Source: Dehalococcoidia bacterium (GTDB lineage: Bacteria; Chloroflexota; Dehalococcoidia; UBA2979). Taken from it: a DNA stretch of 64,000 bases. How positions within the stretch are numbered: the stretch's first letter is position 1; each line of letters begins with the position of its first letter. Positions 1 to 64,000 of the stretch are shown here, piece after piece. The notes below the pieces were generated by a model. That model did not search any database. It was given only the letters and a program-made list of their open reading frames with translations, and was not told the origin of the DNA. The DNA is taken from positions 588,093 through 652,092 of the forward strand of contig CBDDEC010000004.1 in the NCBI GenBank assembly GCA_965226785.1. The letters run 5' to 3'. The position numbers and the translations under genes were made by a program.

Positions 1-2
1 TA

Positions 3-845
3 ATGGCAGGTGCCAACAACGAAGCCGCCGCTGATCGAACTAGGGATGCCTGGATGCGCCACACGACACCCGAGATGTTCTATTCGGGGCTGCGACTGAG
101 TGACATGGAGGATGCCAGCGCGCTAGTCGGGGAGCTTCAGATGCCGACGCTCGTGGTCCACCGCCGAGAAGCGGGCGTTCCGGACGGCGCGCAGATCGCG
201 GGTCTCACGGCGTCCGTTCCCGACGGAACACTGCGCTTGCTTTCGGGCTCGGCGGTATACCCCGAACTCGGCGACCAGGCGGAGGCCGTGGAACTCATCT
301 CAGCATTCGCTGGGCTCGAGCCGCACGATCAAGCTCACGATCGGGCTGTCCAGACCATCCTCTTCACCGACCTCGCCGGTTCCACGTCGATGCAATCGCG
401 GCTCGGCGACGAGGCGGCGAGAAACGTTCTGCGCGCGCACGACGCTGCGGTGCGGCAGGCCATCGAGGAGTTCAACGGTCGCGAGATGAAGCACACGGGC
501 GACGGCATGATGACAGCCTTCGGCTCCGCCGCCGATGCCGTGAACTGCGCCCTCACCGTCCGCCGCGATATCGCGACGTACAACGACTCGCACGAAGGCG
601 AAGAGCTGCGCGTGCGCTTCGGGCTCAACGCGGGCGAGCCGATCGCGGAGGACGACGACCTCTTCGGGCTAAGCGTGACGCTGGCTGCGCGCATCGGGGA
701 CTGGGGCGAGCCGGGGCAGGTGCTCTGCTCGAACGTGGTGCGCGAACTGCTGCTCGGCAAAGAGTTCAAGTTCACCTCGGTGGGGAGCGCGGAGTTGAAG
801 GGGCTCGACGAGCCGGTACCGCTGTATCAAGTGCTGGGCCAGTGA
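3..845 (+). CDS. alpha/beta-hydrolase–class III nucleotidyl cyclase fusion protein, C-terminal part (5' end outside window)
   Basis: ORF is open to the window edge. Cyclase-domain motifs FTDLAGST, KHTGDGMMTAFG, GLNAGEP and LAARIGDWGEPGQV are present. About 85% identical over the last 150 aa to CDS 9939..11297. Confidence 0.75.
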   Translation: MAGANNEAAADRTRDAWMRHTTPEMFYSGLRLSDMEDASALVGELQMPTLVVHRREAGVPDGAQIAGLTASVPDGTLRLLSGSAVYPELGDQAEAVELISAFAGLEPHDQAHDRAVQTILFTDLAGSTSMQSRLGDEAARNVLRAHDAAVRQAIEEFNGREMKHTGDGMMTAFGSAADAVNCALTVRRDIATYNDSHEGEELRVRFGLNAGEPIAEDDDLFGLSVTLAARIGDWGEPGQVLCSNVVRELLLGKEFKFTSVGSAELKGLDEPVPLYQVLGQ

Positions 846-1335
846 GCGGGGGTGGGGGTGCCGAACAGACACTCCCGACCCGAGCTGTCCTGATCTACGA
901 CGGCACCTGACGGTTTTGTCGCGCAGCGGCGAGGTTTGTCGCCCGGCTCGATGCTCGCGAGCAAATCGCGTACCTGCCGTTCGAGCGCCTCGAGGCAGCG
1001 CAGCTGCTGCGGGCTACGCCGACCGATAACCGCGAGAACCATTGGCACGTGCTGACCCCAGACGGCGAGGACCTGGTCGGCGGTCGCGCTGGGGTGGCAG
1101 TCCTCGAACTGTTGGGGCGGACGCGTCTTCTGGGACACACGCTACGGGTCCTGCACCTGCACCCTGTCGTTCACGGCATGGACTGGCTCGTTGGGAGGCT
1201 CCGCTCTCGTCTTGGCCGATTCGTAGATCCTGGTCCCGGCCCAGAACGATATCCGTAGGACGCGCGCGACACTTGCCCCGCGTCGACGATCTACGTGCTC
1301 GCTACGCAGCGGCTACCTCATAGGACACGTACTAT

Positions 1336-2631
1336 TTGGCCTCCATGCTGTCGAACTGGTCCTCAGCCACGTTCCGGGCCCTGCGGAATCGTCACTTCCG
1401 TATGCTCTGGTTCGGCACGGCTTTTTCGTTTCTCGCTTTCAACATGTCCTGGATCGTCCAGAGTGTGGTTGCGTTCGACATCACCGGGAAGAACACCTCG
1501 GTAGGGGTCGTCTTCACGGGAATGGGGATCGCCACACTGTTCGTCGCCCCGTTTGGCGGCGTCATCGCCGACCGCGTCTCCAAACGCCGACTGCTCCTTC
1601 TGGGGCAGTCGGCGATGTGCCTAACCGTCTTCGTGGTCGGCGTCCTGGTGTTCACAGACAGAATCACGATCCTGTGGCTCTTCCTGTCGACACTGTTGAT
1701 GGGGCTCGTCTTCTCGTTCATCGCCCCCGCGAGACAGGCATGGGTCGGCGAGATTCTTCCGGAGGAAGAAATTCCAAACGGCGTCGCCCTCACTCAGGTC
1801 GCAATGGCGGGTACGCGAGTTATCGGTCCCGCCCTTGCCGCCATCTTCCTCGCTCTGGCCTTCGTTGGTGCCGGTGGGACGTACCTCCTTATGGGCGTCT
1901 TCCTGGCGATTGTCGTCGCGACGCTCGTCCTGCTACCTCCCACCCGGAGCATCCCTGCGCGTGATCGCAGCCCAGTCCTTGATGATCTTCGGGATGGGTT
2001 CCGGCACATTGTCGGTCGACCGCGTTTGCGACTCCTGGTGCTCAGCTTCATCGGCATCACGGTGACGGCCTTCTCATCCCAGGTCGTATTCCCTGGACTG
2101 CTGGAGAACGAATTGGGTATCGACCCCGAACAAGGTCTGGGGCCCGTGTACGTCGTCTCAGCAATTGCTGGGCTGATCGCGACCGTGCTGCTCGCAGCTG
2201 CGGCGAGTGGTGGCCACGCTTGGCGCTTGATGCTGATATCAGGCGTAGCTCTCGGCGTTGGCACGACGGCGACAGCCTTCGTACCGAGCTACCTCGCTCT
2301 CGTCATCCTGATGATCCCGGTCGGGGTCGCCATGAGCGCCTTCCAACTCCTCAACAATGCCTTGGTCATGCGAGAGTCGGAACCAGCCTTCTACGGCCGC
2401 GTCATGTCGCTCACGATGATCGCCTGGGGGCTGAACAGCCTCGCCGGCCTCCCGTTTGGGATGTTGGCGGACAGCGCTGGCGAACGAGAGTCTTTGGTCG
2501 TGATGGGTGTGCTCGCTACCGTCGTGGCTGTGGGAGTGATGCTGATATTCGCTCGGCTTCGGGAGCAAGAGTCACGGGACCTATCGGCAGCAAGGGCGAC
2601 GGGCGTCGCAAGTGAGTTCCGAAGCGGCTGA
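1336..2631 (+). CDS. MFS transporter
   Basis: 431 aa with about 12 predicted TM helices. MFS-like loop motif GGVIADRVSKRRLLLLG. A degenerate paralog fragment lies at 37176..37830. Confidence 0.8.
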   Translation: MASMLSNWSSATFRALRNRHFRMLWFGTAFSFLAFNMSWIVQSVVAFDITGKNTSVGVVFTGMGIATLFVAPFGGVIADRVSKRRLLLLGQSAMCLTVFVVGVLVFTDRITILWLFLSTLLMGLVFSFIAPARQAWVGEILPEEEIPNGVALTQVAMAGTRVIGPALAAIFLALAFVGAGGTYLLMGVFLAIVVATLVLLPPTRSIPARDRSPVLDDLRDGFRHIVGRPRLRLLVLSFIGITVTAFSSQVVFPGLLENELGIDPEQGLGPVYVVSAIAGLIATVLLAAAASGGHAWRLMLISGVALGVGTTATAFVPSYLALVILMIPVGVAMSAFQLLNNALVMRESEPAFYGRVMSLTMIAWGLNSLAGLPFGMLADSAGERESLVVMGVLATVVAVGVMLIFARLREQESRDLSAARATGVASEFRSG

Positions 2632-2818
2632 AAATCGAGGCGGACACTAGGGAAATCCTCATCTCGGAAGTGGTGCGACAGGCGGTGGCGGGCAAGGCCT
2701 TCGAGTTCGAGGACCGCGGCGAGGTGGAGCTGAAGGCTTCGACCGGCCGGTGCGGGCGTGGGCCGTACGCTTGGTCTGGTAACCCGGTCAGCCACCTTGA
2801 GCCCGAAACGGCGTTAGT

Positions 2819-2879
2819 GGGCCGCGCAAAATAGAAATTGAGATTGACGGTTCGAACCCTTTCAGGGTCGCCATACCCG
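2819..2879. repeat. conserved ~58-bp intergenic repeat, copy 1 (GGCCGCGCAAAATAGAAATTGAGATTGACGGTTCGAACCC..GGGTCGCCATACCCG)
   Basis: Near-identical to 7849..7906. An internal hairpin ACCCT-TTC-AGGGT matches copy 2 (ACCCG-TTC-GGGGT) with compensatory changes. Confidence 0.6.
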
Positions 2880-2912
2880 CCTCCATCCTGTTCGTGATAT
2901 GACTCCAACCGA

Positions 2913-3572
2913 TTGTCGGATGACTATCGGGTTGCGTGGAGGGCAGAGCAAATGGTTGATACGAACGTCTGGTGGAACCGACTCAGTGCCGTGAGCGGCC
3001 TGATTGCCGTCGTTGTGCTCGCGGCGGCATTCGCGGTGACCGGGGCGTTTGACGGGGACATCGATCCGTCAGACTCAGCTCAGACCATCGCCAATGAACT
3101 GGCCCACCGCGACATCGGGATGGGCCCGGTGATCGTCCTCGCGGGCATGCTGGTCTTCCTCGTATTTGCTAGCTACCTCAGACGCCACATCATGCGGGCG
3201 CACGATTCCTGGCTCGTCGACCTCTTCTACGGCGGCGCGTTGCTGATCGTGGCGGCGGTCTTCGCGTTCGCGGCGCTCTCCTTGTCTATGGATGCGCTCG
3301 ACGATCCGCGTGCCAACCCAGAGATCGCCAAGACGCTCTTCGTCATGGAGTGGAATCTCATCTGGATTCTTGGGCCTGGGATCATCGCCACCGCCGGTGC
3401 TGCCGCGGCGATGAGTATCCGATTCGGGGCGCTGCCCACATGGCTCGGTTGGTTCTCGGTCCTCGTGGCCATGACCGGCCTGATGCCGTGGATCGGTGCC
3501 CTCGCCTTCCTACTGTGGGTCGGCGTTGTTAGTGCGACGCTGCTTGTCGAGCAGTTCAGAACGGCGTCGTAG
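2913..3572 (+). CDS. hypothetical integral membrane protein
   Basis: 219 aa, multiple hydrophobic helices, good codon bias. No family recognised. Confidence 0.55.
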   Translation: MSDDYRVAWRAEQMVDTNVWWNRLSAVSGLIAVVVLAAAFAVTGAFDGDIDPSDSAQTIANELAHRDIGMGPVIVLAGMLVFLVFASYLRRHIMRAHDSWLVDLFYGGALLIVAAVFAFAALSLSMDALDDPRANPEIAKTLFVMEWNLIWILGPGIIATAGAAAAMSIRFGALPTWLGWFSVLVAMTGLMPWIGALAFLLWVGVVSATLLVEQFRTAS

Positions 3573-3796
3573 CTGCGTCCAGGTGACAAACATCGAGGGG
3601 CCCCGCTTCGGCGGGGCTTCTGCATCGCCGCCGCCGTATCTAGGCCTGGGCTTCGACCTGACCCCCAATGTGGATCCGGGGAGCCCGCCCCGGCCGAGAG
3701 AGTAGCGAGGGACCTCTGAGGCTCGGAGAGACGCGGGGCGTCGTACGTGAGTCGACCGATATCGTTACAGTGCGTGTCTCGAACAGGGGGCTCCCC

Positions 3797-4204
3797 ATGC
3801 CGATCGATCCACCGAGCGGAATTAGCCACTTCGCCATCCGCGTCAGAGATATTGAAAGCGCCAAGAAGTTCTACGGCGAGACCCTCGGCTGGACGATGGT
3901 CCGCGAGACGAAGCGTGAAGAGGACACGGTCATCAATTTCGTGCTCGGAGGCACGATGTTCGGGATCCGTGGCAGCCACGCAGCAACAGACAGCGACGAC
4001 ACGTTCAATCCCTTCCGCGTCGGTCTCGATCACCTCGCCCTTCCCGTGACGGACGAGGCCGACCTTCCGAAACTGGTCGCCCAGCTCGACGAGGCAGGCG
4101 TGCCCCATGCGGGCATCCAGGAGCAGTCCGGGTCGAAGTTCATCTGCTTCAAAGACCCCGACGGCATTCCCTGGGAGCTCTTCTTCGCACCTCCAAGGGG
4201 CTAA
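3797..4204 (+). CDS. VOC/glyoxalase-family protein
   Basis: Motifs ISHFAIRVRDIESAKKFYGETLGW and LDHLAL. Start taken at the internal ATG (MPIDPP); the ORF extends upstream to 3668. Confidence 0.65.
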   Translation: MPIDPPSGISHFAIRVRDIESAKKFYGETLGWTMVRETKREEDTVINFVLGGTMFGIRGSHAATDSDDTFNPFRVGLDHLALPVTDEADLPKLVAQLDEAGVPHAGIQEQSGSKFICFKDPDGIPWELFFAPPRG

Positions 4205-4360
4205 CCAAGGCTGGCGAGAACCGGGCTGTACCCCGTTCAGGCTCCCATGGCCGGCTCGAGGCACGAGTCGGACGCCGCTGAATTCGATGCTCGTGGTGTC
4301 ACCATCGCCGCCAACAAGGCGTAACGCGGGGACCGGACCCCGACGGCTGGCGGCGAGCGA

Positions 4361-5134
4361 TCAGCGTCCGCGGTAGACCGGCGTGCGCTTCTCCCACCAG
4401 GACGCGCGGCCCTCGGCCGCATCCTCGCTACCGCGAGTGCGGTCGCTCAGCTCGAGCTCCCGCGCCAACGACTCGCGCAGACTGTGCTCAGCGGAGTAGT
4501 CGATCGCCGCCTTGAAGACCCCGGACGTGATCGTGGGCAGCTGCGCCAGCATCGAGATGTACTCGGCGGCACGCTCGTCGAACTCTTCGAGCGGCCACAC
4601 GTAGTTGGCCCAGCCCCACGCCAGCGCCTCCTCGGCGCCAAGATGGCGCCCGGTCATCAGCAGCTCGAGCGCCCGTCCGCGACCGACCAAGCGCGGCACG
4701 AACCAGGACGAGCCGCCGTTGAGCGCGATCGAGCGTTGGACGCGATGGTCGCCGACCTCGCAGTTGTCGGCCACGAGGCGCAGGTCGCAGGCCGAGGCCA
4801 GCTCCCAGCCGTGCCCGAGCGCAAACCCCTCGACGAGAGCCACGACCGGCTTCGGCAGATCGCGAATCGACAGCAGCAGCGGGTGGTGCACGGTATGCGA
4901 GCTGTCGACCCCCGGCTCCGGGTCCATCCCCTTGAGGTCATCGCCGGAGCAGAAGGCGCGGGAGCCCGCGCCGCGCAGGGTCACGAGCCGGACCTCCTGC
5001 GTCGCAGCCGCATGATCGATCAGCTGCTGCAGCTCGCGGAGCATGCGGAAGTTGAGCGCGTTCAGTCGCTCCGGACGGTTCAGCGTGATCGCCAGGGTCC
5101 CCTCGGCACTGTGCTCCCAGAGCACCTCGAACAT
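4361..5134 (-). CDS. enoyl-CoA hydratase/isomerase (crotonase) family protein
   Basis: Motifs TLNRPERLNALN and AFCSGDDL. Start set at MFEVLW (ATG 5134); the ORF is open to 5395. Confidence 0.7.
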   Translation of the reverse strand: MFEVLWEHSAEGTLAITLNRPERLNALNFRMLRELQQLIDHAAATQEVRLVTLRGAGSRAFCSGDDLKGMDPEPGVDSSHTVHHPLLLSIRDLPKPVVALVEGFALGHGWELASACDLRLVADNCEVGDHRVQRSIALNGGSSWFVPRLVGRGRALELLMTGRHLGAEEALAWGWANYVWPLEEFDERAAEYISMLAQLPTITSGVFKAAIDYSAEHSLRESLARELELSDRTRGSEDAAEGRASWWEKRTPVYRGR

Positions 5135-5644
5135 CTCGCGCTCCTCGATCGGGGGAAGGGCGCGAGCCTCGCCACGGCTGCCGGATCGCAGGTTCGTCAT
5201 CTCAGGCTCCTCGACGCGCTGAGAGCATAGCCGCGCCACCCACGTCGCGGCGTCCGCGCCCCGACCCTTGCGTCCGAGGTAGCGTAAGCCGAGACATGTC
5301 AATCCGCTCCAGCTTCGAGGCCCGCCTAACGTCGACCCGACACGCATATGGCGCTCAGAGGCATCGAGATCATCGTCTGGGATCGAAACCCGCACGGATG
5401 GGAGAACACACCGCCCGCCGACATCGAGATGTTCTCGAGTGAGCTGGTGACTTTGTGATCGGCCCGCTCATCGGGGGCGTGAGAACGGCTATCAACTGCC
5501 GACGATGGCGCGACGCAAGCAGGAGGATTGTGGTCTGAGATCTGAGAGAGCCGAGTGTGAGATCGTCCACCGGAACTGTCAGTCGATGCGCACCACACCC
5601 GACGCGTACTTGAAGCGCTGGCGCGCGATCCCGACAGCGCAGGC

Positions 5645-6268
5645 TCAATCACCGCTGGTCAGCAGTTCGGCCTCGAGCAGATCGCCAAGCCATCGCTCGT
5701 AGCGGGAAGGTGCCCAGCCGAGGCCATCCGTAGCGAGCAGATACTGCTCGGCACTCGTCAGGAGCCATAGACGCTCGGCGGCGTCCTTCGGTCTGACGCC
5801 CTCGCGTAGAGCGCCCTCGCTCGCTAGCTGACGGGTCAGCCTTGTGGTGCCCTCGCGTCGGTTGCGGTCTCCCTGTTCCGCCACGGCCGCTACATCGGGA
5901 TGACTCCGCGCCGCCATGAGCGCGCGGAGGATCGGCGCTCCCGCCTCGAAGAGCGCACGGTTGAACGAGACAAACAGCCTGAGCCGCTTGTGCGGGTCCG
6001 CCTCACCGAGCATGCGGGCCACCCATGCGTCCTCGTCGGCGGCCTGCTCGAGGTCATCAAGCATCGCGCCCACGATGCCAGCCTTCCCGCCGAACACGGC
6101 GTAGACCGTCTGAGATGACACGCCGGCTTTGTCGGCGATCTGGTCGATCGTGGTCCGCGCGAAACCCTTGGCCTCGAACAGTTCCCGTGCGGCACGGCGA
6201 AGCCTGAGCTTCGTCTCCTCGGCTTGCTCCTCGCGAAGCGTCGAGCGGTATCGGCGACGGCTTGTCAT
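5645..6268 (-). CDS. TetR/AcrR family transcriptional regulator
   Basis: N-terminal HTH RTTIDQIADKAGVSSQTVYAVFGGKAGI. 207 aa. Confidence 0.8.
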   Translation of the reverse strand: MTSRRRYRSTLREEQAEETKLRLRRAARELFEAKGFARTTIDQIADKAGVSSQTVYAVFGGKAGIVGAMLDDLEQAADEDAWVARMLGEADPHKRLRLFVSFNRALFEAGAPILRALMAARSHPDVAAVAEQGDRNRREGTTRLTRQLASEGALREGVRPKDAAERLWLLTSAEQYLLATDGLGWAPSRYERWLGDLLEAELLTSGD

Positions 6269-6356
6269 GGACTAATCCTACTTGACAGGAGTACCCGATA
6301 TTAGATATAGATCACTATAATCGTTATATTATCATCTCATGAGCTAGGGAGCCAGC
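6269..6356. promoter_or_regulatory. AT-rich divergent promoter/operator region between tetR-like gene and membrane-protein operon
   Basis: A locally AT-rich stretch (gatattagatatagatcactataatcgttatattatcatct) in a 68% GC background, with partial dyad symmetry (TAGAT...ATCTA). Separates divergent genes 5645..6268 and 6357..7040. Confidence 0.35.
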
Positions 6357-7040
6357 ATGGAGCAACTCCAGAACACACACCGCTCTAGCCCGGCAGTGCG
6401 ATGGTTGGCGCTTGGCGGGGTCGTGGGGTCGGCGCTGTTCGTCACGCTGATCGTTGTCGCCGGCCTCCTCGACGAGGGCTACAGCCACACCAGCCAGGCG
6501 ATCAGCGAGCTCGGCGGCGAGGGTGCCGACTACCCCGCCCTCCAGAGCGCGAACTTCATCGTCTTTGGCCTCCTTGTCGTTGGATTCGCCTGGGCTCTGG
6601 GTCGCCATCTCGGGGGCTCCCTTCTCGGCCCCGCGCTGATCGCCTTCTTCGGACTGACCACTGCCATCGGGAACGGCGTGCTGCAGTGTGATCTCGGCTG
6701 CGAAGGGCAATCCACCGAGGGCCTGCTGCACAACATCAGCGGCGTCTCAGGATTCGTGGCGGCCATCGTCGGCATGTTCGTGCTGGTGCGACGGTGGCGG
6801 CCCGACCCCACTTGGCAGTCTCACGCCCGCTTCACCCGTGTGATCGCACTCGTCGCTCTCGGGGGTCTCGTCGCGTTCATCGCAACGCAGGGCTTGGAGG
6901 CCGAGGCGGTTGACGGGCTCGCTCAGCGCGTGTTCGCGGCGGCACTTCTGATCTTCATCGCCGTCACCGCACTTCGGCTGCACCGAGAAGTGAGTCGATC
7001 CGCGATCGTGGCAGCGTCCAGCTCGACGAGGTCGGAGTAG
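6357..7040 (+). CDS. hypothetical membrane protein
   Basis: 227 aa, about 6 TM helices. Immediately followed by a second membrane-protein gene. Confidence 0.55.
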   Translation: MEQLQNTHRSSPAVRWLALGGVVGSALFVTLIVVAGLLDEGYSHTSQAISELGGEGADYPALQSANFIVFGLLVVGFAWALGRHLGGSLLGPALIAFFGLTTAIGNGVLQCDLGCEGQSTEGLLHNISGVSGFVAAIVGMFVLVRRWRPDPTWQSHARFTRVIALVALGGLVAFIATQGLEAEAVDGLAQRVFAAALLIFIAVTALRLHREVSRSAIVAASSSTRSE

Positions 7041-7044
7041 AACT

Positions 7045-7722
7045 GTGACGCGGGCGATATCTCGTACTGAGGCGCACAAGCTGCTGGGCGCGTTGTCCGG
7101 AGTCGTCGTGGTGCTGGGCTTCACCGCGGTCCACTACGTCTTCATCTCCGACATCTGGGCCTACCTCGGACAGATGTTGTTCGCGGGCGCCCTGTGCGGC
7201 GTTTTCATCGTGTGGAGCTACCGCGAGGCGGTGACCGAGCACTCCACTGGGGCGTGGTTCCGCTATTGCGGACTGTACGCCGCCGAAATGATCGCCCTCG
7301 GAGGCGTATCGCTGCTCGTCCTACGGCCCCAATTCACGATGGCGGAGCTGCTGGCAGCCGACGATGCCTTCGATCGGCTGTTGCCACCGTCGATACCGCT
7401 GATGATTGGAGCGATGGCAACCGGCACGATTGTGATCTGGTGGTACTACGGTCGGCGGCGGGCTGCGCTCGCCCCGATCCTGGTGACACAGGTCATCCTG
7501 GTGTTCCTGCTGGGACACCAGTTCGCGTTCTTGGGTCTGGTGGAGCCGTCGACGTCGTTGCTCGTGGTGTTCGGCGAGTTCGCGCTGCTCACGATCGCCC
7601 TGGCGGCGGGGTTCGGCGCCAGCGTGATGTGGGCAGAGATGGCTGCGGAGGGCATTCGGGCGAGGGCCCAGCAGGCGCCGCGCGAGGCTCGCCACGACGG
7701 CGAGCAGAGGTCGAAACGATAG
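7045..7722 (+). CDS. hypothetical membrane protein
   Basis: 225 aa, about 6 TM helices. 4-bp gap after the previous gene, so probably co-operonic. Confidence 0.55.
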   Translation: MTRAISRTEAHKLLGALSGVVVVLGFTAVHYVFISDIWAYLGQMLFAGALCGVFIVWSYREAVTEHSTGAWFRYCGLYAAEMIALGGVSLLVLRPQFTMAELLAADDAFDRLLPPSIPLMIGAMATGTIVIWWYYGRRRAALAPILVTQVILVFLLGHQFAFLGLVEPSTSLLVVFGEFALLTIALAAGFGASVMWAEMAAEGIRARAQQAPREARHDGEQRSKR

Positions 7723-7848
7723 AGGTGCACTCCCCCACCACGCCTGCCGACCGCCGATTTCCGATTCGCTGCCGCCCCTTAGGGGTGCCGCGCGGAAATG
7801 AATAGTGGAGTGCCACCGCAATTCGAATCCGCGGCCTCCCCCTTAGGG

Positions 7849-7906
7849 GGCCGCGCAAAATAGAAATTGAGATTGACGGTCGAACCCGTTCGGGGTCGCC
7901 ATACCC
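7849..7906. repeat. conserved ~58-bp intergenic repeat, copy 2
   Basis: See copy 1 at 2819..2879. Preceded by a related partial unit (cccttaggggtgccgcgcggaaatgaatag) at about 7776..7806. Confidence 0.6.
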
Positions 7907-8037
7907 GTTTAACTCAGCCGCCCTCCCGGGGCGGCTCTCTCGTGTGAACGACAGCCGGCGCGGGCCGTCGAAAACCATCCTTACGCGGTTGAATCGGCCG
8001 AGCTTTGGCTGAGGCCGAACTTGCGCGCGATCGCCGC

Positions 8038-8346
8038 CTAGTCCAGCTGCTTCAATTCGACCTCAATCGTGTGCGTGGGCCCAACCAGAACCTCGGCGGC
8101 GTGCTCCTCCCCGTCGGACCAGACGGTGTCACCAGAACGCCGCTCCACGATCGAGACGCGCCCCGTTTCATCCGTGGACTTCATGCGGTACGAGTTGATA
8201 GCAACGATGACTCTCGGGGGATGTGAGTGCATCGCTAGCTCTGCGCCCTGTGGCAGCCTGATCTCGAGCACTCGGACGTGTTCATTCTCCATCGCCACCA
8301 GATGACCCTCGGGATCCACGACGGTGGAGTCAGGTGACCGCGCCAT
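8038..8346 (-). CDS. hypothetical protein (possibly cupin-like)
   Basis: 102-aa ORF with coding-like composition. Weak cupin-like segment HSHPPRVIVAINSYRMKS. No strong motif. Confidence 0.35.
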   Translation of the reverse strand: MARSPDSTVVDPEGHLVAMENEHVRVLEIRLPQGAELAMHSHPPRVIVAINSYRMKSTDETGRVSIVERRSGDTVWSDGEEHAAEVLVGPTHTIEVELKQLD

Positions 8347-8492
8347 TTACTCTCCTCCATCGTCCGCGACCAGACCGCACGTAGCCGCTCGGCCAGGTCA
8401 GGCTTCGTGCGACGGAGCGTATCGCGTCCACGGCCCGCTATCATCACGTTCGCCATGAACCGAGAACTGCAGCACGTGACGTACGCAGTGGG

Positions 8493-9824
8493 GTGGGCGT
8501 GATAGACGCCCGTCTGATCCAGTACGCGATGACGGAAGACGGGGTGCGGATTGCTTTCACCGCCGTGGGCAGCGGACCACCGCTTATCCATCTTGCCCCC
8601 TCTGGCTGGGGTCACGCCGCTGCCGAGTGGGATGTCCCGGAGCTCAAGTATTGGTACGACCTGCTGAGTGCGTCGTTCCGCTTGATCAGGTACGACCATC
8701 GCGGATTCGGTTCTTCAGATCGCGCGCCGGTACTGGAGACGCTCGAGGATCGGACACACGACCTCGAAGCGGTCGTCGAGGCACTCGAGCTAGAAACGGT
8801 CGCGATTCTCGGCTGGCAATACGGCTCGCCGTCCGCCATCCGGTTCGCGGCGCGCCATCCCGATCTCGTTTCGCACCTGATCCTACTGAACGGCGGCGCA
8901 CGATCTGCCGACTTCGTCCAGAGCAACCGAACGAGCGACGCCATGCGTCAGCTGATGCATGACGAGTGGGAAGCCTACGCAGCCTTAATGGGGCTGAGGA
9001 CCTGGGGCTGGAACCGCGCCGAGACGGCGCGACGATGGGCGGCGCTCACGTCTGAGGCCGCGTCCGCTGAGGCGATGGAAGGGCACCTGGCGATCATCGA
9101 GGAATTCGATCTGTCGAACGAGCTCTCTGACATTCGCGCAAAGACACTCGTAGCGCAGCAAGGCGGCACGGTTTCGCAGGAAGGCACTGCGCTCGTGGCC
9201 AGGGCGATTCCCGACGTAGCCGTCGTCGCGTGGGACCGCCGTCATTGGCAGCCGTGGTGGGACCAGGAAACGGCGGACGCTGGATTCAAGCTGGTCAGCG
9301 ATTTCCTCCTCGACGGCGAACGGCCCTCGGAGAGCGCCGGGAGGCCCGCACTGCAGATTGTCCTCTTCACCGATGTCGAGGCGAGCACGCCGCTCACTCA
9401 GCGTCTCGGCGACGAGGGCGCACAGGAGCTGCTACGAGCCCACAACACAACCGTCCGAGGAGCCCTCGAAGAGCACGGAGGCCGCGAGGTGAAGCACACC
9501 GGCGACGGCATCATGGCGTCCTTCCCCTCGGCGGTATCCGCGGTCACGGCTGCATTGCAGATTCAGCGGGGGCTAGCTGGCGGCGAGGTGCGCGTGCGCG
9601 TCGGGCTGAACGCCGGTGAACCCATTGCTGAGGACGATGACCTCTTCGGACTCAGCGTCATCAAGGCGGCCCGCATCGCCGACCGCGCGGAGCCGGGTCA
9701 GGTGCTCGTCAGCAACGTGGTCATGGAGCTGTGCGAGGGCAAGACGTTCGAGTTCGCCTCGCTAGGAGCGGTAAGCCTCAAAGGGTTTGACGACGCGGTC
9801 GAGCTGTTCGAGGTGCGCGGTTGA
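8493..9824 (+). CDS. alpha/beta-hydrolase–class III adenylate/guanylate cyclase fusion protein
   Basis: N-terminal alpha/beta-hydrolase fold (LIRYDHRGFGSSD, GWQYGSPSAIRFAARHPD). C-terminal cyclase domain (FTDVEASTP, KHTGDGIMASFP, GLNAGEPIAEDDDLFG). Paralog of 9939..11297. Confidence 0.8.
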   Translation: MGVIDARLIQYAMTEDGVRIAFTAVGSGPPLIHLAPSGWGHAAAEWDVPELKYWYDLLSASFRLIRYDHRGFGSSDRAPVLETLEDRTHDLEAVVEALELETVAILGWQYGSPSAIRFAARHPDLVSHLILLNGGARSADFVQSNRTSDAMRQLMHDEWEAYAALMGLRTWGWNRAETARRWAALTSEAASAEAMEGHLAIIEEFDLSNELSDIRAKTLVAQQGGTVSQEGTALVARAIPDVAVVAWDRRHWQPWWDQETADAGFKLVSDFLLDGERPSESAGRPALQIVLFTDVEASTPLTQRLGDEGAQELLRAHNTTVRGALEEHGGREVKHTGDGIMASFPSAVSAVTAALQIQRGLAGGEVRVRVGLNAGEPIAEDDDLFGLSVIKAARIADRAEPGQVLVSNVVMELCEGKTFEFASLGAVSLKGFDDAVELFEVRG

Positions 9825-9938
9825 GGGCGGCTCTGATGGGAACCAGTCGCTGACTCGCCCACGCTTTAGCGGTCGGTGAGCGCCACTCCGTACGGCTACT
9901 ATGCCTTTCGTTATTGAGCCTCCGTTCAACAGGGTCAG

Positions 9939-11297
9939 GTGATTACCGTGGACGCACCCCCCGTTCAGTACACGCAGACGAGTGATGGGGCGAACATCGC
10001 GCTGGCGTCGATCGGCGCGGAACCAGCCGTGGTCCTGCCTCCCGCGTGGATCACCCATGTCCAGCGGACGTGGGATGTCTTCGGGGCTGCGTACCAGCAG
10101 TTAGCCGATCGCGGCAGAAGAGTTGTCTGGTACGACAAGCGGGGCACAGGGCTCTCCGACCGCGAACACTCAGACTTTTCGTTGGAGGCGCTCGTAACCG
10201 ACCTCGAGGCCGTCGTCGACCACATTGAGCCGGAGGATCCTGTCTCGCTCATCGGTCTCTCGCTGGGTGGCCCAACGGCGATCGCCTACACCGCACGGCA
10301 TCCCCAGCGGGTCGGTCGCCTGGCCCTGTGGGGATCGTGGGCGGGACAGCCGGAGATCGACGCGGCGACCGAGGCGATCGTTGCACTCATTCGCGCCGAT
10401 TGGGATACGGGCTCGGGTGCCCTTGCCTATCGCTTTGCAGGCGACGAGCCCACGGTGCCGGACGGAGCGACCGACTTCAGCGCAAGCATGTCCGCGTACG
10501 CTCGCCTAATGCGCAACGCTGCCACGTCTGACGTTGCGGCGGATGTCTGGGAGGCGCTCCACAGCGTTGATGTCTACGACCTGCTCTCGAGTCTCACAGT
10601 TCCCACGCTCGTCGGACACAATCAGTTCGACCGCGTCGTCGCGTTCTCACGTGGTCAAGAGCTGGCTGCCACGATCGACGGGGCGCTCTTCGTCGCTCAG
10701 GAGGAAAGCTCGCACGCCCCAGCCCCCACAGGCTGGGAGGCCATATTTGAATTCCTCGTGGCCGGCGATGACGTGGATACGACGCTGGACCTCGAGCGCG
10801 CCCTTCAAACAATCCTCTTCACGGACCTTGCGGGCTCGACCGCGATGCAATCGCGCCTCGGCGACGAGGGCGCAATGGAGGTCCTGCGCGCTCATGACGC
10901 GGCGGTGCGACAGGCAATCGGCGAGTTCAACGGACGCGAGGTGAAGCGCATCGGCGACGGCACGATGGCCACGTTCGGCTCTGCCGCCGATGCCGTGAAC
11001 TGCGCCCTAACCGTCCGCCGCGACATCGAGACGTACAACGACACGCACGAGGGCGAGGAGCTGCTCGTGCGCTTCGGGATCAACGCGGGCGAGCCGATCG
11101 CGGACGACGACGACCTCTTTGGCCTGTCGGTGACCCTTGCCGCTCGCATCGGGGACTGGGGCGAGCCGGGGCAGGTGCTGGTGTCGGATGTGGTGCGGCA
11201 GTTGCTGCTCGGTAAGGGGTTCGAGTTCACCTCCGTCGGGGAGGCGGAGTTGAAGGGGCTCGATGAGTCGGTAGCTCTGTACGAGGTGAACCTGTGA
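9939..11297 (+). CDS. alpha/beta-hydrolase–class III adenylate/guanylate cyclase fusion protein
   Basis: Same architecture as 8493..9824. C-terminal 150 aa about 85% identical to the partial gene at 3..845. Confidence 0.8.
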   Translation: MITVDAPPVQYTQTSDGANIALASIGAEPAVVLPPAWITHVQRTWDVFGAAYQQLADRGRRVVWYDKRGTGLSDREHSDFSLEALVTDLEAVVDHIEPEDPVSLIGLSLGGPTAIAYTARHPQRVGRLALWGSWAGQPEIDAATEAIVALIRADWDTGSGALAYRFAGDEPTVPDGATDFSASMSAYARLMRNAATSDVAADVWEALHSVDVYDLLSSLTVPTLVGHNQFDRVVAFSRGQELAATIDGALFVAQEESSHAPAPTGWEAIFEFLVAGDDVDTTLDLERALQTILFTDLAGSTAMQSRLGDEGAMEVLRAHDAAVRQAIGEFNGREVKRIGDGTMATFGSAADAVNCALTVRRDIETYNDTHEGEELLVRFGINAGEPIADDDDLFGLSVTLAARIGDWGEPGQVLVSDVVRQLLLGKGFEFTSVGEAELKGLDESVALYEVNL

Positions 11298-11307
11298 GCT
11301 GGAACCG

Positions 11308-11802
11308 TTAGCTACCGCCGTCGATGTCGAACCCGCAGAAGTCAGCCAGTCGAGCCGCTGCGGCCCCGTAGCTCTCGCTCTGGAGTACGGTGAAGCGCGG
11401 GTCATCGGCGCCATCAGTAATGACGCGGCTTGCATCGAAGTCGTACTCCTCGAAGAGCTGAAAGAGACCCCGCATGACGGCAACAATCGCGTCGACTTCA
11501 GCCTTGATTTCGTCCGGGGCGCCGCCGACTAGCTGGTCGAGGGCGGGGTTCATCAGGTCGATCTGGTCTTCAACATCGTCGATACCGGAAAAGTCCAGCC
11601 CGTCGAAGATCACCTCCACATTGTCGGGGGCGCAGAAGTCGCCACTGGACGGATCGCCGGCGGGCGTGGCGCTCGCGTTCGGCGTAGTGCCCGGTCCGCC
11701 TGAGTCGGCGCTGGAGTCGTCACCGCCGCCGCCGCAAGCGATAGCGAGCGCGAGCATCGGGACAGCGAGCATCGAAGCGACTCGGCTCATATCGGCTTTC
11801 AC
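11308..11802 (-). CDS. putative secreted lipoprotein
   Basis: Signal peptide with lipobox LAIAC followed by a Gly/Asp/Ser-rich linker. 164 aa. Confidence 0.6.
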   Translation of the reverse strand: MKADMSRVASMLAVPMLALAIACGGGGDDSSADSGGPGTTPNASATPAGDPSSGDFCAPDNVEVIFDGLDFSGIDDVEDQIDLMNPALDQLVGGAPDEIKAEVDAIVAVMRGLFQLFEEYDFDASRVITDGADDPRFTVLQSESYGAAAARLADFCGFDIDGGS

Positions 11803-12272
11803 CTAGCGACTTTTGGCGGGCTAGACAATAGAAGGCAGCGTGCCCTCAAGCAAGGAGCAACACTCGACGACACCCGCGCCTCCCGAAGCGCCGCTAAGGC
11901 GCTGACCACTACCTGCGCGCAGCCAGCAGCGAGATGCGCGTCTCGTCGCGAAGCTGAATCAGGGTTTCGGGTACGTCGCCGGAGCCGCCGCGAGTCGGAT
12001 GGTGCGCTCTGCATCGAGGTAATCGGCCCTGGAAAAGCCATCACCCCGACTAGCGCGCTCCGTCATGGCACGGCGCTTTGGTGTTCGGCGCTCCACTTGT
12101 GGCCGCAGTGCACGCACTCCAAATCGGTCCTCCCCCTGCGCATGCGCGACAGCATCGAGCCTGACGCCGGCTCGTTGCGACAGGAACCGCAGTACCAGAC
12201 CTCGCACGGCTTGGAACCAAGAGTGCCCCGGTGGACCGATCCGCCGGGGCACTGTCTGAGCAGGGAACTCGG

Positions 12273-12851
12273 CTAGCTGCCTTGCACATCCTCCTCGAGG
12301 ACCGGGTTGGGGGCCGCGTGGATTTCTTCTGCGTTGGGATCTAGCACCGGCACTGGGTCGGACTCGGATCCGTTCACGACGGCTTGTGTTACCGCCGTCA
12401 CCGCTGTGCCAGTAGATCCGCTCGAAGCCTGAGCCTCGATCCGGTCCGAGCTCGCGAGGCGAGGCTCCGACGAGTCCGGGTGTGGTTCCCCGACGGCGAT
12501 CCCCGGGGAGGGAGGCGGCTTGACGGCCGGCATCGACACCGGCTCGTCACTCGGGTTGCTGACCGAGACGGTGCCATCTGGGAGGTCTTGAACACTCACC
12601 GGGTGGTCCAAGGCGATCATGGGCTCGCCGTCGATGAACAGGGGCTCAGGTATGCCGATGCTTTGCTGTGTGTCCGCACCGAGATCGGCTGCGGTGGGCA
12701 GTGACTCAGATGCCACTGCGCCGGCAACGGTCTCTAGGTCCGTGGTGTCATGGCTCCTGATCGCCAGGGCAGTCGACATGGCTGCTGTGGCGACGAGGAC
12801 GGTGATCCCCAGTACCGCAGCAGGGAGCTTGAGTTTGCTTCGGTAGTTCAT
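12273..12851 (-). CDS. hypothetical secreted protein
   Basis: N-terminal signal peptide (LPAAVLGITVLVATAAMSTALA). 192 aa. Confidence 0.55.
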   Translation of the reverse strand: MNYRSKLKLPAAVLGITVLVATAAMSTALAIRSHDTTDLETVAGAVASESLPTAADLGADTQQSIGIPEPLFIDGEPMIALDHPVSVQDLPDGTVSVSNPSDEPVSMPAVKPPPSPGIAVGEPHPDSSEPRLASSDRIEAQASSGSTGTAVTAVTQAVVNGSESDPVPVLDPNAEEIHAAPNPVLEEDVQGS

Positions 12852-12987
12852 TTCGCGATCCGTGTTCGTTGAGTGCTTCGTCTTCTACTCAAGCAAGACG
12901 CACTACCCGCTCAGATTGTTCCCAGAGGCTAGAAAGCATCGGTGGTGGGGGTGTAGTGAACCGCCCCGGGTTTAGTGGAGACTCGGT

Positions 12988-14195
<1,208 letters not shown>

Positions 14196-14355
14196 CGCTC
14201 CATCCTCTCAAGGACTGGAGCCTCCAACATTCCCGGGGCGGTTCACGCAGCTACTCAGGTGTCGCGCCAGCTCGCGTCTTGACAGTCTGGCAGCGCGCTG
14301 ATAGCACTCCAACGATGCAAGCTCCGACCGGACGTCGTTTGGCGGTGGTGAGCTG

Positions 14356-15300
14356 ATGCTTCGTTACACGGTGCGTCGTCTTGCGCTGATCCCCATCACC
14401 CTGTTGCTGCTGTCGGCGCTCGTGTTCTGGTCTATCCGCCTGATCCCCGGGGATGTTGTTGCTATCCGACTGGAGGACAGCTATACGCCGGAACGCGCTG
14501 CTGCGCTCCGCGCGCAACTGGGGCTGGACCAATCATGGTGGATCCAGTATCCGAAGTGGCTCGCTGGGGTCGTACAGGGAGACCTTGGGAAGTCGTTCCT
14601 CACCGATCGCCCGGTCGCGACTGAGCTCTGGGAACGGCTACCCGTCACGCTTGAACTCGTCGTGTTAAGCATGATCATCAAGACGGCAATTGGCGTCCCG
14701 GTGGGGATCATCGCTGCCGCCAAACAGGGGTCGTTCACCGATCATTCCGTCAGATTAGTCTCGATTCTAGGGTTGGCTTTACCTTCCTTCTGGATCGCCA
14801 CGCTCGTGCTCATCATCCCGTCGCGGTACTGGGGATGGGCTCCGCCCTTCGGATACAGCCCCTTCTTTGACGATCCGCTCCGGAACCTAGAGCAGTTCAT
14901 GATCCCAGCGATCATCAATTCGGTGGGGCTCGCTGCGGTCATCATCCGGCTGACGCGAGTTCAGATGCTCGAGGTGATGCGACAGGACTACATCCGCACC
15001 GCCCAGGCCAAGGGGCTAACCGCCTCCGCCGTACTCACGCGTCACGCGCTCAAAAACGCACTCTTGCCCATAGTGACCGTTCTTGGACTCTCCCTCGCGA
15101 ACGCGCTGAGCGGGTCAGTAATCATTGAAAGCATTTTTGCGCTGCCAGGCTTGGGCACGTATGGAGTAGATGCGGTCGCGCGGCGAGACTATACAGCCAT
15201 CCAAGGTTTCGTGTTGCTCATTGGCCTCATATATGTCGTTGTCAATTTTGTGGTTGATCTCTCGTACGTTTACCTCGACCCGCGCGTCCGTCTCAGCTAA
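14356..15300 (+). CDS. ABC transporter permease (peptide/nickel type, DppB/OppB-like)
   Basis: 314 aa, 6 TM helices, binding-protein-dependent permease architecture. Confidence 0.8.
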   Translation: MLRYTVRRLALIPITLLLLSALVFWSIRLIPGDVVAIRLEDSYTPERAAALRAQLGLDQSWWIQYPKWLAGVVQGDLGKSFLTDRPVATELWERLPVTLELVVLSMIIKTAIGVPVGIIAAAKQGSFTDHSVRLVSILGLALPSFWIATLVLIIPSRYWGWAPPFGYSPFFDDPLRNLEQFMIPAIINSVGLAAVIIRLTRVQMLEVMRQDYIRTAQAKGLTASAVLTRHALKNALLPIVTVLGLSLANALSGSVIIESIFALPGLGTYGVDAVARRDYTAIQGFVLLIGLIYVVVNFVVDLSYVYLDPRVRLS

Positions 15301-15321
15301 AACTGACACAAACCTCGAAGG

Positions 15322-16221
15322 ATGCAATTGGTGACCATTGAGCGAACGGCGCTGCTGGTCCAAACAACGACTCTGACTGCCGGTCAGCGTCGTATCAGGC
15401 GGGTCAAGCGATTTGCTCGTGAGCAGCCGCTGGGTGTGTTGGGGTTATTCATCATCTTGCTGGTCGCCTTCCTTGCCATCGCAGGCGATGTAGTAACGCC
15501 GTACGACACGTTCAGCACGTCGCCTACAGAGCTGTTCGAGGGCCCATCCCGAGACCATTGGTTCGGTACAGACGACTTTGGCCGCGACTACTTCACAAGG
15601 ATTGTTGCGGGCGCGCGTGTGACAGTCACGATCAGCATCACGTCCATGTTTCTAGGCACTCTCATGGGTACGTTCCTGGGAGTCGTTTCTGCTTATCTCG
15701 GGGGAGTATTCGACCTCCTCTTCCAACGTGTTATCGACGCGATGCTCGCCCTCCCGACGCTGATCGTGGCAATGCTGCTGATCGCGGTGTTCGGTTCAAG
15801 CATTACGAGCATGATCACTGTGCTAGCGATTGCCGTTGTTCCTGGGGTCTCACGGCTGGCACGAGCCGCGACGTTCGGCGTGCTCGCCGAGCAATACATC
15901 GAGGCGGCTATCGCTCTAGGCTCTTCCTCTCCTAGGCTGATGATTCGGCATGTCGTACCAAATATTACGGCACCGATCTCGGTGATCGTAACTACCGGGA
16001 TTGGCGGCCTGATCCTCGCTGAGTCGAGTCTCAGCTTCCTTGGGCTCGGTCTAGGCCCACCAACCGCCGCGTGGGGACAGATGCTCAGCACAAGCAGGGA
16101 GTTTGCAATCGGTGCGCCAATGCTCGCCGTGTATCCAGGTCTGGCGATCGGGATCACCGTGCTCGGCTTCAACCTGCTGGGAGACGCGCTGCGCGACGTG
16201 CTCGATCCCCGAATGCGTTAG
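15322..16221 (+). CDS. ABC transporter permease (DppC/OppC-like)
   Basis: 299 aa. EAA-like loop and TM pattern. Confidence 0.8.
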   Translation: MQLVTIERTALLVQTTTLTAGQRRIRRVKRFAREQPLGVLGLFIILLVAFLAIAGDVVTPYDTFSTSPTELFEGPSRDHWFGTDDFGRDYFTRIVAGARVTVTISITSMFLGTLMGTFLGVVSAYLGGVFDLLFQRVIDAMLALPTLIVAMLLIAVFGSSITSMITVLAIAVVPGVSRLARAATFGVLAEQYIEAAIALGSSSPRLMIRHVVPNITAPISVIVTTGIGGLILAESSLSFLGLGLGPPTAAWGQMLSTSREFAIGAPMLAVYPGLAIGITVLGFNLLGDALRDVLDPRMR

Positions 16222-16355
16222 CGGGAACAATCAAGGGGATTCGCCGAACCCGAGTCAACCGTACTACTCGGCCAAGCTTGTGCTCTTGTCAGAAACGTGT
16301 TAGCACGGTCCGAATACGAACGTGTTACATGGCTCCCCCAGAAGGACACTCCCAA

Positions 16356-18026
16356 ATGCGGTACTGGGACTCACTCACTCGGTCGAGGTTGTCGCGGCGT
16401 GGGCTACTGCGGGGATCCGCAGTGGGAGTGGCTGGGTTAGCCGGGGCTGCGATCCTCGGCTGTGGTGACGACGACGACGACGACGACGACGCGACTAGCG
16501 CACCAAACGGGGCGGGCCCGACCGTAGACGCGGCGAAGGGCGGTGGCATACTTCGCATGCCGGACTTGGCTCCGCCTGACGTTTTTGACCCGGCCCAGAC
16601 CCTCCACACAGTGTCGATGAGCTTCGGCACGACGACCGCCCTTACTGGCCTGCTGTACTACAACGACGACGGGGTCGTCGTCGACCATATGTCGAACATG
16701 CCAGAACAACCTGACGATGTCACGTACGTCTTCACGCTAAAGCCGGGAATCTTTTGGCACGACCTGGAGCCCGCGAACGGACGTGCGTTCACGGCTGAAG
16801 ATGCGGTCTTCGGCCTAGAGCGTTTCACTGAGGATGTACCGGGCTTCATCTGGGGTTCGAGTCTAAACGCGGTGACCAAGTTCGAGGCGATCGACGATGT
16901 TACATTCCGTCTGACCACCTCGGAGCCATTCGCGCCCCTGCTCTCGGCGCTCGCGAACGACTTCGCCATGATGGTGAACCGTGAGATGCGGGAGAAAGTC
17001 GGCGACGACGGCTTGAAGCTGTACGAGAACCTCCTCGGCACCGGTCCGTTCATTCGCAGCGAGCACATCCCGAACGTATCGAATGAGTTGGTGAGGAACC
17101 CAAACTACTTCAATAACCCGAGGCCGTATCTCGACGGCATGAGATTCGACCTGATCACGGATCGAGTGGCGCGGCTTGCGGCATTCAGGTCGAAGCAGAT
17201 CGATATGTCGAGGCTTTGGAGTGGCTTCAGAGGCGAAGAGCGCGATTCGCTTCTCGATCAATTTGGCGATGACGTGGCGTGGGGCACACGCGTATCGGAC
17301 GCCTTTGGGAATAACCAGTTCAACGTCAAGGAACCACCGTTCGACGACATACGCGTCCGCCAGGCATTCCACCTAGCGATTGACCGGCAGGCCATCACAG
17401 CCGGTGATCGGATCATCTCGGGGCCGATTCCGCAGGCGCTGCCGTTCTGGGCGATTCCCCCTGACGAGCTTGAGAGCCGCCCCGGCTATCGTCAGCCGAA
17501 AGACCAGGACCTGGTTGAGGCGAAGCGCCTGCTCGACGGCGCTGGTCACGCGGGCGGGCTCAAAGTGAAGATGAATACTCAGACCCGCAACACGTCTGGC
17601 GTGATCATTCAAGACAACCTCCGGCCGCTCGGAGTTGAGATCACGATCGAAGAGCTAGCGCCGGCAGACAATCTGGCGCGCCGGGCATCGGGTGACTTCA
17701 GCTTCATCTTGGCGGGTCTGACGGGGGCTCCCGACCCCGATCAGTACCTGTATCTCCCATACAGGACGGGAGGCGGCAGTAACTTCGGCGGGTACTCGAA
17801 TCCAGCCGTGGACAAACTCGCCGATGACCAACGCAAGCTCTTCGACCCGGACGAACGCCTCGAAGTCGTACTCGAACTGCAGGACCTCGTGCTTGAGGAA
17901 GTCCCTATGGTGATGACGAGTTCCGCGGTCGCCTACCCCGTGTGGTACAGCTATGTGAAGGATCGTGTTATCACGTCCGGGCGGAACCAGGGGCCGATTA
18001 CGCAGAACATCTGGCTAGACACCTAG
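16356..18026 (+). CDS. ABC transporter substrate-binding lipoprotein, family 5 (peptide/nickel)
   Basis: TAT-like signal SRRGLLRG and lipobox ILGC, then a D8 linker. Family-5 SBP length. Start at ATG 16356; the ORF is open from 16071. Confidence 0.75.
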   Translation: MRYWDSLTRSRLSRRGLLRGSAVGVAGLAGAAILGCGDDDDDDDDATSAPNGAGPTVDAAKGGGILRMPDLAPPDVFDPAQTLHTVSMSFGTTTALTGLLYYNDDGVVVDHMSNMPEQPDDVTYVFTLKPGIFWHDLEPANGRAFTAEDAVFGLERFTEDVPGFIWGSSLNAVTKFEAIDDVTFRLTTSEPFAPLLSALANDFAMMVNREMREKVGDDGLKLYENLLGTGPFIRSEHIPNVSNELVRNPNYFNNPRPYLDGMRFDLITDRVARLAAFRSKQIDMSRLWSGFRGEERDSLLDQFGDDVAWGTRVSDAFGNNQFNVKEPPFDDIRVRQAFHLAIDRQAITAGDRIISGPIPQALPFWAIPPDELESRPGYRQPKDQDLVEAKRLLDGAGHAGGLKVKMNTQTRNTSGVIIQDNLRPLGVEITIEELAPADNLARRASGDFSFILAGLTGAPDPDQYLYLPYRTGGGSNFGGYSNPAVDKLADDQRKLFDPDERLEVVLELQDLVLEEVPMVMTSSAVAYPVWYSYVKDRVITSGRNQGPITQNIWLDT

Positions 18027-18129
18027 CCTGTTCATTGGGCGTTGAGCGCGGGCAGCCGCCAAGCCCGAGCGTGCTGCGCGAGTGGGGGCATCGGTGATCG
18101 GTCTCGCCCACTCCTGCTCTCCGAACGCA

Positions 18130-19194
18130 TCATGACTCGTCCGCTACTGCGTTCGGTGCGCATGCGCACATCGCGGCCAAGATCGAGGCGGGCTCCCGGC
18201 GAGCCGGAACGACGCGCAGGATTGCTATATCGAGTCCCTCGGCGAGTCTGAGAAATGCTTCGCGCGCGCGGGACGCCGGACCGAAGTAGCCTAGCGCACT
18301 CAGGATCTCATCAGGGAAAGCGCTAATCAGCTCCGAGCGCGATGCGCCGCGAAGGCGCATCTGGTCCAGCTCCGATAGGCGCTGCCCGAAGCCCATTCGC
18401 TCGAAGTGGGCGCGATAACCGAAGCGGCGTTCGCCAGCGCTTAGTGCCGTCGGGCCAACGACATACCTCAGGAGCGCCTGCGCAAGAGCAGCGCGAGCAG
18501 CAGCAGTGTCATCGTCGACACAGACCCGCACATATTCCGCAATCGGAATGTCGGCATGTTTGCGACCTGCAGCTCGAGCCCCCTCAGCAACACGATCGCG
18601 AGCCCAGGTCCGGTGCGCCGGGGTTGACCAGTTCAGCACAACGCCATCGGCTAACCCGCCCGCGAGGCGCAGCATCTTAGGACCCAATGCTGCGGCAAAC
18701 ACTGGTGTGCGTTGCGGCAGGTGGCCCGAGAGCTGGGCACCGTGGAGCGACAGAGTGTCCCCCTCATAGTCGACGCGCTGGCCGGCCAGCAGGCCGCGCA
18801 TGCTTACCAGGTAGTCGCGCATCACGGATAAGGAAGAGACCATCCGGCCCGCTCGCGAGACCAGTTGTACGGTACCGCCCTTTGTGCTCGGTCCCACGCC
18901 AATTCCGCACAAAAAACGGCCGCCGGTAATAGCGTTCAGCGTAGCGGCTCGTACCGACAAGCTCATCGGACTGTGCTGATTGACCGGGATCACGCCGGTG
19001 GCGGTCAGAAGCCCACCAGGCACCACCTCGGCGGTTGCCTGCCAACGAAGTAAGCACAGCTGCAGCACATCCTGTGAACCGTCATCTGAGGTCCACAGGC
19101 TGCCATAGCCCAGCTCCGCAGCGCGGCGGGCGAGCGCGATGTGCTGGTCGAACGTCAAATCGAGCGATGCGCCAAGCCCGACCCCTACTTGCAC
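18130..19194 (-). CDS. LLM-class (luciferase-like) flavin/F420-dependent oxidoreductase
   Basis: MQVGVGLGASLDLTFDQHIALARRAAELGYGSLWTSDD. 354 aa. Confidence 0.75.
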   Translation of the reverse strand: MQVGVGLGASLDLTFDQHIALARRAAELGYGSLWTSDDGSQDVLQLCLLRWQATAEVVPGGLLTATGVIPVNQHSPMSLSVRAATLNAITGGRFLCGIGVGPSTKGGTVQLVSRAGRMVSSLSVMRDYLVSMRGLLAGQRVDYEGDTLSLHGAQLSGHLPQRTPVFAAALGPKMLRLAGGLADGVVLNWSTPAHRTWARDRVAEGARAAGRKHADIPIAEYVRVCVDDDTAAARAALAQALLRYVVGPTALSAGERRFGYRAHFERMGFGQRLSELDQMRLRGASRSELISAFPDEILSALGYFGPASRAREAFLRLAEGLDIAILRVVPARREPASILAAMCACAPNAVADES

Positions 19195-20190
19195 CGTCCG
19201 CCCCTATCATGCGTATTGCGAGATCGGTCATCGACCGGGACTGGCTCGTCAGGTACCGGCTTCTCGCTACCGTTGAGCATCGTTGGGTCTCCCGCTCCCG
19301 CAACACAGCCATCCTTGCAGCGATGACAAGATTGCCTCCCAACGCGGTCAGCAGTCGTGGCGGGTGTCCCTGCGTCGGTCGACCGAACCCTCGTCCTCCC
19401 CGACGCCCGTCGGGCATCTTGCGCACAAGACACCTGTCCCGGCATGGTCAGACGGATGCCTCCGCGGTCATTCTGCCAGTGTTAGTGTGTCTTCGCTAGA
19501 CGCCCAGGGGCGGCTGTGTCAGCCGGAGTTCGTCAGACAGGAAGCTAGGCAAGATCGAGGCACGGCGTCACGCTCACGGATCGGGCGGCGAAGCGCGAAC
19601 AGGACTCCGGTTCGAGCGCCTCCTTCCATCAAGCGACGGCACGCGCGCACCGAGGTATTTGATCCGCTACTCGCAGCGGGCTGATCGATCCAGTGTGGAA
19701 CGTCCTCGATCCATCTGAAATACCGTATTTCGCCGCGCCGACATTCTGAGGCCGCGGCGCGGGGTCAACCCAATACCGGCGTCCCCCCGCTGTCGTAGCG
19801 CGGCCGTCGGACCTCTACTCCGATCGGCAACCGTCGCATCGAGGGTTCTTTGTGACGCGACCATCCCGTGATCGGCCGAACGTAATACGATGGCCGGCGA
19901 CAAAGTGCCCCGCAACACCGCGCCGCCCACGAAAAGACGGGGCCGTTTCTGGGAGAGGACAATCAGCAGGTCCGATTCGATTGCCGAGTACGCAGTCGCC
20001 GGAGCGCCGAGATTGAGCTAGCAGCTGTCGCAGATGGGAAAAGTCGATCCCGGGCACGTAACTGAACTCTCAACGTGCCTCCGGATGGATCTCTCGTCGG
20101 ATCACGGCACGTCGCGCGGAGTGCGCCATGTGTCGCACGCACTCGCTGAGACGGTATACGGCCAGGGAACGTAGCAATCGGGAGGATCAA

Positions 20191-21225
20191 ATGGTCGGGA
20201 ACGTGCCGAAAGTACGATACGACGGTCCCGAGTTCGCAGGTTACGGTCAGCTCGGAGAACCTTACTCGCGATATCGCCGTAGGTCCGCTGTGCGCTTCGG
20301 TAGCGGCTCAAACCGCTTTGAGGTAGTTGATAACTGGGCTCGGCGCCCAAGCGGCTTCCCGCTCGGCGACGTGGCTGGCATCGCGGTCGACTCGGAAGAC
20401 AACGTCTTCGCCTTCACCCGATCCGATCGCAGAGTACAAGTCTACGATCGCGAAGGTCACTTCCTGGACTGGTGGGGCGACCGCCGCGAACACACGACAC
20501 CTCACGGCATCACGATCGACGCTGATGACAACGTATGGCTTGCCGACACAGGAGACCATACCCTCAAGAAGTTCACTCGTGAGGGTCGACCGCTGCTGAT
20601 GCTCGGGAGGCGCCACCAAAACGCCGAACGAAATAGCGGTCGGCCTTTCAACAGCCCGACACGACTGGCTGTCGCCTCAAATGGCGATCTCTTCGTTAGC
20701 GACGGTTACGGCAACAGCAAGATCCACGTCTTCACGGCCGATGGCGACTTTCAATTCAGCTTCGGAGAGCCGGGTGCGGGGCCCGGTCAGCTCAACACAC
20801 CGCACTCGATCGTAATAGATGAAACTGACCGCATCTGGGTCTGCGATCGCATGAATAGTCGAATCCAGATTTTCAACGTGGAGGGCGAGTACCTGACGGA
20901 GTGGAACGGGCTGCATCACCCAGATGATCTTGTTATTGCCCCCGACGGCACGGTATATGTCGCGGAGCTTCAGCACCGGATCAGCATCTGGAGTCCAACA
21001 GGCACACGGCTCGCAGGCTGGGGCGACGAGGGCTGCGACTGCGAACCGGGCCCTGTCGCGACGAAGCGCTGCTCGGGCGAAAGTCTCGACGCCGGAATGG
21101 TCATCGGACCCCACGCGATCGCCCTCGACTCAGAGGGATCCCTCTATGTGGGCGATCTGGCCGACTCCTACCGCGGTGTGGACCGGGGCTCGCGTTCGCT
21201 CCAGAAGTTCTTACCGGTGAGCTGA
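20191..21225 (+). CDS. NHL-repeat six-bladed beta-propeller protein
   Basis: Repeated motifs P-GIAVD, VADTGNH-like and SDGYGN. Paralog (about 40% identity) of 35347..36408. Start chosen at MVGNVPK; the ORF is open from 20128. Confidence 0.65.
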   Translation: MVGNVPKVRYDGPEFAGYGQLGEPYSRYRRRSAVRFGSGSNRFEVVDNWARRPSGFPLGDVAGIAVDSEDNVFAFTRSDRRVQVYDREGHFLDWWGDRREHTTPHGITIDADDNVWLADTGDHTLKKFTREGRPLLMLGRRHQNAERNSGRPFNSPTRLAVASNGDLFVSDGYGNSKIHVFTADGDFQFSFGEPGAGPGQLNTPHSIVIDETDRIWVCDRMNSRIQIFNVEGEYLTEWNGLHHPDDLVIAPDGTVYVAELQHRISIWSPTGTRLAGWGDEGCDCEPGPVATKRCSGESLDAGMVIGPHAIALDSEGSLYVGDLADSYRGVDRGSRSLQKFLPVS

Positions 21226-21303
21226 CCTTCTTGCATGTCTTCGTGGCCGACGCCGTTGCGTGGCGACACCTGATCGCGGTACACATCACCGAGCAGACGA
21301 ACC

Positions 21304-22599
21304 TTGTACGAGGCGGCCAGTGCTCAAACCGGCTGTCGGAATGGTTGGTGGCCTAGGTTGAATGCCGCCCAAGCTGAGACGCCCGCCCCCGGTCCCCTCA
21401 CGGGCGTGCGCGTAGTCGACTTCTCCTGGTACGTCGCTGGCCCATTCTGCGCCCGTATGCTCGCGGACTACGGCGCGGATGTCATCAAGGTGGAGCGTCC
21501 TCGCGTGGGGGATCCGGCTCGTTCATTCGGTCCGTTTCCCGGCGACCGGCCTCACCCCGAGCGGTCGGGGGCGTTCCTGAGCCTGAATACCAGTAAGCGC
21601 GGGATCACGCTAGACCTCCGTGCTCCCGAGGGCCTGGAGATCGCCTCTCGCCTGGTTGCCGAGGCAGATGTCGTGGTCGAGGCGTTCAGTCCGGGCGTAA
21701 TGGACGGACTTGGGCTCGGCTTTGAGGCGCTCGCCGTATCGGCGAGTCAGCTTGTGTACTGCTCGATCTCCAATTTCGGTCAGAGCGGGCCCTACCGCGA
21801 CTACCAACTCACTGACTTCACCCTCTACGCGATGGGCGGCGCCATGCACGCCACCGGGCTCCCCGATCGTGAGCCGTTGAGGCTCGCAACCGGCACTCAG
21901 CTCATCCAGGGGGGCTACATTGCTGCGACAGCGGCGCTCATAGCCTACTACGGTGCTCGGCGCTCGGGAATTGGTGACTGGGTGGACGTATCGCTCTTCG
22001 AGACAGCGATGGGGTCGATCGATCGCCGGTTGACTCACCTGACCGCGCATGCGTACGCCGGCGGGCTGCAGAGGCGCGAGCCCCAATGGGGCACCGGCTA
22101 TCCTACCGGCTTCTATCCATGCAGCGATGGCTACGTTCTGATCACGGGTGGCGGTCAATTTTTCCCGCGTGTCGCGAGAATGGTTGGGCGACCGGAGCTC
22201 GGGATCGACCCACGGTACGCCGCCGATGAGGCGCAGCGCGATCCGGCCCGCCGCGAGGAGTTTGAAGCGACCGTCCTTCTCCCATGGATTCTCGAACTTA
22301 CGAAGGAGGAGGTGTGTCTGGCCGCGCAGGAGGCAGGCGTACTCTGCGGCGCGGTGAACACGGTCGCTGACGTGATGCGGTCGGCACAATTCCTCGAGCG
22401 AGGTTACTGGGCGCAGGTCGACCATCCCGAAACTGGCGAACTCCCATATCCCGGCGCACCATTCAAGATGTCGCGAACCCCTTGGGCTATCGGTCGCCCA
22501 GCTCCGCTGCTTGGCGAGCACAACCGCGACGTGCTGGTCGAAGAGCTCGGGGTGCCTGTGCGGCGCTTCCAGCGGTTGCAACGAGCAGGGGTGATCTGA
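21304..22599 (+). CDS. CaiB/BaiF family (class III) CoA-transferase
   Basis: GVRVVDFSWYVAGPFCARMLADYGADVIKVERP. Start uncertain. Stop overlaps the next start (ATGA). Confidence 0.75.
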   Translation: MYEAASAQTGCRNGWWPRLNAAQAETPAPGPLTGVRVVDFSWYVAGPFCARMLADYGADVIKVERPRVGDPARSFGPFPGDRPHPERSGAFLSLNTSKRGITLDLRAPEGLEIASRLVAEADVVVEAFSPGVMDGLGLGFEALAVSASQLVYCSISNFGQSGPYRDYQLTDFTLYAMGGAMHATGLPDREPLRLATGTQLIQGGYIAATAALIAYYGARRSGIGDWVDVSLFETAMGSIDRRLTHLTAHAYAGGLQRREPQWGTGYPTGFYPCSDGYVLITGGGQFFPRVARMVGRPELGIDPRYAADEAQRDPARREEFEATVLLPWILELTKEEVCLAAQEAGVLCGAVNTVADVMRSAQFLERGYWAQVDHPETGELPYPGAPFKMSRTPWAIGRPAPLLGEHNRDVLVEELGVPVRRFQRLQRAGVI

Positions 22600-23978
22600 T
22601 GGCGAAGTGGCCGGCCCGGAAAGAACGCCCTGTTCCCTCGACAGCCGGCACGGTCTTGCCTCTCGAAGGGATTCGTGTCTTAGATTTCACACTTGTCCTC
22701 GCTGGTCCGTACGGAACAATGTTACTAGCGGACCTAGGAGCGGAGGTGATCCGCGTCGAATCGCCGAGGCACTTTCCGAGCAGCACGCGGGGAGCAAAGC
22801 CGCGCCCGGAGCCCCGCGATCTGCAAAGTGCCACGCTATACGGCCGCGCGTACCCAGGAGCGCAGCCAGGCGAGCGACCGTGGAACCGCTACGGACCATT
22901 CAACTCGCACGCCCGAAACAAGCTTGCGATTACGCTGGATTTCGGCAAGCACGGCGCGCAGACGCTCGTCCGCCGTCTGGTTGCGGAGAGCGACGTGGTC
23001 GTCGAGAACAACGCCCCGGGGGTGATGAAGCGCCTCGGGCTCGGATTCGACGAGCTTCGCAGTGCCAATCCCGAGATCATCATGGTCTCCTCCAGCGCGT
23101 TGGGCGCCACAGGCCCATTAGCTCGTCTCCGCGGCTTCGGCGGGCACATCGACGCCATGACGGGACATCTCTCGATGCGGGGTTACCCGGATACGGATCC
23201 GTCAGCGGCGGGGAATGTTGTGATCTCAGACGCGGCCGCCGGACCGGCGATCGCGTTCGCGACGCTTGCCGCGCTAATCCATCGGGACCAGACGGGCGAG
23301 GGTCAGCACATCGACATGTCCCAAGCCGAAAACCTTATGCACTACTTCGCGCTCCCGGTCTTTGACTACTCGATGAATGGCCGCATCCCGACACCGACTG
23401 GTAACCGGCACGAGAAGTTTGCACCTCAGAGCGTTTATCGATGCCGAGGCGATGACCAGTGGATTGCCCTAACTGTCCGCGATGACTCCGACTTCGCGGC
23501 ACTCTGCCGGGTCCTGCGACGCCCTGATCTCGTGGGCGATGTGCGGTTTGCCGACTCCGCCGCGCGGTACCGGAATCAAACCGCGCTTGACCCGATCATC
23601 GAGGAGCGAACATCGCAAGAAGAAGCTCGCGTTCTTTTCGACGCCTTGCAGCGTGAGGGAGTACCGGCGGGCATCCTCCTCAACGAGGCCGACGCGTACT
23701 CCGATCCGCATCTGGCGGCTCGAGGATTCTTTGAGTCCGTGCAGCATCCCGATGCTGGAACGCATCGCTACCCAGGGATGCTCTGGCGACAGCTCCGTCG
23801 GCCGCTGAAGATCCGCCGATATGCGCCGCGCCTTGGCGAAGACAACGCCTACGTCTATCGGGACATCCTCGGGTTGAGCGCTGAGGAGTACGTCACGTTA
23901 GAGGCCTTGGGGCATGTCACGACCGAGTATCTGCCGCCAGTAGTTGAAGCAGATCATGACCCTAGCCGTTCCGGTTGA
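22599..23978 (+). CDS. CaiB/BaiF family CoA-transferase
   Basis: GIRVLDFTLVLAGPYGTMLLADLGAEVIRVESP. ATG at 22599 overlaps the upstream TGA. Confidence 0.8.
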   Translation: MAKWPARKERPVPSTAGTVLPLEGIRVLDFTLVLAGPYGTMLLADLGAEVIRVESPRHFPSSTRGAKPRPEPRDLQSATLYGRAYPGAQPGERPWNRYGPFNSHARNKLAITLDFGKHGAQTLVRRLVAESDVVVENNAPGVMKRLGLGFDELRSANPEIIMVSSSALGATGPLARLRGFGGHIDAMTGHLSMRGYPDTDPSAAGNVVISDAAAGPAIAFATLAALIHRDQTGEGQHIDMSQAENLMHYFALPVFDYSMNGRIPTPTGNRHEKFAPQSVYRCRGDDQWIALTVRDDSDFAALCRVLRRPDLVGDVRFADSAARYRNQTALDPIIEERTSQEEARVLFDALQREGVPAGILLNEADAYSDPHLAARGFFESVQHPDAGTHRYPGMLWRQLRRPLKIRRYAPRLGEDNAYVYRDILGLSAEEYVTLEALGHVTTEYLPPVVEADHDPSRSG

Positions 23979-24053
23979 GAGGCCCGCAGCGTAGTCACGT
24001 TGCGGCCTGGACGGCATGGCAGCGTGAACCACGAGTCTCCGACGGCGTGACGG

Positions 24054-25214
24054 CTAGAGCGAATTGTAGACGGCTTGAGCTAATCCCGCAGGACGCGGAT
24101 CCGCCGCCGACCCAGCCCACATGCAATTCGTGACGTAGCCGAAGCCAATCCGCACGTCGCCATCGGCCCAGCCAGCGGAACCGGCCATACCGGAGTGGCC
24201 GAAGGCGTTCTCGCCCCGGACGTCACCAGTCTCAGGCAGCGGCAACACGAACCCCATCGACCGTCGCACCTCGACATTCATCACCGCGTCGAGGCCTCGT
24301 ACCTGCTCCGTGCGCGCTCTCTCGATCGTCTCCGCGCTCATCAGCCGGACACCGCCGATCTCGCCTCCACGTGCTAGAGCGCCATAAATACGTGCAAGCG
24401 ATCGAGCATTGCCATGACCGTTCCCAGCCGGGATCTCGGCTGCGCGTAGTTCTCGATGGTTTATACCTACGCCCTCTTTAGGGGGACTGTTGCGGAACGA
24501 GCGCGCAGCCACTCTCCCGCGTTCCGAGACCGAAGCGGGAATGCCACTTCCCGGAAAGTCCGGCGTAGCCACGATCATATCTGCGACGCGGTGGTCCTCT
24601 TCTGGCCCGAAGCCGATGAAGAAGTCAACACCGAGCGGGCGCGCAATCTCGTCGCGTACGAAGTGTCCGACACTCAACCCTGTGACGCGTCGAATCACCT
24701 CACCGACCAGCCAGCCGAACGTTCCAGTGTGGTACCCGTGCTTTGTTCCGGGCTCCCACATTGGTGCCTGCCGCTCGAGAGCGCGAACCATCGTTCCCCA
24801 CTCGAGAGTGGCGCCAGCCGGGAGCTCCTGTTCAACCAGCGGGAGGCCTGCCTGGTGAGTGAGCAGCCATTTCACAGGGATATGCGCTTTGCCGGCCTGG
24901 CCGAACTCGGGCCAGTAGCGGGCGACAGGTGACTCAAGGTCTATCAGCCCCTGCTCGGCTAGCATGTGCGCCGCAACCGCGACCACTCCCTTTGTGCATG
25001 AGTACAAGATGACAATCGTATCGCGCCGCCAAGGTCGGGTCCGTGCGGCGTCTGTAAAGCCCCCCCAAAGATCGACTACCGTTTCGCCATCGAGTGTGAC
25101 GGCCACCGCCGCCCCCACCTCGCCATGGTCCGTGAAGTTGCGAGTGAAGGCCTCGCGGACACCCTCGAACCCTGACTGACATTGCCCATTGATATTGACC
25201 GCCGGCCCTGGCAT
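24054..25214 (-). CDS. serine hydrolase (beta-lactamase/esterase family)
   Basis: S-x-x-K motif in ILYSCTKGVVAVAAHML. 386 aa. Confidence 0.7.
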   Translation of the reverse strand: MPGPAVNINGQCQSGFEGVREAFTRNFTDHGEVGAAVAVTLDGETVVDLWGGFTDAARTRPWRRDTIVILYSCTKGVVAVAAHMLAEQGLIDLESPVARYWPEFGQAGKAHIPVKWLLTHQAGLPLVEQELPAGATLEWGTMVRALERQAPMWEPGTKHGYHTGTFGWLVGEVIRRVTGLSVGHFVRDEIARPLGVDFFIGFGPEEDHRVADMIVATPDFPGSGIPASVSERGRVAARSFRNSPPKEGVGINHRELRAAEIPAGNGHGNARSLARIYGALARGGEIGGVRLMSAETIERARTEQVRGLDAVMNVEVRRSMGFVLPLPETGDVRGENAFGHSGMAGSAGWADGDVRIGFGYVTNCMWAGSAADPRPAGLAQAVYNSL

Positions 25215-25271
25215 CTTTCGACCCTATACTCAGTCTTATCGAGTCCCTTTGGAGCGCGCTCGCTGAGACAC

Positions 25272-26408
25272 TCACTTGGTGCGAGACTCGGACCGCCATG
25301 TTGGCTTGCTTGGAAGGGCAATTGTGCAACTCCCGACTGTGTTCGTGCGCCCATCCTGACTGTGGGCTCGAAGATCGCAATCGATGAGGTGCTCGTCCCC
25401 CAAGACACGCTTCGCTGTGACCTGTCCGGTGTAGTAGTTGCAGTCGCCGCTCAAGTTCAACCCGATGAGCTTCCCCTTCAAGTACTTCAGGTCGGCGTCA
25501 TCCCCCATCCAGCTCGCCACTGCTCGCATCAGCCACGACATTCGCTGAGGTCCGCTGTCGAATGCGCGCGGTATCGCGCGGTTCGCCCACGTCGAGGCGC
25601 TCGGGTTAGCGCTCGTGTGTCCACTGGTCCATGGATCCGGTTCAAAACTACGCATCGCGGCTTCAGGCTCGCGCGGAAAGCCAGCAAATCCAGGATCATC
25701 CGGTCCACGCCGCGTTCCCATTGTCCAGATCGCGATTTCAGCTTCCCAAAGCGGTCCCTGCACGACCGGCGTAATGACGTCGCCCTCGTGTGTGTCCTCA
25801 TAGAATCTCGGTTCAGCGCCACGGGGCCGTAGGCCCAGAGCCTTGTCCTTTGCGATCCGTCGCTGGTCCGCATCCGAGTAGACCGGAATTGCCGACACGT
25901 CTCGGTAGAGACTGCGTTTCGATGCGGCCTCGGCGGGCGCCACAACCGCATGAGCGATGGCGGTCGCCAGCAGCTCTCCTCGCTGGTTCACGTATCGGAT
26001 CTCCGCAGACAAGACTCCAGATTTGCTGGCATAGCCACTTACCTTGTCCTCGGCGTCGAGAAACTCATGCTCCACCGCGATCACGTCGCCGGACCGGACC
26101 GGTCCGTAAAAGGTCCAATCGGTACCAGCGTAGAGTGTGTTCAGCTTGGGCGTGCTCGCCTCCAGCGCCGGCAGCGTGATCAGTAATTGGGCCGTGTTGT
26201 CGATGGCGTAGAAGAAGTAGGGTGCGCCGATCACTCCGCTGAAGCGCGTGTTCCGAGCGTAGCCGGGGTTTGTGTAAAGGGGGTTGTAGTCGCCAACCGC
26301 GTACGAGCACTTCCGAATTTCCGAGGCGTCTACAGGCTCAGCGTTGTGAACTCGCGCCGGCCATCGCCTCCCCCTGTACTCCTTAAGATGGTTGAGACTG
26401 AACTCCAC
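25272..26408 (-). CDS. MaoC-like (double hot-dog) dehydratase
   Basis: N-terminal GDYNPLYTNPGYA resembles the FAS1-like/MaoC N-terminal domain. 378 aa is consistent with two hot-dog folds. Confidence 0.5.
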   Translation of the reverse strand: MEFSLNHLKEYRGRRWPARVHNAEPVDASEIRKCSYAVGDYNPLYTNPGYARNTRFSGVIGAPYFFYAIDNTAQLLITLPALEASTPKLNTLYAGTDWTFYGPVRSGDVIAVEHEFLDAEDKVSGYASKSGVLSAEIRYVNQRGELLATAIAHAVVAPAEAASKRSLYRDVSAIPVYSDADQRRIAKDKALGLRPRGAEPRFYEDTHEGDVITPVVQGPLWEAEIAIWTMGTRRGPDDPGFAGFPREPEAAMRSFEPDPWTSGHTSANPSASTWANRAIPRAFDSGPQRMSWLMRAVASWMGDDADLKYLKGKLIGLNLSGDCNYYTGQVTAKRVLGDEHLIDCDLRAHSQDGRTNTVGSCTIALPSKPTWRSESRTK

Positions 26409-26495
26409 GGCGGTGATCCCTTCTACGTCGCGGCCCGGGCTTGGCCGGGTTCAACTGGCCACTCGCCCCAGCCGCGCCGCTGCGCGAAGGTCGCG

Positions 26496-27299
26496 CTAGC
26501 CACGACTTGATGCCGGATCACGCTTCTCGCGAAATGCGCGCACCGCCTCACGAGCAAACTCCGTCGTCCGAGCCATCGCCATCGCCCAGTCAGCATCCTC
26601 GAGAGCATGGTCCAAGCTCGTGTCCTGAGCGCGATACGCGAGGCGCTTCGACAGTTGGATCGCAACTGGCGATTGGTCCGCGACGCGGGCCGCAAACTCG
26701 TGAGTCGCTGAGACCAGACGCCCGGCAGGGAAGACACGGCTGACGTAACCGGTGGCGAGCGCGGCTTCAGCGTTCATGAAGTCACCGGTCCACATCAACT
26801 CGAACGCCTTTGAGAGCCCCACGATCCGCGGAAGGAAGTACGCGCCACCGTCACCGGGAACGAGACCGCGATTGACATAAGACATGGCAAATCGAGCGGA
26901 TTCCGACGCAAAGCGAACGTCGCACATGCTCGCGAGGTCCATCCCAGCGCCGACGGCCGGCCCATTGACTGCGGCTATGTAGGGCTTGTCGAGGAGCTGT
27001 ACGGCACGTGTGAGGGCGTGGGCTCCGTCTCGCAAGAAATTTCGCCGCGAGGCGGCTGTTTCGAGTTCATCAGTGGCGAACTGGGCTTCCCCGCCGCGGA
27101 GATCTGCACCAGCGCAAAACCCTCGACCAGCTCCGGTCAAGATCACGACGTTCACTGCCTCGTCCCGGCGGGCATCATCGATCGCGACGCGCCACTCATC
27201 CAGCATGCGGAATGTGAAAGCGTTCATCTGCTGTGGGCGGTTCAGCGTGATCGTCGCGACACCATCCGCACGTTCATAGGCTATGTCTTGGAAATTCAT
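26496..27299 (-). CDS. enoyl-CoA hydratase/isomerase family protein
   Basis: Motifs ITLNRPQQMNAF and GFCAGADL. Start at MNFQDIAY (strong GGGGAGG RBS upstream); the ORF is open to 27314, abutting the IS end. Confidence 0.75.
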   Translation of the reverse strand: MNFQDIAYERADGVATITLNRPQQMNAFTFRMLDEWRVAIDDARRDEAVNVVILTGAGRGFCAGADLRGGEAQFATDELETAASRRNFLRDGAHALTRAVQLLDKPYIAAVNGPAVGAGMDLASMCDVRFASESARFAMSYVNRGLVPGDGGAYFLPRIVGLSKAFELMWTGDFMNAEAALATGYVSRVFPAGRLVSATHEFAARVADQSPVAIQLSKRLAYRAQDTSLDHALEDADWAMAMARTTEFAREAVRAFREKRDPASSRG

Positions 27300-27347
27300 C
27301 TTGGACCTCCCCATAGTGAACCGCCCCGGGTTTAGTGGAGACTCGGT

Positions 27348-28555
<1,208 letters not shown>

Positions 28556-28628
28556 CGCTCCATCCTCTCAAGGACTGGAGCCTCCAACATTCCCGGGGCG
28601 GTTCAGAGAGCCGAACTAAGCGAGGTTG

Positions 28629-29441
28629 CTACTGCCCCGTATAAAGTGGAGCGCGGCGCTCCTGGAACGATCGACGGCCTTCCTGGTAATCCTCTGTCGC
28701 CTTAGAGAATGTCCAGAGAAACTGCTCGTACTCCGCGTGAGACGCGAGGTCCGGTTCTGCGAGTGCGCGGTAGACCAGCCGCTTGGTTAACTCGATCGGG
28801 ACCGAGGGGCCGGTAGCAAGATCACGAGCGAAGGTCATCGTGCGCTGCATCAGCTCTTCGTGGGGGACGACTTCCTCAACGAGACCTTGGCGCCAAGCCT
28901 CCGATGCGTCGATCGCCTCTCCTCGCCAAAGCAAATGTAGTGCGCGGCTGGGCCCGATGAGGTGTGTGAGCAAGTGCGACGCGCCACCATCCGGCAAGAT
29001 CGCACGACGCAGGAACGCAGGAAGGAAGCTCGCTCTGTCCGAGGCGAACCGCACATCACAGACCAGTGCTAGCGAAATACCGGCACCCGCGCACACACCG
29101 TTCACCGCCGCGAGCACCGGCTTCTCGAGCCCCCGAAGCTCCGTGATCCATGACCAGCGTCCCTTATACCACTCCGCGCGCGGTCCTTCCTTCTGGGTGA
29201 GCATCGGACTACCTGTTGTCGCGCTCAGGTCTGCGCCTACACAGAAGCCGCGTCCCGCCCCGGTGAGGACCAATACTTTTGCGTCGTCGTCGTGAGCAAC
29301 TTGCCTAATCGCCTCAAGCAGCGCCTTCTTCATCTCGTCTGTGAGCGCGTTTAACTTGTCTGGGCGGTTGAGTGTCACCGTAACCACGCCGTGGTCCTGT
29401 TGAATCAGAACTTGTGTGTCACTCACTGAGCACCGCCTCAA
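28629..29441 (-). CDS. enoyl-CoA hydratase/isomerase family protein
   Basis: VTLNRPDKLNAL and GFCVGADL. 4-nt overlap with the upstream amidohydrolase gene. Confidence 0.75.
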   Translation of the reverse strand: MRRCSVSDTQVLIQQDHGVVTVTLNRPDKLNALTDEMKKALLEAIRQVAHDDDAKVLVLTGAGRGFCVGADLSATTGSPMLTQKEGPRAEWYKGRWSWITELRGLEKPVLAAVNGVCAGAGISLALVCDVRFASDRASFLPAFLRRAILPDGGASHLLTHLIGPSRALHLLWRGEAIDASEAWRQGLVEEVVPHEELMQRTMTFARDLATGPSVPIELTKRLVYRALAEPDLASHAEYEQFLWTFSKATEDYQEGRRSFQERRAPLYTGQ

Positions 29442-30406
29442 GACGTCTCGGCTGAACGGACCTCGGTGTCGAGGCCCAGCAGTCGCGCGGCGTTTCCTCC
29501 GAGAATCAAGTCGGCCTCGTCGCGCGTGAACGCTCTTCCGTAGCGGTCGGCGCGCTCAGGAAGCTCGCGCATGAAGGTAATGATCTCGGGGTAGGTGCCG
29601 CCCGCGACAGTCCTCGGCCCAGCGGCAAAGTCAGTGCCGAGCAGGATCCGATGCGCGCCGAGAACGTCGCGCATCTCAGACAGCACAGTCACAAACAGCT
29701 CTGGATTACGGAGAGCTTCCCCTGTCCACTGCGAGATCTCGATGTACGAAGTGGGATGGCTGCGGCTGACCTGAAGGGCCTCCTCCCACCAATAACGGTA
29801 CCCCGCGTGTCCGTAGATCAGCGTGGCTTCCGGGTAACGCGCCGCGAGCTCGGAGACAGCGCTGGGGCGCGTGAGCGCCGCTCGGAGGGGCGGCGGTACA
29901 TGCGCTGTGTGCACGAGCACAGGTAAACCTCGCTCAACACACGTTTCGATAAGCGGCTGACAGATGTCGTCCGCAACGCTGTAGCCGCACGCCGGATAGA
30001 GCTTTAGCCCCTTGAAGCCCCACTCATCAACCGCTCGTCTGAAATATTCAAGGGTTTCGTCGCGACGCGGATCCATGCCGAAGAACGCAAAGAAACGACC
30101 AGGGTATTTGAGGATCAGCTCCCCGTGATGCTCGATCACGGCTGAGGGCGGGGTGTCTTGATCTTGGCCGAATGCGAGACCCAGGTCGACGGTCATCGCA
30201 ACTACTGCGTCAACTCCTGCTCGATTCATCTCATCGAGGAGCAGGGTTCCATCAGGATCCGAAGCCCCTTCCATCACCCTCGGAAGAATGGCCAACGGAT
30301 CGCGGTGAGGGAGCGTCCGGTATGCCGCCGACTTAGCCATCCCGAGCTTGTAACCCGGCGGCTGGTAGCCCTCGTCCCATACATGCACGTGCATATCAAC
30401 GATCAT
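29438..30406 (-). CDS. amidohydrolase-family (amidohydrolase 2-like) metal-dependent hydrolase
   Basis: MIVDMHVHVWDEGY start motif and HAGYRYW. Confidence 0.65.
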   Translation of the reverse strand: MIVDMHVHVWDEGYQPPGYKLGMAKSAAYRTLPHRDPLAILPRVMEGASDPDGTLLLDEMNRAGVDAVVAMTVDLGLAFGQDQDTPPSAVIEHHGELILKYPGRFFAFFGMDPRRDETLEYFRRAVDEWGFKGLKLYPACGYSVADDICQPLIETCVERGLPVLVHTAHVPPPLRAALTRPSAVSELAARYPEATLIYGHAGYRYWWEEALQVSRSHPTSYIEISQWTGEALRNPELFVTVLSEMRDVLGAHRILLGTDFAAGPRTVAGGTYPEIITFMRELPERADRYGRAFTRDEADLILGGNAARLLGLDTEVRSAETS

Positions 30407-30451
30407 CGATTGTTCTCTGTCACAGGCCGAGCAGGGCGTCCTTCCCCCTCA

Positions 30452-31264
30452 TCATTCGGTCTCGCCTCGGTTAAACGCGGCGATCGCTTCCTTCAATCCG
30501 TTGGTCCGGACCATGTTCGCCAGCTTCTCCACAGGCTCCGATGCGTGTAACAGCGCGTCGATCTCGGAACCGAACGTCACGGCTACGCGGAACCCCTGGG
30601 TATCCACCGTCCTGTTGACGGAGAGCTTTTTCATCTGGAGGATCTTCGATGGTACCGTCGCGATCTTCATCGCCATTGCCCTGACCGTACTCTCTAGCTC
30701 CTCGGGAGGTACGGCGCGATTTGCCCAGCCCCAGTCTGAGGCCTGTTTTCCGCTAATCTGGCTGCCTGGTACGAACGACATCTCCTTTGCCCGCTTCGGT
30801 CCGACAAGCCAAGTCCACATCGGACTTATGTAGCCGCCTCCGACTGGAATCCCAGGAAAACCGACGATGGCGTCTTCGGCGATGATGGTGATATCGCAGA
30901 AGATACAAAGCTGTGTCGCTCCGCCCAGACAGTAGCCATGGACCTGAGCAATAACTGGCTTCGGGCAATCCCAGATCTTGAGCCACAGATCCGTGTTGCG
31001 CTGCAGTCGGTTGCGATCGTCTATCGTATCCTGCGTCGGCTGACTCGCTTCATCCCCCGGGCTGAGGTCGTACCCCGAAGAGAAGGCTCGTCCGGCTCCT
31101 CGGATGATGATCACCCGCGTATCCGGGTCGTTCGTCGCATCTTCGATAGCGGCCGCGATTCCCTCCCGGATCTCATCGTTGATGGCGTTCAGCCGCTCGG
31201 GGCGGTTCAGCGTAAGAACGCCAATCTGCCCGTCCTTCTCCCACAGCACGCTGTCACTCGACAT
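30452..31264 (-). CDS. enoyl-CoA hydratase/isomerase family protein
   Basis: LTLNRPERLNAIN and AFSSGYDL. Confidence 0.75.
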   Translation of the reverse strand: MSSDSVLWEKDGQIGVLTLNRPERLNAINDEIREGIAAAIEDATNDPDTRVIIIRGAGRAFSSGYDLSPGDEASQPTQDTIDDRNRLQRNTDLWLKIWDCPKPVIAQVHGYCLGGATQLCIFCDITIIAEDAIVGFPGIPVGGGYISPMWTWLVGPKRAKEMSFVPGSQISGKQASDWGWANRAVPPEELESTVRAMAMKIATVPSKILQMKKLSVNRTVDTQGFRVAVTFGSEIDALLHASEPVEKLANMVRTNGLKEAIAAFNRGETE

Positions 31265-31369
31265 CCTTACTTCTCCCTTCGGTCACCCCAGAACCAAGCA
31301 CGGGCGGACCTGCCACCGAACGACGCTCCGAGCCGACGGCACCGCTGGGGGACTTGCACCCGACGCCAT

Positions 31370-32683
31370 CTAAGTCACCGGATGCCAAGTCGGCTCGTTT
31401 CCGATGACTTCGTCAGCCTGAAGCTGAGCTATCTCCTGATCGGATCGCCCCAGGATCTCCTTGAGAACAACAAGATTATCTGCTCCCAGAGTTGGAGAGG
31501 CTGTGTCCCACCCTGCAACCGATCGCTGGAAATGGAACGGAAAACCGACGTAGAGGTGCGCCCCCGATACCGGCCGGTCGAGAAGCTTTATATCACCACG
31601 GTCGTGAAAGTGTTCGATTGCGAGCGCCTGCGACTGATTCGCGACCGGTACTGCCGAAACACCCACTGCTTGCAACGTCGAGGCCAATTCGAAGGCGTTG
31701 TGTTTCCTTGTCCAATTGGAGATGTCCCGATCGAGATCCTCCAGGTGCTCCCGACGCCCTTGGATCGACAAGTACCGCGGATCGTCTGCGAAGCTCTCAC
31801 CCGAAGCTACGCCGCACAGGGCGGTCCACTCCAAATCCGAGTCCACGTCGATTGAAATCCACTCATCAAGGGCAAGCTTAACAGGGCGTTCCTCGGTCGA
31901 GTTCGCCAGCGCGATGATGACCTCCTGCTCGTCGCCTGGCTGGCATAGGTATACATTCTCTGGACCTGGCTTGCGATTCCCATCAGGCTCCTGCACCCGC
32001 TGATTCAGTGCGGAGTCCATCAGGAACTCTATCCCGAGTAACGCAGTGATCTCGACCTGTGCCTGTTCGATGATTTGACCTTGGCCGGTTGCATCACGGC
32101 TACGCAAAGCCGTGATGATCGAGAAAACGGCAATCGCCGCGTTGAAAACGTCCGAGTAAGGGACCGCCGCATCGCCATTGGGCCGCTCGCCACGATATGC
32201 ATGGGCGGCCGCGACGCCGGCAAGCTGGGTGAACGTGGCGCCGTAGCCAGTTCGGCCTGCGAGCGGTCCTTCGGAGCCGAAGCCATCGAGGCTCGCATAG
32301 ATCAGGCGCGGGTTCACCTGAGACAGCTGCTCGTACCCGATCCCGAGTTTCAACGCACTACCAGGTCGGTAGCTTTCGACCACGACATCGCTGACCCGCG
32401 CGAGATCGAGGAAGATTCGGTGACCGCGCTCATCGTCGAGGTTGACGGTGAAGCCGAGCTTCGCGTGATTGTACCCATTGAACGCAGCGCTCCATTCATG
32501 GCCGTCGGGGCCAGGCCTGCAGATGCGCATTAGACGAGCACCGTCATACCGCTGGATCGCTTCGACTTTAATCACCTCGGCTCCGAGGCCGCCGAGCAGG
32601 CAAGTCGCCAGTGGCCCAGCCCAATGCGAGCAATGATCGATGACACGGATGCCGGCGAGCGGCCCAGCCCTAACGGCGGGCAT
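31370..32683 (-). CDS. CaiB/BaiF family CoA-transferase
   Basis: GIRVIDHCSHWAGPLATCLLGGLGAEVIKVE. Start overlaps the upstream stop by 1 nt. Confidence 0.75.
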   Translation of the reverse strand: MPAVRAGPLAGIRVIDHCSHWAGPLATCLLGGLGAEVIKVEAIQRYDGARLMRICRPGPDGHEWSAAFNGYNHAKLGFTVNLDDERGHRIFLDLARVSDVVVESYRPGSALKLGIGYEQLSQVNPRLIYASLDGFGSEGPLAGRTGYGATFTQLAGVAAAHAYRGERPNGDAAVPYSDVFNAAIAVFSIITALRSRDATGQGQIIEQAQVEITALLGIEFLMDSALNQRVQEPDGNRKPGPENVYLCQPGDEQEVIIALANSTEERPVKLALDEWISIDVDSDLEWTALCGVASGESFADDPRYLSIQGRREHLEDLDRDISNWTRKHNAFELASTLQAVGVSAVPVANQSQALAIEHFHDRGDIKLLDRPVSGAHLYVGFPFHFQRSVAGWDTASPTLGADNLVVLKEILGRSDQEIAQLQADEVIGNEPTWHPVT

Positions 32684-33876
32684 CAGTGTTCGCCCGCCAG
32701 GCTTAGCTCCTCGATCGCCTCGTTCGTCAGGCCCAACGCAGAGAGGACCTCGACGGTGTGCTCACCGACCAGCGGTGCCGGAGCCAGCGGAGCGAACGGC
32801 ATCCCGGATGCACGAATATAGTTGCTAGGCATGCGCACTGACGAGCCGTCAGGCAGAGCTTGGTCGGCGAAGTAGCCTCTCACGTTGAGGTGTTCTGCGC
32901 CGAGGACATCCTCGGCGGTCAAGACCGGGCTGATGGGGATCTGGTTCCGCTCGTTGCCCTCCTCAAAGAGTTCATCGCGCGTACGTTGCCGCATAAGTGG
33001 GTCGAATATCTCGTACAGTTCGTCGGCGTGCTCTATCCGAATCGCAGGGTTTGCGAACCGCGGATCTTCCAGCAGCGCATCCAATCCGAACATCGAACAA
33101 AGCCTTCGCCAGTGGTCGTCAGTCAGCAGGTTGATCCCGACGAATCCGTCCGCACATTTCATCACACCCGGAAAGGGGAGGTGGATACGCTGGGAAATGG
33201 CCCCGATATAGGAGAACCGCATCAGTCCCAGCGTCGCCGTCAGCAACTGGCTCCCCACCTGGCTAATATCAATCAGCTGCCCGAGGCGTTCCCGCCGGTT
33301 GGCTCGCAGAGGCGCCGCAAGCATCGCTGCTGCACACGCCCCGGTGAGAAGCTCGGAGGCTCTCCCTGGAGCCCGTAACGGTGGCCCATCTGTCGCGCCC
33401 CACCCGTACATCCCGCCCGCGATCGACTGGAACGCCAGGTCGTGGCCCTTCCAGTAGCGCCAAGGCCCGGTCATCCCGAAAGGCGTAATCCGAAGCCAAA
33501 CAAGCGCCGACAGGTCGGACCTCAGAGCGAGAATGGGGTCGTCATCAGGGTTGAGTGGACGGGAGTCGATCACTGCGTCTGCGCTGCGGAGCAGGATGTG
33601 GAGCGCTTCGCGACCCGACCGGGTCTCGACATCGAGTACTACGCTCCGCTTCCGAGCGTTCAGGAACGCGTGCATCCCGCTCAATGGAGGGCCAGTGGCG
33701 GACTGTTTGAGAGGCGGCAGGGACCGTGTGTCGTCGCCTCCGCTCGGCTCGACCTTGATGATGTCCGCGCCGAGGTCGGAGAAGAGCTTCCCGCAGAGAG
33801 CCCCGGCTATGCCACCACCGAGTTCTACGATGACGACCTCGGCATACGGACCGCTGTAAGATTCAGTGGTCATCAC
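32683..33876 (-). CDS. CaiB/BaiF family CoA-transferase
   Basis: VVIVELGGGIAGALCGKLFSDLGADIIKVEP. ATGA overlap with the upstream LLM gene. Confidence 0.75.
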   Translation of the reverse strand: MMTTESYSGPYAEVVIVELGGGIAGALCGKLFSDLGADIIKVEPSGGDDTRSLPPLKQSATGPPLSGMHAFLNARKRSVVLDVETRSGREALHILLRSADAVIDSRPLNPDDDPILALRSDLSALVWLRITPFGMTGPWRYWKGHDLAFQSIAGGMYGWGATDGPPLRAPGRASELLTGACAAAMLAAPLRANRRERLGQLIDISQVGSQLLTATLGLMRFSYIGAISQRIHLPFPGVMKCADGFVGINLLTDDHWRRLCSMFGLDALLEDPRFANPAIRIEHADELYEIFDPLMRQRTRDELFEEGNERNQIPISPVLTAEDVLGAEHLNVRGYFADQALPDGSSVRMPSNYIRASGMPFAPLAPAPLVGEHTVEVLSALGLTNEAIEELSLAGEH

Positions 33877-34883
33877 GTTCCGAACGTCTTTAGGATTCGG
33901 CGAATGTTCGCAGCTGCATCGGCGCGGGCGGGCCCGGCGGCATGCGAATACAAAATCGGGGTGACAACGCTCTGGAACCGCTCAACGCGATCGATGACGT
34001 CGCTCGCTGTGCCCGCAGCTGCGATGGTGTCGATCATTTCATCGGTGACAGCAGCTGCCAGCGCGTCCCAGTCGCCCGCGCTGAAAGCGTTTCGAATCGG
34101 CTGCTTTTGACTCGACCAGCCGTGCCAATCCAGCAGCTTCCCGTATGACTTGGTGCTCAAATAGTAGCCGATCTGATAAGCCGCTCGCTTGCGCGCCACC
34201 CCGCGATCTTTGTCAATCGAGGTGATGACCCAGCTCGTCAACCTGAAAGCGGCGTCACCCCGTCCGGCCTCATCCAGGCCCTGTTTCACCTTTGGTGCCG
34301 CAGCGCGCTCTAGGTACTCTGGCGAGAAACAGGGATGGCCGGCGAGTCCGTCGAACGTGCGACCGGCCGTCCGGAGCATATAGTCGTTAACCGCCGCCAA
34401 GTAGATCGGGATCGGCGGCTCGACGCGCGCTCGTTTTAGCGCGGGCCCGTCGAGCGTGACGTTGATGAAGGTCCCGCTGAAGTTAAAGGCGCCCGGTTCG
34501 GCGTAAGCCCAAACCTGCCTAAGGAACTCGCAGAGCTCGGCCACACGCGGAGCGGGGTGGTCGAATTCCTCGCCGAGTTGGTAGAGGTTCTGACGCTTCG
34601 TACCGGTGCCAAGGCCAAGGATGAAGCGCCCATCAGTCAACGATTGGAGGTTGGCGGCAGCCGTCGCCAGAGTCAGAGGTGAGCGAGCGAAGGCGCGAGC
34701 GATCCCGGTCCCAAGTGTGGCGCGCCGCACGACGTGGGCGATTGAGGCGAGGGCGACGAAAGCGTCGCCGTCCTCCACCCAGATGGAGTCTAGGCCGCCG
34801 CGGTCGGCGATCTCCGCCAGCCGGATTCGTTCGCGCACGTCAACATGGGCCAACGAAACCCCTAGCGGTTGTCCTGCATCCAT
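33873..34883 (-). CDS. LLM-class flavin/F420-dependent oxidoreductase
   Basis: Luciferase-like TIM-barrel motifs (LGLGTGT, IYLAA). 336 aa. Confidence 0.7.
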   Translation of the reverse strand: MDAGQPLGVSLAHVDVRERIRLAEIADRGGLDSIWVEDGDAFVALASIAHVVRRATLGTGIARAFARSPLTLATAAANLQSLTDGRFILGLGTGTKRQNLYQLGEEFDHPAPRVAELCEFLRQVWAYAEPGAFNFSGTFINVTLDGPALKRARVEPPIPIYLAAVNDYMLRTAGRTFDGLAGHPCFSPEYLERAAAPKVKQGLDEAGRGDAAFRLTSWVITSIDKDRGVARKRAAYQIGYYLSTKSYGKLLDWHGWSSQKQPIRNAFSAGDWDALAAAVTDEMIDTIAAAGTASDVIDRVERFQSVVTPILYSHAAGPARADAAANIRRILKTFGT

Positions 34884-35346
34884 GAGAATCCTCTTCGAAC
34901 CGATCGTCGCAGCGAGCTTGTGCCTGTGTGGCCGATCTCGGCCATGTACCGATGCAGGCGGGCGGCGGACTGAAGACGCCTACTACCATAACGGCGCGCC
35001 GGCCCAATACGACCCACTCTCTCAGCGCTGTGTGTGCCGCTTCTCCTCCCAGGCCCACCCCTACATGTTGACGCGGATGTTAGCCTTCGCCGCGGAACGT
35101 GCTCGGTAAGGATATCGCGGACAGCGCGTCGCCACGGTGATCACCGCCGTCGAGGACCGCGAGGTGCCGGGGCTGCACACGCTGTTGCATCGCGACTTCC
35201 CGGAGATCACGATGCCGATGCCGGCCCAGGCTTTCGGCATCGGCATCGACGAGGGCGGCGACGAGATGATGGACGTGCGCGTCCACGGCGCCGTGATGTT
35301 CGTGATGCCGCTGGACGAGCTGTTCCGCAGCTGACGCCGAGTCCGT

Positions 35347-36408
35347 TCAGGCGGTGCGGACGAGCTTGTTGAGCGACTTCAGCTCCCGCGGCGGATCGAG
35401 GCGGCTGCCGGCGTTGGTGTACGAGACCTCGCCGACGTAGACATCGCCGCGCGAGTCGACGGCCACGCTGTGCGGTGCGATGAACTGGCCGGCGTCACTG
35501 CCCTCCTCGACGGCGCCGAACCGCCCGAGGAGCGTGCCGGAGCGGTCGTACACGCTCACGCGGTGGCCGATCCCGAGCGCGCCATCCATCAGCGCCACGC
35601 CGTTGAGCTCGCCGATGTAGACGAGACCGTCCTGCCCGACGGTGAGTCCGCACGGCCGGTGGACATCGTGCCAGACGTCGAGAAGCGTGCCCTCGCCGTC
35701 GAACACCTGGACGCGGAGCGCCTCGCGGTCGGCGACGTAGAGGCGGTCGTCGGCGTCGATGCTGATGTTGTGCGGGCACATGAACTGCCCTCGGTCGATG
35801 CCGGGCGAGCCCCAGGAGTGCAGCAACTCGCCCTCGGCCGAGTAGTGGTGCACGCGCGCGTTGCCGTAACCGTCGCTGATGTACAGGCTGCCGTCCGAGG
35901 CGACGGCAACGTCGGTCGGGCGGTTGAACGGCTCACCGCTGAACTTCTCGGCGGGCTCATCGGGGCGACCAATCGTCAGCAGCAGCTCACCCTCGGGCGC
36001 CCACTTCGTCACGGTGTGGCGGCCGTCGTCGACGCAGAACACGGAGCCATCGGGCGCGATGGTGATCGCGTGCGTGCGTGCGCTAAAGGTGCCCGCGCCG
36101 AACGTGCGGACGAAGCTACCGTCCGAGTCGAAGACCAGCACCGGGTTGTCCGTGTTGCGGGTGAGTGCGAAGAGCCGGTCGTCCGCGTCAACGGCGACGC
36201 CAGGCGTCTCGTGCAGCGTCATCCCGTCGGGCAGCTGATGCCAATCGATCTGCGCCTCGAACGCGGGCGCGGCCTGGGTCGTGGTGGTCATGGTGCGACT
36301 CCCCTCGATGGTCGAGGCAGCGATGATACGTCGCTTGGCGGGGCTGGGCAGCGCTTGACGCGAGCGTGCCGGCTCGACAGCCTGCGCAGCGAGAGCAGAT
36401 ACGACCAA
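35347..36408 (-). CDS. NHL-repeat beta-propeller protein
   Basis: Paralog of 20191..21225 (SDGYGN, VADREALRVQVFD). Start uncertain (possibly ATG at 36291). Confidence 0.65.
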   Translation of the reverse strand: MVVSALAAQAVEPARSRQALPSPAKRRIIAASTIEGSRTMTTTTQAAPAFEAQIDWHQLPDGMTLHETPGVAVDADDRLFALTRNTDNPVLVFDSDGSFVRTFGAGTFSARTHAITIAPDGSVFCVDDGRHTVTKWAPEGELLLTIGRPDEPAEKFSGEPFNRPTDVAVASDGSLYISDGYGNARVHHYSAEGELLHSWGSPGIDRGQFMCPHNISIDADDRLYVADREALRVQVFDGEGTLLDVWHDVHRPCGLTVGQDGLVYIGELNGVALMDGALGIGHRVSVYDRSGTLLGRFGAVEEGSDAGQFIAPHSVAVDSRGDVYVGEVSYTNAGSRLDPPRELKSLNKLVRTA

Positions 36409-36660
36409 GGTGCGACGAGGCGAGGTGCGGCGCGCAGATCACTGGCATCGAGACGTTTGTGGTGGACGCGGGATGGCGGCCGTGGGCCTTCGTCGCCGTC
36501 CGCACCGACGAGGGGATCACGGGCTACGGCGAGTGCTCGGACGGTCGCAATCCCTTCGGCATCGTCGGCGCGATCACTGACTTCGAGCCGATCGTCCTCG
36601 GGCGCGACCCGCGGGTGGTCGAGGCGATCTACTGGGACCTCTACCGCGTCGGACGCCAGA
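36366..36660 (+). pseudogene. enolase-superfamily (mandelate racemase/muconate lactonizing enzyme) N-terminal fragment
   Basis: ITGIETFVVDAGWRPWAFVAVRTDEGITGYGEC...AIYWDLYR matches the MR/MLE N-terminal capping domain. Similarity ends after about 95 aa. An overlapping minus-strand gene occupies the rest. Confidence 0.55.
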
Positions 36661-37174
36661 GCCCCGGCGGGCGACCCTCCGGCCGGTCGGTGCCGCGCTC
36701 GCCGCACACAGTGCAGAGATAGGCCTCTGACTCCAGCAGCTCCCCCTCGGCGCGCGAGCACTCCGCACAGATGCCCTCGGTGAGCATGGTCCGCCCGCAG
36801 CGCTCGCACTCGTACCGCGGCTGCGTGAGGTCCTTCAGGTCGCCGAGCTCGAGGGCCTGGAAGGCGTGTTGCATGGTCGCCTCTATGACCTTAGGGGCGT
36901 GCCACCCTCTTGCCCGGAACTTCTCTATCAGCTCTCGCGCCGTCCAGCCCTCGCGCAGCTCGAACACGGGGTCGGCGTCCGTGCCGGCGACGAGCCGGAT
37001 GGAATCGCCATCGCTGTTGCTGATATCCGCGGCGAGCCCGGACTGTACCGGCTCCGGCCTGGCGGCCTCCTCGGCCTCCTCGGCGGTCGCCAGGCGCCAG
37101 TGCTCCCAGCCGTAGCGGACCTTGCCGTCCACGCGCATTTTCTTGAGCGCTGGCAGCTTCGGGTGGAGCTGCAC
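36641..37174 (-). CDS. hypothetical protein with C-terminal CxxC zinc-ribbon motifs
   Basis: 177 aa. Motifs CERCGR...CAEC...CTVCGERG. Confidence 0.4.
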   Translation of the reverse strand: MQLHPKLPALKKMRVDGKVRYGWEHWRLATAEEAEEAARPEPVQSGLAADISNSDGDSIRLVAGTDADPVFELREGWTARELIEKFRARGWHAPKVIEATMQHAFQALELGDLKDLTQPRYECERCGRTMLTEGICAECSRAEGELLESEAYLCTVCGERGTDRPEGRPPGLWRPTR

Positions 37175-37175
37175 G

Positions 37176-37830
37176 ATGACCGTGCTTTACCTCGGCGTCG
37201 TGATCTCGGTGTTGACGCTCCCGGCGTCGCGGCCGACGCAGGTGGTGGTGGGCCGGTCGGTGTTTGGCGACATGCTCGCCGGGTGGCGCTACGTCATACG
37301 CCAGCCACGCCTGCGCACGATGATCCTGCTCTTCTACTGCATGATCATGCTCGGTCTGTCTTCGACCACCGCCTTCCCTGGCCTGGTCGAGAACGAACTC
37401 GGGCGCAGGGTCGAGGACATCGGCGTGATGTCTCGGTGAGCGCGGTCGGCGGCCTGCTCGCGAGCGTCTTCGTCGCTCCGATCGCCGGTTCGAGGCGTGC
37501 GCTGCCGGTCTACGCGGCTGGCGGCGTCCTCACCGGGCTGTCGTTGGTGCTCGTCGGCCTGACGCCGACGTTCCTGCTGGTCTTCGGACCGATGTTCCTG
37601 ATGGGCCTGGGCACGGGCGCATTCCAGACACTCAACAGCGCCGTGATCGTCACCGAGTCGGCGCCGCAGTACTACGGCCGCGTCATCTCACAGACCTCGA
37701 TGGCGTTTGGAGCGTTCATGCTCGCCTCGCTGCCGGTCGGCCTCGCTGCCGGTCGGCCTCGCGGCCGACGCGTTCGGCGAGCGGGCGACACTGATCGTGA
37801 TCGGACTGCTGATCATCCCGTGGGGCGGCA
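37176..37830 (+). pseudogene. MFS transporter pseudogene (5'-truncated, frameshifted)
   Basis: Two frames carry segments homologous to residues about 170-430 of MFS gene 1336..2631 (YVIRQPRLRTMILLF, FPGLVENELG, ESAPQYYGRVISQT). A 16-bp tandem duplication tcgctgccggtcggcc x2 at 37721..37752 shifts the frame. Confidence 0.65.
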
Positions 37831-37916
37831 ATATTCCATCCAGTCCATGATTTCAGCTTTTCGGAGTCAGCGGCGCGCCTCGCGGATACGGCGGATGAGG
37901 TTTTCGTGCCCCACAG
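37829..37916. repeat. MITE-like ~90-bp repeat element A, copy 1 (terminal inverted repeats CGTGGGGC / GCCCCACAG)
   Basis: Near-identical copies at 53626..53723 and 56495..56592. Imperfect TIRs. The internal GGCGCGCC palindrome is within a duplex-like region. Confidence 0.6.
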
Positions 37917-37921
37917 GGTGG

Positions 37922-39629
37922 GGGTGTGAGATCTCGGTACCCGCACGACAGAACGGCTCCGGTACGTGCACGACATGTGGTGCAGGGTACTAGGCTGCAT
38001 TGATCCGGTCCGGCCTGCCACCTGGGTTCGCAAAGGCACCATGCTCCTTCCTGCGGTCGTGTCTGGCCGCGTGCGTACGAATGATTCGGTCATCGCTCCA
38101 GATCGGCACCGTGTCGCCTGCCAGGGAGACCTCCACCTGGCGTCCCCGGAACGCGTTGCCGACGCGGTAGTTGGCGCCCGCGAAGCTCACCGAGCCGTTG
38201 CGGTCGACCTTGCGGACGACCACCCGGTCCGAGGCCGGACGCTTCGGCGCCGCGGCGAGCGCCTGCTTCAGCACCCGCTCCTCCTGCTCAGGGAGGTGCC
38301 GCCGGGCGTGCGTCGCCACGAGCACCGCGTCGTGGAAGACCTCCACGAGACCGTCGTGACAGACGAGTTCGACGGACTGTCCGGCGAGGTAGCGGCCGAC
38401 GTGGTACTTGAAGTTGAGCAGGCTCACCTTGCCGTCCACGAGCACCCGCCGGAGCAGGCGCGGGGCCGGTGGACCGGGCTCACCCTCCGGGGCTGTTGCC
38501 ACCGGCTCCGACTCCTCAAGGGGCGTCGGATGCGCGGTGGCGAAGCGCTCGGCCGGGGGCCGGTTGCCGAGGCTCTGGTGCTCGCGGCAGTGGTTGTAGT
38601 CGTGCACCCAGGCGTCGATCGCTGCCTGCGCCTCGGCGATCGACGCGAAGACCTTGCCGTCCAGGGACTCCCGCTTCAGCGTCTTGTGGAAGCGCTCGAC
38701 CTTGCCGGTGGTGGTCGGTGACGCAGGCGCGGTCAGCAGGTGGCGGATGCCGTGCTCGCGGCAGATCCGGTCGAAGCGCACCTCGCTCTGGCGCGGCCCG
38801 AAGCGGCCGGTGAAGACCTTGCCGTTGTCGGAGAGGATCGCCTCCGGCACGCCGTGACGGCGCATTGCCTCCAGCAGGGCGTCGCAGACCGGCCGGGCGG
38901 TGGCGCGTGCGACGACCTTCGCCGAGACGCAGAACCGCGAGTGGTCGTCGATGCCCGTCACGATCGAGGGGCGCGAGCCATCCTGTAGCCGCACCCCGAG
39001 CGTAATGTCCATCTGCCAGAGCTCCATCGCCCGCGAGCGCTCCCAGCGCTTGTAGTCGCTGGGCCGCCTGCGCCGTCGCTTGGGGTCGATGAGCTGGTGG
39101 CGGACGAGCGCCCGGTAGATGCCGGACCGAGAGGGGAGAGGCGAGACGCCGGCGCGGGCAAGCCTGCTCAGGATCGTGCGCGGCCCCCAGCCGCGGTGCT
39201 GTCGTCTCATCTCGACGACGCGGGCCTCGACCGCCGGCGGCATCTGGTGCGGGCAGTTGCTGGGGCGTGAACTACGGTCGGCGAGCCCCGGGAGTCCTTC
39301 GGCCGCGTAGCGCCGCAGCCACGTGTGCACCGTCTGCCGCCCGACGCCGTAGCGACGCGCGACGTCGGTGACGCTCGCGGCTCCGTCGAGTACCTCGAGC
39401 ACCGCCCTATACCGCTGTTCCACGAGCCCCAACTCCACCAGCATGGCGGCCTCCTCCGCTGCGGACGGGATCGTCCACCGGGAGGGGCCCTCGAGCAGGA
39501 CCAGGAAGAGCAGCCAGGTGTCGCCCGGCTACCGGAGCCAGTGTCGCCTGCGTACCGGAGCCGCGTCCGCGAAGTGTCGTGCAGGTACCGGCGCCAGGGT
39601 GTCGCCTAGCTACCGGAACCTCACACACT
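37922..39629 (-). mobile_element. IS481-family insertion sequence (type 2), ~1.7 kb, with subterminal repeated motifs
   Basis: Ends are inverted: both read (GTGTCGYSNNGTACCGGNGCC)xN...CTCACAC outward. There are four direct copies of the ~22-bp motif at 39520..39615 and two at 37930..37985. A solo right-end copy lies at 56775..56841. Confidence 0.65.
37990..39444 (-). CDS. IS481-family DDE transposase (484 aa)
   Basis: N-terminal HTH (VTDVARRYGVGRQTVHTWLRRY). DDE core MELWQMDITL...ILSDNGKVF...HNHCREHQSLG. Long C-terminal extension. Confidence 0.75.
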   Translation of the reverse strand: MLVELGLVEQRYRAVLEVLDGAASVTDVARRYGVGRQTVHTWLRRYAAEGLPGLADRSSRPSNCPHQMPPAVEARVVEMRRQHRGWGPRTILSRLARAGVSPLPSRSGIYRALVRHQLIDPKRRRRRPSDYKRWERSRAMELWQMDITLGVRLQDGSRPSIVTGIDDHSRFCVSAKVVARATARPVCDALLEAMRRHGVPEAILSDNGKVFTGRFGPRQSEVRFDRICREHGIRHLLTAPASPTTTGKVERFHKTLKRESLDGKVFASIAEAQAAIDAWVHDYNHCREHQSLGNRPPAERFATAHPTPLEESEPVATAPEGEPGPPAPRLLRRVLVDGKVSLLNFKYHVGRYLAGQSVELVCHDGLVEVFHDAVLVATHARRHLPEQEERVLKQALAAAPKRPASDRVVVRKVDRNGSVSFAGANYRVGNAFRGRQVEVSLAGDTVPIWSDDRIIRTHAARHDRRKEHGAFANPGGRPDRINAA

Positions 39630-39648
39630 CCATGCAAGTGGCGAAGTC

Positions 39649-39696
39649 TGGAGCGGGAGAAGGGATTCGAACCCTCGACCCTCTGCTTGGGAAGCA
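39649..39696 (-). other. tRNA 3'-terminal fragment (T-arm + acceptor 3' strand + CCA); candidate integration att site remnant
   Basis: Minus strand reads ...GGGTCGAGGGTTCGAATCCCTTCTCCCGCTCCA, i.e. T-stem GAGGG/CCCTT, T-loop TTCGAAT, acceptor 3' strand, discriminator and CCA. No complementary 5' acceptor strand or D-arm was found within 130 nt. Adjacent to a tyrosine integrase. Confidence 0.55.
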
Positions 39697-39800
39697 CGCT
39701 GGTTGCCGCAGCAGGCGACATAACTCAGATGTGAGACTGCAGGGAAACTGCAGGGGAATCGCAGGTCAGGGGCCCGCTCGGTGCCGCTTCTGAGGCGGGC

Positions 39801-40727
39801 TCAGCGAGACACCGGGCCGATCATCTGGTCGCCCGGGGAGAAGCGATGGTGGCGTGTTGCCGCCTGCTCCGAGCGGTAGGCCGAGCTGTAGCGACGCACC
39901 ATGTCGGGCGAGGAGTGTCCGAGCAGGTACTGCACGTCGAGTTCGCGGGCATCGTGTGCGATGGCCCACGTCGCGAATGTGTGGCGGAAGCGATGCGCGT
40001 GCACTTTCGCCACTTCTGCGCGACGACCCAGGCGGCGGAGCATCTGCTTGAGCCCGTTCGGTCGGAGCGCGGTCGCTGGCTTCAACTCACCAAGGTGGCT
40101 GGCCGCTACGAAGAGCGGACCCGGAGCCGTTCCCCGCCGCTCGAGGTAGCGCTCCAGCGCGGCGCCACAGTGCGCTGCAAAGGGCACCACGCGCTGCTTG
40201 TTGCCCTTGCCGTGGCGTACGCGCAGCCGGCGCGTCTCGAGGTCGAGGTCATCGAGCGTCAGCTGAACGAGCTCTGAGCATCGCAGGCCAGTGTCGAGTA
40301 AGCACAGCACCATCGCACGATCCCGCAGCCCGAGCGCGGTGGCTGAATCGCACCCCGCCATCAGCTGCGCGATGTCGGCTGGCGAGAACGGCTCGACAAT
40401 GCGCTGTGGCAGCCGGACGTTCTTGATCCCCCGGAACGGGTTGTCTTGGAGGTGGCGAGCGTCGACGAGCCAGTTGAAGAAGCAGCGGACCTCGCGGAAG
40501 TAGCGGTGTCGAGTCTCAAGGCTGAGGTGAGAGAAGCCGCCCAAATAGCGGTAGACGTCTTCCGGCGTGACCGCCGCCGCGTCGGCGACCGTCACTGCGC
40601 GGGCGAAGCGATTCAGTGACTCTCGGTATGCGCGCACCGTCTGCGCGGACTTGCCCTCGACCTCACAGCGCAGGAGGTACAGCGCGCTTAGCTCGGTGAG
40701 GGAGGGGCTCGCGTTCATCACGAGCAT
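39801..40727 (-). CDS. tyrosine-type site-specific recombinase/integrase (Xer/phage-integrase family)
   Basis: C-terminal catalytic motifs ...HRFRHTFATWAI...LLGHSSPDMVRRY. N-terminal SAM-like domain. Start at ATG 40727; the ORF is open to a TTG at 40754. Confidence 0.8.
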   Translation of the reverse strand: MLVMNASPSLTELSALYLLRCEVEGKSAQTVRAYRESLNRFARAVTVADAAAVTPEDVYRYLGGFSHLSLETRHRYFREVRCFFNWLVDARHLQDNPFRGIKNVRLPQRIVEPFSPADIAQLMAGCDSATALGLRDRAMVLCLLDTGLRCSELVQLTLDDLDLETRRLRVRHGKGNKQRVVPFAAHCGAALERYLERRGTAPGPLFVAASHLGELKPATALRPNGLKQMLRRLGRRAEVAKVHAHRFRHTFATWAIAHDARELDVQYLLGHSSPDMVRRYSSAYRSEQAATRHHRFSPGDQMIGPVSR

Positions 40728-40756
40728 GGACGCTCTCTCCCAGGCCGAAGTCAAGC

Positions 40757-41497
40757 GGTGCCGCGGCCATCCGCATCGTCGGCGAGCTGCGTGCGCTTGG
40801 CTTCGACGTCAGCGCTCGCACCGTGAGTCGTTACCGCCGGCAAGCGCTGCGGCGACCGCCGAGCCAGTCGTGGCGCACGTTTCTCCGCAACCACGCGTCC
40901 AGCATCTGGGCCGCCGATCTGTTCACGGTCCAGACGCTCGCCTTCCGCACGCTCTCCGTGCTCATCGTGATCGACCACGACCGGCGCCGCATCCGGCACT
41001 GGAACGTCACGGAGCATCCGAACGCGCCCTGGATCTGGCAGCAGATGATCGAGGCGACCGCCTGGGGTCAGCAGCCAGGGTTCCTCATCCGAGACCGCGA
41101 CCGTAGCTATGGCGGAGACTTCATCGCACGCGCTCGACGGCTCGGGATCGAGACGATTCTGACTCCGGTGCACGCGCCGAATGCCAACGCCATCGCCGAG
41201 CGCGTCATCGGCACGCTCAGGCGCGAGTGTCTCGACCATGTCATCGCGGTCAACGAACAACATCTCCGGCGGGTGCCTGGTGAGTACGTCCAGCACTACA
41301 ACGCGATGCGGCCGCATCGATCATTGGCGCTCGACTCTCCGGAGGGACGCTCGCCGGTGCAGCGGACGCCGAGTCAGCGAGTTGTCAGCAAGCCGGTGCT
41401 AGGAGGTTTGCATCATGAGTATCGGTGGGCCGCATCAGGTTTTGCCGACTTGTTTGAATCCGGCCAGACACCGGGGGTTGCGGCCCTAAGGTGTTGA
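40757..41497 (+). pseudogene. IS481-like (type 1) element copy D: 5'-truncated transposase, stop codon mutated, right IR interrupted by IS110
   Basis: Homologous to the transposase 51259..52338 from residue ~135 onward. Terminal GCATGAGGTTTTGCCGTCCCAC is altered to GCATCAGGTTTTGCCG|ACTTG. The remaining CCCACGG is found at about 42673. Confidence 0.7.
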
Positions 41498-51236: not shown

Positions 51237-52353
51237 GTGGGACGGCAAAACCTGATAGGTGCAGCTCTGTCCTGAGATAGCAGAGTATCGGCGAGCCACG
51301 AGAGGCTCGTCTGTGCTCTACCTCCGTCTGCTTGTCGCAGCACTCTTCGCATCGGTCCGCGCCCGCCGAGATCTCGTCCTCGAGAACTTGGCGCTGCGGC
51401 ATCAGCTCGCCGTCTACACAAGGGGCCGTCGTCGACCGCGGCTCCGTCGCCACGACCGCCGACTCTGGTCACTGCTGGCACGTGGTTGGTCCGGCTGGCG
51501 AGGCACGCTCGTGATGGTCGAGCCGGACACGGTGGTGCGCTGGCATCGTTCTGCTTGGCGCGCCTACTGGCGCTGGAAGAGTCGTCGCCGCTCCGGACGA
51601 CCCCGGATTCCCGCAGAGCTGCGACAGCTGATCGTCCGCATCGCCACTGAGCATCCGCGGTGGGGCGCCGTCCGCATCGTCGGCGAGCTGCGTGCCCTTG
51701 GCTTCGAGGTCAGCGCCCGCACCGTGAGTCGCTACCGTCAGCAGGCGCTCCGGCGACCGCCGAGTCAGTCGTGGCACACGTTTCTCCGCAACCACGCGTC
51801 CAGCATCTGGGCCGCCGATCTGTGCACGGTCCAGACGCTCGCCTTCCGCACGCTCTCCGTGCTCATCGTGATCGACCACGACCGGCGCCGCATCCGGCAC
51901 TGGAACGTCACGGAGCATCCGAACGCGCCCTGGATCTGGCAGCAGCTGATCGAGGCGAGCGCCTGGGGTCAGCAGCCAGGGTTCCTGATCCGAGACCGCG
52001 ACCGTAGCGATGGCGGAGACTTCATCGCACGCGCTCGACGGATCGGGATCGAGACGATTCTGACTCCGGTGCACGCGCCGAATGCCAACGCCATCGCCGA
52101 GCGCGTCATCGGCACGCTCAGGCGCGAGTGTCTCGACCATGTCATCGCGGTCAACGAACAACATCTCCGGCGGGTGCCTGGTGAGTACGTCCAGCACTAC
52201 AACGCGATGCGTCCGCATCGATCATTGTCGCTCGACTCTCCGGAGGGACGCTCGCCGGTGCAGCGGACGCCGAGTCAGCGAGTCGTCAGCAAGCCGGTGC
52301 TAGGAGGCTTGCATCATGAGTATCGGTGGGCCGCATGAGGTTTTGCCGTCCCA
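51237..52353 (+). mobile_element. IS481-like (type 1) insertion sequence, copy A (~1.1 kb, intact)
   Basis: Terminal IRs GTGGGACGGCAAAACCT (left) and rc at the right end. Copies at 57243.. (truncated), 60041..61158 (intact), 63921.. (edge), 40757.. (fragment). Confidence 0.8.
51259..52338 (+). CDS. DDE (rve integrase-core) transposase, IS481-like single-ORF type (359 aa)
   Basis: N-terminal leucine-zipper/HTH (LVLENLALRHQLAV, HPRWGAVRIVGELRALG). Core IWAADLFTVQT...LIRDRDRS...RPHRSL. Confidence 0.8.
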   Translation: MQLCPEIAEYRRATRGSSVLYLRLLVAALFASVRARRDLVLENLALRHQLAVYTRGRRRPRLRRHDRRLWSLLARGWSGWRGTLVMVEPDTVVRWHRSAWRAYWRWKSRRRSGRPRIPAELRQLIVRIATEHPRWGAVRIVGELRALGFEVSARTVSRYRQQALRRPPSQSWHTFLRNHASSIWAADLCTVQTLAFRTLSVLIVIDHDRRRIRHWNVTEHPNAPWIWQQLIEASAWGQQPGFLIRDRDRSDGGDFIARARRIGIETILTPVHAPNANAIAERVIGTLRRECLDHVIAVNEQHLRRVPGEYVQHYNAMRPHRSLSLDSPEGRSPVQRTPSQRVVSKPVLGGLHHEYRWAA

Positions 52354-52564
52354 CGGCCAGCCCGGGTCGCCGAGGTCCCTTGCCGAGATGGCCGTGGCCT
52401 CTGGCGAGATGGAGCCGGGAAAGAGCTCCAGCAGCACATCGGGCGAGCTGGTCCCCGCGCTAGGTATGGTGGGCTGCCCGCGAACTCCGCCACGATCAAG
52501 TCGGCGAAGTCGCCAGCAGAGACTTCGCGTTGGGGGGCAGCCTGTGAAGCAGGGCAGTAGGTCG

Positions 52565-52882
52565 TCACTCAGTGGGACTGCCGAGCCCGTGCGTGATCAG
52601 TTTCGTGGCGATCCCGATGTCATCCGAGTCTTTGAGGACGGCGAACGCGGGGACTCCGGCGAAGAACTCGACGACGCTGACCTCCAGTTCGTCGAGGATC
52701 GTGAGCAGGTTCACCACCGAGATGTCACGCGCGCCGCTCTCGTACAGAGAGAGCGATCCCTGGGACAGGCCCACGGCCTCTGCAACGCGCTGCTGCGAGA
52801 CCTTGCGTAGGAGACGAATCTCCCGGAGACGCGCCCCGACCGACCGCACCAACGCACTCTTCGGTGGTTTGCTCTTCGGCAC
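52565..52882 (-). CDS. XRE-family helix-turn-helix transcriptional regulator
   Basis: LREIRLLRKVSQQRVAEAVGLSQGSLSLYESGARDISVVNLLTILDEL HTH_3 pattern. 105 aa. Confidence 0.7.
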   Translation of the reverse strand: MPKSKPPKSALVRSVGARLREIRLLRKVSQQRVAEAVGLSQGSLSLYESGARDISVVNLLTILDELEVSVVEFFAGVPAFAVLKDSDDIGIATKLITHGLGSPTE

Positions 52883-53083
52883 GTAGTAGACCCTTCGCTG
52901 TCGATGGGCTCTGGCACGACCCCGCGCAAACCGCGCCGAACGTGCAGTGGGTGCGTGATTTCTACGACGACTTGCAGCCGCACTCGACCGGGCAGATCTA
53001 CGTCAATTTCCTCGGCGGCCGCGCATCGCTCCCGTGATTACGGGGCACCCACCAGCACGCCACGGGGCGACTGGTGAGTGGAA

Positions 53084-53413
53084 TCAGAACGGCGGATCGC
53101 CCTTCCCTGTTAGTTGGACAACGTGCGTCGCTTCTGGCCCGGCGGTATCCATCCTCACGGCGCCAAGGGAGCCGATGGGCGCCGATCGGCCGTCGCTGAG
53201 GCGTAGCTCGCTCGGTGGCTCGTCGCCCACCCAGCGTAGGCCGACCGCCGCTGGGGCGGTCAGCTCCCCGCCCCAGCGGGCACCGCGGACCTCGAGGCTC
53301 AGCTTCCAGAGCTCAGCCGCCACCTCAGCCACCACGATCCCGTTCGGATCGAGTAGCTCGGCGGTGCCCTGCCAGTGCACCGTCCGCTCGGTGGGTTTCA
53401 TGATCAACGCCAT
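53084..53413 (-). CDS. hypothetical protein
   Basis: 109-aa ORF upstream of, and co-oriented with, the XRE regulator. No motif recognised. Confidence 0.35.
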   Translation of the reverse strand: MALIMKPTERTVHWQGTAELLDPNGIVVAEVAAELWKLSLEVRGARWGGELTAPAAVGLRWVGDEPPSELRLSDGRSAPIGSLGAVRMDTAGPEATHVVQLTGKGDPPF

Positions 53414-53625
53414 CTTCCTGGTCGATCGGCGAGCGCATGCGACTCAGACAACGATACCGCGATCCTCCAGTGGGGCAGACATCAGGCGGTGGAGCCGAAG
53501 GGCTTCGACAGGCTGTGCGGGCGTGGGCCGTGCGCTGGGACGGCTACCCGACCGACCTACGTCGGCGACAGAGACACCACGATCACGATCTCGGCACAAA
53601 GACATACACGATGGGTGAACACACC

Positions 53626-53723
53626 CGTGGGGCGGCAATATTCCATCCAGCCCATGATTTCAGCGTTTCGGAGTCAGCGGCGCGCCTCGCGGATACGGCG
53701 GATGAGGTTTTCGTGCCCCACAG
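53626..53723. repeat. MITE-like repeat element A, copy 2
   Basis: See 37829..37916. Confidence 0.6.
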
Positions 53724-53752
53724 GTGTGGGGCGCGGGTGACACGGCCGAGGA

Positions 53753-54088
53753 GTGCATGCAGTCTCTCGACGAACGATTGGGCTCTGGGTCGAGGCGGAG
53801 CTCGAGGGCGGCCGGGACATTCCCGAGCCGAGTGACCCGGAGCGCTACTCGGGCCACTACACGCTGCGCATCCCGCCGGCGCTCCAAGCGGACGCTGCCG
53901 AGTTCGCGGAGCTGCAGGGTGTAAGCCTCAACCGTGTCTTCTCTGCCGCCATCGCGTTCTACGTCGGCCGGCACACCGGTGGCATCGCGGTTGATGAGCT
54001 GGCACCACCGGTGCACCGAGAGCTCGTGCCGTTTCAGCTCGAAGCTCTAGAGAAGATCGTCGACCTACAGGGGGCTGCGGGCGGATGA
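53753..54088 (+). CDS. ribbon-helix-helix (CopG/HicB-antitoxin-like) DNA-binding protein
   Basis: YSGHYTLRIPPALQADAAEFAELQGVSLNRVFSAAIAFYV resembles the C-terminal RHH of HicB-family antitoxins. No HicA partner found. Confidence 0.4.
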   Translation: MHAVSRRTIGLWVEAELEGGRDIPEPSDPERYSGHYTLRIPPALQADAAEFAELQGVSLNRVFSAAIAFYVGRHTGGIAVDELAPPVHRELVPFQLEALEKIVDLQGAAGG

Positions 54089-54651
54089 CGAACGTTCAGT
54101 CCAGCTTGGACCGTGCGCGGCTCGAGCAGTTCGAGTCAGGCTTTCGGGATCGTCGGCGCGAGATCGCTCTCGCAAGATCGTCGAACAAACACAAGCTCTC
54201 ACCCTCAGCAGCTGTGAAGTTGCTGAACGCACAGGGCTCTCGACGGCGGGTATGACGGCAGCGTGAGAGATGGCCCATCGCGAAATGTGAAGCCTCGCTG
54301 TCGCTCAGGATGCGGATTGGAGCGACCGACGGCGGCGCAGAGGGGGCTCGTCGGCAGTCGGTGGAGGTAGCCAGCGCTTTGCCCGATTGAGCCTCGAGGT
54401 GGGTGCCACCGACGACGCTCGATCTTGGTCGCACCGGGTATAGGCACCATTGGAGGCCCCCTGACCGCTCTCTAGTAGTGGGTGGGGCGGGCTGTCAGTC
54501 GAGCTCGTGGAAGTCGGGAACGGAGGAGCCGGCTTCGACGCCGTCGGTCGCAGTCTGGCGAGCGAGCTCGCCGCAGGGGCGATGCCACCTCGAGGGCGCG
54601 CGCCCGGCGCGCCTCGGGTGAGGTAAGCTCGCGACGGACCGAGGAGACGCC

Positions 54652-55708
54652 CGTGACGACCAGCATCGAGACCCCGCAGCCGCGCCTCCACGTCGTCGAG
54701 GACGAGGCATCCGCGATCGACTACTGCTACGAGCAGGGGTGGACGGACGGCCTGCCCGTCGTGCCTCCTACCGAGGAGCGCGTGCAGGCGATGCTCGAGT
54801 GGGCCGCGCGCCCGCCCGAGGAGGTGCTGGCGACGCACCCACCGACCGGACGCGCCTGCACGGTGTACGCGGCGGCGGTGAACGCCGTCCTTGCCGGGTG
54901 TTTGCCGGAGTACTTCCCGGTGGTGATTGCGGCGCTTGAGGCGATGAGCGAGCCGGAGTACGCGTACCACGCCTCGACGGCGAGCACGGGCGGGTCGGTG
55001 CCGATGCTGATCGTGAGCGGCCCGATCAAGGACGAGATCGCGATGAACTCCGAGGGCAACGTCTTCGGCTCGGGTAACCGCGCCAACGCCACGATCGGGC
55101 GCGCGATTCGCCTCGTCACACTTAACGTCTTCAAGATGACGCCCGGGATCGCCGACCGCTCAACGACCGGCTGGCCCGGCAAGTACTCGTGCTGCATCGC
55201 CGAGTACGAGGAGGCGAGCCCTTGGAAGCCGCTGCGCGTCGAGCTGGAGTTCCCGGACGAGATCAGCACGGTCACGGTCTTCGCCGCGAGCGGCTTCTAC
55301 AACATCGAGAACCACTACACCGACGACCCGGAGGCGCTGCTGACGACGTTCTCTGATGCGATGGCGAGCCTGGGCGCGTTCAGCCCCGGCGAGTCGGTAG
55401 TCGTGTTCTCGCCGGAGCATGCGGCGATCGCCGCCAGCGGTGGCTGGTCCAAGCAGGACGTGCGCGAGTTCCTCTTCGAGCGCGCCGCGCGCACGCGCGA
55501 GGAGCTGCGCCGCGCGGGCAAGGTCCCCGGCCCTGTCGAGCCCTCGGACGGGACGACCCTGGTACATCGCGGGCACTCGCCTGAGGACATATTGATCGCG
55601 GTCGCAGGGGGTGAGGCGGGCGGTCACTCCGCGTTCCTCACCTCGTGGAGCCGCGGCCGCGGCTCGCTACGCCAGACGGCGCCCATTGGCGTCTGCGTCG
55701 ACTGCTAG
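54652..55708 (+). CDS. hypothetical protein, co-operonic with the UGSC selenoprotein candidate
   Basis: GTG start with RBS GAGGAGA 6 nt upstream; the ORF is open from 54482. 352 aa with several Cys pairs (CCIAEY, GVCVDC). 9-bp gap to the next gene. Confidence 0.5.
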
Positions 55709-55717
55709 GGAGGCAGC

Positions 55718-56290
55718 GTGATGGCCGTACAACTGGTCGACCCGACCGTCGAGGCGCCGGACACCGACAACTCGTACGCTCCGCGCCTCGAAGTCCTCGA
55801 CGGGTTACGCATCGGGCTGCTCTGGAATGGCAAGGTGAATGCCGACGCGCTGCTGCGCGAGACGGCGCGCTGCTTCGAGGAGCATCACGGCTGCGCGGTC
55901 GTCGATGAGGCCTCGAAGCCCTCGGCGAGCCACATAGCAGAGCCGCAGGTGCTGGAACGTCTGGCGGAGAACGTCGACTTTCTGATCACCGCGGTAGGGG
56001 ACTGAGGCTCCTGCTCGACGTGCAGTGTGCACGACGGTATCTCGTTCGAGCAGCTCGGCAAGCCGGCCCTCGTGCTGTGCACGAAGCCGTTCGAGGCGAC
56101 GGGCCACATGATCGCCACGACGACAGGGCTGCCTGACTTCCGCTTCGCCCTCCTCGACCACCCGATCGGGAGCGCCAGCGCAGCAGGCATCGCCGCCCGC
56201 GCCGAGGATGCCTACCGGCAAGGGTTGTCGATCCTGCGCGCGGACCAGCAGCCAACCAGATTCGTCGAAAAAGCCAAGCCCTCACCCTGA
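55718..56290 (+). CDS. UGSC-family selenoprotein candidate (in-frame TGA at 56003..56005 read as Sec)
   Basis: Two same-frame ORFs (55718..56005 and 56027..56290) are joined by a single TGA. Translation through it gives ...DFLITAVGD-U-GSCSTCSV..., the U-G-S-C motif. A stable hairpin follows 11 nt later. Confidence 0.6.
56016..56036 (+). promoter_or_regulatory. candidate bacterial SECIS stem-loop
   Basis: CGACGTGCA-GTG-TGCACGACG: a 9-bp stem with one mismatch and a 3-nt loop, starting 11 nt after the UGA. Confidence 0.45.
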
Positions 56291-56494
56291 GGCGCTACCA
56301 GCCTGTTGAGCTCAGCGGTCTGACGCTCGCGGTGTGACGCTGGCAGGGTTCCGGACCCGAGCGCAGTGCTTCACACCTGAGTGTCGGAGTCAATCCGCTC
56401 GCGTGTCGCCGTAGAAGTAGAGCTGGTCGCCGGCGAGCGTCGGCGGTCCATGCCTCGAAGTCGCCCGGTGACATCGCCGCCCAGTCCGGGGTCT

Positions 56495-56592
56495 CGTGGG
56501 GCGGCAATATTCCATCCAGCCCATGATTTCGGCGTTTCGGAGTCAGCGGCGCGCCTCGCGGATACGGCGGATGAGGTTTTCGTGCCCCACAG
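56495..56592. repeat. MITE-like repeat element A, copy 3
   Basis: See 37829..37916. Confidence 0.6.
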
Positions 56593-56774
56593 CGGGCATG
56601 CCGAGTCACCGGCCAGCACCGCTCCACACAGCGCCGCCTGTCGGCGCGCGGCCACGGCGACGACGCGCTGCGGACGGAGTTGCACGCCTTCTCGCGTGGC
56701 CACCCCCGCTGGGGTTACCGCCGGGCGTGGCGCGGCGGCTGAATGACCGCCTCGCAGTCCGGCGCTATTGAGAA

Positions 56775-56841
56775 GTGTGGGTGTGAGATCTCGGTACCCG
56801 CACGACAGAACGGCTCCGGTACCTGCACGACATGTGGTGCA
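56775..56841. repeat. solo right-end remnant of the type 2 IS481-family element
   Basis: GTGTGGGTGTGAGATCTCGGTACCCGCACGACAGAACGGCTCCGGTACCTGCACGACATGTGGTGCA is about 95% identical to 37917..37985. No transposase adjacent. Confidence 0.6.
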
Positions 56842-56952
56842 CGCGAACTGGCAACCGCGCCCAGCCGCTTCGCATCGTCAGAAACTGCCGTCAGCACTGG
56901 GCGGATGCGCCGCGAGGACCTTGGGGTACACGAGCGAGGCGAAGCATCCGCG

Positions 56953-57238
56953 CTATGCGGGTGGTGAGTCGTCCCTCTCTTCACCATCATCGCCGGCATC
57001 CTCGTCGCCATCGCCATCGCCGTCGATAAGGTCGCGCGCCCGATCGACTGTTCCGCTGGCGGCGTCCACAACCGCCTCGGCCGCGTCGCCAGCCGTTTCG
57101 ACGACCTGGTCGGCGGCCGATGAGGCCGCCCCCGCCGCGCCGCTCGCTGCGTCAGCCGCGCCGCCAGCGAGGTCGCCTGCAACGCCCTTTCCTCTTCCGA
57201 ACATCCCCTTGATTGAATCGAGCAGTCCCATGCACCAC
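56953..57238 (-). CDS. small hypothetical acidic/Gly-Ala-rich protein
   Basis: MGLLDSIKGMFGRGKG... ORF ending at an Asp/Glu-rich tail. Start lies 3 bp from the IS481-like copy B left end. The longer 168-aa ORF is antisense to the IS end. Confidence 0.3.
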
Positions 57239-57242
57239 CGCC

Positions 57243-58172
57243 GTGGGACGGCAAAACTTGATCCGTGCAGGTCTGTCCTGAGATAGCAGAGTATCGGCGA
57301 GCCACGAGAGGCTCGTCTGTGCTCTACCTCCGTCTGCTTGTCGCAGCACTCTTCGCATCGGTCCGCGCCCGCCGAGATCTCGTCCTCGAGCACTTGGCGC
57401 TGCGGCATCAGCTCGCCGTCTACACAAGGGGCCGTCGTCGACCGCGGCTCCGTCGCCACGACCGCCGACTCTGGTCACTGCTGGCACGTGGTTGGTCCGG
57501 CTGGCGAGGCACGCTCGTGATGGTCGAGCCGGACACGGTGGTGCGCTGGCATCGTTCTGCTTGGCGCGCCTACTGGCGCTGGAAGAGTCGTCGCCGCTCC
57601 GGACGACCCCGGATTCCCGCAGAGCTGCGACAGCTGATCGTCCGCATCGCCACTGAGCATCCGCGGTGGGGCGCCGTCCGCATCGTCGGCGAGCTGCGTG
57701 CCCTTGGCTTCGAGGTCAGCGCCCGCACCGTGAGTCGCTACCGCCGGCAAGCGCTGCGGCGCCCCCCGAGCCAGTCGTGGCGCACGTTTCTCCGCAACCA
57801 CGCGTCCAGCATCTGGGCCGCCGATCTGTTCACGGTCCAGACGCTCGCCTTCCGCACGCTCTCCGTGCTCATCGTGATCGACCACGACCGGCGCCGCATC
57901 CGGCACTGGAACGTCACGGAGCATCCGAACGCGCCCTGGATCTGGCAGCAGATGATCGAGGCGACCGCCTGGGGTCAGCAGCCAGGGTTCCTGATCCGAG
58001 ACCGCGACCGTAGCTATGGCGGAGACTTCATCGCACGCGCTCGACGGCTCGGGATCGAGACGATTCTGACTCCGGTGCACGCGCCGAATGCCAACGCCAT
58101 CGCCGAGCGCGTCATCGGCACGCTCAGGCGCGAGTGTCTCGACCATGTCATCACGGTCAACGAACAACATCT
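57243..58172 (+). mobile_element. IS481-like (type 1) copy B, 3'-truncated by nested IS3 insertion
   Basis: Left IR and the first about 290 codons of the transposase (57265..58172) are present. The gene runs directly into the IS3 IR at 58173. Confidence 0.8.
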
Positions 58173-58222
58173 TGAACCGCCCCGGGAATGTTGGAGGCTC
58201 CAGTCCTTGAGAGGATGGAGCG

Positions 58223-59430
<1,208 letters not shown>

Positions 59431-59519
59431 ACCGAGTCTCCACTAGCGAACCCGGGGCGGTTCAGTCCGGAGAACCGGGTCAGGCTCCGAGAGCCTCAGT
59501 TTGAGTCGAGGAGGAAAGC

Positions 59520-59927
59520 ATGTCCATCCTGATTCGTGCGGCAGCGGCTTACCTTGTGTTGCTTGCGGCTGTGGTTGCCGTAAATTTTATCGTTACTCCC
59601 CTGTACCACCCGGGCGGAGACGAGCCATTCACGGTGTGGGAGATACTCAACTGGTTCATGGCGGTGGGTATGGTGATTGCCTTGGCCGGCAGCTACGTGG
59701 AAAAGCGCCGTGTCGATGGCGACGGTTCGGCGGACCTGAAGCGATACCTAGAAGCGAACGCGGTTTTCTACGGGGTAGTTGCTGTGTTCATCCTGTTCTT
59801 CTGGAACTGGTTTAGCTCTCTGTCTCCCAACAACGAGGCCGACGGACAATTTTGGGCCGTCATCGACACCCTCATGCCCATCGTGATGGGCGTAACGGGC
59901 TGCCGCATGTGCAGACACAGCAGCTGA
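59520..59927 (+). CDS. hypothetical membrane protein
   Basis: 135 aa, 4 hydrophobic helices. RBS GAGGAGGAAAG upstream. Confidence 0.5.
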   Translation: MSILIRAAAAYLVLLAAVVAVNFIVTPLYHPGGDEPFTVWEILNWFMAVGMVIALAGSYVEKRRVDGDGSADLKRYLEANAVFYGVVAVFILFFWNWFSSLSPNNEADGQFWAVIDTLMPIVMGVTGCRMCRHSS

Positions 59928-60040
59928 CCAAGGAACGCCGCGCAAGGTCTCTGGCAAAGCCCGTTGCGACCCTTGGTACGAGTTCGCAGTACAGCACGCT
60001 TAGGCCCACCACCCTGACTGAAGACAACACCGGGGCCGCC

Positions 60041-61158
60041 GTGGGACGGCAAAACCTGATAGGTGCAGCTCTGTCCTGAGATAGCAGAGTATCGGCGAGC
60101 CACGAGAGGCTCGTCTGTGCTCTACCTCCGTCTGCTTGTCGCAGCACTCTTCGCTTCGGTCCGCGCCCGCCGAGATCTCGTCCTCGAGAACTTGGCGCTG
60201 CGGCATCAGCTCGCCGTCTACACCCGGGGCTGTCGTCGACCGCGGCTCCGTCGCCACGACCGCCGATTCTGGTCACTACTGGCACGCGGTTGGTTCGGCT
60301 GGCGAGGCACGCTCGTGATGGTCGAGCCGGACACGGTGGTGCGGTGGCATCGTTCTGCTTGGCGCGCCTACTGGCGCTGGAAGAGTCGTCGCCGCTCCGG
60401 ACGACCCCGGATTCCCGCAGAGCTGCGACAGCTGATCGTCCGCATCGCCACTGAGCATCCGCGGTGGGGCGCCGTCCGCATCGTCGGCGAGCTGCGTGCC
60501 CTTGGCTTCGAGGTCAGCGCCCGCACCGTGAGTCGCTACCGCCGGCAAGCGCTGCGGCGCCCCCCGAGCCAGTCGTGGCGCACGTTTCTCCGCAACCACG
60601 CGTCCAGCATCTGGGCCGCCGATCTGTTCACGGTCCAGACGCTCGCCTTCCGCACGCTCTACGTGCTCATCGTGATCGACCGCGACCGGCGCCGCATCCG
60701 GCACTGGAACGTCACGGAGCATCCGAACGCGCCCTGGATCTGGCAGCAGATGATCGAGGCGACCGCCTGGGGTCAGCAGCCAGGGTTCCTGATCCGAGAC
60801 CGCGACCGTAGCTATGGCGGAGACTTCATCGCACGCGCTCGACGGCTCGGGATCGAGACGATTCTGACTCCGGTGCGCGCGCCGAATGCCAACGCCATCG
60901 CCGAGCGCGTCATCGGCACGCTCAGGCGCGAGTGTCTCGACCATGTCATCGCGGTCAACGAACAACATCTCCGGCGGGTGCTTGGTGAGTACGTCCAGCA
61001 CTACAACGCGATGCGTCCGCATCGATCATTGTCGCTCGACTCTCCGGAGGGACGCTCGCCGGTGCAGCGGACGCCGAGTCAGCGAGTCGTCAGCAAGCCG
61101 GTGCTAGGAGGCTTGCATCATGAGTATCGGTGGGCCGCATGAGGTTTTGCCGTCCCAC
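60041..61158 (+). mobile_element. IS481-like (type 1) insertion sequence, copy C (intact)
   Basis: IRs as in copy A. Transposase 60063..61142 (359 aa, a few substitutions relative to A). Confidence 0.8.
60063..61142 (+). CDS. DDE (rve) transposase, IS481-like type 1
   Basis: About 97% identical to 51259..52338. Confidence 0.8.
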   Translation: MQLCPEIAEYRRATRGSSVLYLRLLVAALFASVRARRDLVLENLALRHQLAVYTRGCRRPRLRRHDRRFWSLLARGWFGWRGTLVMVEPDTVVRWHRSAWRAYWRWKSRRRSGRPRIPAELRQLIVRIATEHPRWGAVRIVGELRALGFEVSARTVSRYRRQALRRPPSQSWRTFLRNHASSIWAADLFTVQTLAFRTLYVLIVIDRDRRRIRHWNVTEHPNAPWIWQQMIEATAWGQQPGFLIRDRDRSYGGDFIARARRLGIETILTPVRAPNANAIAERVIGTLRRECLDHVIAVNEQHLRRVLGEYVQHYNAMRPHRSLSLDSPEGRSPVQRTPSQRVVSKPVLGGLHHEYRWAA

Positions 61159-61588
61159 GGGCCCATAACTACGCCTGTATCGCGGTTCAGTGTGGCACCA
61201 TCACTCGCGGGTAGCAGCGGCGAAGTTGGGGCAATGGCCATGTACGCCGGTGACTCCGTGCGTTTCATCCGCGGGGTCGAACCTGCGAGTGAGATAGTTC
61301 GCGAGATCGCTGAAGGTGCCGACGAGCTCCTGCGTGCGCGGAGCTGAGATCCCCGGCCCCCGGCAGGGCTGACTGCGTATTGACGCCCGGGCAGCATCTT
61401 CCTCTGGGACGGCGACGGCTCAATGACGCACGAGGACTCGATGCGCAGCCTGCGGCTGATGGGCGAGGAGGTGCTCCCTGCCATGCGCGAAGTCGCCGAC
61501 GAACTCCGCCTAGACGGCCCCTTCGACGTCCACCCGATGACCGGAGCACGCCGCGAAGGCTCGGCCGTCGAGGGCTAGGCGCGTCTTC

Positions 61589-62815
61589 CTACGCCCCCAC
61601 CTCGCCGAGGTCGCGGAGGGCCTCGGCGAGACGCTCATAGTCGGCGCGGGTGTTGTAGAGCTGCGCCGAGACGCGCAACAGGCGTCGAGGCGGCGACGGC
61701 CAGCGCATCACGGGCACCTCAATGCGGTAGTCCTCGATCAACGTGGCGTTCAGTTTGTCGGACGGTCCGCGTCCGGGCGTGACGTCGTCGGGCCAGCGCA
61801 GCGGCAGCGCCGCCATCGAACCGAGCATGTCGTCGGGCGCTGGTGCTGTGGTCATGTCGAGGGCGTCTACCAGCAGGTCACGAGCCTCGAGGGCGAGTGC
61901 GTGGTTGCGTTGGCGGATGGCGTCCCAGCCGCCTTCGTGCGCCGCGCCGACCGCGTCGATCGCGGTCGGGACGCAGAGCCAGGGAGTGATGTCGGCGGTG
62001 CCGAGCCAGTCGAACTCGTGGTGGAAGCGAGAGCGCGAGGCGTCTTGAGCGTTCGCGCCGTGGCTGATCACAGTCGGGCGGATCGCGGACTGACGCTGTG
62101 GTGCGACCCAGAGGAAGCCAGCGCCCTTCGGCGAGCAGAGCCACTTGTGGCAGTTGCCGCTGTAGTAGGTCACGCCGACCTCTGCGAGGCTGTCGAGGTC
62201 CAGCGGGATCATTCCGGGCGCATGCGCGCCGTCGACCAGCACCTCAATGCCGCGCGAGGTGAGTGCCGACGCCATTTCCTCGAGGGGGAGCACTAGCGCG
62301 GTAGGGCTCGTGATGTGATCGACCATTGCCAGGCGAGTCCTCGAGCTGACGCGCTCGAGCAGCGAATCGACGACCTCGCCCGGCGACTCGATCGGGAACG
62401 GGATTGGCGCGACGACGACTGTGGCGCTCGCGCGCTCGGCGACGAAGTCGAGGGCATTGCGGCACGCATTGTAGGCATGGTCGGTCACGAGCAGCTCATC
62501 GCCGGGCTCGAAGCGCAACGAGCGCAGCACGGCGTTGACGCCGGTGGTCGCGTTGTTCACGAAAGCGAGATCGGCCGTTCGAGCGCCGACGAACGCGGCG
62601 AGTGCCGCGCGAGCGTCATCGATGCGCTGTTGTCTCGTGCGGGTCAAGAACTCGATCGGCTCGCGCTCGAGTTCGTCGCGCAACGCCTGCTGGCGTGCCA
62701 GCACGGGCCGAGGTGTCGCGCCGTAGGAGCCATGGTTGAGGTATGCGACCTCCGGGTCGAGCGCCCAGAACTCCTGTGTCGTGCTGCTCCCGGCTGGCGG
62801 CGCGCCGTCGCTCAC
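61589..62815 (-). CDS. class V aminotransferase-fold PLP-dependent enzyme (cysteine desulfurase/isopenicillin-N-epimerase-like)
   Basis: AYLNHGSYGATPRPV N-terminus. PLP-lysine region YYSGNCHKWLCSPKGAGFLWV. 408 aa. Confidence 0.7.
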   Translation of the reverse strand: MSDGAPPAGSSTTQEFWALDPEVAYLNHGSYGATPRPVLARQQALRDELEREPIEFLTRTRQQRIDDARAALAAFVGARTADLAFVNNATTGVNAVLRSLRFEPGDELLVTDHAYNACRNALDFVAERASATVVVAPIPFPIESPGEVVDSLLERVSSRTRLAMVDHITSPTALVLPLEEMASALTSRGIEVLVDGAHAPGMIPLDLDSLAEVGVTYYSGNCHKWLCSPKGAGFLWVAPQRQSAIRPTVISHGANAQDASRSRFHHEFDWLGTADITPWLCVPTAIDAVGAAHEGGWDAIRQRNHALALEARDLLVDALDMTTAPAPDDMLGSMAALPLRWPDDVTPGRGPSDKLNATLIEDYRIEVPVMRWPSPPRRLLRVSAQLYNTRADYERLAEALRDLGEVGA

Positions 62816-63795
62816 TGCGAGGTGGCGAGCGCGACCGCTGCGAACGATCGCTCGACCGAGCCGGCGCGGTCCTCGCGGTCGACGAGCGGCTGCGCGAGCA
62901 CCTCGTCGATGCCGGCATCGCGCCAGCGGTGAAGCCCTGCGGCGACCTCCTCGACCGTGCCTGAGACGACGAGGTCGTCGAGCAGGTCGTCGCTATAGCC
63001 GTCGCTGACGTCATAACCGGCGGCGCTGAACATGCCCTGGTAGTTCGGCACGCGGGCGTACATCGCGAGCTGCTCGCGCGCCCAGCTGCGAGCCGTCTCC
63101 AGATCGACGCCGACGGCGATCGGCACGTGTGCGACCAGCGGCGGGCGCTCACGGCCCGCGGTCGCGGCGCCGGCCTCCATCGCCGGCAGCGCCGTGCCTA
63201 GCAGGTAGCGCAGCGGGCTCATCCACGAGATTGCGCCGTCACTGAGCTCGCCACAGAGCTCGTACGACTTTGGGCGCAGCGCAGAGGCCATCACCGGCAC
63301 CTCGGCGGTGGCCGAAATTCGGCCGCGGGAGCGGACGTGCACGCCCTCGAACTCGACCCGCCCCTCGGCCAGCAGGGTGCGCAGCGTCAACAGGTACTCG
63401 CGCAGATTCGTGAGCGGCTTGTGGTACGCAGTGCCATAGAGGCGGGTGACAAAGAACTCGGTGGTCGGGCCGATGCCGAGGCGGAAGCGGCCGGGTGCGA
63501 GCTGGTCGAGAGCGAGCAGCTCCTGCGCATAGATCACGGGGTGACGCGGCCAGGTGTGGAGGATGGCGGTGCCCATCTTGACACGCTCGGTCTGGACCGC
63601 GATCGCGGCGAAGACGGGCAGCATATCGGCGCCCCCGGCGCCGTTCATCGTCGCCCAGATCGACTCGATACCGGCCGCCTCGGCGGAGATCGCCTGAGCG
63701 ACCGCGCCTCGCGCGTCGCTCGCCTGGATCGCTACACCGAACATGCTCGCCTGCTCTCTCGCAGCGCTCGTGCCGTAGGAGGCACAGCCTCGCAC
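62812..63795 (-). CDS. LLM-class F420/flavin-dependent oxidoreductase
   Basis: MFGVAIQASD...LGIGPTT...PMLAV luciferase-like pattern. 4-nt overlap with the aminotransferase gene. Start may be ATG 63744. Confidence 0.7.
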   Translation of the reverse strand: MRGCASYGTSAAREQASMFGVAIQASDARGAVAQAISAEAAGIESIWATMNGAGGADMLPVFAAIAVQTERVKMGTAILHTWPRHPVIYAQELLALDQLAPGRFRLGIGPTTEFFVTRLYGTAYHKPLTNLREYLLTLRTLLAEGRVEFEGVHVRSRGRISATAEVPVMASALRPKSYELCGELSDGAISWMSPLRYLLGTALPAMEAGAATAGRERPPLVAHVPIAVGVDLETARSWAREQLAMYARVPNYQGMFSAAGYDVSDGYSDDLLDDLVVSGTVEEVAAGLHRWRDAGIDEVLAQPLVDREDRAGSVERSFAAVALATSQ

Positions 63796-63920
63796 GCCTC
63801 GCTGTCCTCGTCACGAGCGCCAATCGAGGATTGGCCCTCTGGGCGCTATCATCGCGACCGTCTGCGGGGAGCGGACGTTGCTCGTGAACGGAGCGTCGAG
63901 GATGGACTGGAGTGACACGC

Positions 63921-64000
63921 GTGGGACGGCCCTGATAGGTGCAGCTCTGTCCTGAGATAGCAGAGTATCGGCGAGCCACGAGAGGCTCGTCTGTGCTCTA
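63921..64000 (+). mobile_element. IS481-like (type 1) copy E, left end only (runs off window)
   Basis: GTGGGACGGCCCTGATAGGTGCAGCTCTGTCCTGAGATAGCAGAGTATCGG. Left IR with a 4-bp deletion (AAAA missing). Confidence 0.7.

Follow-up and report, generated by a model that had tools for sequence, protein, structure and literature searches.

The window, by which we mean the whole stretch of 64,000 nucleotides analysed here, stems from an uncultured bacterium with high GC content and contains, between positions 20,191 and 36,408, genes for CoA-transferases, crotonases and further enzymes flanked by two NHL propellers (Table 1). The gene inventory of the initial annotation mostly stands. All four proteins named as CaiB/BaiF CoA-transferases, in two coupled pairs, contain the CoA_transf_3 domain (Pfam E-values from 1e-69 to 1e-103), and the double hot-dog MaoC protein, the metal amidohydrolase, the beta-lactamase-fold hydrolase and the F420-type luciferase-like oxidoreductase (LLM) are all present in the region. 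The NHL proteins at the two ends, which had been described as about 40% identical, share 38% of their residues over 316 aa and are encoded on opposite strands. However, Pfam identifies three crotonases in the region and not four, the fourth crotonase of the window being located at 4361-5395, 15 kb outside the region, and an IS3-family element had been overlooked.

Table 1. Features in and around the cluster, with positions in the window
Feature	Position	Strand	Support
Two ABC permease genes, probable uptake	14356-15300, 15322-16221	+	Pfam BPD_transp_1, BPD_transp_1_N, OppC_N
Family 5 solute-binding protein, ABC importer	16071-18026	+	Pfam SBP_bac_5 5e-58
LLM0, second F420-type luciferase-like oxidoreductase, divergent from NHL1	18130-19194	-	Pfam Bac_luciferase
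NHL1, six-bladed NHL propeller, candidate PAL-like Zn lyase	20191-21225	+	Pfam NHL 3e-29
CoAT1, alpha-type family III CoA-transferase subunit	21358-22599	+	Pfam CoA_transf_3 8e-103
CoAT2, beta-type catalytic subunit	22599-23978	+	9fn0_B top PDB match 1.2e-58
Beta-lactamase-fold serine hydrolase (family VIII esterase / PBP-like)	24054-25214	-	Pfam Beta-lactamase 7e-71
Double hot-dog MaoC-like acyl dehydratase/hydratase	25272-26408	-	GDYNPLY motif
ECH1, crotonase fold	26496-27299	-	Pfam ECH_1 7e-51
IS3-family insertion sequence, 1,289 bp	27317-28605	-	orfA HTH_Tnp_1, orfB rve
ECH2, crotonase	28629-29441	-	Pfam ECH_1 5e-51
Amidohydro_2 (Amido2), metal-dependent TIM-barrel enzyme, rare subfamily	29438-30406	-	
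ECH3, crotonase	30452-31264	-	Pfam ECH_1 6e-44
CoAT3, beta-type catalytic subunit	31370-32683	-	9fn0_B top PDB match 1.4e-45
CoAT4, alpha-type subunit	32683-33876	-	9fn0_A top PDB match 1.5e-32
LLM, F420-type luciferase-like oxidoreductase	33873-34883	-	Pfam Bac_luciferase 2e-52
NHL2, NHL1 paralogue	35347-36291	-	Pfam NHL 3e-19
Fused CoAT-CoAT protein, 817 aa, outside the region	46942-49395	-	Pfam two CoA_transf_3 domains 3e-175

The genes form two divergent transcription units, the first of which is NHL1-CoAT1-CoAT2. In its native state the second comprises the nine genes LLM-CoAT4-CoAT3-ECH3-Amido2-ECH2-ECH1-MaoC-esterase, with LLM as first and the esterase as last gene, and NHL2 is found upstream of this operon, 463 nt before LLM. 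Gene overlaps of 1 or 4 nt had been noted and are correct for both CoAT pairs, in which the genes overlap by one base within TGATG (CoAT2, for instance, shares 1 nt with the stop codon of CoAT1), while the overlap of 4 nt between Amido2 and ECH2 only exists with a TTG start. The LLM and CoAT4 genes likewise overlap, and CoAT4 is coupled to LLM upstream and to CoAT3 downstream. The start proposed for CoAT2 by the metagenome gene caller, which would result in a protein of 410 aa, was rejected as too late, given that the Pfam domain already starts ahead of it. A regulator gene was not found within the cluster.

The IS3 element separates ECH2 from ECH1 and is present in three near-identical copies in the window. 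As is characteristic of the family it contains orfA and orfB with an ALIL -1 frameshift pseudoknot (88 bits), and inverted-repeat ends of the type TG...CA, and it is flanked by 3 bp (TAG/GAG) where it has inserted, but the target duplication is imperfect, with one mismatch, or comprises only 2 bp. Among its plasmid-borne relatives the closest are only about 71% identical. Two metagenome contigs, L005 and L006, are 99.6-99.9% identical and do not have the element, the empty site being CCCCATAG directly followed by AGCCGAAC. The cluster is therefore natively contiguous, and the insertion is strain-specific and recent. It may uncouple the last three genes (ECH1, MaoC, and esterase) from the operon promoter; ECH1 has a ribosome binding site (GGAGG) and an ATG at 27299, 17 nt from the end of the element.

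The nucleophile of family III CoA-transferases is a strictly conserved Asp (PMC9196870, PMC9813914). At the corresponding alignment column CoAT2 (Asp211) and CoAT3 (Asp178) have this residue, as has chain B of the solved benzylsuccinate CoA-transferase BbsEF (9fn0), whereas CoAT1, CoAT4, and 9fn0_A have Leu182, Glu176, and Tyr, respectively. The pattern is reversed at an acidic position 29 residues before the nucleophile, where CoAT1 retains Asp according to the motif columns; in the same comparison, index 173 of YfdE lands on the expected column. All 114 homologues of CoAT3 retain the nucleophilic Asp together with Gly or Ala at the upstream position, and many of them carry the JGI name "BbsF subunit". 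The Glu of CoAT4 is kept in the orthologues of the contigs L010 and L014 and might, judged from this conservation, still be catalytic. The PDB matches of CoAT1 include SUGCT (1e-56) and 9fn0_A (9e-49), the latter ahead of 9fn0_B (2e-39), and for CoAT3 the second-best match drops to 1e-31. In addition, comparison of the 817-aa fusion to CoAT1-4 by BLASTP and motif columns revealed an N-terminal half without and a C-terminal half with the nucleophile, an order which is shared by fused proteins in one Dehalococcoidia MAG and in metagenomes. By their sequences, each CoAT pair is thus built like BbsEF from a nucleophile-bearing downstream gene and a nucleophile-less upstream gene, and the four proteins are better regarded as subunits of two BbsEF-like heteromers than as independent CaiB/BaiF enzymes. 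This two-subunit pattern in CoAT1/CoAT2 and CoAT4/CoAT3 is new here.

The two Glu of crotonase hydratases, whose positions we take from the PROSITE register and the rat ECH numbering, are replaced by D/Y in ECH1, S/F in ECH2, and Q/G in ECH3. Because none of the three has both residues, the hydration that had been ascribed to the crotonases is doubtful. ECH2 contains the PaaG-like "PD" Asp (NCBIfam PaaG 194 bits, under cutoff), and ECH3 has a MenB/BadI-like loop and the uncharacterised 4jyj as top PDB match (1e-61). The MaoC protein has Tyr in its motif where His is usual. In Amidohydro_2, which is predicted with high confidence to fold into a TIM barrel, H6, H8, H166, H200, and D259 are conserved. 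The beta-lactamase-fold hydrolase has the motifs SxxK (SCTK) and HSG, its top NCBIfam match being the esterase LipL (219 bits at a cutoff of 650). The top NCBIfam matches of the cluster LLM are all F420 classes (e.g. TIGR03617 with 199 bits and Mer with 150 bits, all under cutoff).

The NHL proteins look, from their sequences, like candidate PAL-like lyases. The best enzyme match of NHL1 in the PDB is peptidylglycine amidating lyase (3fvz, 9e-26), whose PAL domain is also a six-bladed NHL propeller, and residues 103-231 align to residues 583-717 of 5wm0 (PAM). H105, Y173, H205, R221, and H308 of NHL1 are conserved in NHL2, and their spacing is compatible with the catalytic residues of PAL, for which we assumed the residue numbers, the equivalence being derived from alignment coordinates. 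Unlike PAM, both proteins are bacterial, apparently cytoplasmic (a signal peptide is not evident in NHL1), and do not have a PHM partner. Directly left of the region, outside the range of the initial annotation, are an ABC importer and LLM0, whose top NCBIfam matches are F420-dependent LLM classes under cutoff and which also adjoins the cluster in the IS-free contigs. The true start of the solute-binding protein is probably downstream of 16071. The cluster could also be imagined to serve a peptide- or opine-like N-substituted amino-acid conjugate. After import through the family 5 binding protein, the PAL-like lyases would cleave it together with the amidohydrolase and the PBP-like hydrolase, and the acids set free would be activated with CoA. 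The alignment of NHL1 with the PAL catalytic core, the presence of the Amidohydro_2 and beta-lactamase/PBP folds, and the adjacent SBP_bac_5 transporter fit this scenario, and an ABC transporter of the same type adjoins a related cluster of Amido2, LLM, and a fused CoAT in another metagenome. However, the PAL equivalence depends on assumed residue numbers and alignment coordinates, the nickel, peptide, and opine-type NCBIfam matches of the solute-binding protein are all far under cutoff, most members of Amidohydro_2 act as lactonases, decarboxylases, or hydratases and not as amidases, and the cluster contains neither an aminotransferase nor a deaminase, so that we regard such a substrate as improbable.

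The region had been treated as one block, but in relatives only LLM-CoAT4-CoAT3 and Amido2-ECH2 recur, the synteny of this core being held at 48-71% identity in L010 and L014. The ECH2 orthologues (56-60%) adjoin CoAT4/CoAT3 or Amido2 in these contigs, and in L010 the CoAT pair is preceded by an LLM orthologue (65%). In neither contig is the core accompanied by ECH3, MaoC, the esterase, the NHL genes, or CoAT1/2. The nearest homologues of MaoC, at 43-44% identity, are found in unrelated P450/BVMO contexts. Because the non-core genes are not conserved with the core and the MaoC homologues have other neighbours, the 16 kb may combine more than one function. In the extreme, the cluster would be a mosaic, in which the small core module has been joined to unrelated paralogues (CoAT1/2, ECH1, ECH3, MaoC, esterase, and NHL1/2) for several substrates within a mobile-element-rich region of a genome with expanded LLM and CaiB/BaiF families. 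The window indeed contains five LLM genes, six CoA_transf_3 domains, and four crotonases, and its part from 36.8 to 64 kb is filled with mobile elements (three IS3, a four-copy rve element, IS110, IS6, an IS481/Mu-like element, and an integrase). Similar expansions of CaiB/BaiF and LLM (FMNO) paralogues, to which passages of the respective papers assign no functions, are known from SAR202 and sponge-associated Chloroflexota (PMC5395668, PMC6306507). On the other side, the IS-free allele consists of nine same-strand genes, several of which overlap and none of which is more than 105 nt from the next, as is usual for a single operon. Several assemblies show this arrangement at 99.6-99.9% identity, although all represent one population. 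We regard a mosaic as rather unlikely.

We lean slightly towards reading the region as a catabolic cluster for a carboxylic acid, the likeliest candidates being substituted di- or polycarboxylates and their conjugates. The earlier idea of CoA activation of carboxylic acids followed by modification of the thioester is supported at its core by homology. Benzylsuccinate or phthalate is used together with succinyl-CoA by two-subunit relatives of the transferases (PMC10818641; bioRxiv 10.1101/2022.07.29.502009). The initial annotation implied a member of Actinomycetota, whereas the nearest genome-resolved relatives of Amidohydro_2 are found in Dehalococcoidia MAGs alongside ECH, LLM, and fused CoAT genes. 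The contexts of its relatives include TcuAB-like, PrpD/MmgE, class I fumarase, and thiolase plus DUF35 genes, which act on di- and tricarboxylates. By analogy and from this loose co-occurrence the substrate is probably di- or polycarboxylic. It would be imported by the adjacent ABC system, and lactone, ester, amide, or hemiaminal linkages could be opened, or the acid detached from them, by Amidohydro_2, the esterase, and the NHL proteins as PAL-like lyases. Each CoAT pair would assemble into a heteromer in which only one type of subunit is catalytic, and succinyl-CoA or a similar donor would supply the CoA that is transferred to the substrate independently of ATP. The thioester might then be isomerised, hydrated, cleaved, or decarboxylated by the three non-canonical crotonases and the double hot-dog hydratase, and the F420-dependent LLM would contribute a redox step. 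The cluster alone does not constitute a complete beta-oxidation-type route because it does not contain an acyl-CoA dehydrogenase, SDR, thiolase, or lyase.

A biosynthetic cluster for the tailoring of secondary metabolites would be an alternative to catabolism, given that non-canonical crotonases, LLMs, and ScyF-like NHL proteins are known from such clusters (the ScyF model is matched at 104-122 bits, under its cutoff of 350). It is hardly to be expected, however, since genes for PKS, NRPS, carrier proteins, methyltransferases, and exporters are absent from the cluster and its immediate surroundings, the adjacent ABC system is of the importer type, and CoA-transferases are typical of catabolism.

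The cluster was also compared with characterised routes, namely carnitine (CaiB/CaiD), bile-acid and steroid side-chain, itaconate/mesaconate, and anaerobic benzylsuccinate beta-oxidation. There is family-level resemblance to CaiB, SUGCT, mesaconate CoA-transferase, EchA19, and BbsEF, and the predicted model of MaoC, which also speaks for the catabolic reading above, is similar to 4e3e, a MaoC-domain dehydratase of Chloroflexus, and to 8huc, the itaconyl-CoA hydratase PaIch. That the cluster is one of these pathways is nevertheless very unlikely. In agreement with the earlier view that no known pathway is obviously matched, no cluster protein attains any curated NCBIfam cutoff, and the equivalog scores are far too low (CaiB 57-97 instead of 413, mesaconate CoA-transferase 131-189 instead of 700, EchA19 111-201 instead of 400, PaaG 107-194 instead of 345). 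None of the steroid, bile-acid, carnitine, or itaconate pathway sets is present, and CaiA/C/T, acyl-CoA dehydrogenases, an Ltp2-type aldolase, citramalyl-CoA lyase, and BbsG/CD/AB are missing as partners. From the C5-dicarboxylate routes via succinyl-CoA:mesaconate/itaconate CoA-transferase the cluster differs in the transferase scores and the absent citramalyl-CoA lyase, and from their double hot-dog mesaconyl-/itaconyl-CoA hydratases in the Tyr replacing His in the motif.

The co-localisation of numerous CaiB/BaiF and luciferase-like genes is shared with SAR202 and sponge-associated Chloroflexota, but in the passages of those papers the transferases are not resolved into BbsEF-type heteromers or fusions (PMC5395668, PMC6306507), and the LLMs here look F420-dependent in contrast to the FMN monooxygenases described there. 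With BbsEF the cluster shares the side-by-side arrangement of two family III paralogues, of which one combines the nucleophilic Asp with Gly or Ala in the upstream acidic column and the other shows the reverse, and the 9fn0 chains are, chain for chain, the best or near-best PDB matches. However, the proteins are no more than about 28-31% identical to BbsEF, the Tyr of BbsEF chain A corresponds to a conserved Glu in CoAT4, and in place of the bbsG, bbsH, bbsCD, and bbsAB partners and the glycyl-radical synthase, the neighbours are an F420-type LLM, Amidohydro_2, non-canonical crotonases, and NHL propellers.

The cluster is real, but it had been inventoried in part wrongly. The ORF listing and the Pfam scans of the window recover the gene content of the initial annotation overall. 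Its count of four crotonases in the region does not hold, because only three (ECH1 to ECH3) are found by ORF and Pfam and the fourth lies outside at 4361-5395, and an insertion sequence had not been recognised. The two NHL propellers at the cluster ends (NHL1 and NHL2) are indeed encoded on opposite strands and are 38% identical, close to the earlier estimate of about 40%. The four family III CoA-transferase genes (CoAT1 to CoAT4) form two translationally coupled pairs, as had been proposed, and in both pairs the genes share one base (TGATG). The gene of the luciferase-like (LLM) oxidoreductase is likewise coupled to CoAT4. For CoAT2 the metagenome gene caller placed the start too late, since the Pfam domain begins upstream of it; the ATG at 22599 overlaps the CoAT1 stop.

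Features of the cluster and of the region directly to its left
Feature	Coordinates	Strand	Evidence or position
Two ABC permeases, family 5 solute-binding protein, second LLM (LLM0)	14356-19194		directly left of cluster
NHL1, NHL propeller	20191-21225	+	Pfam
CoAT1	21358-22599	+	Pfam
CoAT2	22599-23978	+	Pfam
Beta-lactamase-fold hydrolase	24054-25214	-	Pfam
MaoC-like protein, 378 aa	25272-26408	-	Pfam
ECH1, crotonase	26496-27299	-	Pfam
Insertion sequence	27317-28605	-	Pfam
ECH2, crotonase	28629-29441	-	Pfam
Amidohydro_2 enzyme (Amido2)	29438-30406	-	Pfam
ECH3, crotonase	30452-31264	-	Pfam
CoAT3	31370-32683	-	Pfam
CoAT4	32683-33876	-	Pfam
LLM oxidoreductase	33873-34883	-	Pfam
NHL2, second NHL propeller	35347-36291	-	Pfam

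The most informative feature of the cluster is the architecture of its CoA-transferases, which is of the type of the benzylsuccinate CoA-transferase BbsEF (PDB 9fn0, chains A and B). PF02515 (CoA_transf_3) spans all four proteins from end to end (E 1e-69 to 1e-103). The best PDB match of both CoAT2 (1.2e-58) and CoAT3 (1.4e-45) is chain B of 9fn0 and that of CoAT4 is chain A (1.5e-32), while CoAT1 matches the family III relative SUGCT best and scores higher with chain A of 9fn0 than with chain B. In family III enzymes the nucleophilic aspartate acts as the covalent catalyst, and the active sites are located where the subunits meet (PMC9196870, PMC9813914). We fixed the nucleophile column from index 173 of YfdE, the equivalent of Asp169 in Frc and CaiB and of Asp165 in Mct. 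An alternative register, in which the Asp of the 'AYD' motif (YfdE 144, the position of Frc Glu140) is the nucleophile and CoAT2 and CoAT3 are inactive, was overturned by YfdE Asp173, which is located 29 residues further downstream. The nucleophilic Asp is present in CoAT2 (D211), CoAT3 (D178), chain B of 9fn0, and all 114 close CoAT3 homologues scored, and in all of these the upstream acidic position is occupied by Gly or Ala. CoAT1, CoAT4, and chain A of 9fn0 have kept the upstream Asp and carry Leu (L182), Glu (E176), and Tyr, respectively, at the nucleophile position, the Glu being retained in the orthologues of CoAT4. Such a two-column signature provides a simple sequence rule for sorting transferase paralogues.

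The same division of labour is found within single polypeptides. An 817-aa protein encoded at 46942-49395 (minus strand) contains two CoA_transf_3 domains, a nucleophile-less N-terminal and a nucleophile-bearing C-terminal half, so that this fusion and both gene pairs each consist of one part with and one part without the nucleophile, as do chains B and A of 9fn0. In a Dehalococcoidia MAG (CAXXXY010000008.1, 12563-14923) two CoAT-like tblastn matches fall into one ORF of 832 aa, a fused transferase with an LLM, a crotonase, and an Amido2 of 58% identity as neighbours. The order of the halves is the same in two metagenomic fusions (P0267 and P0305) and different in others. Because such natural fusions exist, a physical partnership of the paired subunits is supported, and together with the translational coupling they lend indirect support to a putative alpha2beta2 complex. 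The two-subunit phthalate enzyme PhtSa/PhtSb serves as a comparison for both the heteromer and the donor (PMC10818641; bioRxiv 10.1101/2022.07.29.502009). By analogy to BbsEF and PhtSa/PhtSb, the CoAT pairs probably form heteromers, and succinyl-CoA would be the CoA donor. In the literature searched we found no account of the 9fn0 structure or of the Bbs subunit carrying the Asp. The gene of the 817-aa fusion is flanked by an IS6/IS240-type transposase (45760-46596), and over an 84-nt stretch it shares 79% identity with the beginning of CoAT4.

In the register of the PROSITE motif PS00166, all three crotonases lack the canonical pair of glutamates at what we take to be the hydratase positions, Glu144 and Glu164 of rat ECH, and have Asp/Tyr (ECH1), Ser/Phe (ECH2), and Gln/Gly (ECH3) instead. 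In ECH2 a 'PD' loop contributes an Asp, presumably as in PaaG, and PaaG is also the second-best NCBIfam match of ECH2, below the cutoff. PaaG is an isomerase with a single catalytic Asp (PMC7497051). For ECH3, in which the loop is MenB/BadI-like, the best solved relative is an uncharacterised protein. In the crotonase outside the cluster (4361-5395, minus strand) the first hydratase position is occupied by Glu, and the ORF includes an N-terminal extension of unusual length. The MaoC-like protein combines two hot-dog domains in a single chain, and its hydratase-2 motif (G-D-x-N-P-[LIV]-H) reads GDYNPLY, in which the catalytic Asp of the motif is kept and its catalytic His replaced by Tyr. NPLY is found throughout this subfamily, and a nearly invariant His264 is present in the second half.

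The Amidohydro_2 protein (PF04909) has conserved the HxH, His, His, and Asp metal ligands of a (beta/alpha)8 barrel. By sequence, nothing in the PDB matches it. The model of the protein (pLDDT 95.5) can be superposed on uncharacterised members of the family, a fuconolactonase, the LigW and DHBD decarboxylases, and LigI-like hydrolases. Its fold can be taken as certain, but not its reaction. The best NCBIfam matches of LLM and LLM0 are F420-dependent classes, all below the cutoff (for LLM, TIGR03617 at 199 bits and Mer at 150 bits). The beta-lactamase-fold protein is similar to the esterase LipL and contains the motifs SxxK and HSG. For NHL1, the best enzyme match in the PDB is peptidyl-alpha-hydroxyglycine amidating lyase (PAL), and residues 103-231 align to residues 583-717 of PAM (5wm0), the protein of which PAL is a domain. 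Five residues of NHL1 (H105, Y173, H205, R221, and H308) are conserved in both NHL paralogues, and we take the first four, and by spacing also H308, to coincide with, or lie close to, the zinc ligands and the catalytic Tyr and Arg of PAL. The match coordinates and the conserved H/Y/H/R/H set fit PAL-like zinc lyases, a function that the NHL proteins might have and that we regard as a lead. A search of protein representatives with NHL1 returned giant multi-propeller proteins only, which are uninformative on conservation among orthologues.

The insertion sequence comprises 1,289 bp with TG...CA ends. It belongs to the IS3 family: orfA encodes a helix-turn-helix protein (HTH_Tnp_1) and orfB a DDE transposase (rve; both by Pfam), the ALIL pseudoknot that is typical of the -1 frameshift in this family scores 88 bits (Rfam), and terminal inverted repeats and a short target duplication are present. 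The duplication is imperfect, the occupied site being flanked by TAG and GAG, and because no clean target duplication was visible an IS-mediated rearrangement of the cluster was suspected. An exact look-up of the Amidohydro_2 protein placed the locus in several metagenome assemblies, two contigs of which lack the element and are 99.6-99.9% identical to the window. In these contigs the empty site reads CCCCATAG followed directly by AGCCGAAC, and ECH1 starts 38 nt after ECH2. These alleles show a simple insertion and rule out the rearrangement. The insertion is recent and polymorphic, and in its native form the cluster is contiguous. The orientation of the element is that of the operon. Its end lies 17 nt upstream of the ECH1 start with the ribosome-binding site GGAGG untouched, and the polymorphism offers natural 'intact' and 'interrupted' alleles for comparing expression. 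A 2.99-Mb contig with the element (ENA ERZ28763718 ctg125171) is 99.8% and not 100% identical to the window, which therefore represents another assembly of the same population. In a megablast of the 16 kb against PLSDB the IS alone matched, so that the cluster is on no plasmid known there.

Two further, nearly identical copies of the element are present in the window, one at 12957-14245 with a single mismatch and one in inverted orientation at 58173-59464. The direct copies at 12957-14245 and 27317-28605 bracket 14.4 kb in which half of the cluster is located together with the ABC importer, and recombination between them could delete or mobilise this segment. The right part of the window (36800-64000) is very rich in mobile elements, with an IS481/Mu-like transposase (37990-39444), a tyrosine integrase (39801-40754), an IS110 transposase (41608-42657), and full or partial repeats of an rve-type element at about 40766, 51236, 57242, 60040, and 63931. 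LLM genes (50156-51100 and 62812-63795) and an aminotransferase gene (61589-62815) are found between them. The GC content of the window is high, with 59-64% over 14-34 kb and 65-70% further right. Towards the left end there are three adenylate/guanylate cyclase paralogues (3-845, 8493-9824, and 9939-11297), two of which carry a fused N-terminal alpha/beta-hydrolase domain; one gene pair shows 84% DNA identity over 300 nt. We found no regulator gene in the cluster, and a TetR regulator (5645-6268, minus strand) adjoins the outlying crotonase. The stretch of about 1 kb between LLM0 and NHL1 (19195-20190) contains no convincing ORF, Pfam match, or Rfam match; it is kept in the IS-free contigs. 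Promoter and terminator scans returned fewer sites than in shuffled controls.

Only part of the cluster is conserved in relatives. The Amidohydro_2 protein has 45 homologues, and a scan of the genome collection with it matched three loci. A contig with an about 71% identical Amido2 (L010) has LLM-CoAT4-CoAT3 on one strand, together with an NMO-like gene and acyl-CoA dehydrogenases, and Amido2-ECH2-ECH on the opposite strand. Another contig (L014) has retained CoAT4-CoAT3-ECH2 at 59-63% identity, with an SDR, LLMs, and a thiolase/DUF35 pair nearby. Neither contig has retained ECH3, MaoC, the esterase, the NHL genes, or CoAT1/2. The nearest relatives of MaoC have P450, BVMO, and esterase genes as neighbours. 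The 16 kb may encode a single pathway or a conserved core to which other genes have been added. A small conserved module of LLM, two transferase subunits, Amidohydro_2, and a PaaG-like crotonase can be named, which would lend itself to direct expression and screening. More distant Amido2 relatives are accompanied by fused CoATs, LLM, SBP_bac_5 transporters, TcuAB-like proteins, PrpD/MmgE, class I fumarase, and thiolase/DUF35. The TcuAB-like, PrpD/MmgE, class I fumarase, and thiolase/DUF35-type enzymes typically act on di- or tricarboxylates. Solely because of these recurring neighbours and the substrates of the known two-subunit transferases, a substituted dicarboxylate is weakly favoured as the substrate.

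The general interpretation of the initial annotation, activation of carboxylic acids by CoA transfer and their subsequent conversion, stands. The BbsEF-type signature narrows the range of plausible substrates toward dicarboxylate-type acids. At least three transferases in this one locus would, by analogy, be BbsEF-type heteromers or fusions with one catalytic subunit type each. It is conceivable, if rather improbable, that the cluster, together with the large uncharacterised 'BbsF-like' transferase clade of which it is part, represents an undescribed oxygen-independent and ATP-sparing route. Family III CoA-transferases that contain a pseudo-subunit or are fused would activate substituted succinate-type or carboxyl-rich compounds or ester/amide conjugates, and the thioesters would then pass to non-hydratase crotonases, an F420-dependent LLM, PAL-like lyases, and a new Amidohydro_2 subfamily. 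If this were true, the CaiB/BaiF and LLM expansions in uncultured Chloroflexota-type genomes, so far unexplained, would acquire a concrete biochemical meaning. The two families are among the most expanded and least understood in uncultured bacteria that are thought to feed on recalcitrant dissolved organic matter.

The earlier statement that no known pathway is obviously matched was borne out. None of the cluster proteins reaches a curated NCBIfam cutoff, and the scores with the models for carnitine, steroid side chain, mesaconate, and PaaG are all far too low (e.g. 57-97 bits against a cutoff of 413 for the CaiB equivalog of the CaiB/CaiD carnitine system, and 111-201 bits against 400 for the steroid side-chain hydratase EchA19). 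The partner genes of these pathways are absent here, for the steroid side chain the ChsH/Ltp2/FadE set. The cluster also differs from the bbs operon, which encodes the succinyl-CoA:(R)-benzylsuccinate activity and whose partner genes (BbsG, H, CD, and AB) are absent: neither an acyl-CoA dehydrogenase nor an SDR or thiolase/DUF35 is encoded in 14-37 kb. For SAR202-type Chloroflexota, two papers describe an abundance of CaiB/BaiF and LLM proteins without functional assignment (PMC5395668, PMC6306507), and it is this abundance that the present locus resembles.

What the first reader, a model, noticed from the sequence alone, without database searches (positions are those of the whole stretch)
37829..37916. 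Novel ~90-bp MITE-like repeat (three copies) with terminal inverted repeats, found next to IS481-family ends
The same element (CGTGGGGCGGCAATATTCCATCCAGYCCATGATTTCRGCKTTTCGGAGTCAGCGGCGCGCCTCGCGGATACGGCGGATGAGGTTTTCGTGCCCCACAG) occurs at 37829..37916, 53626..53723 and 56495..56592. The copies are 95% or more identical, with imperfect terminal inverted repeats (CGTGGGGC / GCCCCAC-G), and fall in unrelated contexts (after a pseudogenised MFS gene, upstream of an RHH gene, in an IS-remnant region). At locus 1 the right end of the type 2 IS481-family IS starts 5 bp after it. At locus 3 a solo right end of the same IS lies 182 bp away. At locus 2 about 12 bp resembling the IS tip follow it. This suggests either a non-autonomous element or a structured repeat that the IS targets.
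Basis: seen in the sequence. Interest (0 to 1): 0.6.

Follow-up and report, generated by a model that had tools for sequence, protein, structure and literature searches.

The report
98-bp MITE of a local IS group
The 98-bp repeat is real and is a miniature non-coding transposable element (MITE) whose two ends copy the terminal repeats of an insertion-sequence group that is abundant in the same genomes; this is an ordinary kind of mobile DNA, and its only oddity is that every copy joins two unrelated, truncated pieces of DNA.

Summary

I found 19 more copies or near-copies in 15 loci: one GTDB 'Dehalococcoidia' MAG and several ENA long-read metagenome assemblies. These give 19 different left flanks and 18 different right flanks. 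There were no hits in plasmids, phages, JGI metagenomes or IMG/VR.

It is not a gene fragment, an IS3 left end, an att site or a structured RNA/DNA repeat.

Its tips match the terminal inverted repeats of an rve-type DDE IS group, not those of the neighbouring 'type 2' IS481:
- 'Type 1' IS, about four copies in the window: 19 of 26 positions.
- A related remnant, 'IS-X', at 45167-45759: 16 of 16 at the right tip.

MITE ends and type-1 IS ends also share a flank signature: position -2 is always G or C, and position -1 is C>T>G, never A.

One insertion, split over two contigs, implies a 9-bp target duplication. No single copy has a duplication on both of its sides, and all nine junctions examined join unrelated truncated genes or ISs.

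The type-2 IS481 adjacency occurs only in this window and is probably incidental.

Verdict: a new member of a known kind, of low to moderate interest.

The parts
37819..37916 (+). MITE copy 1 (98 bp). Its left flank is a 3'-truncated MFS gene. Its right flank is a few bp, then the type-2 IS481, then a tRNA-Gly 3' fragment.
   Evidence: The same locus without the IS is seen in L003 and L011, and with the IS in L012.
53626..53723 (+). MITE copy 2 (identical to the consensus). Its left flank is 'region A' (XRE regulator and neighbours). Its right flank is a 5'-truncated, frameshifted hicB pseudogene.
   Evidence: L001 and L015 carry region A joined to a different sequence ('X') with no MITE.
56495..56592 (+). 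MITE copy 3. Its right flank is a 5'-truncated orfB of an IS3-family (IS407-like) element, which is intact in L003.
51236..52355 (+). Complete 'type 1' IS (1120 bp; rve-type DDE transposase at 51259-52338). Its ends are CGTGGGACGGCAAAACCTGAT ... CATGAGGTTTTGCCGTCCCACG. It is the only intact candidate to mobilise the MITE in trans.
60040..61159 (+). Second complete type-1 IS
57242..58172 (+). Type-1 IS copy interrupted at 58173 by an IS3-family element (58173-59445). The rest of this type-1 copy is absent.
63920..64000 (+). Left end of a further type-1 IS that runs off the window; its left IR carries a short deletion.
40755..41447 (+). Partial type-1 IS (roughly positions 428-1112). Its right IR is interrupted at 41447 by an IS110-family element.
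45167..45759 (-). Remnant of a third IS of the same group ('IS-X'): the C-terminal half of the transposase plus the right end. The tip TGTGGGGCACGAAAAC is identical to the MITE's right tip (16 of 16). It is truncated by the IS6 element at 45760-46596.
37920..39631 (-). Type-2 IS, a true IS481-family member (transposase 37990-39444). It is inserted between MITE copy 1 and the tRNA fragment. It is a neighbour, not a relative, of the MITE.
56775..56841 (+). Solo right end of the type-2 IS, 183 bp from copy 3
39638..39699 (-). 3' fragment of a tRNA-Gly(CCC), not a complete gene, lying between the IS/MITE and a tyrosine integrase gene (39801-40754). It looks like the att-site remnant of an integrative element.

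Best explanation
[quoted passage not shown] It carries no gene and has only the two ends that a transposase recognises. Those ends belong to the terminal-repeat family of an rve-type DDE insertion-sequence group that has expanded in this lineage. That group comprises the 'type 1' IS of the window, which is intact, and a sister 'IS-X' known only as remnants. Inference: a transposase of this group, supplied in trans, binds both tips and moves the element, making a 9-bp (possibly 10-bp) target duplication. Near-identity of copies across samples points to recent activity. After insertion, one or both flanks are typically replaced. This could happen by transposase-driven intramolecular events (adjacent deletion or inversion, or cointegrate-like products) or by recombination between copies. 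Either way, each surviving copy is a joint between unrelated truncated genes or ISs. Shown: the anatomy, the copy set, the end similarity, the shared flank signature, one split target duplication, and the chimeric junctions. Inferred: which transposase acts, and how the flanks get replaced.
For: (1) There are 22 copies or near-copies, 98-100% identical, plus one 89% variant of 99 bp. Boundaries are identical, with 19 distinct left and 18 distinct right flanks, in the window, a GTDB MAG and at least 8 ENA assemblies.
(2) There is no conserved reading frame. The 12 database 'proteins' that span the element use three different frames and are unrelated outside it.
(3) End similarity over 26 nt: MITE left tip against type-1 IRs 17-19; against solo ends in L004 and L015 22 and 20. 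MITE right tip against the L004 IS-X right end 22 of 26 (21 of 22 contiguous), and against the window IS-X remnant 16 of 16. The shuffle null has mean 8.6, sd 4.4 and a maximum of 19 in 2000 trials. The IS3 control scores 6 and the two type-2 ends score 16 and 5.
(4) MITE ends and type-1 IS ends share a flank signature. Position -2 is G or C in 19/19 (MITE) and 37/37 (IS). Position -1 is C>T>G and never A. The MITE's right side mirrors this: G in 17/18, then G or C in 18/18. The background is 65% G+C.
(5) The left flank of L010:1196 ends with CCGGCAAGC and the right flank of L013:5701 begins with CCGGCAAGC. These are type-1 IS positions 503-511, so they are the two halves of one insertion with a 9-bp duplication. 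About 0.0015 such matches are expected by chance among about 400 pairs.
(6) L001 and L015 have region A continuing into other DNA exactly where window copy 2 begins.
(7) The same loci hold other non-autonomous derivatives of the group (590-bp and 410-bp elements).
Against: No single copy has a target duplication on both of its own sides (0 of 19). No clean empty site (same flanks, element absent) was found. The five complete type-1 IS copies examined also lack duplications, so the duplication length rests on one split pair. The tips are only about 70-75% identical to the intact type-1 IS. The better-matching IS-X has no intact copy in any data I could reach (best relatives are 73% identical fragments), so no proven source of transposase exists. 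Copy number is low: 3 in the representative MAG.
Confidence: 0.8

Rival explanations
1. The repeat is a structured, REP-like host repeat, or a preferred insertion target for the type-2 IS481 element.
For: Two type-2 right ends in the window lie 3-9 bp and 183 bp from MITE copies. IS families that target REPs or IRs exist (my own knowledge).
Against: Folding is no better than shuffles: z = -1.3 and -0.5 for RNA, +0.5 for DNA. There is no Rfam hit and no terminator or promoter. Outside this window, no independent MITE locus has a type-2 end within 200 bp. The type-2 ends in L009 and L014 lie 5-8 kb away, and L002's look-alike tip has no type-2 transposase behind it. The tips match another IS group instead.
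Confidence: 0.05
2. The repeat is an immobile relic: a solo left end of an IS3-family element (IR, leader and start codon), or leftover IS ends spread only by segmental duplication.
For: In L001 the repeat's last 10 bp supply GAGG-N5-GTG in frame with an IS3 orfA (MPHTRAYPPEF...).
Against: Normal orfA homologues start MPRAYPPEF, with a different upstream sequence (MSPREESW...), so the L001 IS3 is merely truncated at its start codon. The 19 different left and 18 different right flanks begin at the same nucleotide, which excludes spread by segmental duplication.
Confidence: 0.04
3. The repeat is a recombination or attachment site used by the neighbouring tyrosine integrase. It would be an arm of an attP/attR next to the tRNA-Gly fragment, and this would explain why it sits at joints between unrelated DNA.
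For: Copy 1, L003 and L011 all have the MITE 11 bp from the same tRNA-Gly 3' fragment. Next to that fragment lie two different integrative elements: integrases 74% identical at the nucleotide level, or a terminase-bearing element. All junctions are chimeric.
Against: Only this one context, out of about 19, has a tRNA fragment. Elsewhere integrase genes are absent, or are themselves truncated by the MITE (L010). The ends are inverted repeats of the DDE-IS type and share the IS's flank signature. A 9-bp split duplication is a transposase hallmark, not a tyrosine-recombinase one.
Confidence: 0.04
4. The repeat is an assembly or sequencing artefact, such as an adapter or chimera linker, in low-coverage long-read contigs.
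For: Several host contigs are at 1-3x coverage, and every copy joins unrelated sequences.
Against: It is present in independent samples and assemblies, in a 3.67-Mb contig at 10.5x, in a curated MAG and three times in this window. Sequence variants and a diverged subfamily exist. Its ends are homologous to native IS ends.
Confidence: 0.02

Closest known systems
Bacterial IS-derived MITEs, e.g. MITEAba12 of Acinetobacter (PMC6382973; details from my own knowledge: 113 bp, IS-like TIRs, 9-bp TSD) and the Correia elements of Neisseria
   Same: About 100 bp, non-coding, with terminal inverted repeats that match those of a resident IS. Multiple dispersed near-identical copies. A 9-bp duplication is inferred.
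   Different: Copy number is low. No individual copy keeps its duplication, and every junction examined is chimeric. The best-matching parent IS survives only as remnants. The host is an uncultured Chloroflexota ('Dehalococcoidia') lineage.
IS3/IS481 superfamily of rve-type DDE insertion sequences (the partner IS group)
   Same: The transposase has an rve_3 core with HTH_32/HTH_21 domains and a single ORF. The IS is about 1.1 kb and its tips conform to TG...CA.
   Different: The type-1 transposase scores below the NCBIfam cut-offs for both IS3 (94 against 160) and IS481 (81 against 224). No flanking duplications are seen on five complete copies.
IS26/IS6-type behaviour: copies without flanking duplications, because of replicative or targeted events and adjacent deletions (my own knowledge)
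   Same: Element copies sit at joints between unrelated DNA. The target duplication is found split between two different copies.
   Different: The transposase family and IR sequence are different. The mechanism here is only inferred from junction patterns in metagenome contigs.

Membership tests
MITE (miniature inverted-repeat transposable element) | Short (under about 300-500 bp) and without coding capacity | tested here: met
   The element is 97-98 bp. ORFs spanning it use different frames and are unrelated outside it.
MITE (miniature inverted-repeat transposable element) | Terminal inverted repeats | tested here: met
   GTGGGGC/GCCCCAC is perfect over 7 bp; the repeat is 17 of 26 with one gap.
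MITE (miniature inverted-repeat transposable element) | TIRs resemble those of an autonomous IS in the same genome | tested here: met
   Type-1 IS 17-19 of 26. IS-X remnants 16 of 16 and 21 of 22 at the right tip. Solo ends 20-22 of 26 at the left tip. The shuffle maximum is 19.
MITE (miniature inverted-repeat transposable element) | Many copies at unrelated sites with identical boundaries | tested here: met
   19 distinct left and 18 distinct right flanks.
MITE (miniature inverted-repeat transposable element) | Target-site duplication flanking each copy | tested here: inconclusive
   0 of 19 copies have a duplication on their own two sides. One 9-bp duplication is split between L010 and L013.
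MITE (miniature inverted-repeat transposable element) | Filled/empty site polymorphism | tested here: inconclusive
   L001 and L015 lack the MITE where window copy 2 begins, but the right-hand side differs, so this is not a clean empty site.
MITE (miniature inverted-repeat transposable element) | Mobilisation in trans by the parent transposase | not testable with these tools
   Needs a transposition assay. The shared flank signature is indirect support.
IS481 family (for the partner 'type 1' IS) | Transposase reaches the curated IS481 model cut-off | tested here: not met
   NF033577 scores 81 bits against a cut-off of 224. The IS3 model scores 94 against 160. The type-2 IS does meet it (299 bits).
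REP-like or structured intergenic repeat | Stable, conserved secondary structure beyond the composition expectation | tested here: not met
   z = -1.28 and -0.49 (RNA), +0.53 (DNA); no Rfam family.
Tyrosine-recombinase att site | Constant association with an integrase and a core shared with the target (tRNA) | tested here: not met
   A tRNA fragment and integrase occur in only one of about 19 contexts.

The most novel reading that the evidence does not exclude
This rve-type IS group and its MITE may transpose mainly by a replicative or otherwise deletion-prone route (IS26- or Mu-like in outcome). Under this reading, single copies almost never keep a target duplication, and each event fuses the element tip to distant DNA. 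The 98-bp MITE would then be an active engine of gene truncation and mosaic formation in an uncultured Chloroflexota lineage. Such behaviour has not been described for IS3/IS481-like transposases.
Probability: 0.2. Interest if true: 0.5.

Novelty: new member of a known kind. Interest (0 to 1): 0.25.

Why it matters
It gives a clean annotation for three otherwise puzzling repeats, and it identifies the IS group (not the adjacent IS481) to which they belong. It also flags a lineage whose IS-rich regions are riddled with non-autonomous derivatives. The one feature of wider interest is that neither the MITE nor its full-length relatives carry their own target duplications, and all MITE junctions examined are chimeric. 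If that reflects the transposition chemistry rather than later recombination, it would be an unusual behaviour for an IS3/IS481-like transposase.

Tried and rejected
1. Tn3-type IR / TIME idea (GGGG...ACGAAAAC). There is no 5-bp duplication, and the ends match a DDE-rve IS instead.

2. IS3 left-end idea. Rejected after comparing orfA homologues.

3. attP-arm or attC-like site. Rejected because the tRNA/integrase context is seen only once.

4. HicA/HicB operon element. hicB is simply a truncated pseudogene.

5. Collection searches.
- Plasmid and phage BLAST: no hits.
- JGI metagenome and IMG/VR scans with an exact 22-mer and with a two-tip gapped pattern: no hits.
- The genome scan hit one MAG only.

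6. Search for an intact IS-X parent, using the L004 transposase C-terminus. Only fragments of 73% identity or less were found.

7. Duplication searches.
- Same-copy searches with boundary offsets of 0-3 and k of 4-14: nothing.
- Cross-copy search for type-1 IS ends: nothing convincing.

8. L002's 'type-2-like tip' that truncates a MITE. There is no type-2 transposase behind it.

9. A CoA-transferase continuity test for the L006 flanks: no match.

Full report
**Observation**

The window holds three copies of a 98-nt unit, CGTGGGGC...CCCCACAG, at 37819-37916, 53626-53723 and 56495-56592. All are on the + strand and differ at three positions only. Probes for either end hit exactly these three sites, with none expected in shuffles. 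Homology stops abruptly at both ends.

**Not a structured repeat**

The unit does not fold better than shuffled sequence. RNA z-scores are -1.3 and -0.5, and the DNA z-score is +0.5. It has no Rfam match and no promoter-like or terminator-like site.

**Finding more copies**

BLAST against plasmids and phages found nothing. An exact 22-mer scan of one genome per GTDB species hit a single MAG, labelled 'Dehalococcoidia bacterium' (CBDAOL01), on three contigs. JGI metagenomes and IMG/VR gave nothing, either with the 22-mer or with a tip-gap-tip pattern.

To reach other assemblies I concatenated peptides translated from five of the element's six reading frames and searched the protein collection. 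Twelve spurious ORFs contained the peptide in one frame or another. Fetching their contigs gave loci L004-L015.

Altogether there are 22 copies or near-copies:
- Most are 100% identical to copy 2.
- One is an 89% variant of 99 bp.
- A few are tip-truncated.

They give 19 different left flanks and 18 different right flanks. So the repeat is not confined to the window, and it is not part of a longer conserved gene. The ORFs that cross it use three different frames and are unrelated outside it.

**What it is related to**

In L004 the end of a transposase gene is followed by ...TGATGACGTTTTCGTGCCCCACA, which matches the repeat's last 22 nt with one mismatch. In L005 a copy lies next to the left end of the window's commonest IS. 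This led me to the ends of that 'type 1' IS.

The type-1 IS (window 51236-52355 and 60040-61159, plus partial copies at 57242, 63920 and 40755) has the ends CGTGGGACGGCAAAACCTGAT...CATGAGGTTTTGCCGTCCCACG. The repeat's tips are CGTGGGGCGGCAATATTCCATCC (left) and, reverse-complemented, CTGTGGGGCACGAAAACCTCATCC (right). They clearly belong to the same IR family. Scores over 26 nt were:

| Comparison | Matches |
|---|---|
| Repeat left tip vs type-1 IRs | 17-19 |
| Repeat left tip vs solo ends in L004 and L015 | 22 and 20 |
| Repeat right tip vs L004 IS | 22 |
| Repeat left tip vs IS3 control | 6 |
| Repeat left tip vs the two type-2 ends | 16 and 5 |
| Shuffle null | mean 8.6, maximum 19 in 2000 |

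A relaxed tip search in the window then uncovered a remnant at 45167-45759 on the - strand. It holds the C-terminal half of a transposase that is about 64% identical to type 1 and 72% identical to the L004 IS. Its right tip, TGTGGGGCACGAAAAC, equals the repeat's right tip at 16 of 16 positions. I call this sister element IS-X. No intact copy was found; the best database relatives are fragments at 73% identity or less.

**Family of the partner IS**

The type-1 transposase is an rve-type DDE enzyme (rve_3, HTH_32, HTH_21). It scores below the NCBIfam cut-offs for both IS3 and IS481.

**Shared flank signature**

Immediately outside the tip, position -2 is G or C in 19/19 MITE left junctions and in 37/37 type-1 IS ends. 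Position -1 is C>T>G and never A in both sets. The MITE's right side mirrors this: G in 17/18, then G or C in 18/18. The background is 65% G+C. This points to the same transposition machinery or target preference.

**Target duplication and junctions**

No copy has a direct repeat on its own two sides. Among all left-by-right flank pairs there is exactly one match. The left flank of L010:1196 ends with CCGGCAAGC, and the right flank of L013:5701 begins with CCGGCAAGC. Both flanks are type-1 IS sequence, overlapping at IS positions 503-511. These are the two halves of one insertion with a 9-bp duplication (10 bp if the final G is target). They are now attached to different partners on two contigs.

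Every junction I could interpret is chimeric:

| Copy | Left flank | Right flank |
|---|---|---|
| Window copy 1 | MFS gene | tRNA fragment |
| Window copy 2 | region A | truncated hicB |
| Window copy 3 | unknown | truncated IS407-like orfB |
| L001 | IS6 transposase | IS3 orfA cut at its start codon |
| L003 | truncated fabF | tRNA fragment |
| L004 | IS-X transposase | DUF6998 gene |
| L009 | hsdR-like N-terminus | exonuclease C-terminus |
| L010 | type-1 IS | integrase fragment |
| L013 | DUF3267 | type-1 IS |

L001 and L015 carry region A continuing into different DNA exactly where window copy 2 begins. The complete type-1 ISs also lack duplications. Many 5' fragments of the type-1 IS end where another element's tip begins.

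Two explanations fit, and I cannot separate them with these data:
- transposase-driven intramolecular or replicative events (adjacent deletions, inversions, cointegrate-like products);
- recombination between copies in IS-dense, decaying regions.

**Ideas rejected**

- Tn3-like IR. Rejected: there is no 5-bp duplication.
- Left end of an IS3 element. In L001 the repeat supplies GAGG-N5-GTG in frame with orfA. However, normal orfA homologues start MPRAYPPEF with a different leader, so that IS3 is merely truncated.
- Integrase att arm. Copy 1, L003 and L011 share the arrangement MITE, 11 bp, tRNA-Gly(CCC) 3' fragment, next to two different integrative elements. This is one context out of about 19. 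It is best read as a MITE that landed just downstream of a tRNA gene later used as an attachment site.
- Preferred target of the type-2 IS481. Both type-2 right ends in the window are near MITE copies, but no other independent MITE locus has one within 200 bp. The look-alike tip in L002 has no type-2 transposase behind it. The 12 bp after copy 2 is hicB coding sequence.

**Verdict**

This is a new MITE, 97-98 bp long, belonging to an rve-type IS group of an uncultured Chloroflexota lineage. It has been recently active or recently spread. It was probably mobilised in trans, by type 1 or by an unsampled IS-X. A 9-bp duplication is inferred from a single split pair.

It is a new member of a known kind. 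The only unusual aspect is the complete lack of intact duplications and the universally chimeric junctions. If these reflect the mechanism, they would be worth a targeted follow-up.

Noticed in passing
window 39638-39699 (-) and 39801-40754 (-): A tRNA-Gly(CCC) 3' fragment (no complete tRNA anywhere in the window) lies next to a tyrosine integrase. The same MITE-11 bp-tRNA fragment junction occurs in L003 and L011. In L003 the integrase is only 74% identical at the nucleotide level; in L011 a terminase-bearing element sits there instead. This looks like a recurrently used attachment site.
   Followed up: partly
window 41448-42678; L001 2507-3947: An IS110-family element is inserted inside the right terminal repeat of a type-1 IS (after ...GGTTTTGCCG). 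The same insertion point is seen in the MAG. This fits the IS110 habit of targeting IRs.
   Followed up: partly
window 12954-14246, 27314-28606, 58173-59445 (inverted): Three 100% identical copies of an IS3-family element, each with an ALIL frameshift pseudoknot (Rfam RF01497). The third copy interrupts a type-1 IS.
   Followed up: no
window 53724-54088: A hicB antitoxin pseudogene. It lacks about its first 25-30 codons and any hicA partner, and it has an internal frameshift. It begins exactly at the MITE's right end.
   Followed up: partly
window 51236-52355, 60040-61159; L015 6167-7287, 8834-9959; L010 5826-6414: Complete type-1 IS copies and a 590-bp internal-deletion derivative show no flanking target duplication. 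Many 5' fragments of this IS (positions 1-144, 1-237, 1-461) end where another element's tip starts.
   Followed up: partly
L015 6074-6190: The right tip of a type-1 IS abuts a MITE at MITE position 5 (...GCCGTCCCACG|GGCGGCAATATT), so the two elements lie tip to tip.
   Followed up: no
L005 4758-4779 and 5089-5186: A solo MITE left tip (23 nt, with one deletion) lies in inverted orientation 310 bp from a full copy, with the tips facing each other.
   Followed up: no
L004 18200-18221; L015 441-850; L012 1648-2288: Further short elements or solo ends carry related tips (CGTGGGGCGGCAAAATCCCATCC...), including a 410-bp element and a 640-bp element. The lineage therefore holds several non-autonomous derivatives of this IS group.
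   Followed up: no
window 63920-63945: The left IR of the last type-1 IS copy carries a short deletion (CGTGGGACGGCCCTGATAGG instead of CGTGGGACGGCAAAACCTGATAGG).
   Followed up: no
window 40754/40755: The start region of the integrase gene abuts an internal point (about position 428) of a type-1 IS with no element tip at the joint. Tip-independent deletions therefore also occur in this region.
   Followed up: no

What the first reader, a model, noticed from the sequence alone, without database searches (positions are those of the whole stretch)
37922..39629. Type 2 IS481-family element with arrays of subterminal 22-bp repeats (putative transposase binding sites) and a solo end elsewhere
Inside the left end there are four tandem direct copies of GTGTCG(CC/TG)NNNGTACCGG(A/C)GCC (39520..39615). 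Two or more copies lie in inverted orientation inside the right end (37930..37985). Both ends then terminate in CTCACAC. Multiple subterminal binding sites are unusual for IS481-family members (typically short simple IRs) and resemble Tn3/Mu-like end architecture. A 67-bp copy of the right end alone sits at 56775..56841.
Basis: seen in the sequence. Interest (0 to 1): 0.5.

Follow-up and report, generated by a model that had tools for sequence, protein, structure and literature searches.

The report
tRNA-seeking insertion sequence with multi-site ends
The repeats are real: they are the conserved transposase-binding sites (four at one end, two at the other) of a 1.7-kb jumping gene from a large, apparently undescribed branch of the IS481 family. 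Its ends and enzyme resemble phage Mu, Tn7 and IS21, and about 80% of the copies examined lie at one of two set distances downstream of a tRNA gene.

Summary
Window 37925..39625 (minus strand) is an intact 1701-bp IS with TGTGAG...CTCACA tips. It carries one 484-aa transposase gene, four direct 22-bp sites inside the transposase-proximal end and two inverted sites inside the other end. A 60-bp solo right end lies at 56782..56841.

In about 160 relatives from other genomes and metagenomes, most copies with enough flank keep the same 4+2 layout. Spacing is 25/31-33/22-23 bp on the left and 25 bp on the right. Target duplications are 14-15 bp.

The transposase passes the IS481 model but carries two extra Mu-type beta-barrel domains. 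Its closest structures are IS21 IstA, TnsB and MuA. I read the repeats as binding sites for a Mu/IS21-like multimeric transpososome made by a single protein, with no ATPase partner.

The larger finding is target choice. About 80% of copies sit downstream of a tRNA gene or its 3' fragment. They share its orientation, with the left end facing it, at either about 19 bp or about 95 bp. Random control positions score 0.2%. The window copy lies 23 bp past a tRNA-Gly(CCC) fragment. The recognition mechanism is unknown. I found no description in the searchable literature, but ISfinder could not be checked.

The parts
37925..39625 (-). Complete insertion sequence, 1701 bp, with tips TGTGAG...CTCACA. 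This copy has no target-site duplication.
   Evidence: The tips were defined by comparison with relatives that have 14-15-bp TSDs directly abutting TGTG...CACA and with near-identical copies L081-L085. Median length in the family is 1701 bp.
37990..39444 (-). Transposase gene, 484 aa. Domains: two N-terminal HTH domains, a DDE (rve) core, and two tandem Mu-type beta-barrels at about aa 330-385 and 405-460.
   Evidence: ORF. Pfam. NCBIfam IS481 299 bits. Each barrel alone passes the PF22483 threshold (32.3 and 38.4 bits against 27), and the two halves align at 32% identity, E 3e-10. AF2 model. Foldseek matches to IstA, TnsB and MuA. D146, D206 and E250 are invariant in 33 homologues.
39599..39620 (-). 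Site L1, the terminal transposase-binding site of the left (transposase-proximal) end.
   Evidence: PWM score 26.5 bits.
39574..39595 (-). Site L2, 25 bp inward of L1.
39541..39562 (-). Site L3, 33 bp inward of L2. In the family consensus its ..CTGGGCGACA.. core is the most conserved of the sites; this copy reads CGCAGGCGACA. It is preceded by the conserved spacer CTTCGCGGACGCGG.
   Evidence: (column conservation).
39518..39539 (-). Site L4, 23 bp inward of L3 and 74 bp upstream of the transposase start codon.
37931..37952 (+). Site R1, the terminal binding site of the right end.
   Evidence: (12.7 bits).
37956..37977 (+). Site R2, 25 bp inward of R1. This is the same spacing as L1-L2.
   Evidence: 21.6 bits.
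39450..39486 (-). 5'-UTR hairpin in which a CCUCC-type anti-Shine-Dalgarno stretch pairs with the transposase ribosome-binding site (GGAGG).
   Evidence: RNAalifold on 12 family members gives 15 pairs, 5 of them with compensatory changes.
39626..39648 (-). 23-bp spacer between the tRNA fragment and the IS tip. Its last 15 bp (CACTTGCATGGAGTG) match the right-flank sequence of copy L081, so it is probably the surviving left copy of the original target duplication.
   Evidence: the L081 right flank is ACACTTGCTGGAGTG followed by a terminator.
39649..39696 (-). 3' 48 nt of a tRNA-Gly(CCC) gene, from the anticodon stem to CCA. It is a displaced att-type fragment, not a whole gene, and is the probable target determinant.
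   Evidence: ARAGORN finds no whole tRNA in the window. In the alignment with L085, L083 and L081 only these 48 nt are shared. L085 has the whole-looking gene sequence.
56782..56841 (+). Solo right end, a 60-bp remnant with sites R1 and R2 and one mismatch. Its outer flank CCCACACTTCTCAAT resembles the TSD CCCATACTTCTAAT of copy L085.
39801..40754 (-). Context: an XerC/D-like tyrosine recombinase gene, followed by the direct repeats CCCTGCAGT x2 and then the tRNA fragment. This is the arrangement expected at the edge of an integrated island.
   Evidence: NCBIfam sub-threshold Xer-type hits. Sequence.
37817..37923 (+). Context: a 107-bp repeat that abuts the IS right tip. It recurs at 53624-53731 and 56492-56592 and carries an IR-like end resembling that of the 1.13-kb IS at 51231-52360. 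It explains why this copy has no TSD (rearranged junction).
   Evidence: Self-BLAST. IRs of the 1.13-kb elements.

Best explanation
The locus is an intact member of a large long-transposase branch of the IS481 family. The branch is found mostly in Acidimicrobiia and other Actinomycetota.

**What is shown.**
- Its single protein has two HTH domains, a DDE core and two Mu-type beta-barrels.
- Each 22-bp repeat has two conserved blocks, CCGGTA and GACA, about one helical turn apart.
- L1-L2 and R1-R2 have the same 25-bp spacing. L3 and L4 exist only at the left end, so the two ends are unequal.
- Integration makes 14-15-bp staggered cuts.
- The target is not a sequence at the insertion point. It is a position measured from the 3' half of a tRNA gene: about 19 bp (class A, including this window's lineage) or about 95 bp (class B) beyond the tRNA 3' end. 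The left end faces the tRNA, and the transposase gene reads in the same direction as the tRNA.

**What is inferred.**
- The repeats are the transposase's binding sites, each read by a bipartite HTH pair.
- By analogy with IS21 IstA, MuA and TnsB, two protomers at L1 and R1 perform the chemistry. Two at L2 and R2 hold a tetrameric synaptic complex together through the barrel domains.
- L3 and L4 probably set insertion orientation, as the unequal ends of Tn7 do, and/or repress the transposase promoter.
- A conserved hairpin that masks the ribosome-binding site protects the element from translation of tRNA read-through transcripts.
- How the tRNA is recognised is not known.
For: **Sites.**
- Eight of 8 exact motif hits in the window lie in IS ends.
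- Among genome relatives, 58 of 69 with a full left flank have 4 left sites spaced 25/31-33/22-23 bp, and 52 of 73 have 2 right sites, 50 of them exactly 25 bp apart.
- In an independent metagenome set, 40 of 64 have 4 left sites (38 of them spaced exactly 25/33/23) and 38 of 66 have right sites 25 bp apart.
- Background is 0.04 hits per kb-strand.
- Sites within one element resemble each other more than the same sites in other elements. The difference is 4.8 percentage points, reached by 0 of 1000 permutations.

**Protein.**
- IS481 HMM 299 bits.
- Two PF22483 barrels.
- Best PDB sequence hit is IS21 IstA.
- Best fold hits are IstA 8B4H/8Q4D, ShCAST TnsB 7SVW, Tn7 TnsB and MuA 4FCY, with E from 1e-16 to 1e-11 over 390-530 alignment columns.
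- The IstA tetramer uses two terminal repeats per end, and its beta-barrel stabilises the tetramer (PMC10122671).

**TSDs.** 39 of 63 elements have TSDs of 12-17 bp, with the mode at 14-15. Copy L085, in the 99%-identical P0001 cluster, has a clean 14-bp TSD.

**Target.**
- ARAGORN finds tRNAs of many isotypes on the same strand. They end 18-21 or 83-110 bp from the tip, with the mode at 93-98.
- A T-loop motif lies at class A or class B distance in 51 of 61 genome loci and 37 of 49 metagenome loci, against 0.18% of random positions in the same loci.
- The classes follow transposase clades.
- Unrelated family members are stacked in tandem at the same spot in L014, L038, L070 and L076.
- Four left flanks of the window's own IS type share only the 48-nt 3' part of tRNA-Gly(CCC).
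- There is no consensus at the insertion point.

**Hairpin.**
Against: - Nothing here is biochemical. Binding, stoichiometry and the catalytic/structural division of labour are inferred from homology with IstA, MuA and TnsB.
- The AF2 model is of moderate quality (pLDDT 76, pTM 0.43), and TM-scores to the multi-domain templates are low (about 0.3).
- Unlike IS21, Mu and Tn7, no AAA+ partner is encoded, so the analogy may fail at target capture.
- The window copy, L081, L082 and L083 lack TSDs. About 15-25% of copies are not next to a recognisable tRNA segment.
- One IS type (L033, L036, L037) sits 88-109 bp from different tRNAs, so the class B 'ruler' is loose.
- Class B flanks are enriched in 11-bp-phased direct repeats. 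That could mean a host or island protein, rather than the tRNA DNA itself, is what is recognised.
Confidence: 0.78

Rival explanations
1. The tRNA association comes from hitch-hiking or selection, not from targeting. On this view the IS once landed in the att-proximal arm of tRNA-integrating genomic islands and spreads with them. Alternatively, only insertions in harmless tRNA-downstream spacers survive.
For: - tRNA genes are island hot spots, and tyrosine integrases are found within the flanks of about 15 of about 57 loci.
- The window copy itself lies beside an integrase and a displaced tRNA fragment.
- Class B flanks carry 11-bp-phased repeats that look like integrase arm-type sites.
- Many copies lack TSDs.
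Against: - Distances are quantised at 18-21 bp or about 93-98 bp, with strict orientation, across more than 15 tRNA isotypes and many species.
- Clean TSDs flank many copies at these positions.
- Different family members are stacked at exactly the same spot, each with its own TSD (L038, L076).
- Downstream genes are often ordinary chromosomal genes, for example a periplasmic binding protein and MttB.
- No integrase was detected in the flanks of class A loci other than the window's.
- Selection alone would not fix orientation or a spread as narrow as 3 bp.
Confidence: 0.12
2. Targeting is real but reads a protein, not the tRNA DNA. The transposase would dock on a tyrosine recombinase (or another factor) bound at the att core in the tRNA 3' half and at the arm-type repeats. 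This would parallel the way ISAba32-group IS1202 elements sit 5 bp from XerC/D sites.
For: - ISAba32-type IS insert with IRL 5 bp from XerCD sites (bioRxiv 10.1101/2022.12.17.520857).
- 44% of class B flanks have exact direct repeats of at least 8 bp, mostly at 11-bp phasing. The figure is 3.6% in controls and 0% in class A.
- In L022, L025, L044, L047 and L056 an integrase gene starts directly after the IS.
- The shared 48-nt tRNA segment of the window lineage is exactly the att-type duplicated segment.
Against: - Most loci show no integrase within 1-3 kb.
- Class A flanks have no such repeats.
- The tRNAs, and therefore the presumed integrases, are very diverse, yet one IS type uses several of them: L033 tRNA-Pro and L037 tRNA-Ala.
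Confidence: 0.2
3. The inner repeats are mainly regulatory. On this view L3 and L4, and perhaps L2 and R2, are operators through which the transposase represses its own promoter, or they are host-factor sites. They would not be parts of the synaptic complex, and the active complex would be a simple dimer on L1 and R1, as in most IS3/IS481 elements.
For: - L3 and L4 exist only at the end that carries the promoter region, 74-180 bp upstream of the start codon.
- The family consensus for L3 and the L2-L3 spacer are far more conserved than the other sites. This suggests a second constraint.
Against: - R2 has no promoter to regulate, yet it is conserved at the same 25-bp spacing as L1-L2.
- The protein has the barrel domains that hold the IstA, MuA and TnsB tetramers together.
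- This rival is compatible with the main explanation as far as L3 and L4 are concerned.
Confidence: 0.15
4. The repeats are chance or flanking sequence and not part of the element.
For: None after testing. The only basis was that a single copy was seen.
Against. The sites are present inside the TSD-defined boundaries of most of about 160 relatives, and at all untruncated ends of the near-identical copies.
Confidence: 0.01

Closest known systems
IS481 family (canonical members such as IS481 and ISLxc2)
   Same: The transposase HTH + DDE region passes the NCBIfam IS481 model. It has TGT...ACA tips and a single ORF without frameshift. Some ISfinder IS481 members also make TSDs of about 15 bp (PMC10045372).
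   Different: Canonical members are about 1.0-1.3 kb, with transposases of about 330 aa, one simple IR of about 22 bp per end and usually 6-bp NCTAGN duplications. An example is ISLxc2: 1105 bp, 332 aa (PMC2516522). There is no room in them for six 22-bp sites. This element is 1.7 kb and 484 aa, has two extra beta-barrels and 4+2 sites, and inserts next to tRNA genes.
IS21 (IstA/IstB)
   Same: IstA is the best sequence and fold match in the PDB. It has the same HTH-HTH-DDE-barrel order. It has several terminal repeats per end (L1, L2 / R1, R2), bound by a tetramer that the barrel stabilises (PMC10122671).
   Different: No IstB ATPase gene is present. The IS21 HMM scores below its cut-off (85.6 against 160). 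There are two barrels instead of one. TSDs are 14-15 bp. The element is tRNA-directed.
Tn7-like elements, including type V-K CAST (TnsB, TnsC, TniQ/TnsD)
   Same: TnsB is a top fold match. The ends are unequal, with several transposase sites. Insertion is orientation-specific at a fixed distance downstream of a conserved gene. From my own knowledge, V-K CASTs and some Tn7-like elements home to tRNA genes; this was not checked here.
   Different: Those systems need separate target-selector proteins or guide RNAs plus an AAA+ adaptor. Here a single 484-aa protein in a 1.7-kb element would have to do everything.
ISAba32 subgroup of the IS1202 family
   Same: It is a single-gene rve-type IS distantly related to IS481. 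It inserts site-specifically with its transposase-proximal end (IRL) next to a tyrosine-recombinase site (XerCD). It can stack several copies at one site, and copies without DR are explained by recombination (bioRxiv 10.1101/2022.12.17.520857).
   Different: Its target is dif/xrs rather than tRNA. Its offset is 5 bp and its DR 5 bp. It has a non-conserved helical C-terminus. Multi-site ends are not mentioned in the sections read. The ISNCY_2 HMM scores 89 against a cut-off of 250 for our protein.
Phage Mu (MuA)
   Same: Three sites per end in unequal arrangement, a domain II-beta barrel, and a tetrameric core. It is a fold match (4FCY).
   Different: Mu needs MuB, an enhancer and host factors, makes 5-bp TSDs, and has near-random targets.

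Membership tests
IS481 family | The transposase matches the curated IS481 profile above its cut-off. | tested here: met
   NF033577 scores 299.2 bits against a cut-off of 224, covering aa 10-301.
IS481 family | Single transposase ORF, DDE triad, TGT...ACA termini. | tested here: met
   One 484-aa ORF. D146, D206 and E250 are invariant. The left tip is TGTG in 75 of 76 relatives, and the right tips listed all end in ACA.
IS481 family | Compact size (about 1-1.3 kb) with one short simple IR per end and usually a 6-bp TSD. | tested here: not met
   1701 bp; 4+2 subterminal sites; TSD 14-15 bp. ISfinder does list some IS481 members with TSDs of about 15 bp (PMC10045372), so the TSD length alone does not exclude membership.
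IS21 family | Two genes, istA (transposase) and istB (AAA+ helper). | tested here: not met
   There is no room for a second gene: 181 bp on the left and 65 bp on the right are non-coding.
IS21 family | The transposase matches the IS21 profile above its cut-off. | tested here: not met
   NF033546 scores 85.6 bits against a cut-off of 160.
IS21 family | Multiple terminal repeats per end, plus a beta-barrel after the DDE domain. | tested here: met
   compared with PMC10122671.
Tn7-like transposons | TnsB-type transposase together with a TnsC ATPase and a TniQ/TnsD target selector. | tested here: not met
   Only one gene lies inside the TSD-defined element. Only the transposase fold is shared.
IS1202 family (ISAba32 subgroup) | The transposase matches the ISNCY_2/IS1202 profile; 5-bp DR; IRL 5 bp from an XerCD site. 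| tested here: not met
   NF033594 scores 89 bits against a cut-off of 250. TSD is 14-15 bp. The target is the tRNA 3' flank.
Site-specific (targeted) DDE transposon, functional class | Insertions recur at a fixed offset and orientation from a recognisable landmark far more often than chance, in independent events. | tested here: met
   51 of 61 genome loci and 37 of 49 metagenome loci fit class A or B, against 0.18% of random positions. There are distinct TSDs, many tRNA isotypes and stacked insertions. De novo transposition could not be tested with these tools.

The most novel reading that the evidence does not exclude
A single 484-aa DDE transposase, with no ATPase, selector protein or guide RNA, carries out orientation-specific, site-specific integration at a heritable offset downstream of essentially any tRNA gene. 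The offset is about 19 bp in some clades and about 95 bp in others. The transposase would read the conserved 3' half of the tRNA gene, or a protein bound there. The unequal 4+2 site arrays would be what couples target recognition to orientation. That would make it a minimal, Tn7-like 'safe-harbour' insertion system that has not been described.
Probability: 0.5. Interest if true: 0.8.

Novelty: new variant of a known kind. Interest (0 to 1): 0.66.

Why it matters
- **For mobile-DNA biology.** This links the simple IS3/IS481 world to the Mu/IS21/Tn7 world. It is a one-gene element that already has multi-site unequal ends, barrel domains and site-specific, oriented integration. It makes one question directly testable: how much of Tn7-style target choice can a transposase achieve on its own?
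- **For genome annotation.** The family is large: 7992 proteins scored E <= 1e-20. It is labelled only 'IS481 family' or 'InsO'. Its habit of sitting between tRNA genes and island integrases will confuse island-boundary and att-site prediction.
- **For engineering.** A compact single-protein system that inserts at a defined distance from tRNA genes, in a defined orientation, would be an attractive safe-site integration tool in Actinomycetota, if the targeting is confirmed.

Tried and rejected
- **Plasmid collection.** A megablast of the IS found nothing.
- **Exact-protein look-up.** The window's transposase is not on record. The 99%-identical cluster representative P0001 and cluster members were used instead.
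- **Integrase as the universal neighbour.** An iterated HMM of tyrosine recombinases found them in only about 15 of about 57 loci. Pfam on 10 downstream ORFs gave ordinary genes or another IS copy. 'Always upstream of an int gene' is therefore rejected.
- **Flanking short repeats as excision or TSD scars.** This idea was suggested by L014 and L075, where the repeated units are IS tips. As a general explanation it is disfavoured, because the period is mostly 11 bp rather than 14-15 bp.
- **Sequence consensus at the insertion point.** None was found; information content is at most 0.38 bit per position.
- **Residues that separate class A from class B.** Only five weakly discriminating columns emerged (for example E288 in class A against P in class B). 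They could not be interpreted.
- **Rfam.** No RNA family was found in 37000-41000.
- **TSD partners in the window.** The flank 15-mers do not occur a second time.
- **Literature.** Seven searches found no description of multi-site IS481 ends or of a tRNA-targeting IS. ISfinder and TnPedia could not be queried.
- **The 'type 1' elements as a canonical IS481 control.** Their transposases score below both the IS3 and the IS481 cut-offs. They serve only as a simple-IR contrast.
Full report
**1. What is in the window**

The minus strand of 37925..39625 holds one 484-aa ORF (39444..37990). It is flanked by 181 bp of non-coding DNA on its upstream (left) side and 65 bp on its downstream (right) side.

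The core pattern TGTCGN6TACCG occurs 8 times exactly in the 64-kb window, and every occurrence is in an IS end. Four are direct copies at 39519-39615. Two are inverted copies at 37935-37975. Two more lie at 56792-56832. The repeat finder returns the four 22-nt copies with start-to-start spacing of 23, 33 and 25 bp, plus a 52-nt imperfect terminal inverted repeat.

The 42 terminal bases of the right end recur exactly at 56781-56822. Alignment shows the solo copy runs 56782-56841 with one mismatch and then diverges.

**2. Boundaries and relatives**

A scan of one genome per species found more than 571 relatives. The best 80 (L001-L080) are 55-71% identical, and nearly all match essentially the whole 484 residues. 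Most come from Acidimicrobiia and other Actinomycetota MAGs.

Their flanks show the same architecture. A position weight matrix built from 30 of them finds the following:
- Four left sites in 58 of 69 elements with a full left flank, spaced 25/31-33/22-23 bp.
- Two right sites in 52 of 73, of which 50 are exactly 25 bp apart.
- A background of 0.04 hits per kb-strand.

An independent set of 80 metagenome loci (L086-L165) repeats the pattern.

The tips are TGTG...CACA (left tip TGTG in 75 of 76). The median length is 1701 bp. In 39 of 63 elements the tips are directly flanked by a duplication of 12-17 bp, mostly 14-15 bp. This fixes the window element at 37925..39625.

Five copies from the same 90%-identity protein cluster were read from other contigs (L081-L085). 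All keep the same tips and sites, except that the left end of L084 is truncated. L085 has a clean 14-bp duplication, CCCATACTTCTAAT.

**3. What the repeats are**

Each site has two conserved blocks, CCGGTA and GACA, about 10 bp apart. That suits a two-HTH reader.

Sites of one element resemble each other more than they resemble the corresponding sites of other elements. The difference is 4.8 percentage points, reached by 0 of 1000 permutations. This is the expected pattern if the sites co-evolve with their own transposase.

L1-L2 and R1-R2 share the 25-bp spacing. L3 and L4 exist only at the left end. In the family consensus, L3 (..CTGGGCGACA..) and the L2-L3 spacer (TTTCGGGACGCGG) are the most conserved parts, which hints at an added role such as promoter control or a host factor.

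**4. The protein**

NCBIfam places aa 10-301 in IS481 (299 bits, cut-off 224). The IS3, IS21 and ISNCY_2 profiles all score below their cut-offs.

Pfam adds PF22483 (Mu transposase C-terminal domain). The C-terminal 160 residues are in fact two tandem copies of this barrel. Each passes the threshold on its own, and the two are 32% identical to each other.

The best PDB sequence match is IS21 IstA. An AlphaFold2 model (pLDDT 76) shows two helical DNA-binding domains, the RNase H core and two beta-barrels. Foldseek ranks IstA (8B4H, 8Q4D), ShCAST TnsB (7SVW), Tn7 TnsB and MuA (4FCY) first, with E from 1e-16 to 1e-11 over nearly the whole length.

In IstA, a tetramer binds two terminal repeats per end and the barrel stabilises the tetramer. 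Mos1, which has one repeat per end and no barrel, is a dimer (PMC10122671).

My best reading, which is inference, is that L1/R1 hold the catalytic protomers and L2/R2 the structural ones. L3/L4 would make the ends unequal. No ATPase partner is encoded.

Canonical IS481 elements are too small for this layout. ISLxc2, for example, is 1105 bp, with a 332-aa transposase, a 22-bp IR and an NCTAGN target (PMC2516522). The two 1.13-kb IS in this window (51231-52360 and 60039-61160) likewise have simple 22-26-bp IRs, although their transposases fall below both the IS3 and IS481 cut-offs.

**5. The unexpected part: where the family inserts**

In the window, the left tip lies 23 bp beyond the CCA end of the 3' 48 nt of a tRNA-Gly(CCC) gene (39649-39696, minus strand). 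ARAGORN finds no whole tRNA, so this is a displaced att-type fragment. It lies next to an XerC/D-like recombinase gene (39801-40754) and two CCCTGCAGT repeats.

Across the relatives, ARAGORN finds a tRNA on the same strand as the transposase gene, ending 18-21 bp or 83-110 bp from the left tip (mode 93-98). These tRNAs cover many isotypes: Arg, Gly, Ala, Val, Met, Lys, Pro, Ser, Thr, Ile, Leu, Asn, Gln, Glu, Phe and His-adjacent clusters.

Using the conserved T-loop box as a strand-specific marker, among loci with at least 135 bp of upstream flank:

| Set | Loci | Class A | Class B | None |
|---|---|---|---|---|
| genome contigs (L001-L080) | 61 | 10 | 41 | 10 |
| metagenome contigs (L086-L165) | 49 | 12 | 25 | 12 |

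- So 51 of 61 genome loci and 37 of 49 metagenome loci fit class A or class B.
- Only 0.18% of random positions in the same loci do so.
- Some 'none' cases do have a tRNA with an atypical T-loop, so these are lower bounds.

Further points:
- The two distance classes follow transposase clades, so the offset is inherited with the element.
- There is no sequence consensus at the insertion point.
- Unrelated family members are stacked head-to-tail at the same spot, separated only by the duplicated target (L014, L038, L076; L070 confirmed by Pfam).
- The left flanks of the window copy, L081, L083 and L085 agree only over the 48-nt tRNA 3' segment and differ on both sides of it. This places the determinant in, or on, that segment.

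**6. Islands or tRNA?**

Integrase genes are enriched nearby but are found in only about 15 of about 57 loci. Other neighbours are ordinary genes.

Class B flanks are nevertheless special. 44% carry an exact direct repeat of at least 8 bp within 70 bp of the tip, mostly with an 11-bp period. The figure is 3.6% for control windows and 0% for class A. These look like phased protein-binding sites, possibly integrase arm-type sites. In L022, L025, L044, L047 and L056 an integrase gene starts right after the IS.

I cannot decide whether the transposase reads the tRNA DNA or a protein bound there. The closest precedent is the ISAba32 group of IS1202. Its transposase-proximal end sits 5 bp from XerCD sites, and the mechanism there is also unknown (bioRxiv 10.1101/2022.12.17.520857).

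**7. State of the window copy**

This copy has no duplication. Its left junction (CACTTGCATGGAGTG | IS) matches the right junction of L081 (IS | ACACTTGCTGGAGTG, followed by a terminator). Both look like halves of an ancestral insertion at the native tRNA-Gly site, later reshuffled by recombination between copies.

The right tip abuts a 107-bp repeat that is present three times in the window and ends in an IR-like sequence of another IS type. The solo end at 56782 is flanked by CCCACACTTCTCAAT, which resembles the L085 duplication. This is suggestive only.

**8. Regulation**

A conserved hairpin pairs a CCUCC/CUUCUUCG stretch with the ribosome-binding site. It has 15 pairs, 5 of them with compensatory changes. 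Such a hairpin would block translation of transcripts reading in from the tRNA gene, which makes sense for an element that always sits downstream of one.

Most right tips read CTTGACA (55 of 76). That is a -35-like hexamer facing outward, as in IS that form circle-junction promoters. This was not tested.

**9. Novelty and verdict**

Seven literature searches found no description of multi-site IS481 ends or of an IS that targets tRNA genes. It is known that some ISfinder IS481 members make TSDs of about 15 bp. ISfinder and TnPedia could not be consulted, so named members may exist.

I rate this a new variant of a known kind. By its catalytic core it belongs to the IS481 family. By its ends and accessory domains it works like IS21, Mu or Tn7. 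Its target choice has no described equivalent among single-gene IS that I could find.

The binding-site reading of the repeats is well supported (about 0.8). The tRNA association as a pattern is very well supported. Active targeting by the transposase alone is plausible but unproven.

Noticed in passing
window 39626-39800, and loci L001-L165 upstream of the IS left tips: Family-wide, orientation-specific insertion about 19 bp (class A) or about 95 bp (class B) downstream of tRNA genes or their 3' fragments. The window copy is 23 bp past a tRNA-Gly(CCC) 3' fragment, beside an XerC/D-like recombinase gene.
   Followed up: yes
class B loci, e.g. L022 2750-2817, L024, L031, L047, L079; window 39720-39750: Short direct repeats (8-13 bp, 2-4 copies, mostly with an 11-bp period) lie just beside the insertion point in 44% of class B flanks, against 3.6% of controls. 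They may be integrase arm-type sites. The window has CCCTGCAGT x2 between the recombinase gene and the tRNA fragment.
   Followed up: partly
L014 4519-4590, L038 4517-4560, L070 4522-6184, L076 4539-4580, L075 4540-4600: Second, different family members start immediately after the duplicated target of the first, giving tandem stacking at one hot spot. In L014 and L075 the flank holds 3-4 tandem copies of an IS tip (ATGTGCTGTCC; CCGGAACTTGACA).
   Followed up: partly
window 39450-39486 (minus strand): A conserved 5'-UTR hairpin masks the transposase ribosome-binding site. It shows compensatory changes across the family.
   Followed up: yes
window 37729-37760: A perfect 16-bp tandem duplication, CCTCGCTGCCGGTCGG x2, lies inside an MFS-transporter-like ORF about 170 bp from the IS right tip. 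Its size fits this family's target duplication, so it may be an excision footprint. It would shift the reading frame.
   Followed up: no
window 37817-37923, 53624-53731, 56492-56592: A 107-bp sequence is repeated three times at 96-97% identity. It ends in CCCTGTGGGGCACGAAAACCTCATC, which resembles the IR of the 1.13-kb IS. One copy abuts the right tip of the IS studied here.
   Followed up: partly
window 51231-52360 and 60039-61160; fragments at 40823-41497 and 45199-45759: There are two copies of a 1.13-kb IS with simple 22-26-bp IRs and a 359-aa rve transposase that scores below both the IS3 and the IS481 cut-offs. Two further rve fragments are also present. The region is an IS-rich, rearranged island.
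   Followed up: partly
right tips of relatives (e.g. L008-L080): 55 of 76 right ends finish with CTTGACA, an outward-facing -35-like hexamer. The left ends carry CATGCT/CATAGT about 16 bp inside the tip. Together they could form a junction promoter if the element circularises (copy-out-paste-in).
   Followed up: no
3' flanks of tRNA genes in class B loci (e.g. L022, L025, L038, L072): A conserved motif, GAAAgnCCAGGTCAGrG, lies 2-20 bp after the tRNA 3' end in many different species and isotypes. It is often the start of a terminator hairpin. In L002 and L007 the IS duplication covers it. A similar CGCAGGTCAGGGG is at window 39757-39769 on the plus strand.
   Followed up: no
transposase alignment, residue 288 (window numbering): In the NHCREHQSLG motif, class A elements have Glu at position 288 (91%) and class B elements have Pro (87%), across separate clades. 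This may be linked to the offset difference.
   Followed up: no

What the first reader, a model, noticed from the sequence alone, without database searches (positions are those of the whole stretch)
39649..40754. Tyrosine integrase immediately adjacent to a tRNA 3'-end fragment: boundary of an integrated element
Minus strand 39696..39649 encodes only the 3' third of a tRNA (T-stem GAGGG/CCCTT, T-loop TTCGAAT, acceptor 3' strand CTCCCGC, discriminator, CCA). There is no matching 5' acceptor strand or D-arm. That is the signature of an attL/attR remnant from site-specific integration into a tRNA gene. A Xer/phage-type tyrosine recombinase gene ends 105 bp away. The island to its right (40.7 to about 46.7 kb) holds the nuclease module and multiple IS elements. 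The type 2 IS481-family element abuts the fragment on the other side.
Basis: seen in the sequence. Interest (0 to 1): 0.55.

Follow-up and report, generated by a model that had tools for sequence, protein, structure and literature searches.

The report
Integrase next to tRNA-Gly half site
A small Xer-like integrase gene sits beside the left-over 3' part of a tRNA-Gly gene. This is the ordinary scar of a mobile element that inserted into that tRNA, but in this Dehalococcoidia lineage the gene-plus-scar module exists in ten or more copies, and the scar also attracts a tRNA-seeking insertion sequence.

Summary
Minus strand 39696..39649 is a 48-nt 3' part of tRNA-Gly(CCC), running from the anticodon stem to CCA. 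It is identical to eight intact tRNA-Gly(CCC) genes found in metagenomes. No tRNA finder calls a gene there.

A 308-aa tyrosine recombinase (39801..40727, minus) ends 104 nt upstream. It has only core-binding and catalytic domains, with all six catalytic residues.

The att-site reading is supported by comparison. In 23 of 33 other genomes, homologues of 55-85% identity have a tRNA-Gly(CCC) half downstream on the same strand. L023 and L040 show whole elements: intact tRNA, cargo, integrase, repeated half.

The proposed island (40.7-46.7 kb) cannot be delimited. The window has no second copy of the half and no tRNA. A 99.6%-identical strain differs immediately upstream of the integrase gene.

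The closest genome carries at least 10 integrase-plus-half modules, all ending exactly at the half.

The IS481-family element next to the fragment is not there by chance. Its subfamily inserts 17-19 nt (23 in the window) after tRNA 3' ends, in one orientation, with a 14-15 bp target duplication.

Verdict: a new member of a known kind, with two notable extras.

The parts
39649..39696 (-). 48-nt 3' part of tRNA-Gly(CCC), from three bases inside the anticodon stem to CCA. This is the att core of an attR-type junction.
   Evidence: Sequence read. Single copy in the window. 48/48 identical to intact tRNA-Gly(CCC) genes in L093-L100. Identical in every paralogous module whose half lies in the fetched DNA.
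39697..39800 (-). 104-nt element-side arm (P arm) between the integrase stop codon and the core. It ends in ...GGCAACCAGCG and replaces the tRNA 5' half.
   Evidence: The last 30 nt before the core (positions 39697-39726), the stretch that was compared, are conserved in the L001-L008 and L013 copies. An RACCAGCG-like motif directly 5' of the core recurs in distant genomes: L014, L016, L022, L025, L051 and L104. Intact tRNAs read ...GGTAGAGCATC at the same place.
39801..40727 (-). Arm-less (core-binding plus catalytic) Xer-like tyrosine integrase, 308 aa. The start is the ATG at 40727.
   Evidence: Pfam Phage_integrase 2e-35 plus SAM-like N-terminal domain. R, K, H-x-x-R, H and Y align with XerD R148/K172/H244/R247/H270/Y279. 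Below every NCBIfam Xer cut-off. Identical to P0001.
40728..40766 (-). 39-nt conserved leader upstream of the integrase start, containing TTGACTT and GGAGAG motifs. Homology with paralogous copies and with the sister strain ends here.
   Evidence: Upstream alignment of 12 copies; breakpoints at -39, -66 and -125.
40755..41447 (+). Truncated copy of 'IS A' (rve_3 transposase) lacking its first ~421 nt, fused to the integrase leader.
   Evidence: Self-BLAST against the full copies 51236-52356, 57242-... and 60040-61160. Junction alignment. L001 has a full IS A at this place. The same junction occurs in L004, L005, L006 and L010.
39626..39648 (-). 23-nt spacer between the CCA and the end of the IS481-family element. 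It holds the start of the original 3' flank (ACTTCGCCAC) and target-duplication-like sequence.
   Evidence: The empty site in L003 reads CCA-ACTTCGCCACCCTGTGGGGCACG.
37925..39625 (-). 'IS B', an IS481-family insertion sequence. The transposase (37990..39444) is co-directional with the tRNA half, and both ends start TGTGAG.
   Evidence: Pfam rve, rve_3, LZ_Tnp_IS481 and Mu-transpos_C_2. Ends and flanks. Subfamily-wide insertion 17-19 nt after tRNA 3' ends.
37817..37924 (-). Continuation of the pre-insertion 3' flank of the half on the far side of IS B. It is itself a 108-nt repeat also present at 53624-53731 and 56493-56600.
   Evidence: Contiguous with the half in L003.

Best explanation
The 48 nt are the attR-side copy of the 3' part of tRNA-Gly(CCC). 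They were left when a mobile element integrated into that tRNA gene.

How it works. The element's integrase is the adjacent 308-aa tyrosine recombinase of the 'simple', Xer-like type: core-binding plus catalytic domains and no arm-binding domain. It pairs an element-borne copy of the tRNA 3' part (attP) with the tRNA gene (attB) and exchanges strands in or next to the anticodon loop. The tRNA is rebuilt at the far end of the element (attL). The original 3' part ends up next to the integrase gene, preceded by element sequence in place of the tRNA 5' half. The element therefore lay on the integrase side, at higher window coordinates.

What is shown: the anatomy, the intact catalytic residues, the family-wide and orientation-specific link to tRNA-Gly(CCC) halves, and complete elements in relatives.

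What is inferred: the crossover position, that this copy is or was active, and the history below.

In this IS-rich Dehalococcoidia lineage the module is one of many. Related integrases (87-100% nt identity) each sit next to an identical half. That is expected if each half is host tRNA sequence captured at a separate integration. Some modules were then copied together with flanking IS pieces. In the window the interior of the element has been overwritten by IS insertions and deletions, and its attL partner is not within 24 kb.

The IS481-family element 23 nt beyond the CCA arrived independently, because its subfamily inserts at a fixed distance 3' of tRNA ends. The half alone is enough of a target.
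For: - The fragment is identical to the 3' 48 nt of intact tRNA-Gly(CCC) genes, and homology stops at the anticodon stem.
- There is no tRNA or 5' half in the window.
- The integrase has the Pfam domains and all six catalytic residues. It has no room for an arm-binding domain: the SAM-like domain starts at residue ~29.
- Among homologues of 55-85% identity, 25 of 39 loci in 23 of 33 genomes have a Gly(CCC) half downstream on the same strand. Fourteen of these lie within 400 nt. One locus has the half on the opposite strand. None of 28 loci with homologues below 55% identity has one.
- The T-arm of each half co-varies with its genome.
- L023 has an intact tRNA at 2637-2711, an identical 48-nt repeat at 10991-11038 and the integrase in between, at the repeat end. 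L040 is similar, with an 88%-identical repeat.
- Some halves begin TTCTT instead of TGCTT. Identity with the tRNA then starts at the last stem base, which places the exchange at the loop.
- Pairwise comparisons of the 13 copies compared (the window, L001 and 11 loci of the closest genome); for those whose module is not truncated, the alignments end at +1066..+1101 from the ATG. That is at the CCA or 11 nt beyond it. The upstream ends vary from -10 to -2334.
- The sister strain L001 shares the left flank, the half and the integrase at 99.6%, then diverges upstream of the integrase.
Against: - No intact tRNA-Gly(CCC) and no second half were found in the window, nor within 10 kb of any of the 11 integrase loci of the closest genome. 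The element is therefore not delimited here, and excision competence is unproven.
- Five copies share the same truncated-IS/integrase junction. They arose by duplication, not by separate integrations.
- No excisionase or other element genes are recognisable next to the integrase.
- Pipelines built on the classical model deliberately exclude Xer-like integrases (PMC4383910), so this type of integrase is not the textbook case.
Confidence: 0.75

Rival explanations
1. The integrase plus half (about 1.1-1.2 kb) is itself a complete, self-multiplying mini-element. On this view it is an IS-like tyrosine-recombinase element whose end mimics a tRNA half, not the edge of a larger island.
For: - At least 10 copies in one genome, with a precise common right end.
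- Two tandem integrase-half units in L031.
- Copies of 99-100% identity at dispersed sites.
Against: - No copy has a second core at its left boundary, which any conservative site-specific insertion must create.
- Left boundaries vary (-10, -39, -66, -125, -317 to -386, -1879, -2334) and often coincide with IS junctions.
- Relatives show multi-gene cargo between the tRNA and the integrase.
Confidence: 0.12
2. The halves and integrases form an active cassette-accretion platform that works like an integron. Single genes bounded by tRNA-Gly halves would be captured, excised and reshuffled by the integrase, with the halves acting like attC sites.
For: - L016, L104 and L105 read: integrase, half, luciferase-like monooxygenase, half, HAD hydrolase, half.
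- L098 reads: intact tRNA, a single Peptidase_S51 gene (1.36 kb), half.
- Cargo in L023 and around the window is the same kind of metabolic paralogue.
Against: - The distal halves have mutated anticodon loops (TGACTCCCCGG, TGCTTCGCGAG, TACCTCCC). They look like decaying scars of old integrations rather than maintained sites.
- The one presence/absence difference examined (L104 versus L105) does not break at halves.
- The protein scores far below the integron-integrase model (69.8 versus 265 bits).
Confidence: 0.08
3. Coincidence. On this view a tRNA-Gly gene lost its 5' half to an unrelated deletion or IS event. The neighbouring gene would be a housekeeping XerC/XerD-type dimer-resolution recombinase.
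For: The protein's best NCBIfam and PDB matches are XerA, XerD and XerC. The region is full of IS-mediated rearrangements.
Against: - The same breakpoint in the anticodon stem, followed by a similar element-side motif, recurs in more than 20 genomes with strict orientation.
- The gene is multi-copy.
- Scores are far below the Xer equivalog cut-offs: 157 versus 220, 152 versus 330 and 151 versus 335 bits.
- The surroundings vary between strains.
Confidence: 0.03

Closest known systems
Genomic islands and integrative elements in tRNA/tmRNA genes with tyrosine integrases, as mapped by Islander (PMC4383910), anticodon-centred attP class
   Same: Integration splits the tRNA gene and the element restores it. 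The regenerated gene and a displaced 3' fragment in direct orientation mark the ends, and tandem arrays occur. The identity block here starts at the anticodon stem. In Islander's table the anticodon-centred class (2083 islands) is slightly the larger of the two attP classes (1836 T-stem/junction).
   Different: The integrase is Xer-like and arm-less, a subclass that Islander explicitly excludes from its integrase search. It sits at the fragment (attR) end and reads towards the fragment. The partner tRNA is not in the window, and modules are unusually numerous in one genome.
Simple (core-binding plus catalytic only) tyrosine recombinases carried by mobile elements, such as the IntBrujita subgroup of mycobacteriophages (classification in PMC8138268; structure 5vfz, Gp33)
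   Same: Two-domain architecture with no arm-binding domain, yet used for integration of a mobile element. PDB hit to 5vfz at E=5.7e-12. No excisionase nearby.
   Different: The sequence relationship is only distant. The family is not phage-borne: the best IMG/VR relative is 43% identical over a fragment. It is confined to Chloroflexota-type metagenome genomes, and its cargo is metabolic.
Dehalococcoides ssrA-specific genomic islands (PMC3146451)
   Same: Same bacterial class. Many tandem islands lie downstream of one small-RNA gene, each bounded by a direct repeat of its 3' end. A conserved motif lies just upstream of each repeat. Integrase-less 'cis-mobilizable' units are explained by accretion.
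   Different: Those islands use a large serine recombinase (DsiB) next to attL, a 20-bp repeat and a T-loop crossover in tmRNA. Here the enzyme is a tyrosine recombinase next to attR, the repeat is 48 nt and the site is anticodon-centred in tRNA-Gly(CCC).
XerC/XerD/XerA chromosome-dimer resolvases
   Same: These are the best sequence and structure matches (XerA 4a8e and XerD 1a0p, E~1e-22), with the same catalytic hexad.
   Different: The protein is below all curated cut-offs, multi-copy, strain-variable in context, and linked to tRNA halves rather than a dif site.
IS481-family insertion sequences with ~15-bp target duplications (PMC10045372). For targeting logic only: eukaryotic tRNA-gene-targeting retrotransposons such as Ty3 and TRE5, and Tn7 at attTn7 (recalled from general knowledge, not tested here).
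   Same: The neighbouring IS B has an rve DDE transposase, an IS481 leucine zipper, TGTG... ends and 14-15-bp duplications.
   Different: I found no report of an IS481 member that inserts at a fixed distance 3' of tRNA genes in one orientation. That is a negative from a limited library only.

Membership tests
tRNA-gene-targeting integrative element (Islander criteria, PMC4383910) | A tyrosine-recombinase integrase gene inside the element | tested here: met
   Pfam Phage_integrase 2e-35; catalytic R, K, H, R, H, Y conserved against XerD and XerA.
tRNA-gene-targeting integrative element (Islander criteria, PMC4383910) | A fragment identical to the 3' part of a tRNA gene | tested here: met
   48/48 identity to eight intact tRNA-Gly(CCC) genes; the chance maximum is 29/48.
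tRNA-gene-targeting integrative element (Islander criteria, PMC4383910) | An intact cognate tRNA gene in direct orientation on the same replicon, marking the other end | not testable with these tools
   Absent from the 64-kb window and from +/-10 kb around 11 paralogous loci. The whole genome could not be scanned. Met in relatives L023 and L040.
tRNA-gene-targeting integrative element (Islander criteria, PMC4383910) | Consistent orientation of the fragment relative to the integrase and element across family members | tested here: met
   25 loci with the half downstream on the same strand against 1 on the opposite strand; 0 of 28 for homologues below 55% identity.
XerC/XerD/XerA dimer-resolution recombinases | Score above the curated equivalog cut-off | tested here: not met
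   XerA 157.4 versus 220; XerD 152.3 versus 329.6; XerC 150.9 versus 335.2 bits.
XerC/XerD/XerA dimer-resolution recombinases | A conserved, vertically inherited housekeeping gene (one or two per genome) | tested here: not met
   At least 10 paralogues of 87-100% nt identity in one genome; context differs between 99.6%-identical strains.
Simple (arm-less) tyrosine recombinases of mobile elements (PMC8138268) | Core-binding plus catalytic domains only, with no arm-binding domain | tested here: met
   308 aa; SAM-like domain at residues 29-98, catalytic domain at 125-293.
Integron integrases | Score above the integron-integrase model cut-off | tested here: not met
   TIGR02249 69.8 versus 265 bits; NF011946 30.7 versus 435 bits.
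Temperate-phage integrase (prophage boundary) | Close relatives on viral contigs, or phage genes in the element | tested here: not met
   Best IMG/VR relative is 43% identical over a partial match. The generic PHROG integrase family matches, but cargo in relatives is metabolic.
IS481 family (the neighbouring IS B) | rve-type DDE transposase with IS481 N-terminal region, terminal inverted repeats and a target duplication | tested here: met
   Pfam rve, rve_3 and LZ_Tnp_IS481; TGTGAG... ends; 14-15-bp duplications in L117, L120 and L132; empty site in L003.

The most novel reading that the evidence does not exclude
The tRNA-Gly halves may be more than dead scars. They could form a dispersed set of portable landing pads that two unrelated mobile systems keep re-using. 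Xer-like integrases would use them as secondary attachment sites, accreting and reshuffling metabolic gene units (luciferase-like monooxygenases, hydrolases, CoA-transferase-type paralogues). A tRNA-3'-flank-homing IS481 subfamily would use them as beacons. Together they would drive the paralogue-rich, IS-rich genome architecture of these Dehalococcoidia.
Probability: 0.25. Interest if true: 0.65.

Novelty: new member of a known kind. Interest (0 to 1): 0.4.

Why it matters
**Annotation.** This is a large, uncharacterised clade: more than 4,600 database relatives at E<=0.001, many at 60-70% identity. Its members are Xer-like integrases that behave as tRNA-Gly(CCC)-specific island integrases in Chloroflexota. 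Island finders that discard Xer-like recombinases (PMC4383910) will miss these elements, and annotation pipelines will label the genes XerC/XerD.

**Biology.** The cargo seen in relatives, and the genes around the window, belong to the metabolic paralogue families that are expanded in these organisms. The system may therefore be one route by which those families are acquired and rearranged.

**The neighbouring IS.** If the tRNA-flank targeting of the IS481 subfamily is confirmed, it gives a bacterial DDE insertion sequence a 'safe-haven' strategy like that of eukaryotic tRNA-targeting retrotransposons. It would also be a simple experimental system for studying how a transposase measures a fixed distance from a tRNA gene.

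Tried and rejected
1. **Mini-element idea.** I looked for a second core at the left edge of each of the 12 copies and found none.

2. **The 108-nt repeat after IS B (37817-37924) as the element's other arm.** Its end matches the terminal repeat motif of IS A-type elements (CCGTGGGACGGCAAAA flanks IS A in L001). It is therefore more likely IS or MITE debris.

3. **IS110-IS A-integrase-half (3.0 kb) as a unit moved by the IS110 element.** The IS110 outer flanks are all different and show no shared target. Left unresolved.

4. **Cassette mobility from the L104/L105 difference.** The 2.3-kb indel does not break at halves.

5. **Prophage origin.** No close viral relatives.

No hits in Pfam, NCBIfam, PADLOC or PHROGs. 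Not pursued.

7. **Degenerate halves in the window.** None above chance. An earlier fuzzy-regex attempt timed out, and one regex was mis-specified (corrected).

8. An exact look-up of the window's IS B transposase found nothing on record, so homologues were used instead. One early tblastn used a wrong-frame translation and is void (tblastn part only).

9. **The 'tRNA-Gly' ARAGORN calls in L114.** It does not reach Rfam's tRNA model at E<=0.01 and has an aberrant 5' half. I treat it as a pseudo-tRNA or half.

10. **Literature.** Searches for a Chloroflexi tRNA-Gly integrase and for tRNA-targeting IS481 elements gave nothing specific.
Full report
**1. What is at the locus**

Read on the minus strand, 39696..39649 is TGCTTCCCAAGCAGAGGGTCGAGGGTTCGAATCCCTTCTCCCGCTCCA. 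It contains:
- the last three bases of the 5' strand of an anticodon stem;
- the loop TTCCCAA, giving the anticodon CCC (Gly);
- the 3' strand of the anticodon stem, the variable loop and a complete T-arm;
- the 3' acceptor strand, the discriminator and CCA.

The 27 or so bases that would form the acceptor 5' strand, the D-arm and the rest of the anticodon stem are replaced by unrelated sequence (...GTCGCCTGCTGCGGCAACCAGCG).

ARAGORN finds no tRNA in the whole window. Rfam finds no tRNA here even at E<=10. No tRNA-Gly 5' half occurs anywhere in the window.

The 48 nt are identical to the 3' part of eight intact tRNA-Gly(CCC) genes recovered from metagenomes. Those genes read ...GGTAGAGCATC immediately before TGCTT. 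The next-best match in the window is 28/48, within the range of shuffled sequence, whose maxima are 25-29.

**2. The recombinase**

The ORF 39801..40727 (minus strand, 308 aa, ATG at 40727) has an N-terminal SAM-like core-binding domain (residues ~29-98) and a Phage_integrase catalytic domain (125-293, E=2e-35).

Aligned with E. coli XerD and Pyrococcus XerA, it keeps all six catalytic residues:
- the Arg in TGLRCSEL;
- the Lys in GKGNKQR;
- the His and Arg in HRFRH;
- the His in LLGHS;
- the Tyr in RRY.

It has no arm-binding domain, so it is a 'simple' tyrosine recombinase in the sense of PMC8138268. It is not a housekeeping Xer: it scores far below the curated XerA, XerD and XerC cut-offs and is multi-copy (section 4). 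It has no close relatives on viral contigs.

**3. Evidence that the two belong together**

The database holds more than 4,600 relatives at E<=0.001, many of them 60-70% identical to the query, mostly from Dehalococcoidia and Chloroflexota metagenome genomes. I fetched 77 loci from reference genomes and looked for tRNA-Gly(CCC) 3' halves around each homologue.

| Homologue identity | Loci (genomes) | Half downstream, same strand | Half downstream, opposite strand |
|---|---|---|---|
| 55-85% | 39 (33) | 25 loci in 23 genomes; 14 within 400 nt, 11 at 2.8-8.9 kb | 1 |
| below 55% | 28 | 0 | 0 |

The T-arm of each half differs between genomes in compensatory fashion. Each half is therefore a copy of that genome's own tRNA, not a sequence travelling with the integrase gene.

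Two loci show the full picture:
- In L023 an intact tRNA-Gly(CCC) (2637-2711) and a perfect 48-nt repeat (10991-11038) bracket 8.3 kb. That stretch holds oxidoreductase, DHDPS-family, cupin and flavin-oxidoreductase genes. It also holds the integrase homologue at the repeat end, here with two in-frame stops.
- In L040 an intact tRNA and an 88%-identical repeat bracket 5.2 kb.

In every case the identity block starts at the anticodon stem. In several elements it starts one or two bases later (TTCTT instead of TGCTT). This places strand exchange at the anticodon loop, one of the two attP classes (anticodon-centred versus T-stem/junction) tabulated for tRNA-integrating elements (PMC4383910).

The arrangement is the standard one: intact tRNA, element, displaced 3' fragment. 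The integrase sits at the fragment end and reads towards the fragment.

**4.

The closest reference genome is a long-read Dehalococcoidia MAG, CBDAOL01. It carries at least 10 loci with this gene at 87-100% nucleotide identity, plus one at 66% amino-acid identity. The window is not collinear with any of these loci. It is collinear at 99.6% over 11 kb with metagenome contig L001, and a second sample yields the same 1.2-kb module (L002).

Every copy whose downstream region is intact is followed by the identical 48 nt. In all pairwise comparisons the homology ends at the CCA or 11 nt beyond it. The upstream ends are scattered: -10, -39, -66, -125, -317 to -386, -1879 and -2334.

Perfect conservation of the half beside integrase genes that differ by up to 12% is what the mechanism predicts. 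With exchange at the left edge of the core, the attR half is host tRNA sequence captured afresh at each integration.

Five copies, including the window's, share one peculiar junction: the integrase leader fused to an internal point of an IS (section 5). Those five must be secondary duplications. On MAG contig_10, five of six modules have the same orientation over about 250 kb, and both modules on contig_12 share an orientation. This is compatible with large, IS-shuffled accretion arrays.

**5. The surroundings in the window**

To the right of the integrase, homology with other copies ends 39 nt upstream of the ATG. There a copy of 'IS A' begins at its internal position ~421 (40755-41447). Full copies of IS A lie at 51236-52356, 57242-... 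and 60040-61160.

L001 has a complete IS A at -66, followed by entirely different genes: a type I restriction-modification system and HicA.

Further right, the window holds:
- an IS110-family element (~41431-42679);
- two ORFs with no hits in four HMM libraries;
- a diverged IS A relic;
- an IS6-like element (45699-46647);
- ordinary metabolic genes, namely a CoA-transferase III at 46942-49395 and a luciferase-like monooxygenase at 50156-51100.

**6. The IS481-family neighbour is targeted, not incidental**

The end of 'IS B' (37925-39625; transposase 37990-39444, co-directional with the half) lies 23 nt from the CCA. In the loci fetched for the integrase, the same IS end occurs only next to a Gly half. 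It lies exactly 18 nt after the CCA in L001, L002, L004, L013, L015, L101 and L102/L103, even though the 18-nt spacers have unrelated sequences. The other IS end occurs in unrelated contexts. L003 is an empty site.

Because those loci were chosen for the integrase, I re-sampled through the transposase. I took homologues of 69-99% identity and fetched their contigs. Almost every copy whose upstream end is on its contig lies 17-19 nt after a tRNA 3' end, always co-directional. The tRNAs involved are:
- intact tRNA-Gly(CCC) (L115/L116, L131);
- tRNA-Gly(GCC) (L118, L132);
- tRNA-Ala(CGC) (L122);
- tRNA-Ala(UGC) (L124-L126);
- tRNA-Arg(CCU) (L130);
- tRNA remnants.

The only uninformative cases are one copy whose end was replaced by another IS (L119) and contigs too short to show the flank. 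Identical transposases sit beside different tRNA species, so the cue is a general feature of tRNA 3' ends. Target duplications of 14-15 bp, spanning roughly +5 to +18, are visible in L117, L120 and L132. That fits the IS481 members known to make ~15-bp duplications (PMC10045372).

I found no description of such targeting in the searchable literature, which is a limited negative. For the present finding it explains why an IS481 element 'abuts the fragment', and it shows that the 48-nt half alone suffices as a target.

**7. Other arrays**

In marine relatives (L016, L104, L105) the order is: integrase, half, luciferase-like monooxygenase, half, HAD hydrolase, half. In L098 an intact tRNA-Gly(CCC) is followed by a single Peptidase_S51 gene and then a half.

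These integrase-less single-gene units resemble the 'cis-mobilizable' units and accretion described for Dehalococcoides ssrA islands (PMC3146451). Their distal halves have mutated anticodon loops, and the one strain difference I examined does not break at halves. I therefore read them as decaying scars of successive integrations rather than an active integron-like system, but I keep that reading as the novel case.

**8. Verdict**

The feature is a genuine attR-type junction: integrase, element arm and displaced tRNA-Gly(CCC) 3' part. It belongs to a Chloroflexota-specific family of arm-less, Xer-like integrases.

As a kind of thing it is well known. What is new is the particular integrase clade, which standard island finders would skip. 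Also new are the number of modules in one genome and the tRNA-flank-homing IS481 subfamily that piles onto them.

The extent of the element in this window, its current activity and the crossover point remain inferred.

Noticed in passing
window 37925-39625 (IS B) and 39626-39648; loci L001, L002, L004, L013, L015, L101-L103, L114-L140: The IS481-family element next to the fragment belongs to a subfamily (transposases 69-99% identical, TGTG... ends, Mu-transpos_C_2 C-terminal domain). The subfamily inserts 17-19 nt (mostly 18) after the 3' end of tRNA genes or tRNA halves: Gly-CCC, Gly-GCC, Ala-CGC, Ala-UGC and Arg-CCU. Insertions are always co-directional with the tRNA and make a 14-15-bp target duplication. 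About 17 or more independent events were seen. No report was found in the searchable literature.
   Followed up: yes
L003-L011, L013, L015 (MAG CBDAOL01); L101-L103: At least 10 paralogous integrase-plus-half modules occur in one genome, all ending exactly at the CCA (or 11 nt beyond it). They are mostly co-oriented along contig_10 over about 250 kb. Five copies share the same truncated-IS/integrase junction, so part of the amplification is segmental duplication.
   Followed up: partly
L016 8384-11190; L104/L105 10975-13730; L098 430-1912: Single genes without an integrase (luciferase-like monooxygenase, HAD hydrolase, Peptidase_S51) are each bounded by tRNA-Gly(CCC) halves. They lie downstream of the integrase or of the intact tRNA, giving an integron-like layout. 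The distal halves carry mutated anticodon loops.
   Followed up: partly
about 75 nt after the CCA in L008, L014, L016, L023, L033, L035, L056, L098 (absent from the window): After the tRNA or half comes a terminator hairpin (GGCCCGCC...GGCGGGCC). It is followed by a conserved look-alike of the anticodon arm with a different loop: GACCATCTGCTTACTGAGCAGAGGG, against CATCTGCTTCCCAAGCAGAGGG in the tRNA. This could be an accessory or alternative recombinase-binding site.
   Followed up: no
window 39626-39648 compared with L001 11080-11097 and L002 1111-1128: The junction between the CCA and the IS B end differs among otherwise 99%-identical strains: GACTTCGCCACTTGCATGGAGTG, ACTTCGCCACCCCCTGTG and ACTTCGCCACCCCATGGC. 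The window's version resembles the target duplication of another IS B copy (L117). This suggests recombination or re-insertion between IS copies.
   Followed up: partly
L008, L009 (9109-9440), L018 and L053 (9265-9893): Some family members have a second, diverged (about 73% nt identity) Xer-like gene immediately upstream of the integrase, forming a tandem recombinase pair with no half between them.
   Followed up: no
window 12973-14245, 27333-28605, 58173-59445 (inverted); 51236-52356, 57242-..., 60040-61160, 63920-64000; 41431-42679; 45699-46647: IS load in the window is very high. There are three essentially identical (99.5-99.9%) copies of a 1.27-kb IS, one of them inserted into an IS A copy. 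There are three full copies of IS A, one truncated copy and one copy cut off at the window end. An IS110-family element and an IS6-like element are also present. IS A is flanked by CCGTGGGACGGCAAAA-type terminal repeats, and a similar motif ends the IS110-family element and the 108-nt repeat at 37817-37924.
   Followed up: no
L023 9974-10930: In the one complete element with perfect 48-nt repeats, the integrase gene carries two in-frame stop codons. The repeats have outlived the enzyme, or the stops are sequencing errors in that MAG.
   Followed up: partly
window 29780-37000 and 46942-51100, 61589-63795: Both sides of the module carry the same kinds of metabolic paralogues: luciferase-like monooxygenases, family III CoA-transferases (one an 817-aa ORF with two CoA_transf_3 matches), amidohydrolase, enoyl-CoA hydratase and aminotransferase. 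These resemble the cargo of related elements.
   Followed up: no

Follow-up and report, generated by a model that had tools for sequence, protein, structure and literature searches.

Organization of the locus

The window is a 64,000-nucleotide stretch of an IS-rich Dehalococcoidia genome. By a hand tally of element lengths, about 40% of its 37.8–64 kb part is insertion sequence (IS), MITE, or recombinase sequence. At 51.2–61.2 kb, copies of one 1121-bp IS and of a 98-bp MITE are interspersed with other genes, among them a two-gene operon that includes a predicted selenoprotein gene. IS copies A, B, and C were delimited by self-comparison of the window.

37819–37916, +: MITE copy M1
37924–39626: true IS481-family element, passing the IS481 model at 299 bits and beginning (G)TGTGAG
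40755–41447, +: IS fragment, IS positions 422–1113
46865–52356: 5.5-kb segment with a CoA-transferase gene, the luciferase-like oxidoreductase gene LLM1, and IS copy A
51236–52356, +: IS copy A, intact, 1121 bp, with transposase ORF 51259–52338
52357–53625: XRE-hypothetical module, a repeated sequence always joined to the right end of the IS
52565–52882, −: XRE-family helix-turn-helix regulator, 105 aa (Pfam HTH_3, E = 2.6e-11)
53084–53413, −: hypothetical gene, 105–109 aa, with no Pfam or NCBIfam family match
53626–53723, +: MITE copy M2, 98 bp, at the junction of two modules
53753–54088, +: HicB-family (ribbon-helix-helix type) gene (Pfam PF05534, 33 bits; cut-off 21)
54573–56253: operon core common with an IS-free locus (98.3–98.9% identity to L012, L102, and L103)
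54653–55708, +: 351-aa gene, UGSC partner, with no Pfam or NCBIfam match
55721–56290, +: predicted UGSC-family selenoprotein gene with an in-frame Sec codon, TGA, at 56006–56008
56495–56592, +: MITE copy M3, 98 bp
56775–56841, +: solo terminal fragment of the true IS481-family element
56953–57231, −: small acidic 92-aa gene (gene call in L001; no Pfam match), touching the left end of copy B
57242–58172, +: IS copy B, IS positions 1–931 only, right end gone
58173–59464, +: IS3-family element, 1292 bp, truncating copy B (NCBIfam IS3 model, 325 bits), with overlapping orfA (58223–58543) and orfB (58540–59430)
59520–59927, +: 135-aa membrane-protein gene in the B–C spacer
60040–61160, +: IS copy C, intact
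61589–62815, −: class-V aminotransferase (Pfam)
62812–63795, −: luciferase-like oxidoreductase (Pfam)
63920 onward, +: IS copy D, extending past the window end at 64000

The cargo that the initial annotation placed between copies A and B (XRE, hypothetical, and HicB-like genes, MITEs, and the selenoprotein operon) is present as stated. No HicA partner of the HicB-family gene is seen.

Anatomy and family of the insertion sequence

Copies A and C are intact, with full-length ORFs and termini that form a perfect 18-bp inverted repeat, CGTGGGACGGCAAAACCT. Copy B is broken at IS position 931 by the IS3-family element that begins at 58173; in L002, which comes from another sample, B is uncut and all three copies are complete. 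Pairwise identities, far beyond chance, are 97.7% for A/C (1121 bp), 98.0% for A/B (931 bp), and 98.1% for B/C, a mutual divergence of 2–2.3%. The intervals measure 4885 bp between A and B and 7683 bp between A and C. These measurements bear out the geometry first described for the locus, with all three copies in the same orientation at coordinates that agree within 1–3 bp, spacings of about 4.9 and 7.7 kb, and a truncated B. The fourth copy, D, which is present in full length in L009, and the fragment at 40755–41447, which has a tyrosine-recombinase gene and an IS110-family element as its neighbors, had been overlooked.

The transposase contains Pfam rve_3 and HTH_32 domains, and its homologues are single proteins of 341–346 aa. 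Its single ORF occupies 96% of the element, in keeping with the single, frameshift-free ORF in an element of about 1 kb that is expected of IS481. It nevertheless scores only 81.1 bits against the IS481 model (NCBIfam NF033577, cut-off 224), which returns 299 bits for the ORF at 37990–39444 within the same window as a positive control. Against the IS3 model (NCBIfam NF033516, cut-off 160) it scores 94.3 bits and, as a single ORF, does not form the orfA/orfB pair with a −1 frameshift that is typical of IS3. IS481-family termini, as defined by ISfinder, start with TGT, and insertion creates a duplication of 4–15 bp; the present IS ends in CGTGGGAC...GTCCCACG, with no duplication visible. The label "IS481-like" used in the initial annotation is not verified, at 81 bits against 224, and the IS3 cut-off is not reached either. 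The element shares with both families a DDE transposase that combines an rve_3 core with helix-turn-helix domains at its N terminus. It resembles IS481 in the one ORF filling a ~1.1-kb element and IS3 in that its homologues carry the InsO-family name, as IS3 orfB does. Further points of difference are termini that read CGTGGGAC or TGGGAC rather than TGT, the absence of a frameshifted orfA/orfB pair, and no visible 3–15-bp duplication.

The 98-bp repeat is short and non-coding, with three copies in the window and eight distinct contexts overall, as expected of a MITE. Its termini resemble the IS inverted repeats (CGTGGGGCGGCAAT... vs CGTGGGACGGCAAA...; at the right end about 20 of 24 bases match), and the IS transposase may mobilize it. 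M2 and M3, in direct orientation at a distance of 2869 bp, enclose the HicB gene and the operon. No target-site duplication is found at MITE copies in the eight contexts, and none flanks the IS3-family element at 58173–59464, which is 99.5–99.7% identical to copies at 12954–14245 and 27314–28605. The fragment at 56775–56841 matches 37918–37984, where the true IS481-family element has its inverted-repeat end, at 97% identity; in L096 this end is found next to a similar transposase gene.

The selenoprotein operon

The UGSC-containing selenoprotein family was described by Zhang and Gladyshev in 2008 (PMC2398784). The window gene scores 126.6 bits against the family model NCBIfam NF041046 (cut-off 125; Pfam PF24696), and its U-G-S-C motif reads D-TGA-G-S-C, with the in-frame TGA kept in 77 of 78 homologous loci. 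Judged by its sequence, it is a genuine selenoprotein gene of this family. A candidate SECIS hairpin begins 17 nt downstream of the UGA (GUGCA-GUG-UGCAC); its C/U wobble conservation in homologues is confounded with coding, and its fold energy is no better than that of shuffled sequences (z = 0.52). Of 80 genome loci from several phyla, at least 76 have the 351-aa gene directly beside a UGSC gene, and this pairing recurs in dozens of genomes from marine, sponge-associated, and other uncultured bacteria. What sets the window copy apart from the rest of the family is its position within what appears to be an IS mosaic and, relative to the IS-free copy, a TAG-to-CAG change at that copy's stop position, which adds a 14-residue C-terminal extension.

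The IS-free locus (L012, L102, and L103) has flanks unrelated to the window. Only 54573–56253 is common; the shared stretch begins 80 bp before the 351-aa gene and extends to where that copy has its stop codon. A related genome, MAG CBDAOL01, also has the operon at an IS-free locus. In related contigs the two genes recur at 98.9–99.9% nucleotide identity in at least six different left contexts; besides that of the window, at least five left junctions are seen, the IS-free locus among them. A search of the 2.99-Mb contig for a second operon copy at ≥90% identity finds none.

The homology boundaries of the operon are nested and coincide with the ends of mobile elements. On the left they fall at 53625 (M2), 54232 (an inverted IS end), 54322 (an IS6 end), 54573 (the IS-free locus), and 55091; on the right they fall at 56253, 56324, 56494 (the start of M3), 57242, and 58172. 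The operon at 54573–56253 is best read as a secondary copy of a two-gene operon that is widespread; related contigs differ in whether they have this copy.

The view that the selenoprotein module is IS-borne cargo rather than core genome agrees with this picture in so far as the module is accessory, IS-associated, and variably present. In the proposed presence/absence comparison, L010 has the same right-hand core genes and lacks the operon at this site, and the A..B unit is seen only in the window and L002. Base composition shows no difference from the neighborhood: the GC of the interval (0.646–0.680) and the GC3 of the operon genes (0.83–0.88) both match those of flanking genes, which fits an origin within the same lineage.

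The XRE, hypothetical, HicB, and 92-aa genes accompany the operon in none of the 80 genome loci. An identical XRE protein occurs at eight places on seven contigs, and the hypothetical gene travels with it. Their module lies beside the IS in L093–L097 and L002 at 98–99.7% identity, giving at least five contexts besides the window. In all but two cases its match to the window breaks off at the base where M2 starts; L093 stops at 52991, and L094 continues through the MITE.

Alternative flanks and excess divergence inside the IS copies

Every IS or MITE copy examined has one fixed and one variable flank. The 46865–52356 segment is present twice on the 2.99-Mb contig; the second copy (L006, 6706–12198) is 99.6% identical, and the match stops precisely where the IS ends on the right; unrelated PLD, MZB, helicase, and MmeI-type genes follow. 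The left flank of copy A, the LLM1 gene, is thus followed by three different right flanks (the window, L006 on the same contig, and L008). Conversely, the right flank of copy C, the aminotransferase gene, is constant in all contigs (the aminotransferase-oxidoreductase pair at 61589–63795 also lies next to C in L002, L010, and L104) and is preceded by three left flanks (the window, L002/L010, and L104). The B–C spacer is specific to this genome; L002 and L010 have instead a DUF3179 gene and a 272–274-aa gene, and L104 has a Trypsin_2 gene. The 92-aa gene to the left of copy B leads into the IS3-family element in the window, other DNA in L002, and an IS6 element in L003, while in L104 and L097 this flank runs on without any IS into sequence unrelated to the right flank of B. 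M2 has one fixed right flank and three left flanks (the window, L003, and L106), and L101/L011 and L107 cease to match the window at the base where M3 begins.

Mismatches concentrate in the IS copies. Between the window and L006, unique DNA has 7 mismatches over 4371 bp, against 14 over the 1121 bp of the IS. None falls within IS positions 1–367; every one of the 14 is at position 368 or beyond, with 13 of them at 51824–52352. Between the window and L002, unique DNA has 6 mismatches in 4885 bp and 1 in the 2840 bp rightward, while the IS copies have 24 in the 931 bp of B and 28 in the 1121 bp of C. Between samples, unique DNA differs by ~0.1% and same-position IS copies by 1.7–2.6% (15–20-fold), with the caveat that all sequences are metagenome assemblies, in which consensus errors or strain-chimeric paths through 97–98% identical repeats could make the IS copies look more mosaic than they are. 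Variant blocks are common to IS copies in a patchwise manner.

Origin of the arrangement

The 51.2–61.2 kb region is probably a mosaic in which IS and MITE copies served as sites of recombination, conversion, and deletion. Its modules would have been put together, exchanged, and shortened at scattered copies of the high-copy 1.1-kb IS, with its 98-bp MITE relative and the nested IS3, IS6, and IS481 elements as further join points. Direct copies A, B, and C would then be junction points rather than the two ends of a transposing unit, and homologous recombination, gene conversion, or one-ended adjacent deletion may have replaced a single flank of each copy and left the opposite one in place. The constancy of one flank and the 15–20-fold excess of IS divergence argue for such processes and against a bounded unit that moves. 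Direct observation covers how the repeats are built, the other contexts in which the modules occur, the exact breakpoints at the ends of IS and MITE copies, and the surplus of mismatches inside IS copies; which process formed each junction, whether recombination, conversion, or deletion by the transposase, and in what sequence the events took place, is inferred. No reciprocal products (for example, LLM1-IS followed by the right flank of B or C) are found, so no single recombination event is reconstructed. At each junction, independent insertion with later loss of a flank would look the same as recombination.

Two smaller mobile units, fused at M2, are an alternative we consider unlikely: (i) an IS-bounded unit with the XRE gene, the hypothetical gene, and a ~276-bp spacer, and (ii) a MITE-bounded M2-HicB-operon-M3 cassette moved by the IS transposase in trans. 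The first unit is complete in L095, with both IS copies direct, and recurs in L096 and L097 with the XRE-side IS lost or cut; the three places differ in their outer neighbors, and two are on a single contig. L095 is, however, the only place with both IS copies complete. For the second unit, the IS-like MITE termini, the direct orientation of M2 and M3 around HicB and the operon, and the contigs whose homology breaks exactly at M2 or M3 are suggestive, but no context has M2...M3 with both outer flanks new, the operon copies of L101 and L104 lack M2 and HicB and break at 54232 and 54322, and the eight MITE contexts are free of target-site duplications. Mobilization units bounded by two MITEs are known from integrons. 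Two direct, non-autonomous 98-bp copies with resident-IS-like termini around a small gene cassette recall such units; here, in contrast, there are no duplications and no second site with both MITEs and new flanks, and the MITE positions act as breakpoints, not unit ends.

It is improbable that the arrangement exists in no single cell and arose when assembly of a mixed-strain metagenome ran chimerically across 1.1-kb repeats. The source is indeed a metagenome contig (ENA ERZ28763718 ctg125171), several alternative arrangements (L002, L003, L008, and L010) come from one strain-mixed sample (ERZ21829562), and the junctions B/IS3, IS3/membrane gene, and membrane gene/C are seen only in this contig. 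Nevertheless, the A-XRE-hypothetical-M2-HicB-operon-M3-92-aa-B order was independently assembled in L002 with only the 6 mismatches in 4885 bp noted above, two more samples span 53635–57241 (L004) and 53695–55105 (L005), and contig names suggest long-read assemblies, which would normally span a 1.1-kb repeat.

The initial annotation raised the possibility of a composite transposon, in which the outer ends of A..B (4.9 kb) or A..C (7.7 kb) mobilize the XRE, HicB, and selenoprotein cargo together. Three direct copies of one IS do surround the cargo, A and C (and in L002 all three) are intact, and related contigs vary in whether they carry the module. The outer flanks are nevertheless unlike (A left, ...TCTGGG; B right in L002, GTGATG...; C right, GGCCCA...). 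Copy B has no outer inverted repeat here, so the outer ends of A..B are not both intact; those of A..C are, but they enclose a truncated IS and an IS3 element. The bounding copies are 2–2.3% divergent, and A with its left flank is itself duplicated next to a different right partner. In searches of one genome per species and by exact-protein look-ups, the whole block occurs only at this locus (the window and L002), while parts of the cargo are found separately, with other partners and nested breakpoints. The duplications proposed as a check are absent around the unit and around single copies: in about ten IS contexts, the ends show only an invariant CG. Since no IS or MITE copy shows a variable duplication, this test has no discriminating power for the element. 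With one end of B missing, the block at a single locus, and its parts independent, a composite transposon is the least probable of these explanations, and very unlikely.

Comparison with known systems

Like Tn5, Tn9, and Tn10, the locus has two copies of one IS around unrelated cargo, and, as in Tn9, direct copies can also delete the cargo by recombination. The locus differs from all three in showing no duplication around the unit, one truncated bounding copy, divergent bounding copies (2–2.3%), no second site for the block, and independently distributed cargo parts. The mosaic reading has parallels in IS-expanded bacteria, where IS-driven rearrangement is exemplified by IS481 in Bordetella pertussis and by the IS expansions of Shigella. 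Transposase-rich sponge symbionts (PMC4850255) are a further comparison system. In all of these, many near-identical IS copies serve as portable homology, with deletions, duplications, and flank swaps that give strong structural heterogeneity between close strains. The present case differs in its host, an uncultured member of the Dehalococcoidia whose sponge origin is inferred from the names of the closest genomes only, and in its IS type.

The stretch thus appears to be a strain-variable patchwork joined at mobile elements rather than a transposon moving in one piece, and such an IS-mosaic arrangement would represent an ordinary kind of genome plasticity.

Insertion Sequence Copies and Related Elements

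Self-comparison of the window agrees with the initial annotation that three direct copies of one insertion sequence (IS), A, B, and C, surround the selenoprotein genes and their neighbors, and the gene content matches the list given there. The element is 1121 bp long, ends in a perfect 18-bp terminal inverted repeat (CGTGGGACGGCAAAACCT), and is filled by a single ORF (51259–52338 in copy A) with rve_3 and HTH_32 domains. Pairwise identity among the three copies is 97.7–98.1%.

Repeats, mobile elements, and operon genes in the window
37819–37916, M1, 98-bp MITE
37924–39626, true IS481-family element (NF033577, 299 bits)
40755–41447, IS fragment (IS positions 422–1113)
51236–52356, + strand, IS copy A
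53626–53723, M2, 98-bp MITE
54653–55708, + strand, 351-aa gene
55721–56290, + strand, UGSC selenoprotein gene
56495–56592, M3, 98-bp MITE
56775–56841, 67-bp solo end of the IS481-family element, inside the A–B interval
57242–58172, + strand, IS copy B, stops at IS position 931
58173–59464, 1292-bp IS3-family element, begins where B ends
60040–61160, + strand, IS copy C
63920 and beyond the window, fourth IS copy

The earlier label “IS481-like” is loose: with 81 bits for the IS481 model and 94 bits for the IS3 model, the transposase of A, B, and C stays below both cut-offs (224 and 160, respectively). The positive control in the same window is the IS481-family element at 37924–39626, which encodes a 484-aa transposase and has 52-nt imperfect inverted repeats of the (G)TGTGAG type, starting GTGTGAG. 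At least 7,900 database homologues of the A/B/C transposase exist, mostly of 341–346 aa; those that are named are “putative transposase” or “InsO family”, and plasmid homologues (30–50% identity) are annotated merely as “integrase core domain-containing protein”. The termini of the 98-bp MITE resemble those of the A/B/C element. This is an abundant IS group without a name, with thousands of homologues and an associated MITE, that fails the curated IS-family models.

M1 abuts one end of the IS481-family element. Nearby, a tyrosine-recombinase gene (39801–40754) abuts the 5′-truncated IS fragment, the 3′ end of which is cut by an IS110-family element (transposase gene 41608–42657). The same truncation at IS position 422 beside a recombinase gene recurs in two related loci (L097 and L104).

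Target-Site Duplications and Empty Sites

Flanks were tabulated for about 10 IS copies, some in the window and some in related contigs, for the MITE in eight contexts, and for three IS3 copies. None of the IS copies has a variable duplication, and left flanks never match right flanks; each copy is flanked on both sides by an invariant CG, often inside CCG…CGG. The MITE and the three IS3 copies likewise lack target-site duplications. The outer flanks (A left, C right, and B right as taken from L002, a contig of another sample in which B is intact) share nothing. Since no IS copy duplicates anything variable, the search for duplications proposed by the initial annotation cannot discriminate between a mobile unit and single copies. 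Candidate empty sites were also rejected: L104 and L097 have the left flank of B without the IS and continue into DNA unrelated to the right flank of B, and L095 and L096 lack M2, yet their continuation differs from that of the window.

Contexts of the Left Side

The segment 46865–52356, which comprises a CoA-transferase gene, the luciferase-like oxidoreductase gene LLM1, and copy A, is repeated about 71 kb away on the same contig with 99.6% identity (L006). The match stops precisely at the IS right end, beyond which unrelated genes follow, and in L008 the same flank and IS have a third right-hand partner. The genes downstream of the IS in L006 (a PLD-family protein, an MZB protein, a large helicase, and an MmeI-type methyltransferase/endonuclease) look like a defense system. 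A further, inverted LLM1 copy, 99.8% identical, lies upstream in L006.

The module to the right of A (52357–53625), consisting of an XRE regulator gene and a hypothetical gene, adjoins the IS right end at no fewer than five further places, two of which share a contig. Wherever this pair is repeated (the window and L093–L097), the XRE gene is 208 bp from the IS right end. Homology to the window ends at the first base of M2 in L095–L097, where the module is followed by a spacer of 276 bp and then by another direct copy of the IS; it ends earlier in L093 (52991), and L094 has a MITE at the M2 site too. The XRE and hypothetical genes are linked to the IS rather than to the operon and may form a composite unit of small size or be passengers resembling a toxin-antitoxin pair.

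Contexts of the Operon

The compared operon copies, which share an identical N-terminal part of UGSC, join their surroundings at several different points.

Operon junctions in related loci (window coordinates)
Left, M2: L003, L106
Left, 54232, inverted IS end: L101 (= L011)
Left, 54322, IS6 end: L104
Left, 55091: L105
Right, 56324
Right, 56494, start of M3: L101, L107
Right, 57242, without B: L104
Right, intact B: L002

One locus is free of IS copies and lies among ordinary metabolic genes, both in the metagenome-assembled genome CBDAOL01 and in a second sample (L012/L102/L103). It has only 54573–56253 in common with the window, a stretch that begins 80 bp before the 351-aa gene and ends with the stop codon, at 98.3–98.9% identity. 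Its upstream neighbors are beta-lactamase-family and luciferase-like genes, and thiolase and ChsH2-like genes lie downstream. CBDAOL01 carries an IS-associated operon copy too (L011). Synteny was considered as a sign that the IS-free locus is ancestral; its downstream thiolase-like gene has counterparts around the operon at some 20 Dehalococcoidia loci, but only with 36–39% identity and at a distance of 5–9 kb, which is weak evidence.

To the right, L010 has copy C, an aminotransferase gene, and the luciferase-like oxidoreductase gene LLM2, while the operon is absent from the site. The B–C spacer exists in three unrelated versions. The ancestral neighbors of the aminotransferase gene could not be read from its 72% homologue, which sits in an unrelated context. 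The suggestion that the selenoprotein module is IS-associated accessory DNA is borne out for this operon copy, which is secondary and variably present among related contigs.

In L003, a 9-kb contig of sample ERZ21829562, the HicB-operon-B segment lies between two inverted IS6-family copies of the element found at 45700–46647 of the window, together with tyrosine-recombinase and DUF3644 genes. This arrangement could be an IS6-bounded unit or merely a contig broken at repeats.

Divergence and Composition

Between the window and L006, unique DNA has 7 mismatches in 4371 bp and the IS has 14 in 1121 bp, with none in the first 367 bp. Against L002, unique DNA has 6 mismatches in 4885 bp and, to the right, 1 in 2840 bp, while IS mismatches number 8 over 473 bp for A, 24 over 931 bp for B, and 28 over 1121 bp for C. 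Blocks of variants recur patchwise among the IS copies. This excess of IS mismatches and the patchwise variants imply that other copies have converted or replaced those at matching positions. An IS serving as portable homology would be expected to leave such a pattern, to which the assembly consensus inside repeats could also contribute.

Composition gives no signal of foreign DNA, as the GC content of 52–57 kb (0.646–0.680) is indistinguishable from that of its flanks (0.667–0.712 and 0.677–0.685), in a window of 65% GC. GC3 is 0.83–0.88 in the operon genes, like the flanking metabolic genes, and 0.75–0.81 in the XRE, hypothetical, and HicB genes, closer to transposase genes. Elsewhere, direct IS3-family copies at 12954–14245 and 27314–28605, 99.9% identical to each other and 99.5–99.7% identical to the one that follows B, bracket about 13 kb of metabolic genes (peptide ABC transporter, luciferase-like oxidoreductase, NHL-repeat protein, CoA-transferase, beta-lactamase-family protein, MaoC, and enoyl-CoA hydratase) of slightly lower GC (0.565–0.653).

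The Selenoprotein Operon

The UGSC gene is genuine. It carries the motif D-TGA-G-S-C and passes NCBIfam NF041046 with 126.6 bits (cut-off 125). Of 78 homologous loci, 77 keep the in-frame TGA. UGSC proteins form an abundant and already described family of marine selenoproteins (PMC2398784). The 351-aa gene and UGSC are adjacent in nearly all of 80 genome loci from several phyla, including Dehalococcoidia, Alpha- and Gammaproteobacteria, and Entotheonella, with two tandem pairs in L076. The XRE, hypothetical, HicB, and 92-aa genes occur in none of these 80 loci, and the 351-aa gene is the sole conserved partner of UGSC. Because this operon copy is secondary and unstable as a locus, the XRE, HicB, and 92-aa genes are not to be taken as functional partners. 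The 351-aa protein has no Pfam or NCBIfam match and is perhaps equivalent to “Unknown_1”, a domain reported fused to UGSC (PMC2398784).

The TAG stop codon of the IS-free version is CAG here, which adds 14 residues to the UGSC protein (56246–56290), the C-terminal part being 87 aa in the window copy vs 73 aa. Coding differences between the window operon and L103 number 17 (9 synonymous, 8 not), too few for interpretation of selection on the secondary copy. A promoter and terminator scan found nothing over shuffled expectation, and the window contains no tRNA genes.

Origin of the Interval

The interval is a patchwork that runs from CoA-transferase–LLM1–A through XRE–hypothetical gene, M2, HicB, the operon core, M3, the IS481-family solo end (56775–56841), 92-aa gene–B, IS3, and a membrane-protein gene to C–aminotransferase. 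Every joint falls at a mobile-element end, and each repeat has one constant and one variable flank. Recombination or conversion between dispersed copies, one-ended deletions, and nested insertions would build such an interval, and a mosaic of this origin is the probable explanation.

Smaller mobile units, either an IS-XRE-IS composite as suggested by L095–L097 or an operon cassette bounded by MITEs, are unlikely, the operon also having junctions away from M2 and M3. For the A-to-B part a pure assembly artefact is very improbable, because the independent assembly of another sample contains it as well. The composite transposon (A..B or A..C) raised by the initial annotation on the strength of the direct copies is most improbable, as it fits neither the separate contexts of the parts nor repeats with one constant flank.

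The window comes from a metagenome contig of 2.99 Mb (ENA ERZ28763718 ctg125171). Among genomes that share the operon, the nearest belong to uncultured Dehalococcoidia/Chloroflexota, and many of them bear isolate names of a type usual for sponge-symbiont bins, which suggest a sponge origin of the sample. Transposase richness and population heterogeneity are known for sponge symbionts (PMC4850255); the phenomenon is ordinary and the organism unusual.

In an IS-dense genome, direct IS copies around genes are weak evidence of a composite transposon, since the same picture arises here by repeat-mediated shuffling. It is conceivable, if quite doubtful, that the operon is being copied and moved as a discrete cassette (the 1.7-kb core or the 2.9-kb M2..M3 segment), mobilized in trans by the resident IS transposase in what is probably a sponge-associated Dehalococcoidia population; if so, transposable elements would here be spreading a selenoprotein gene.
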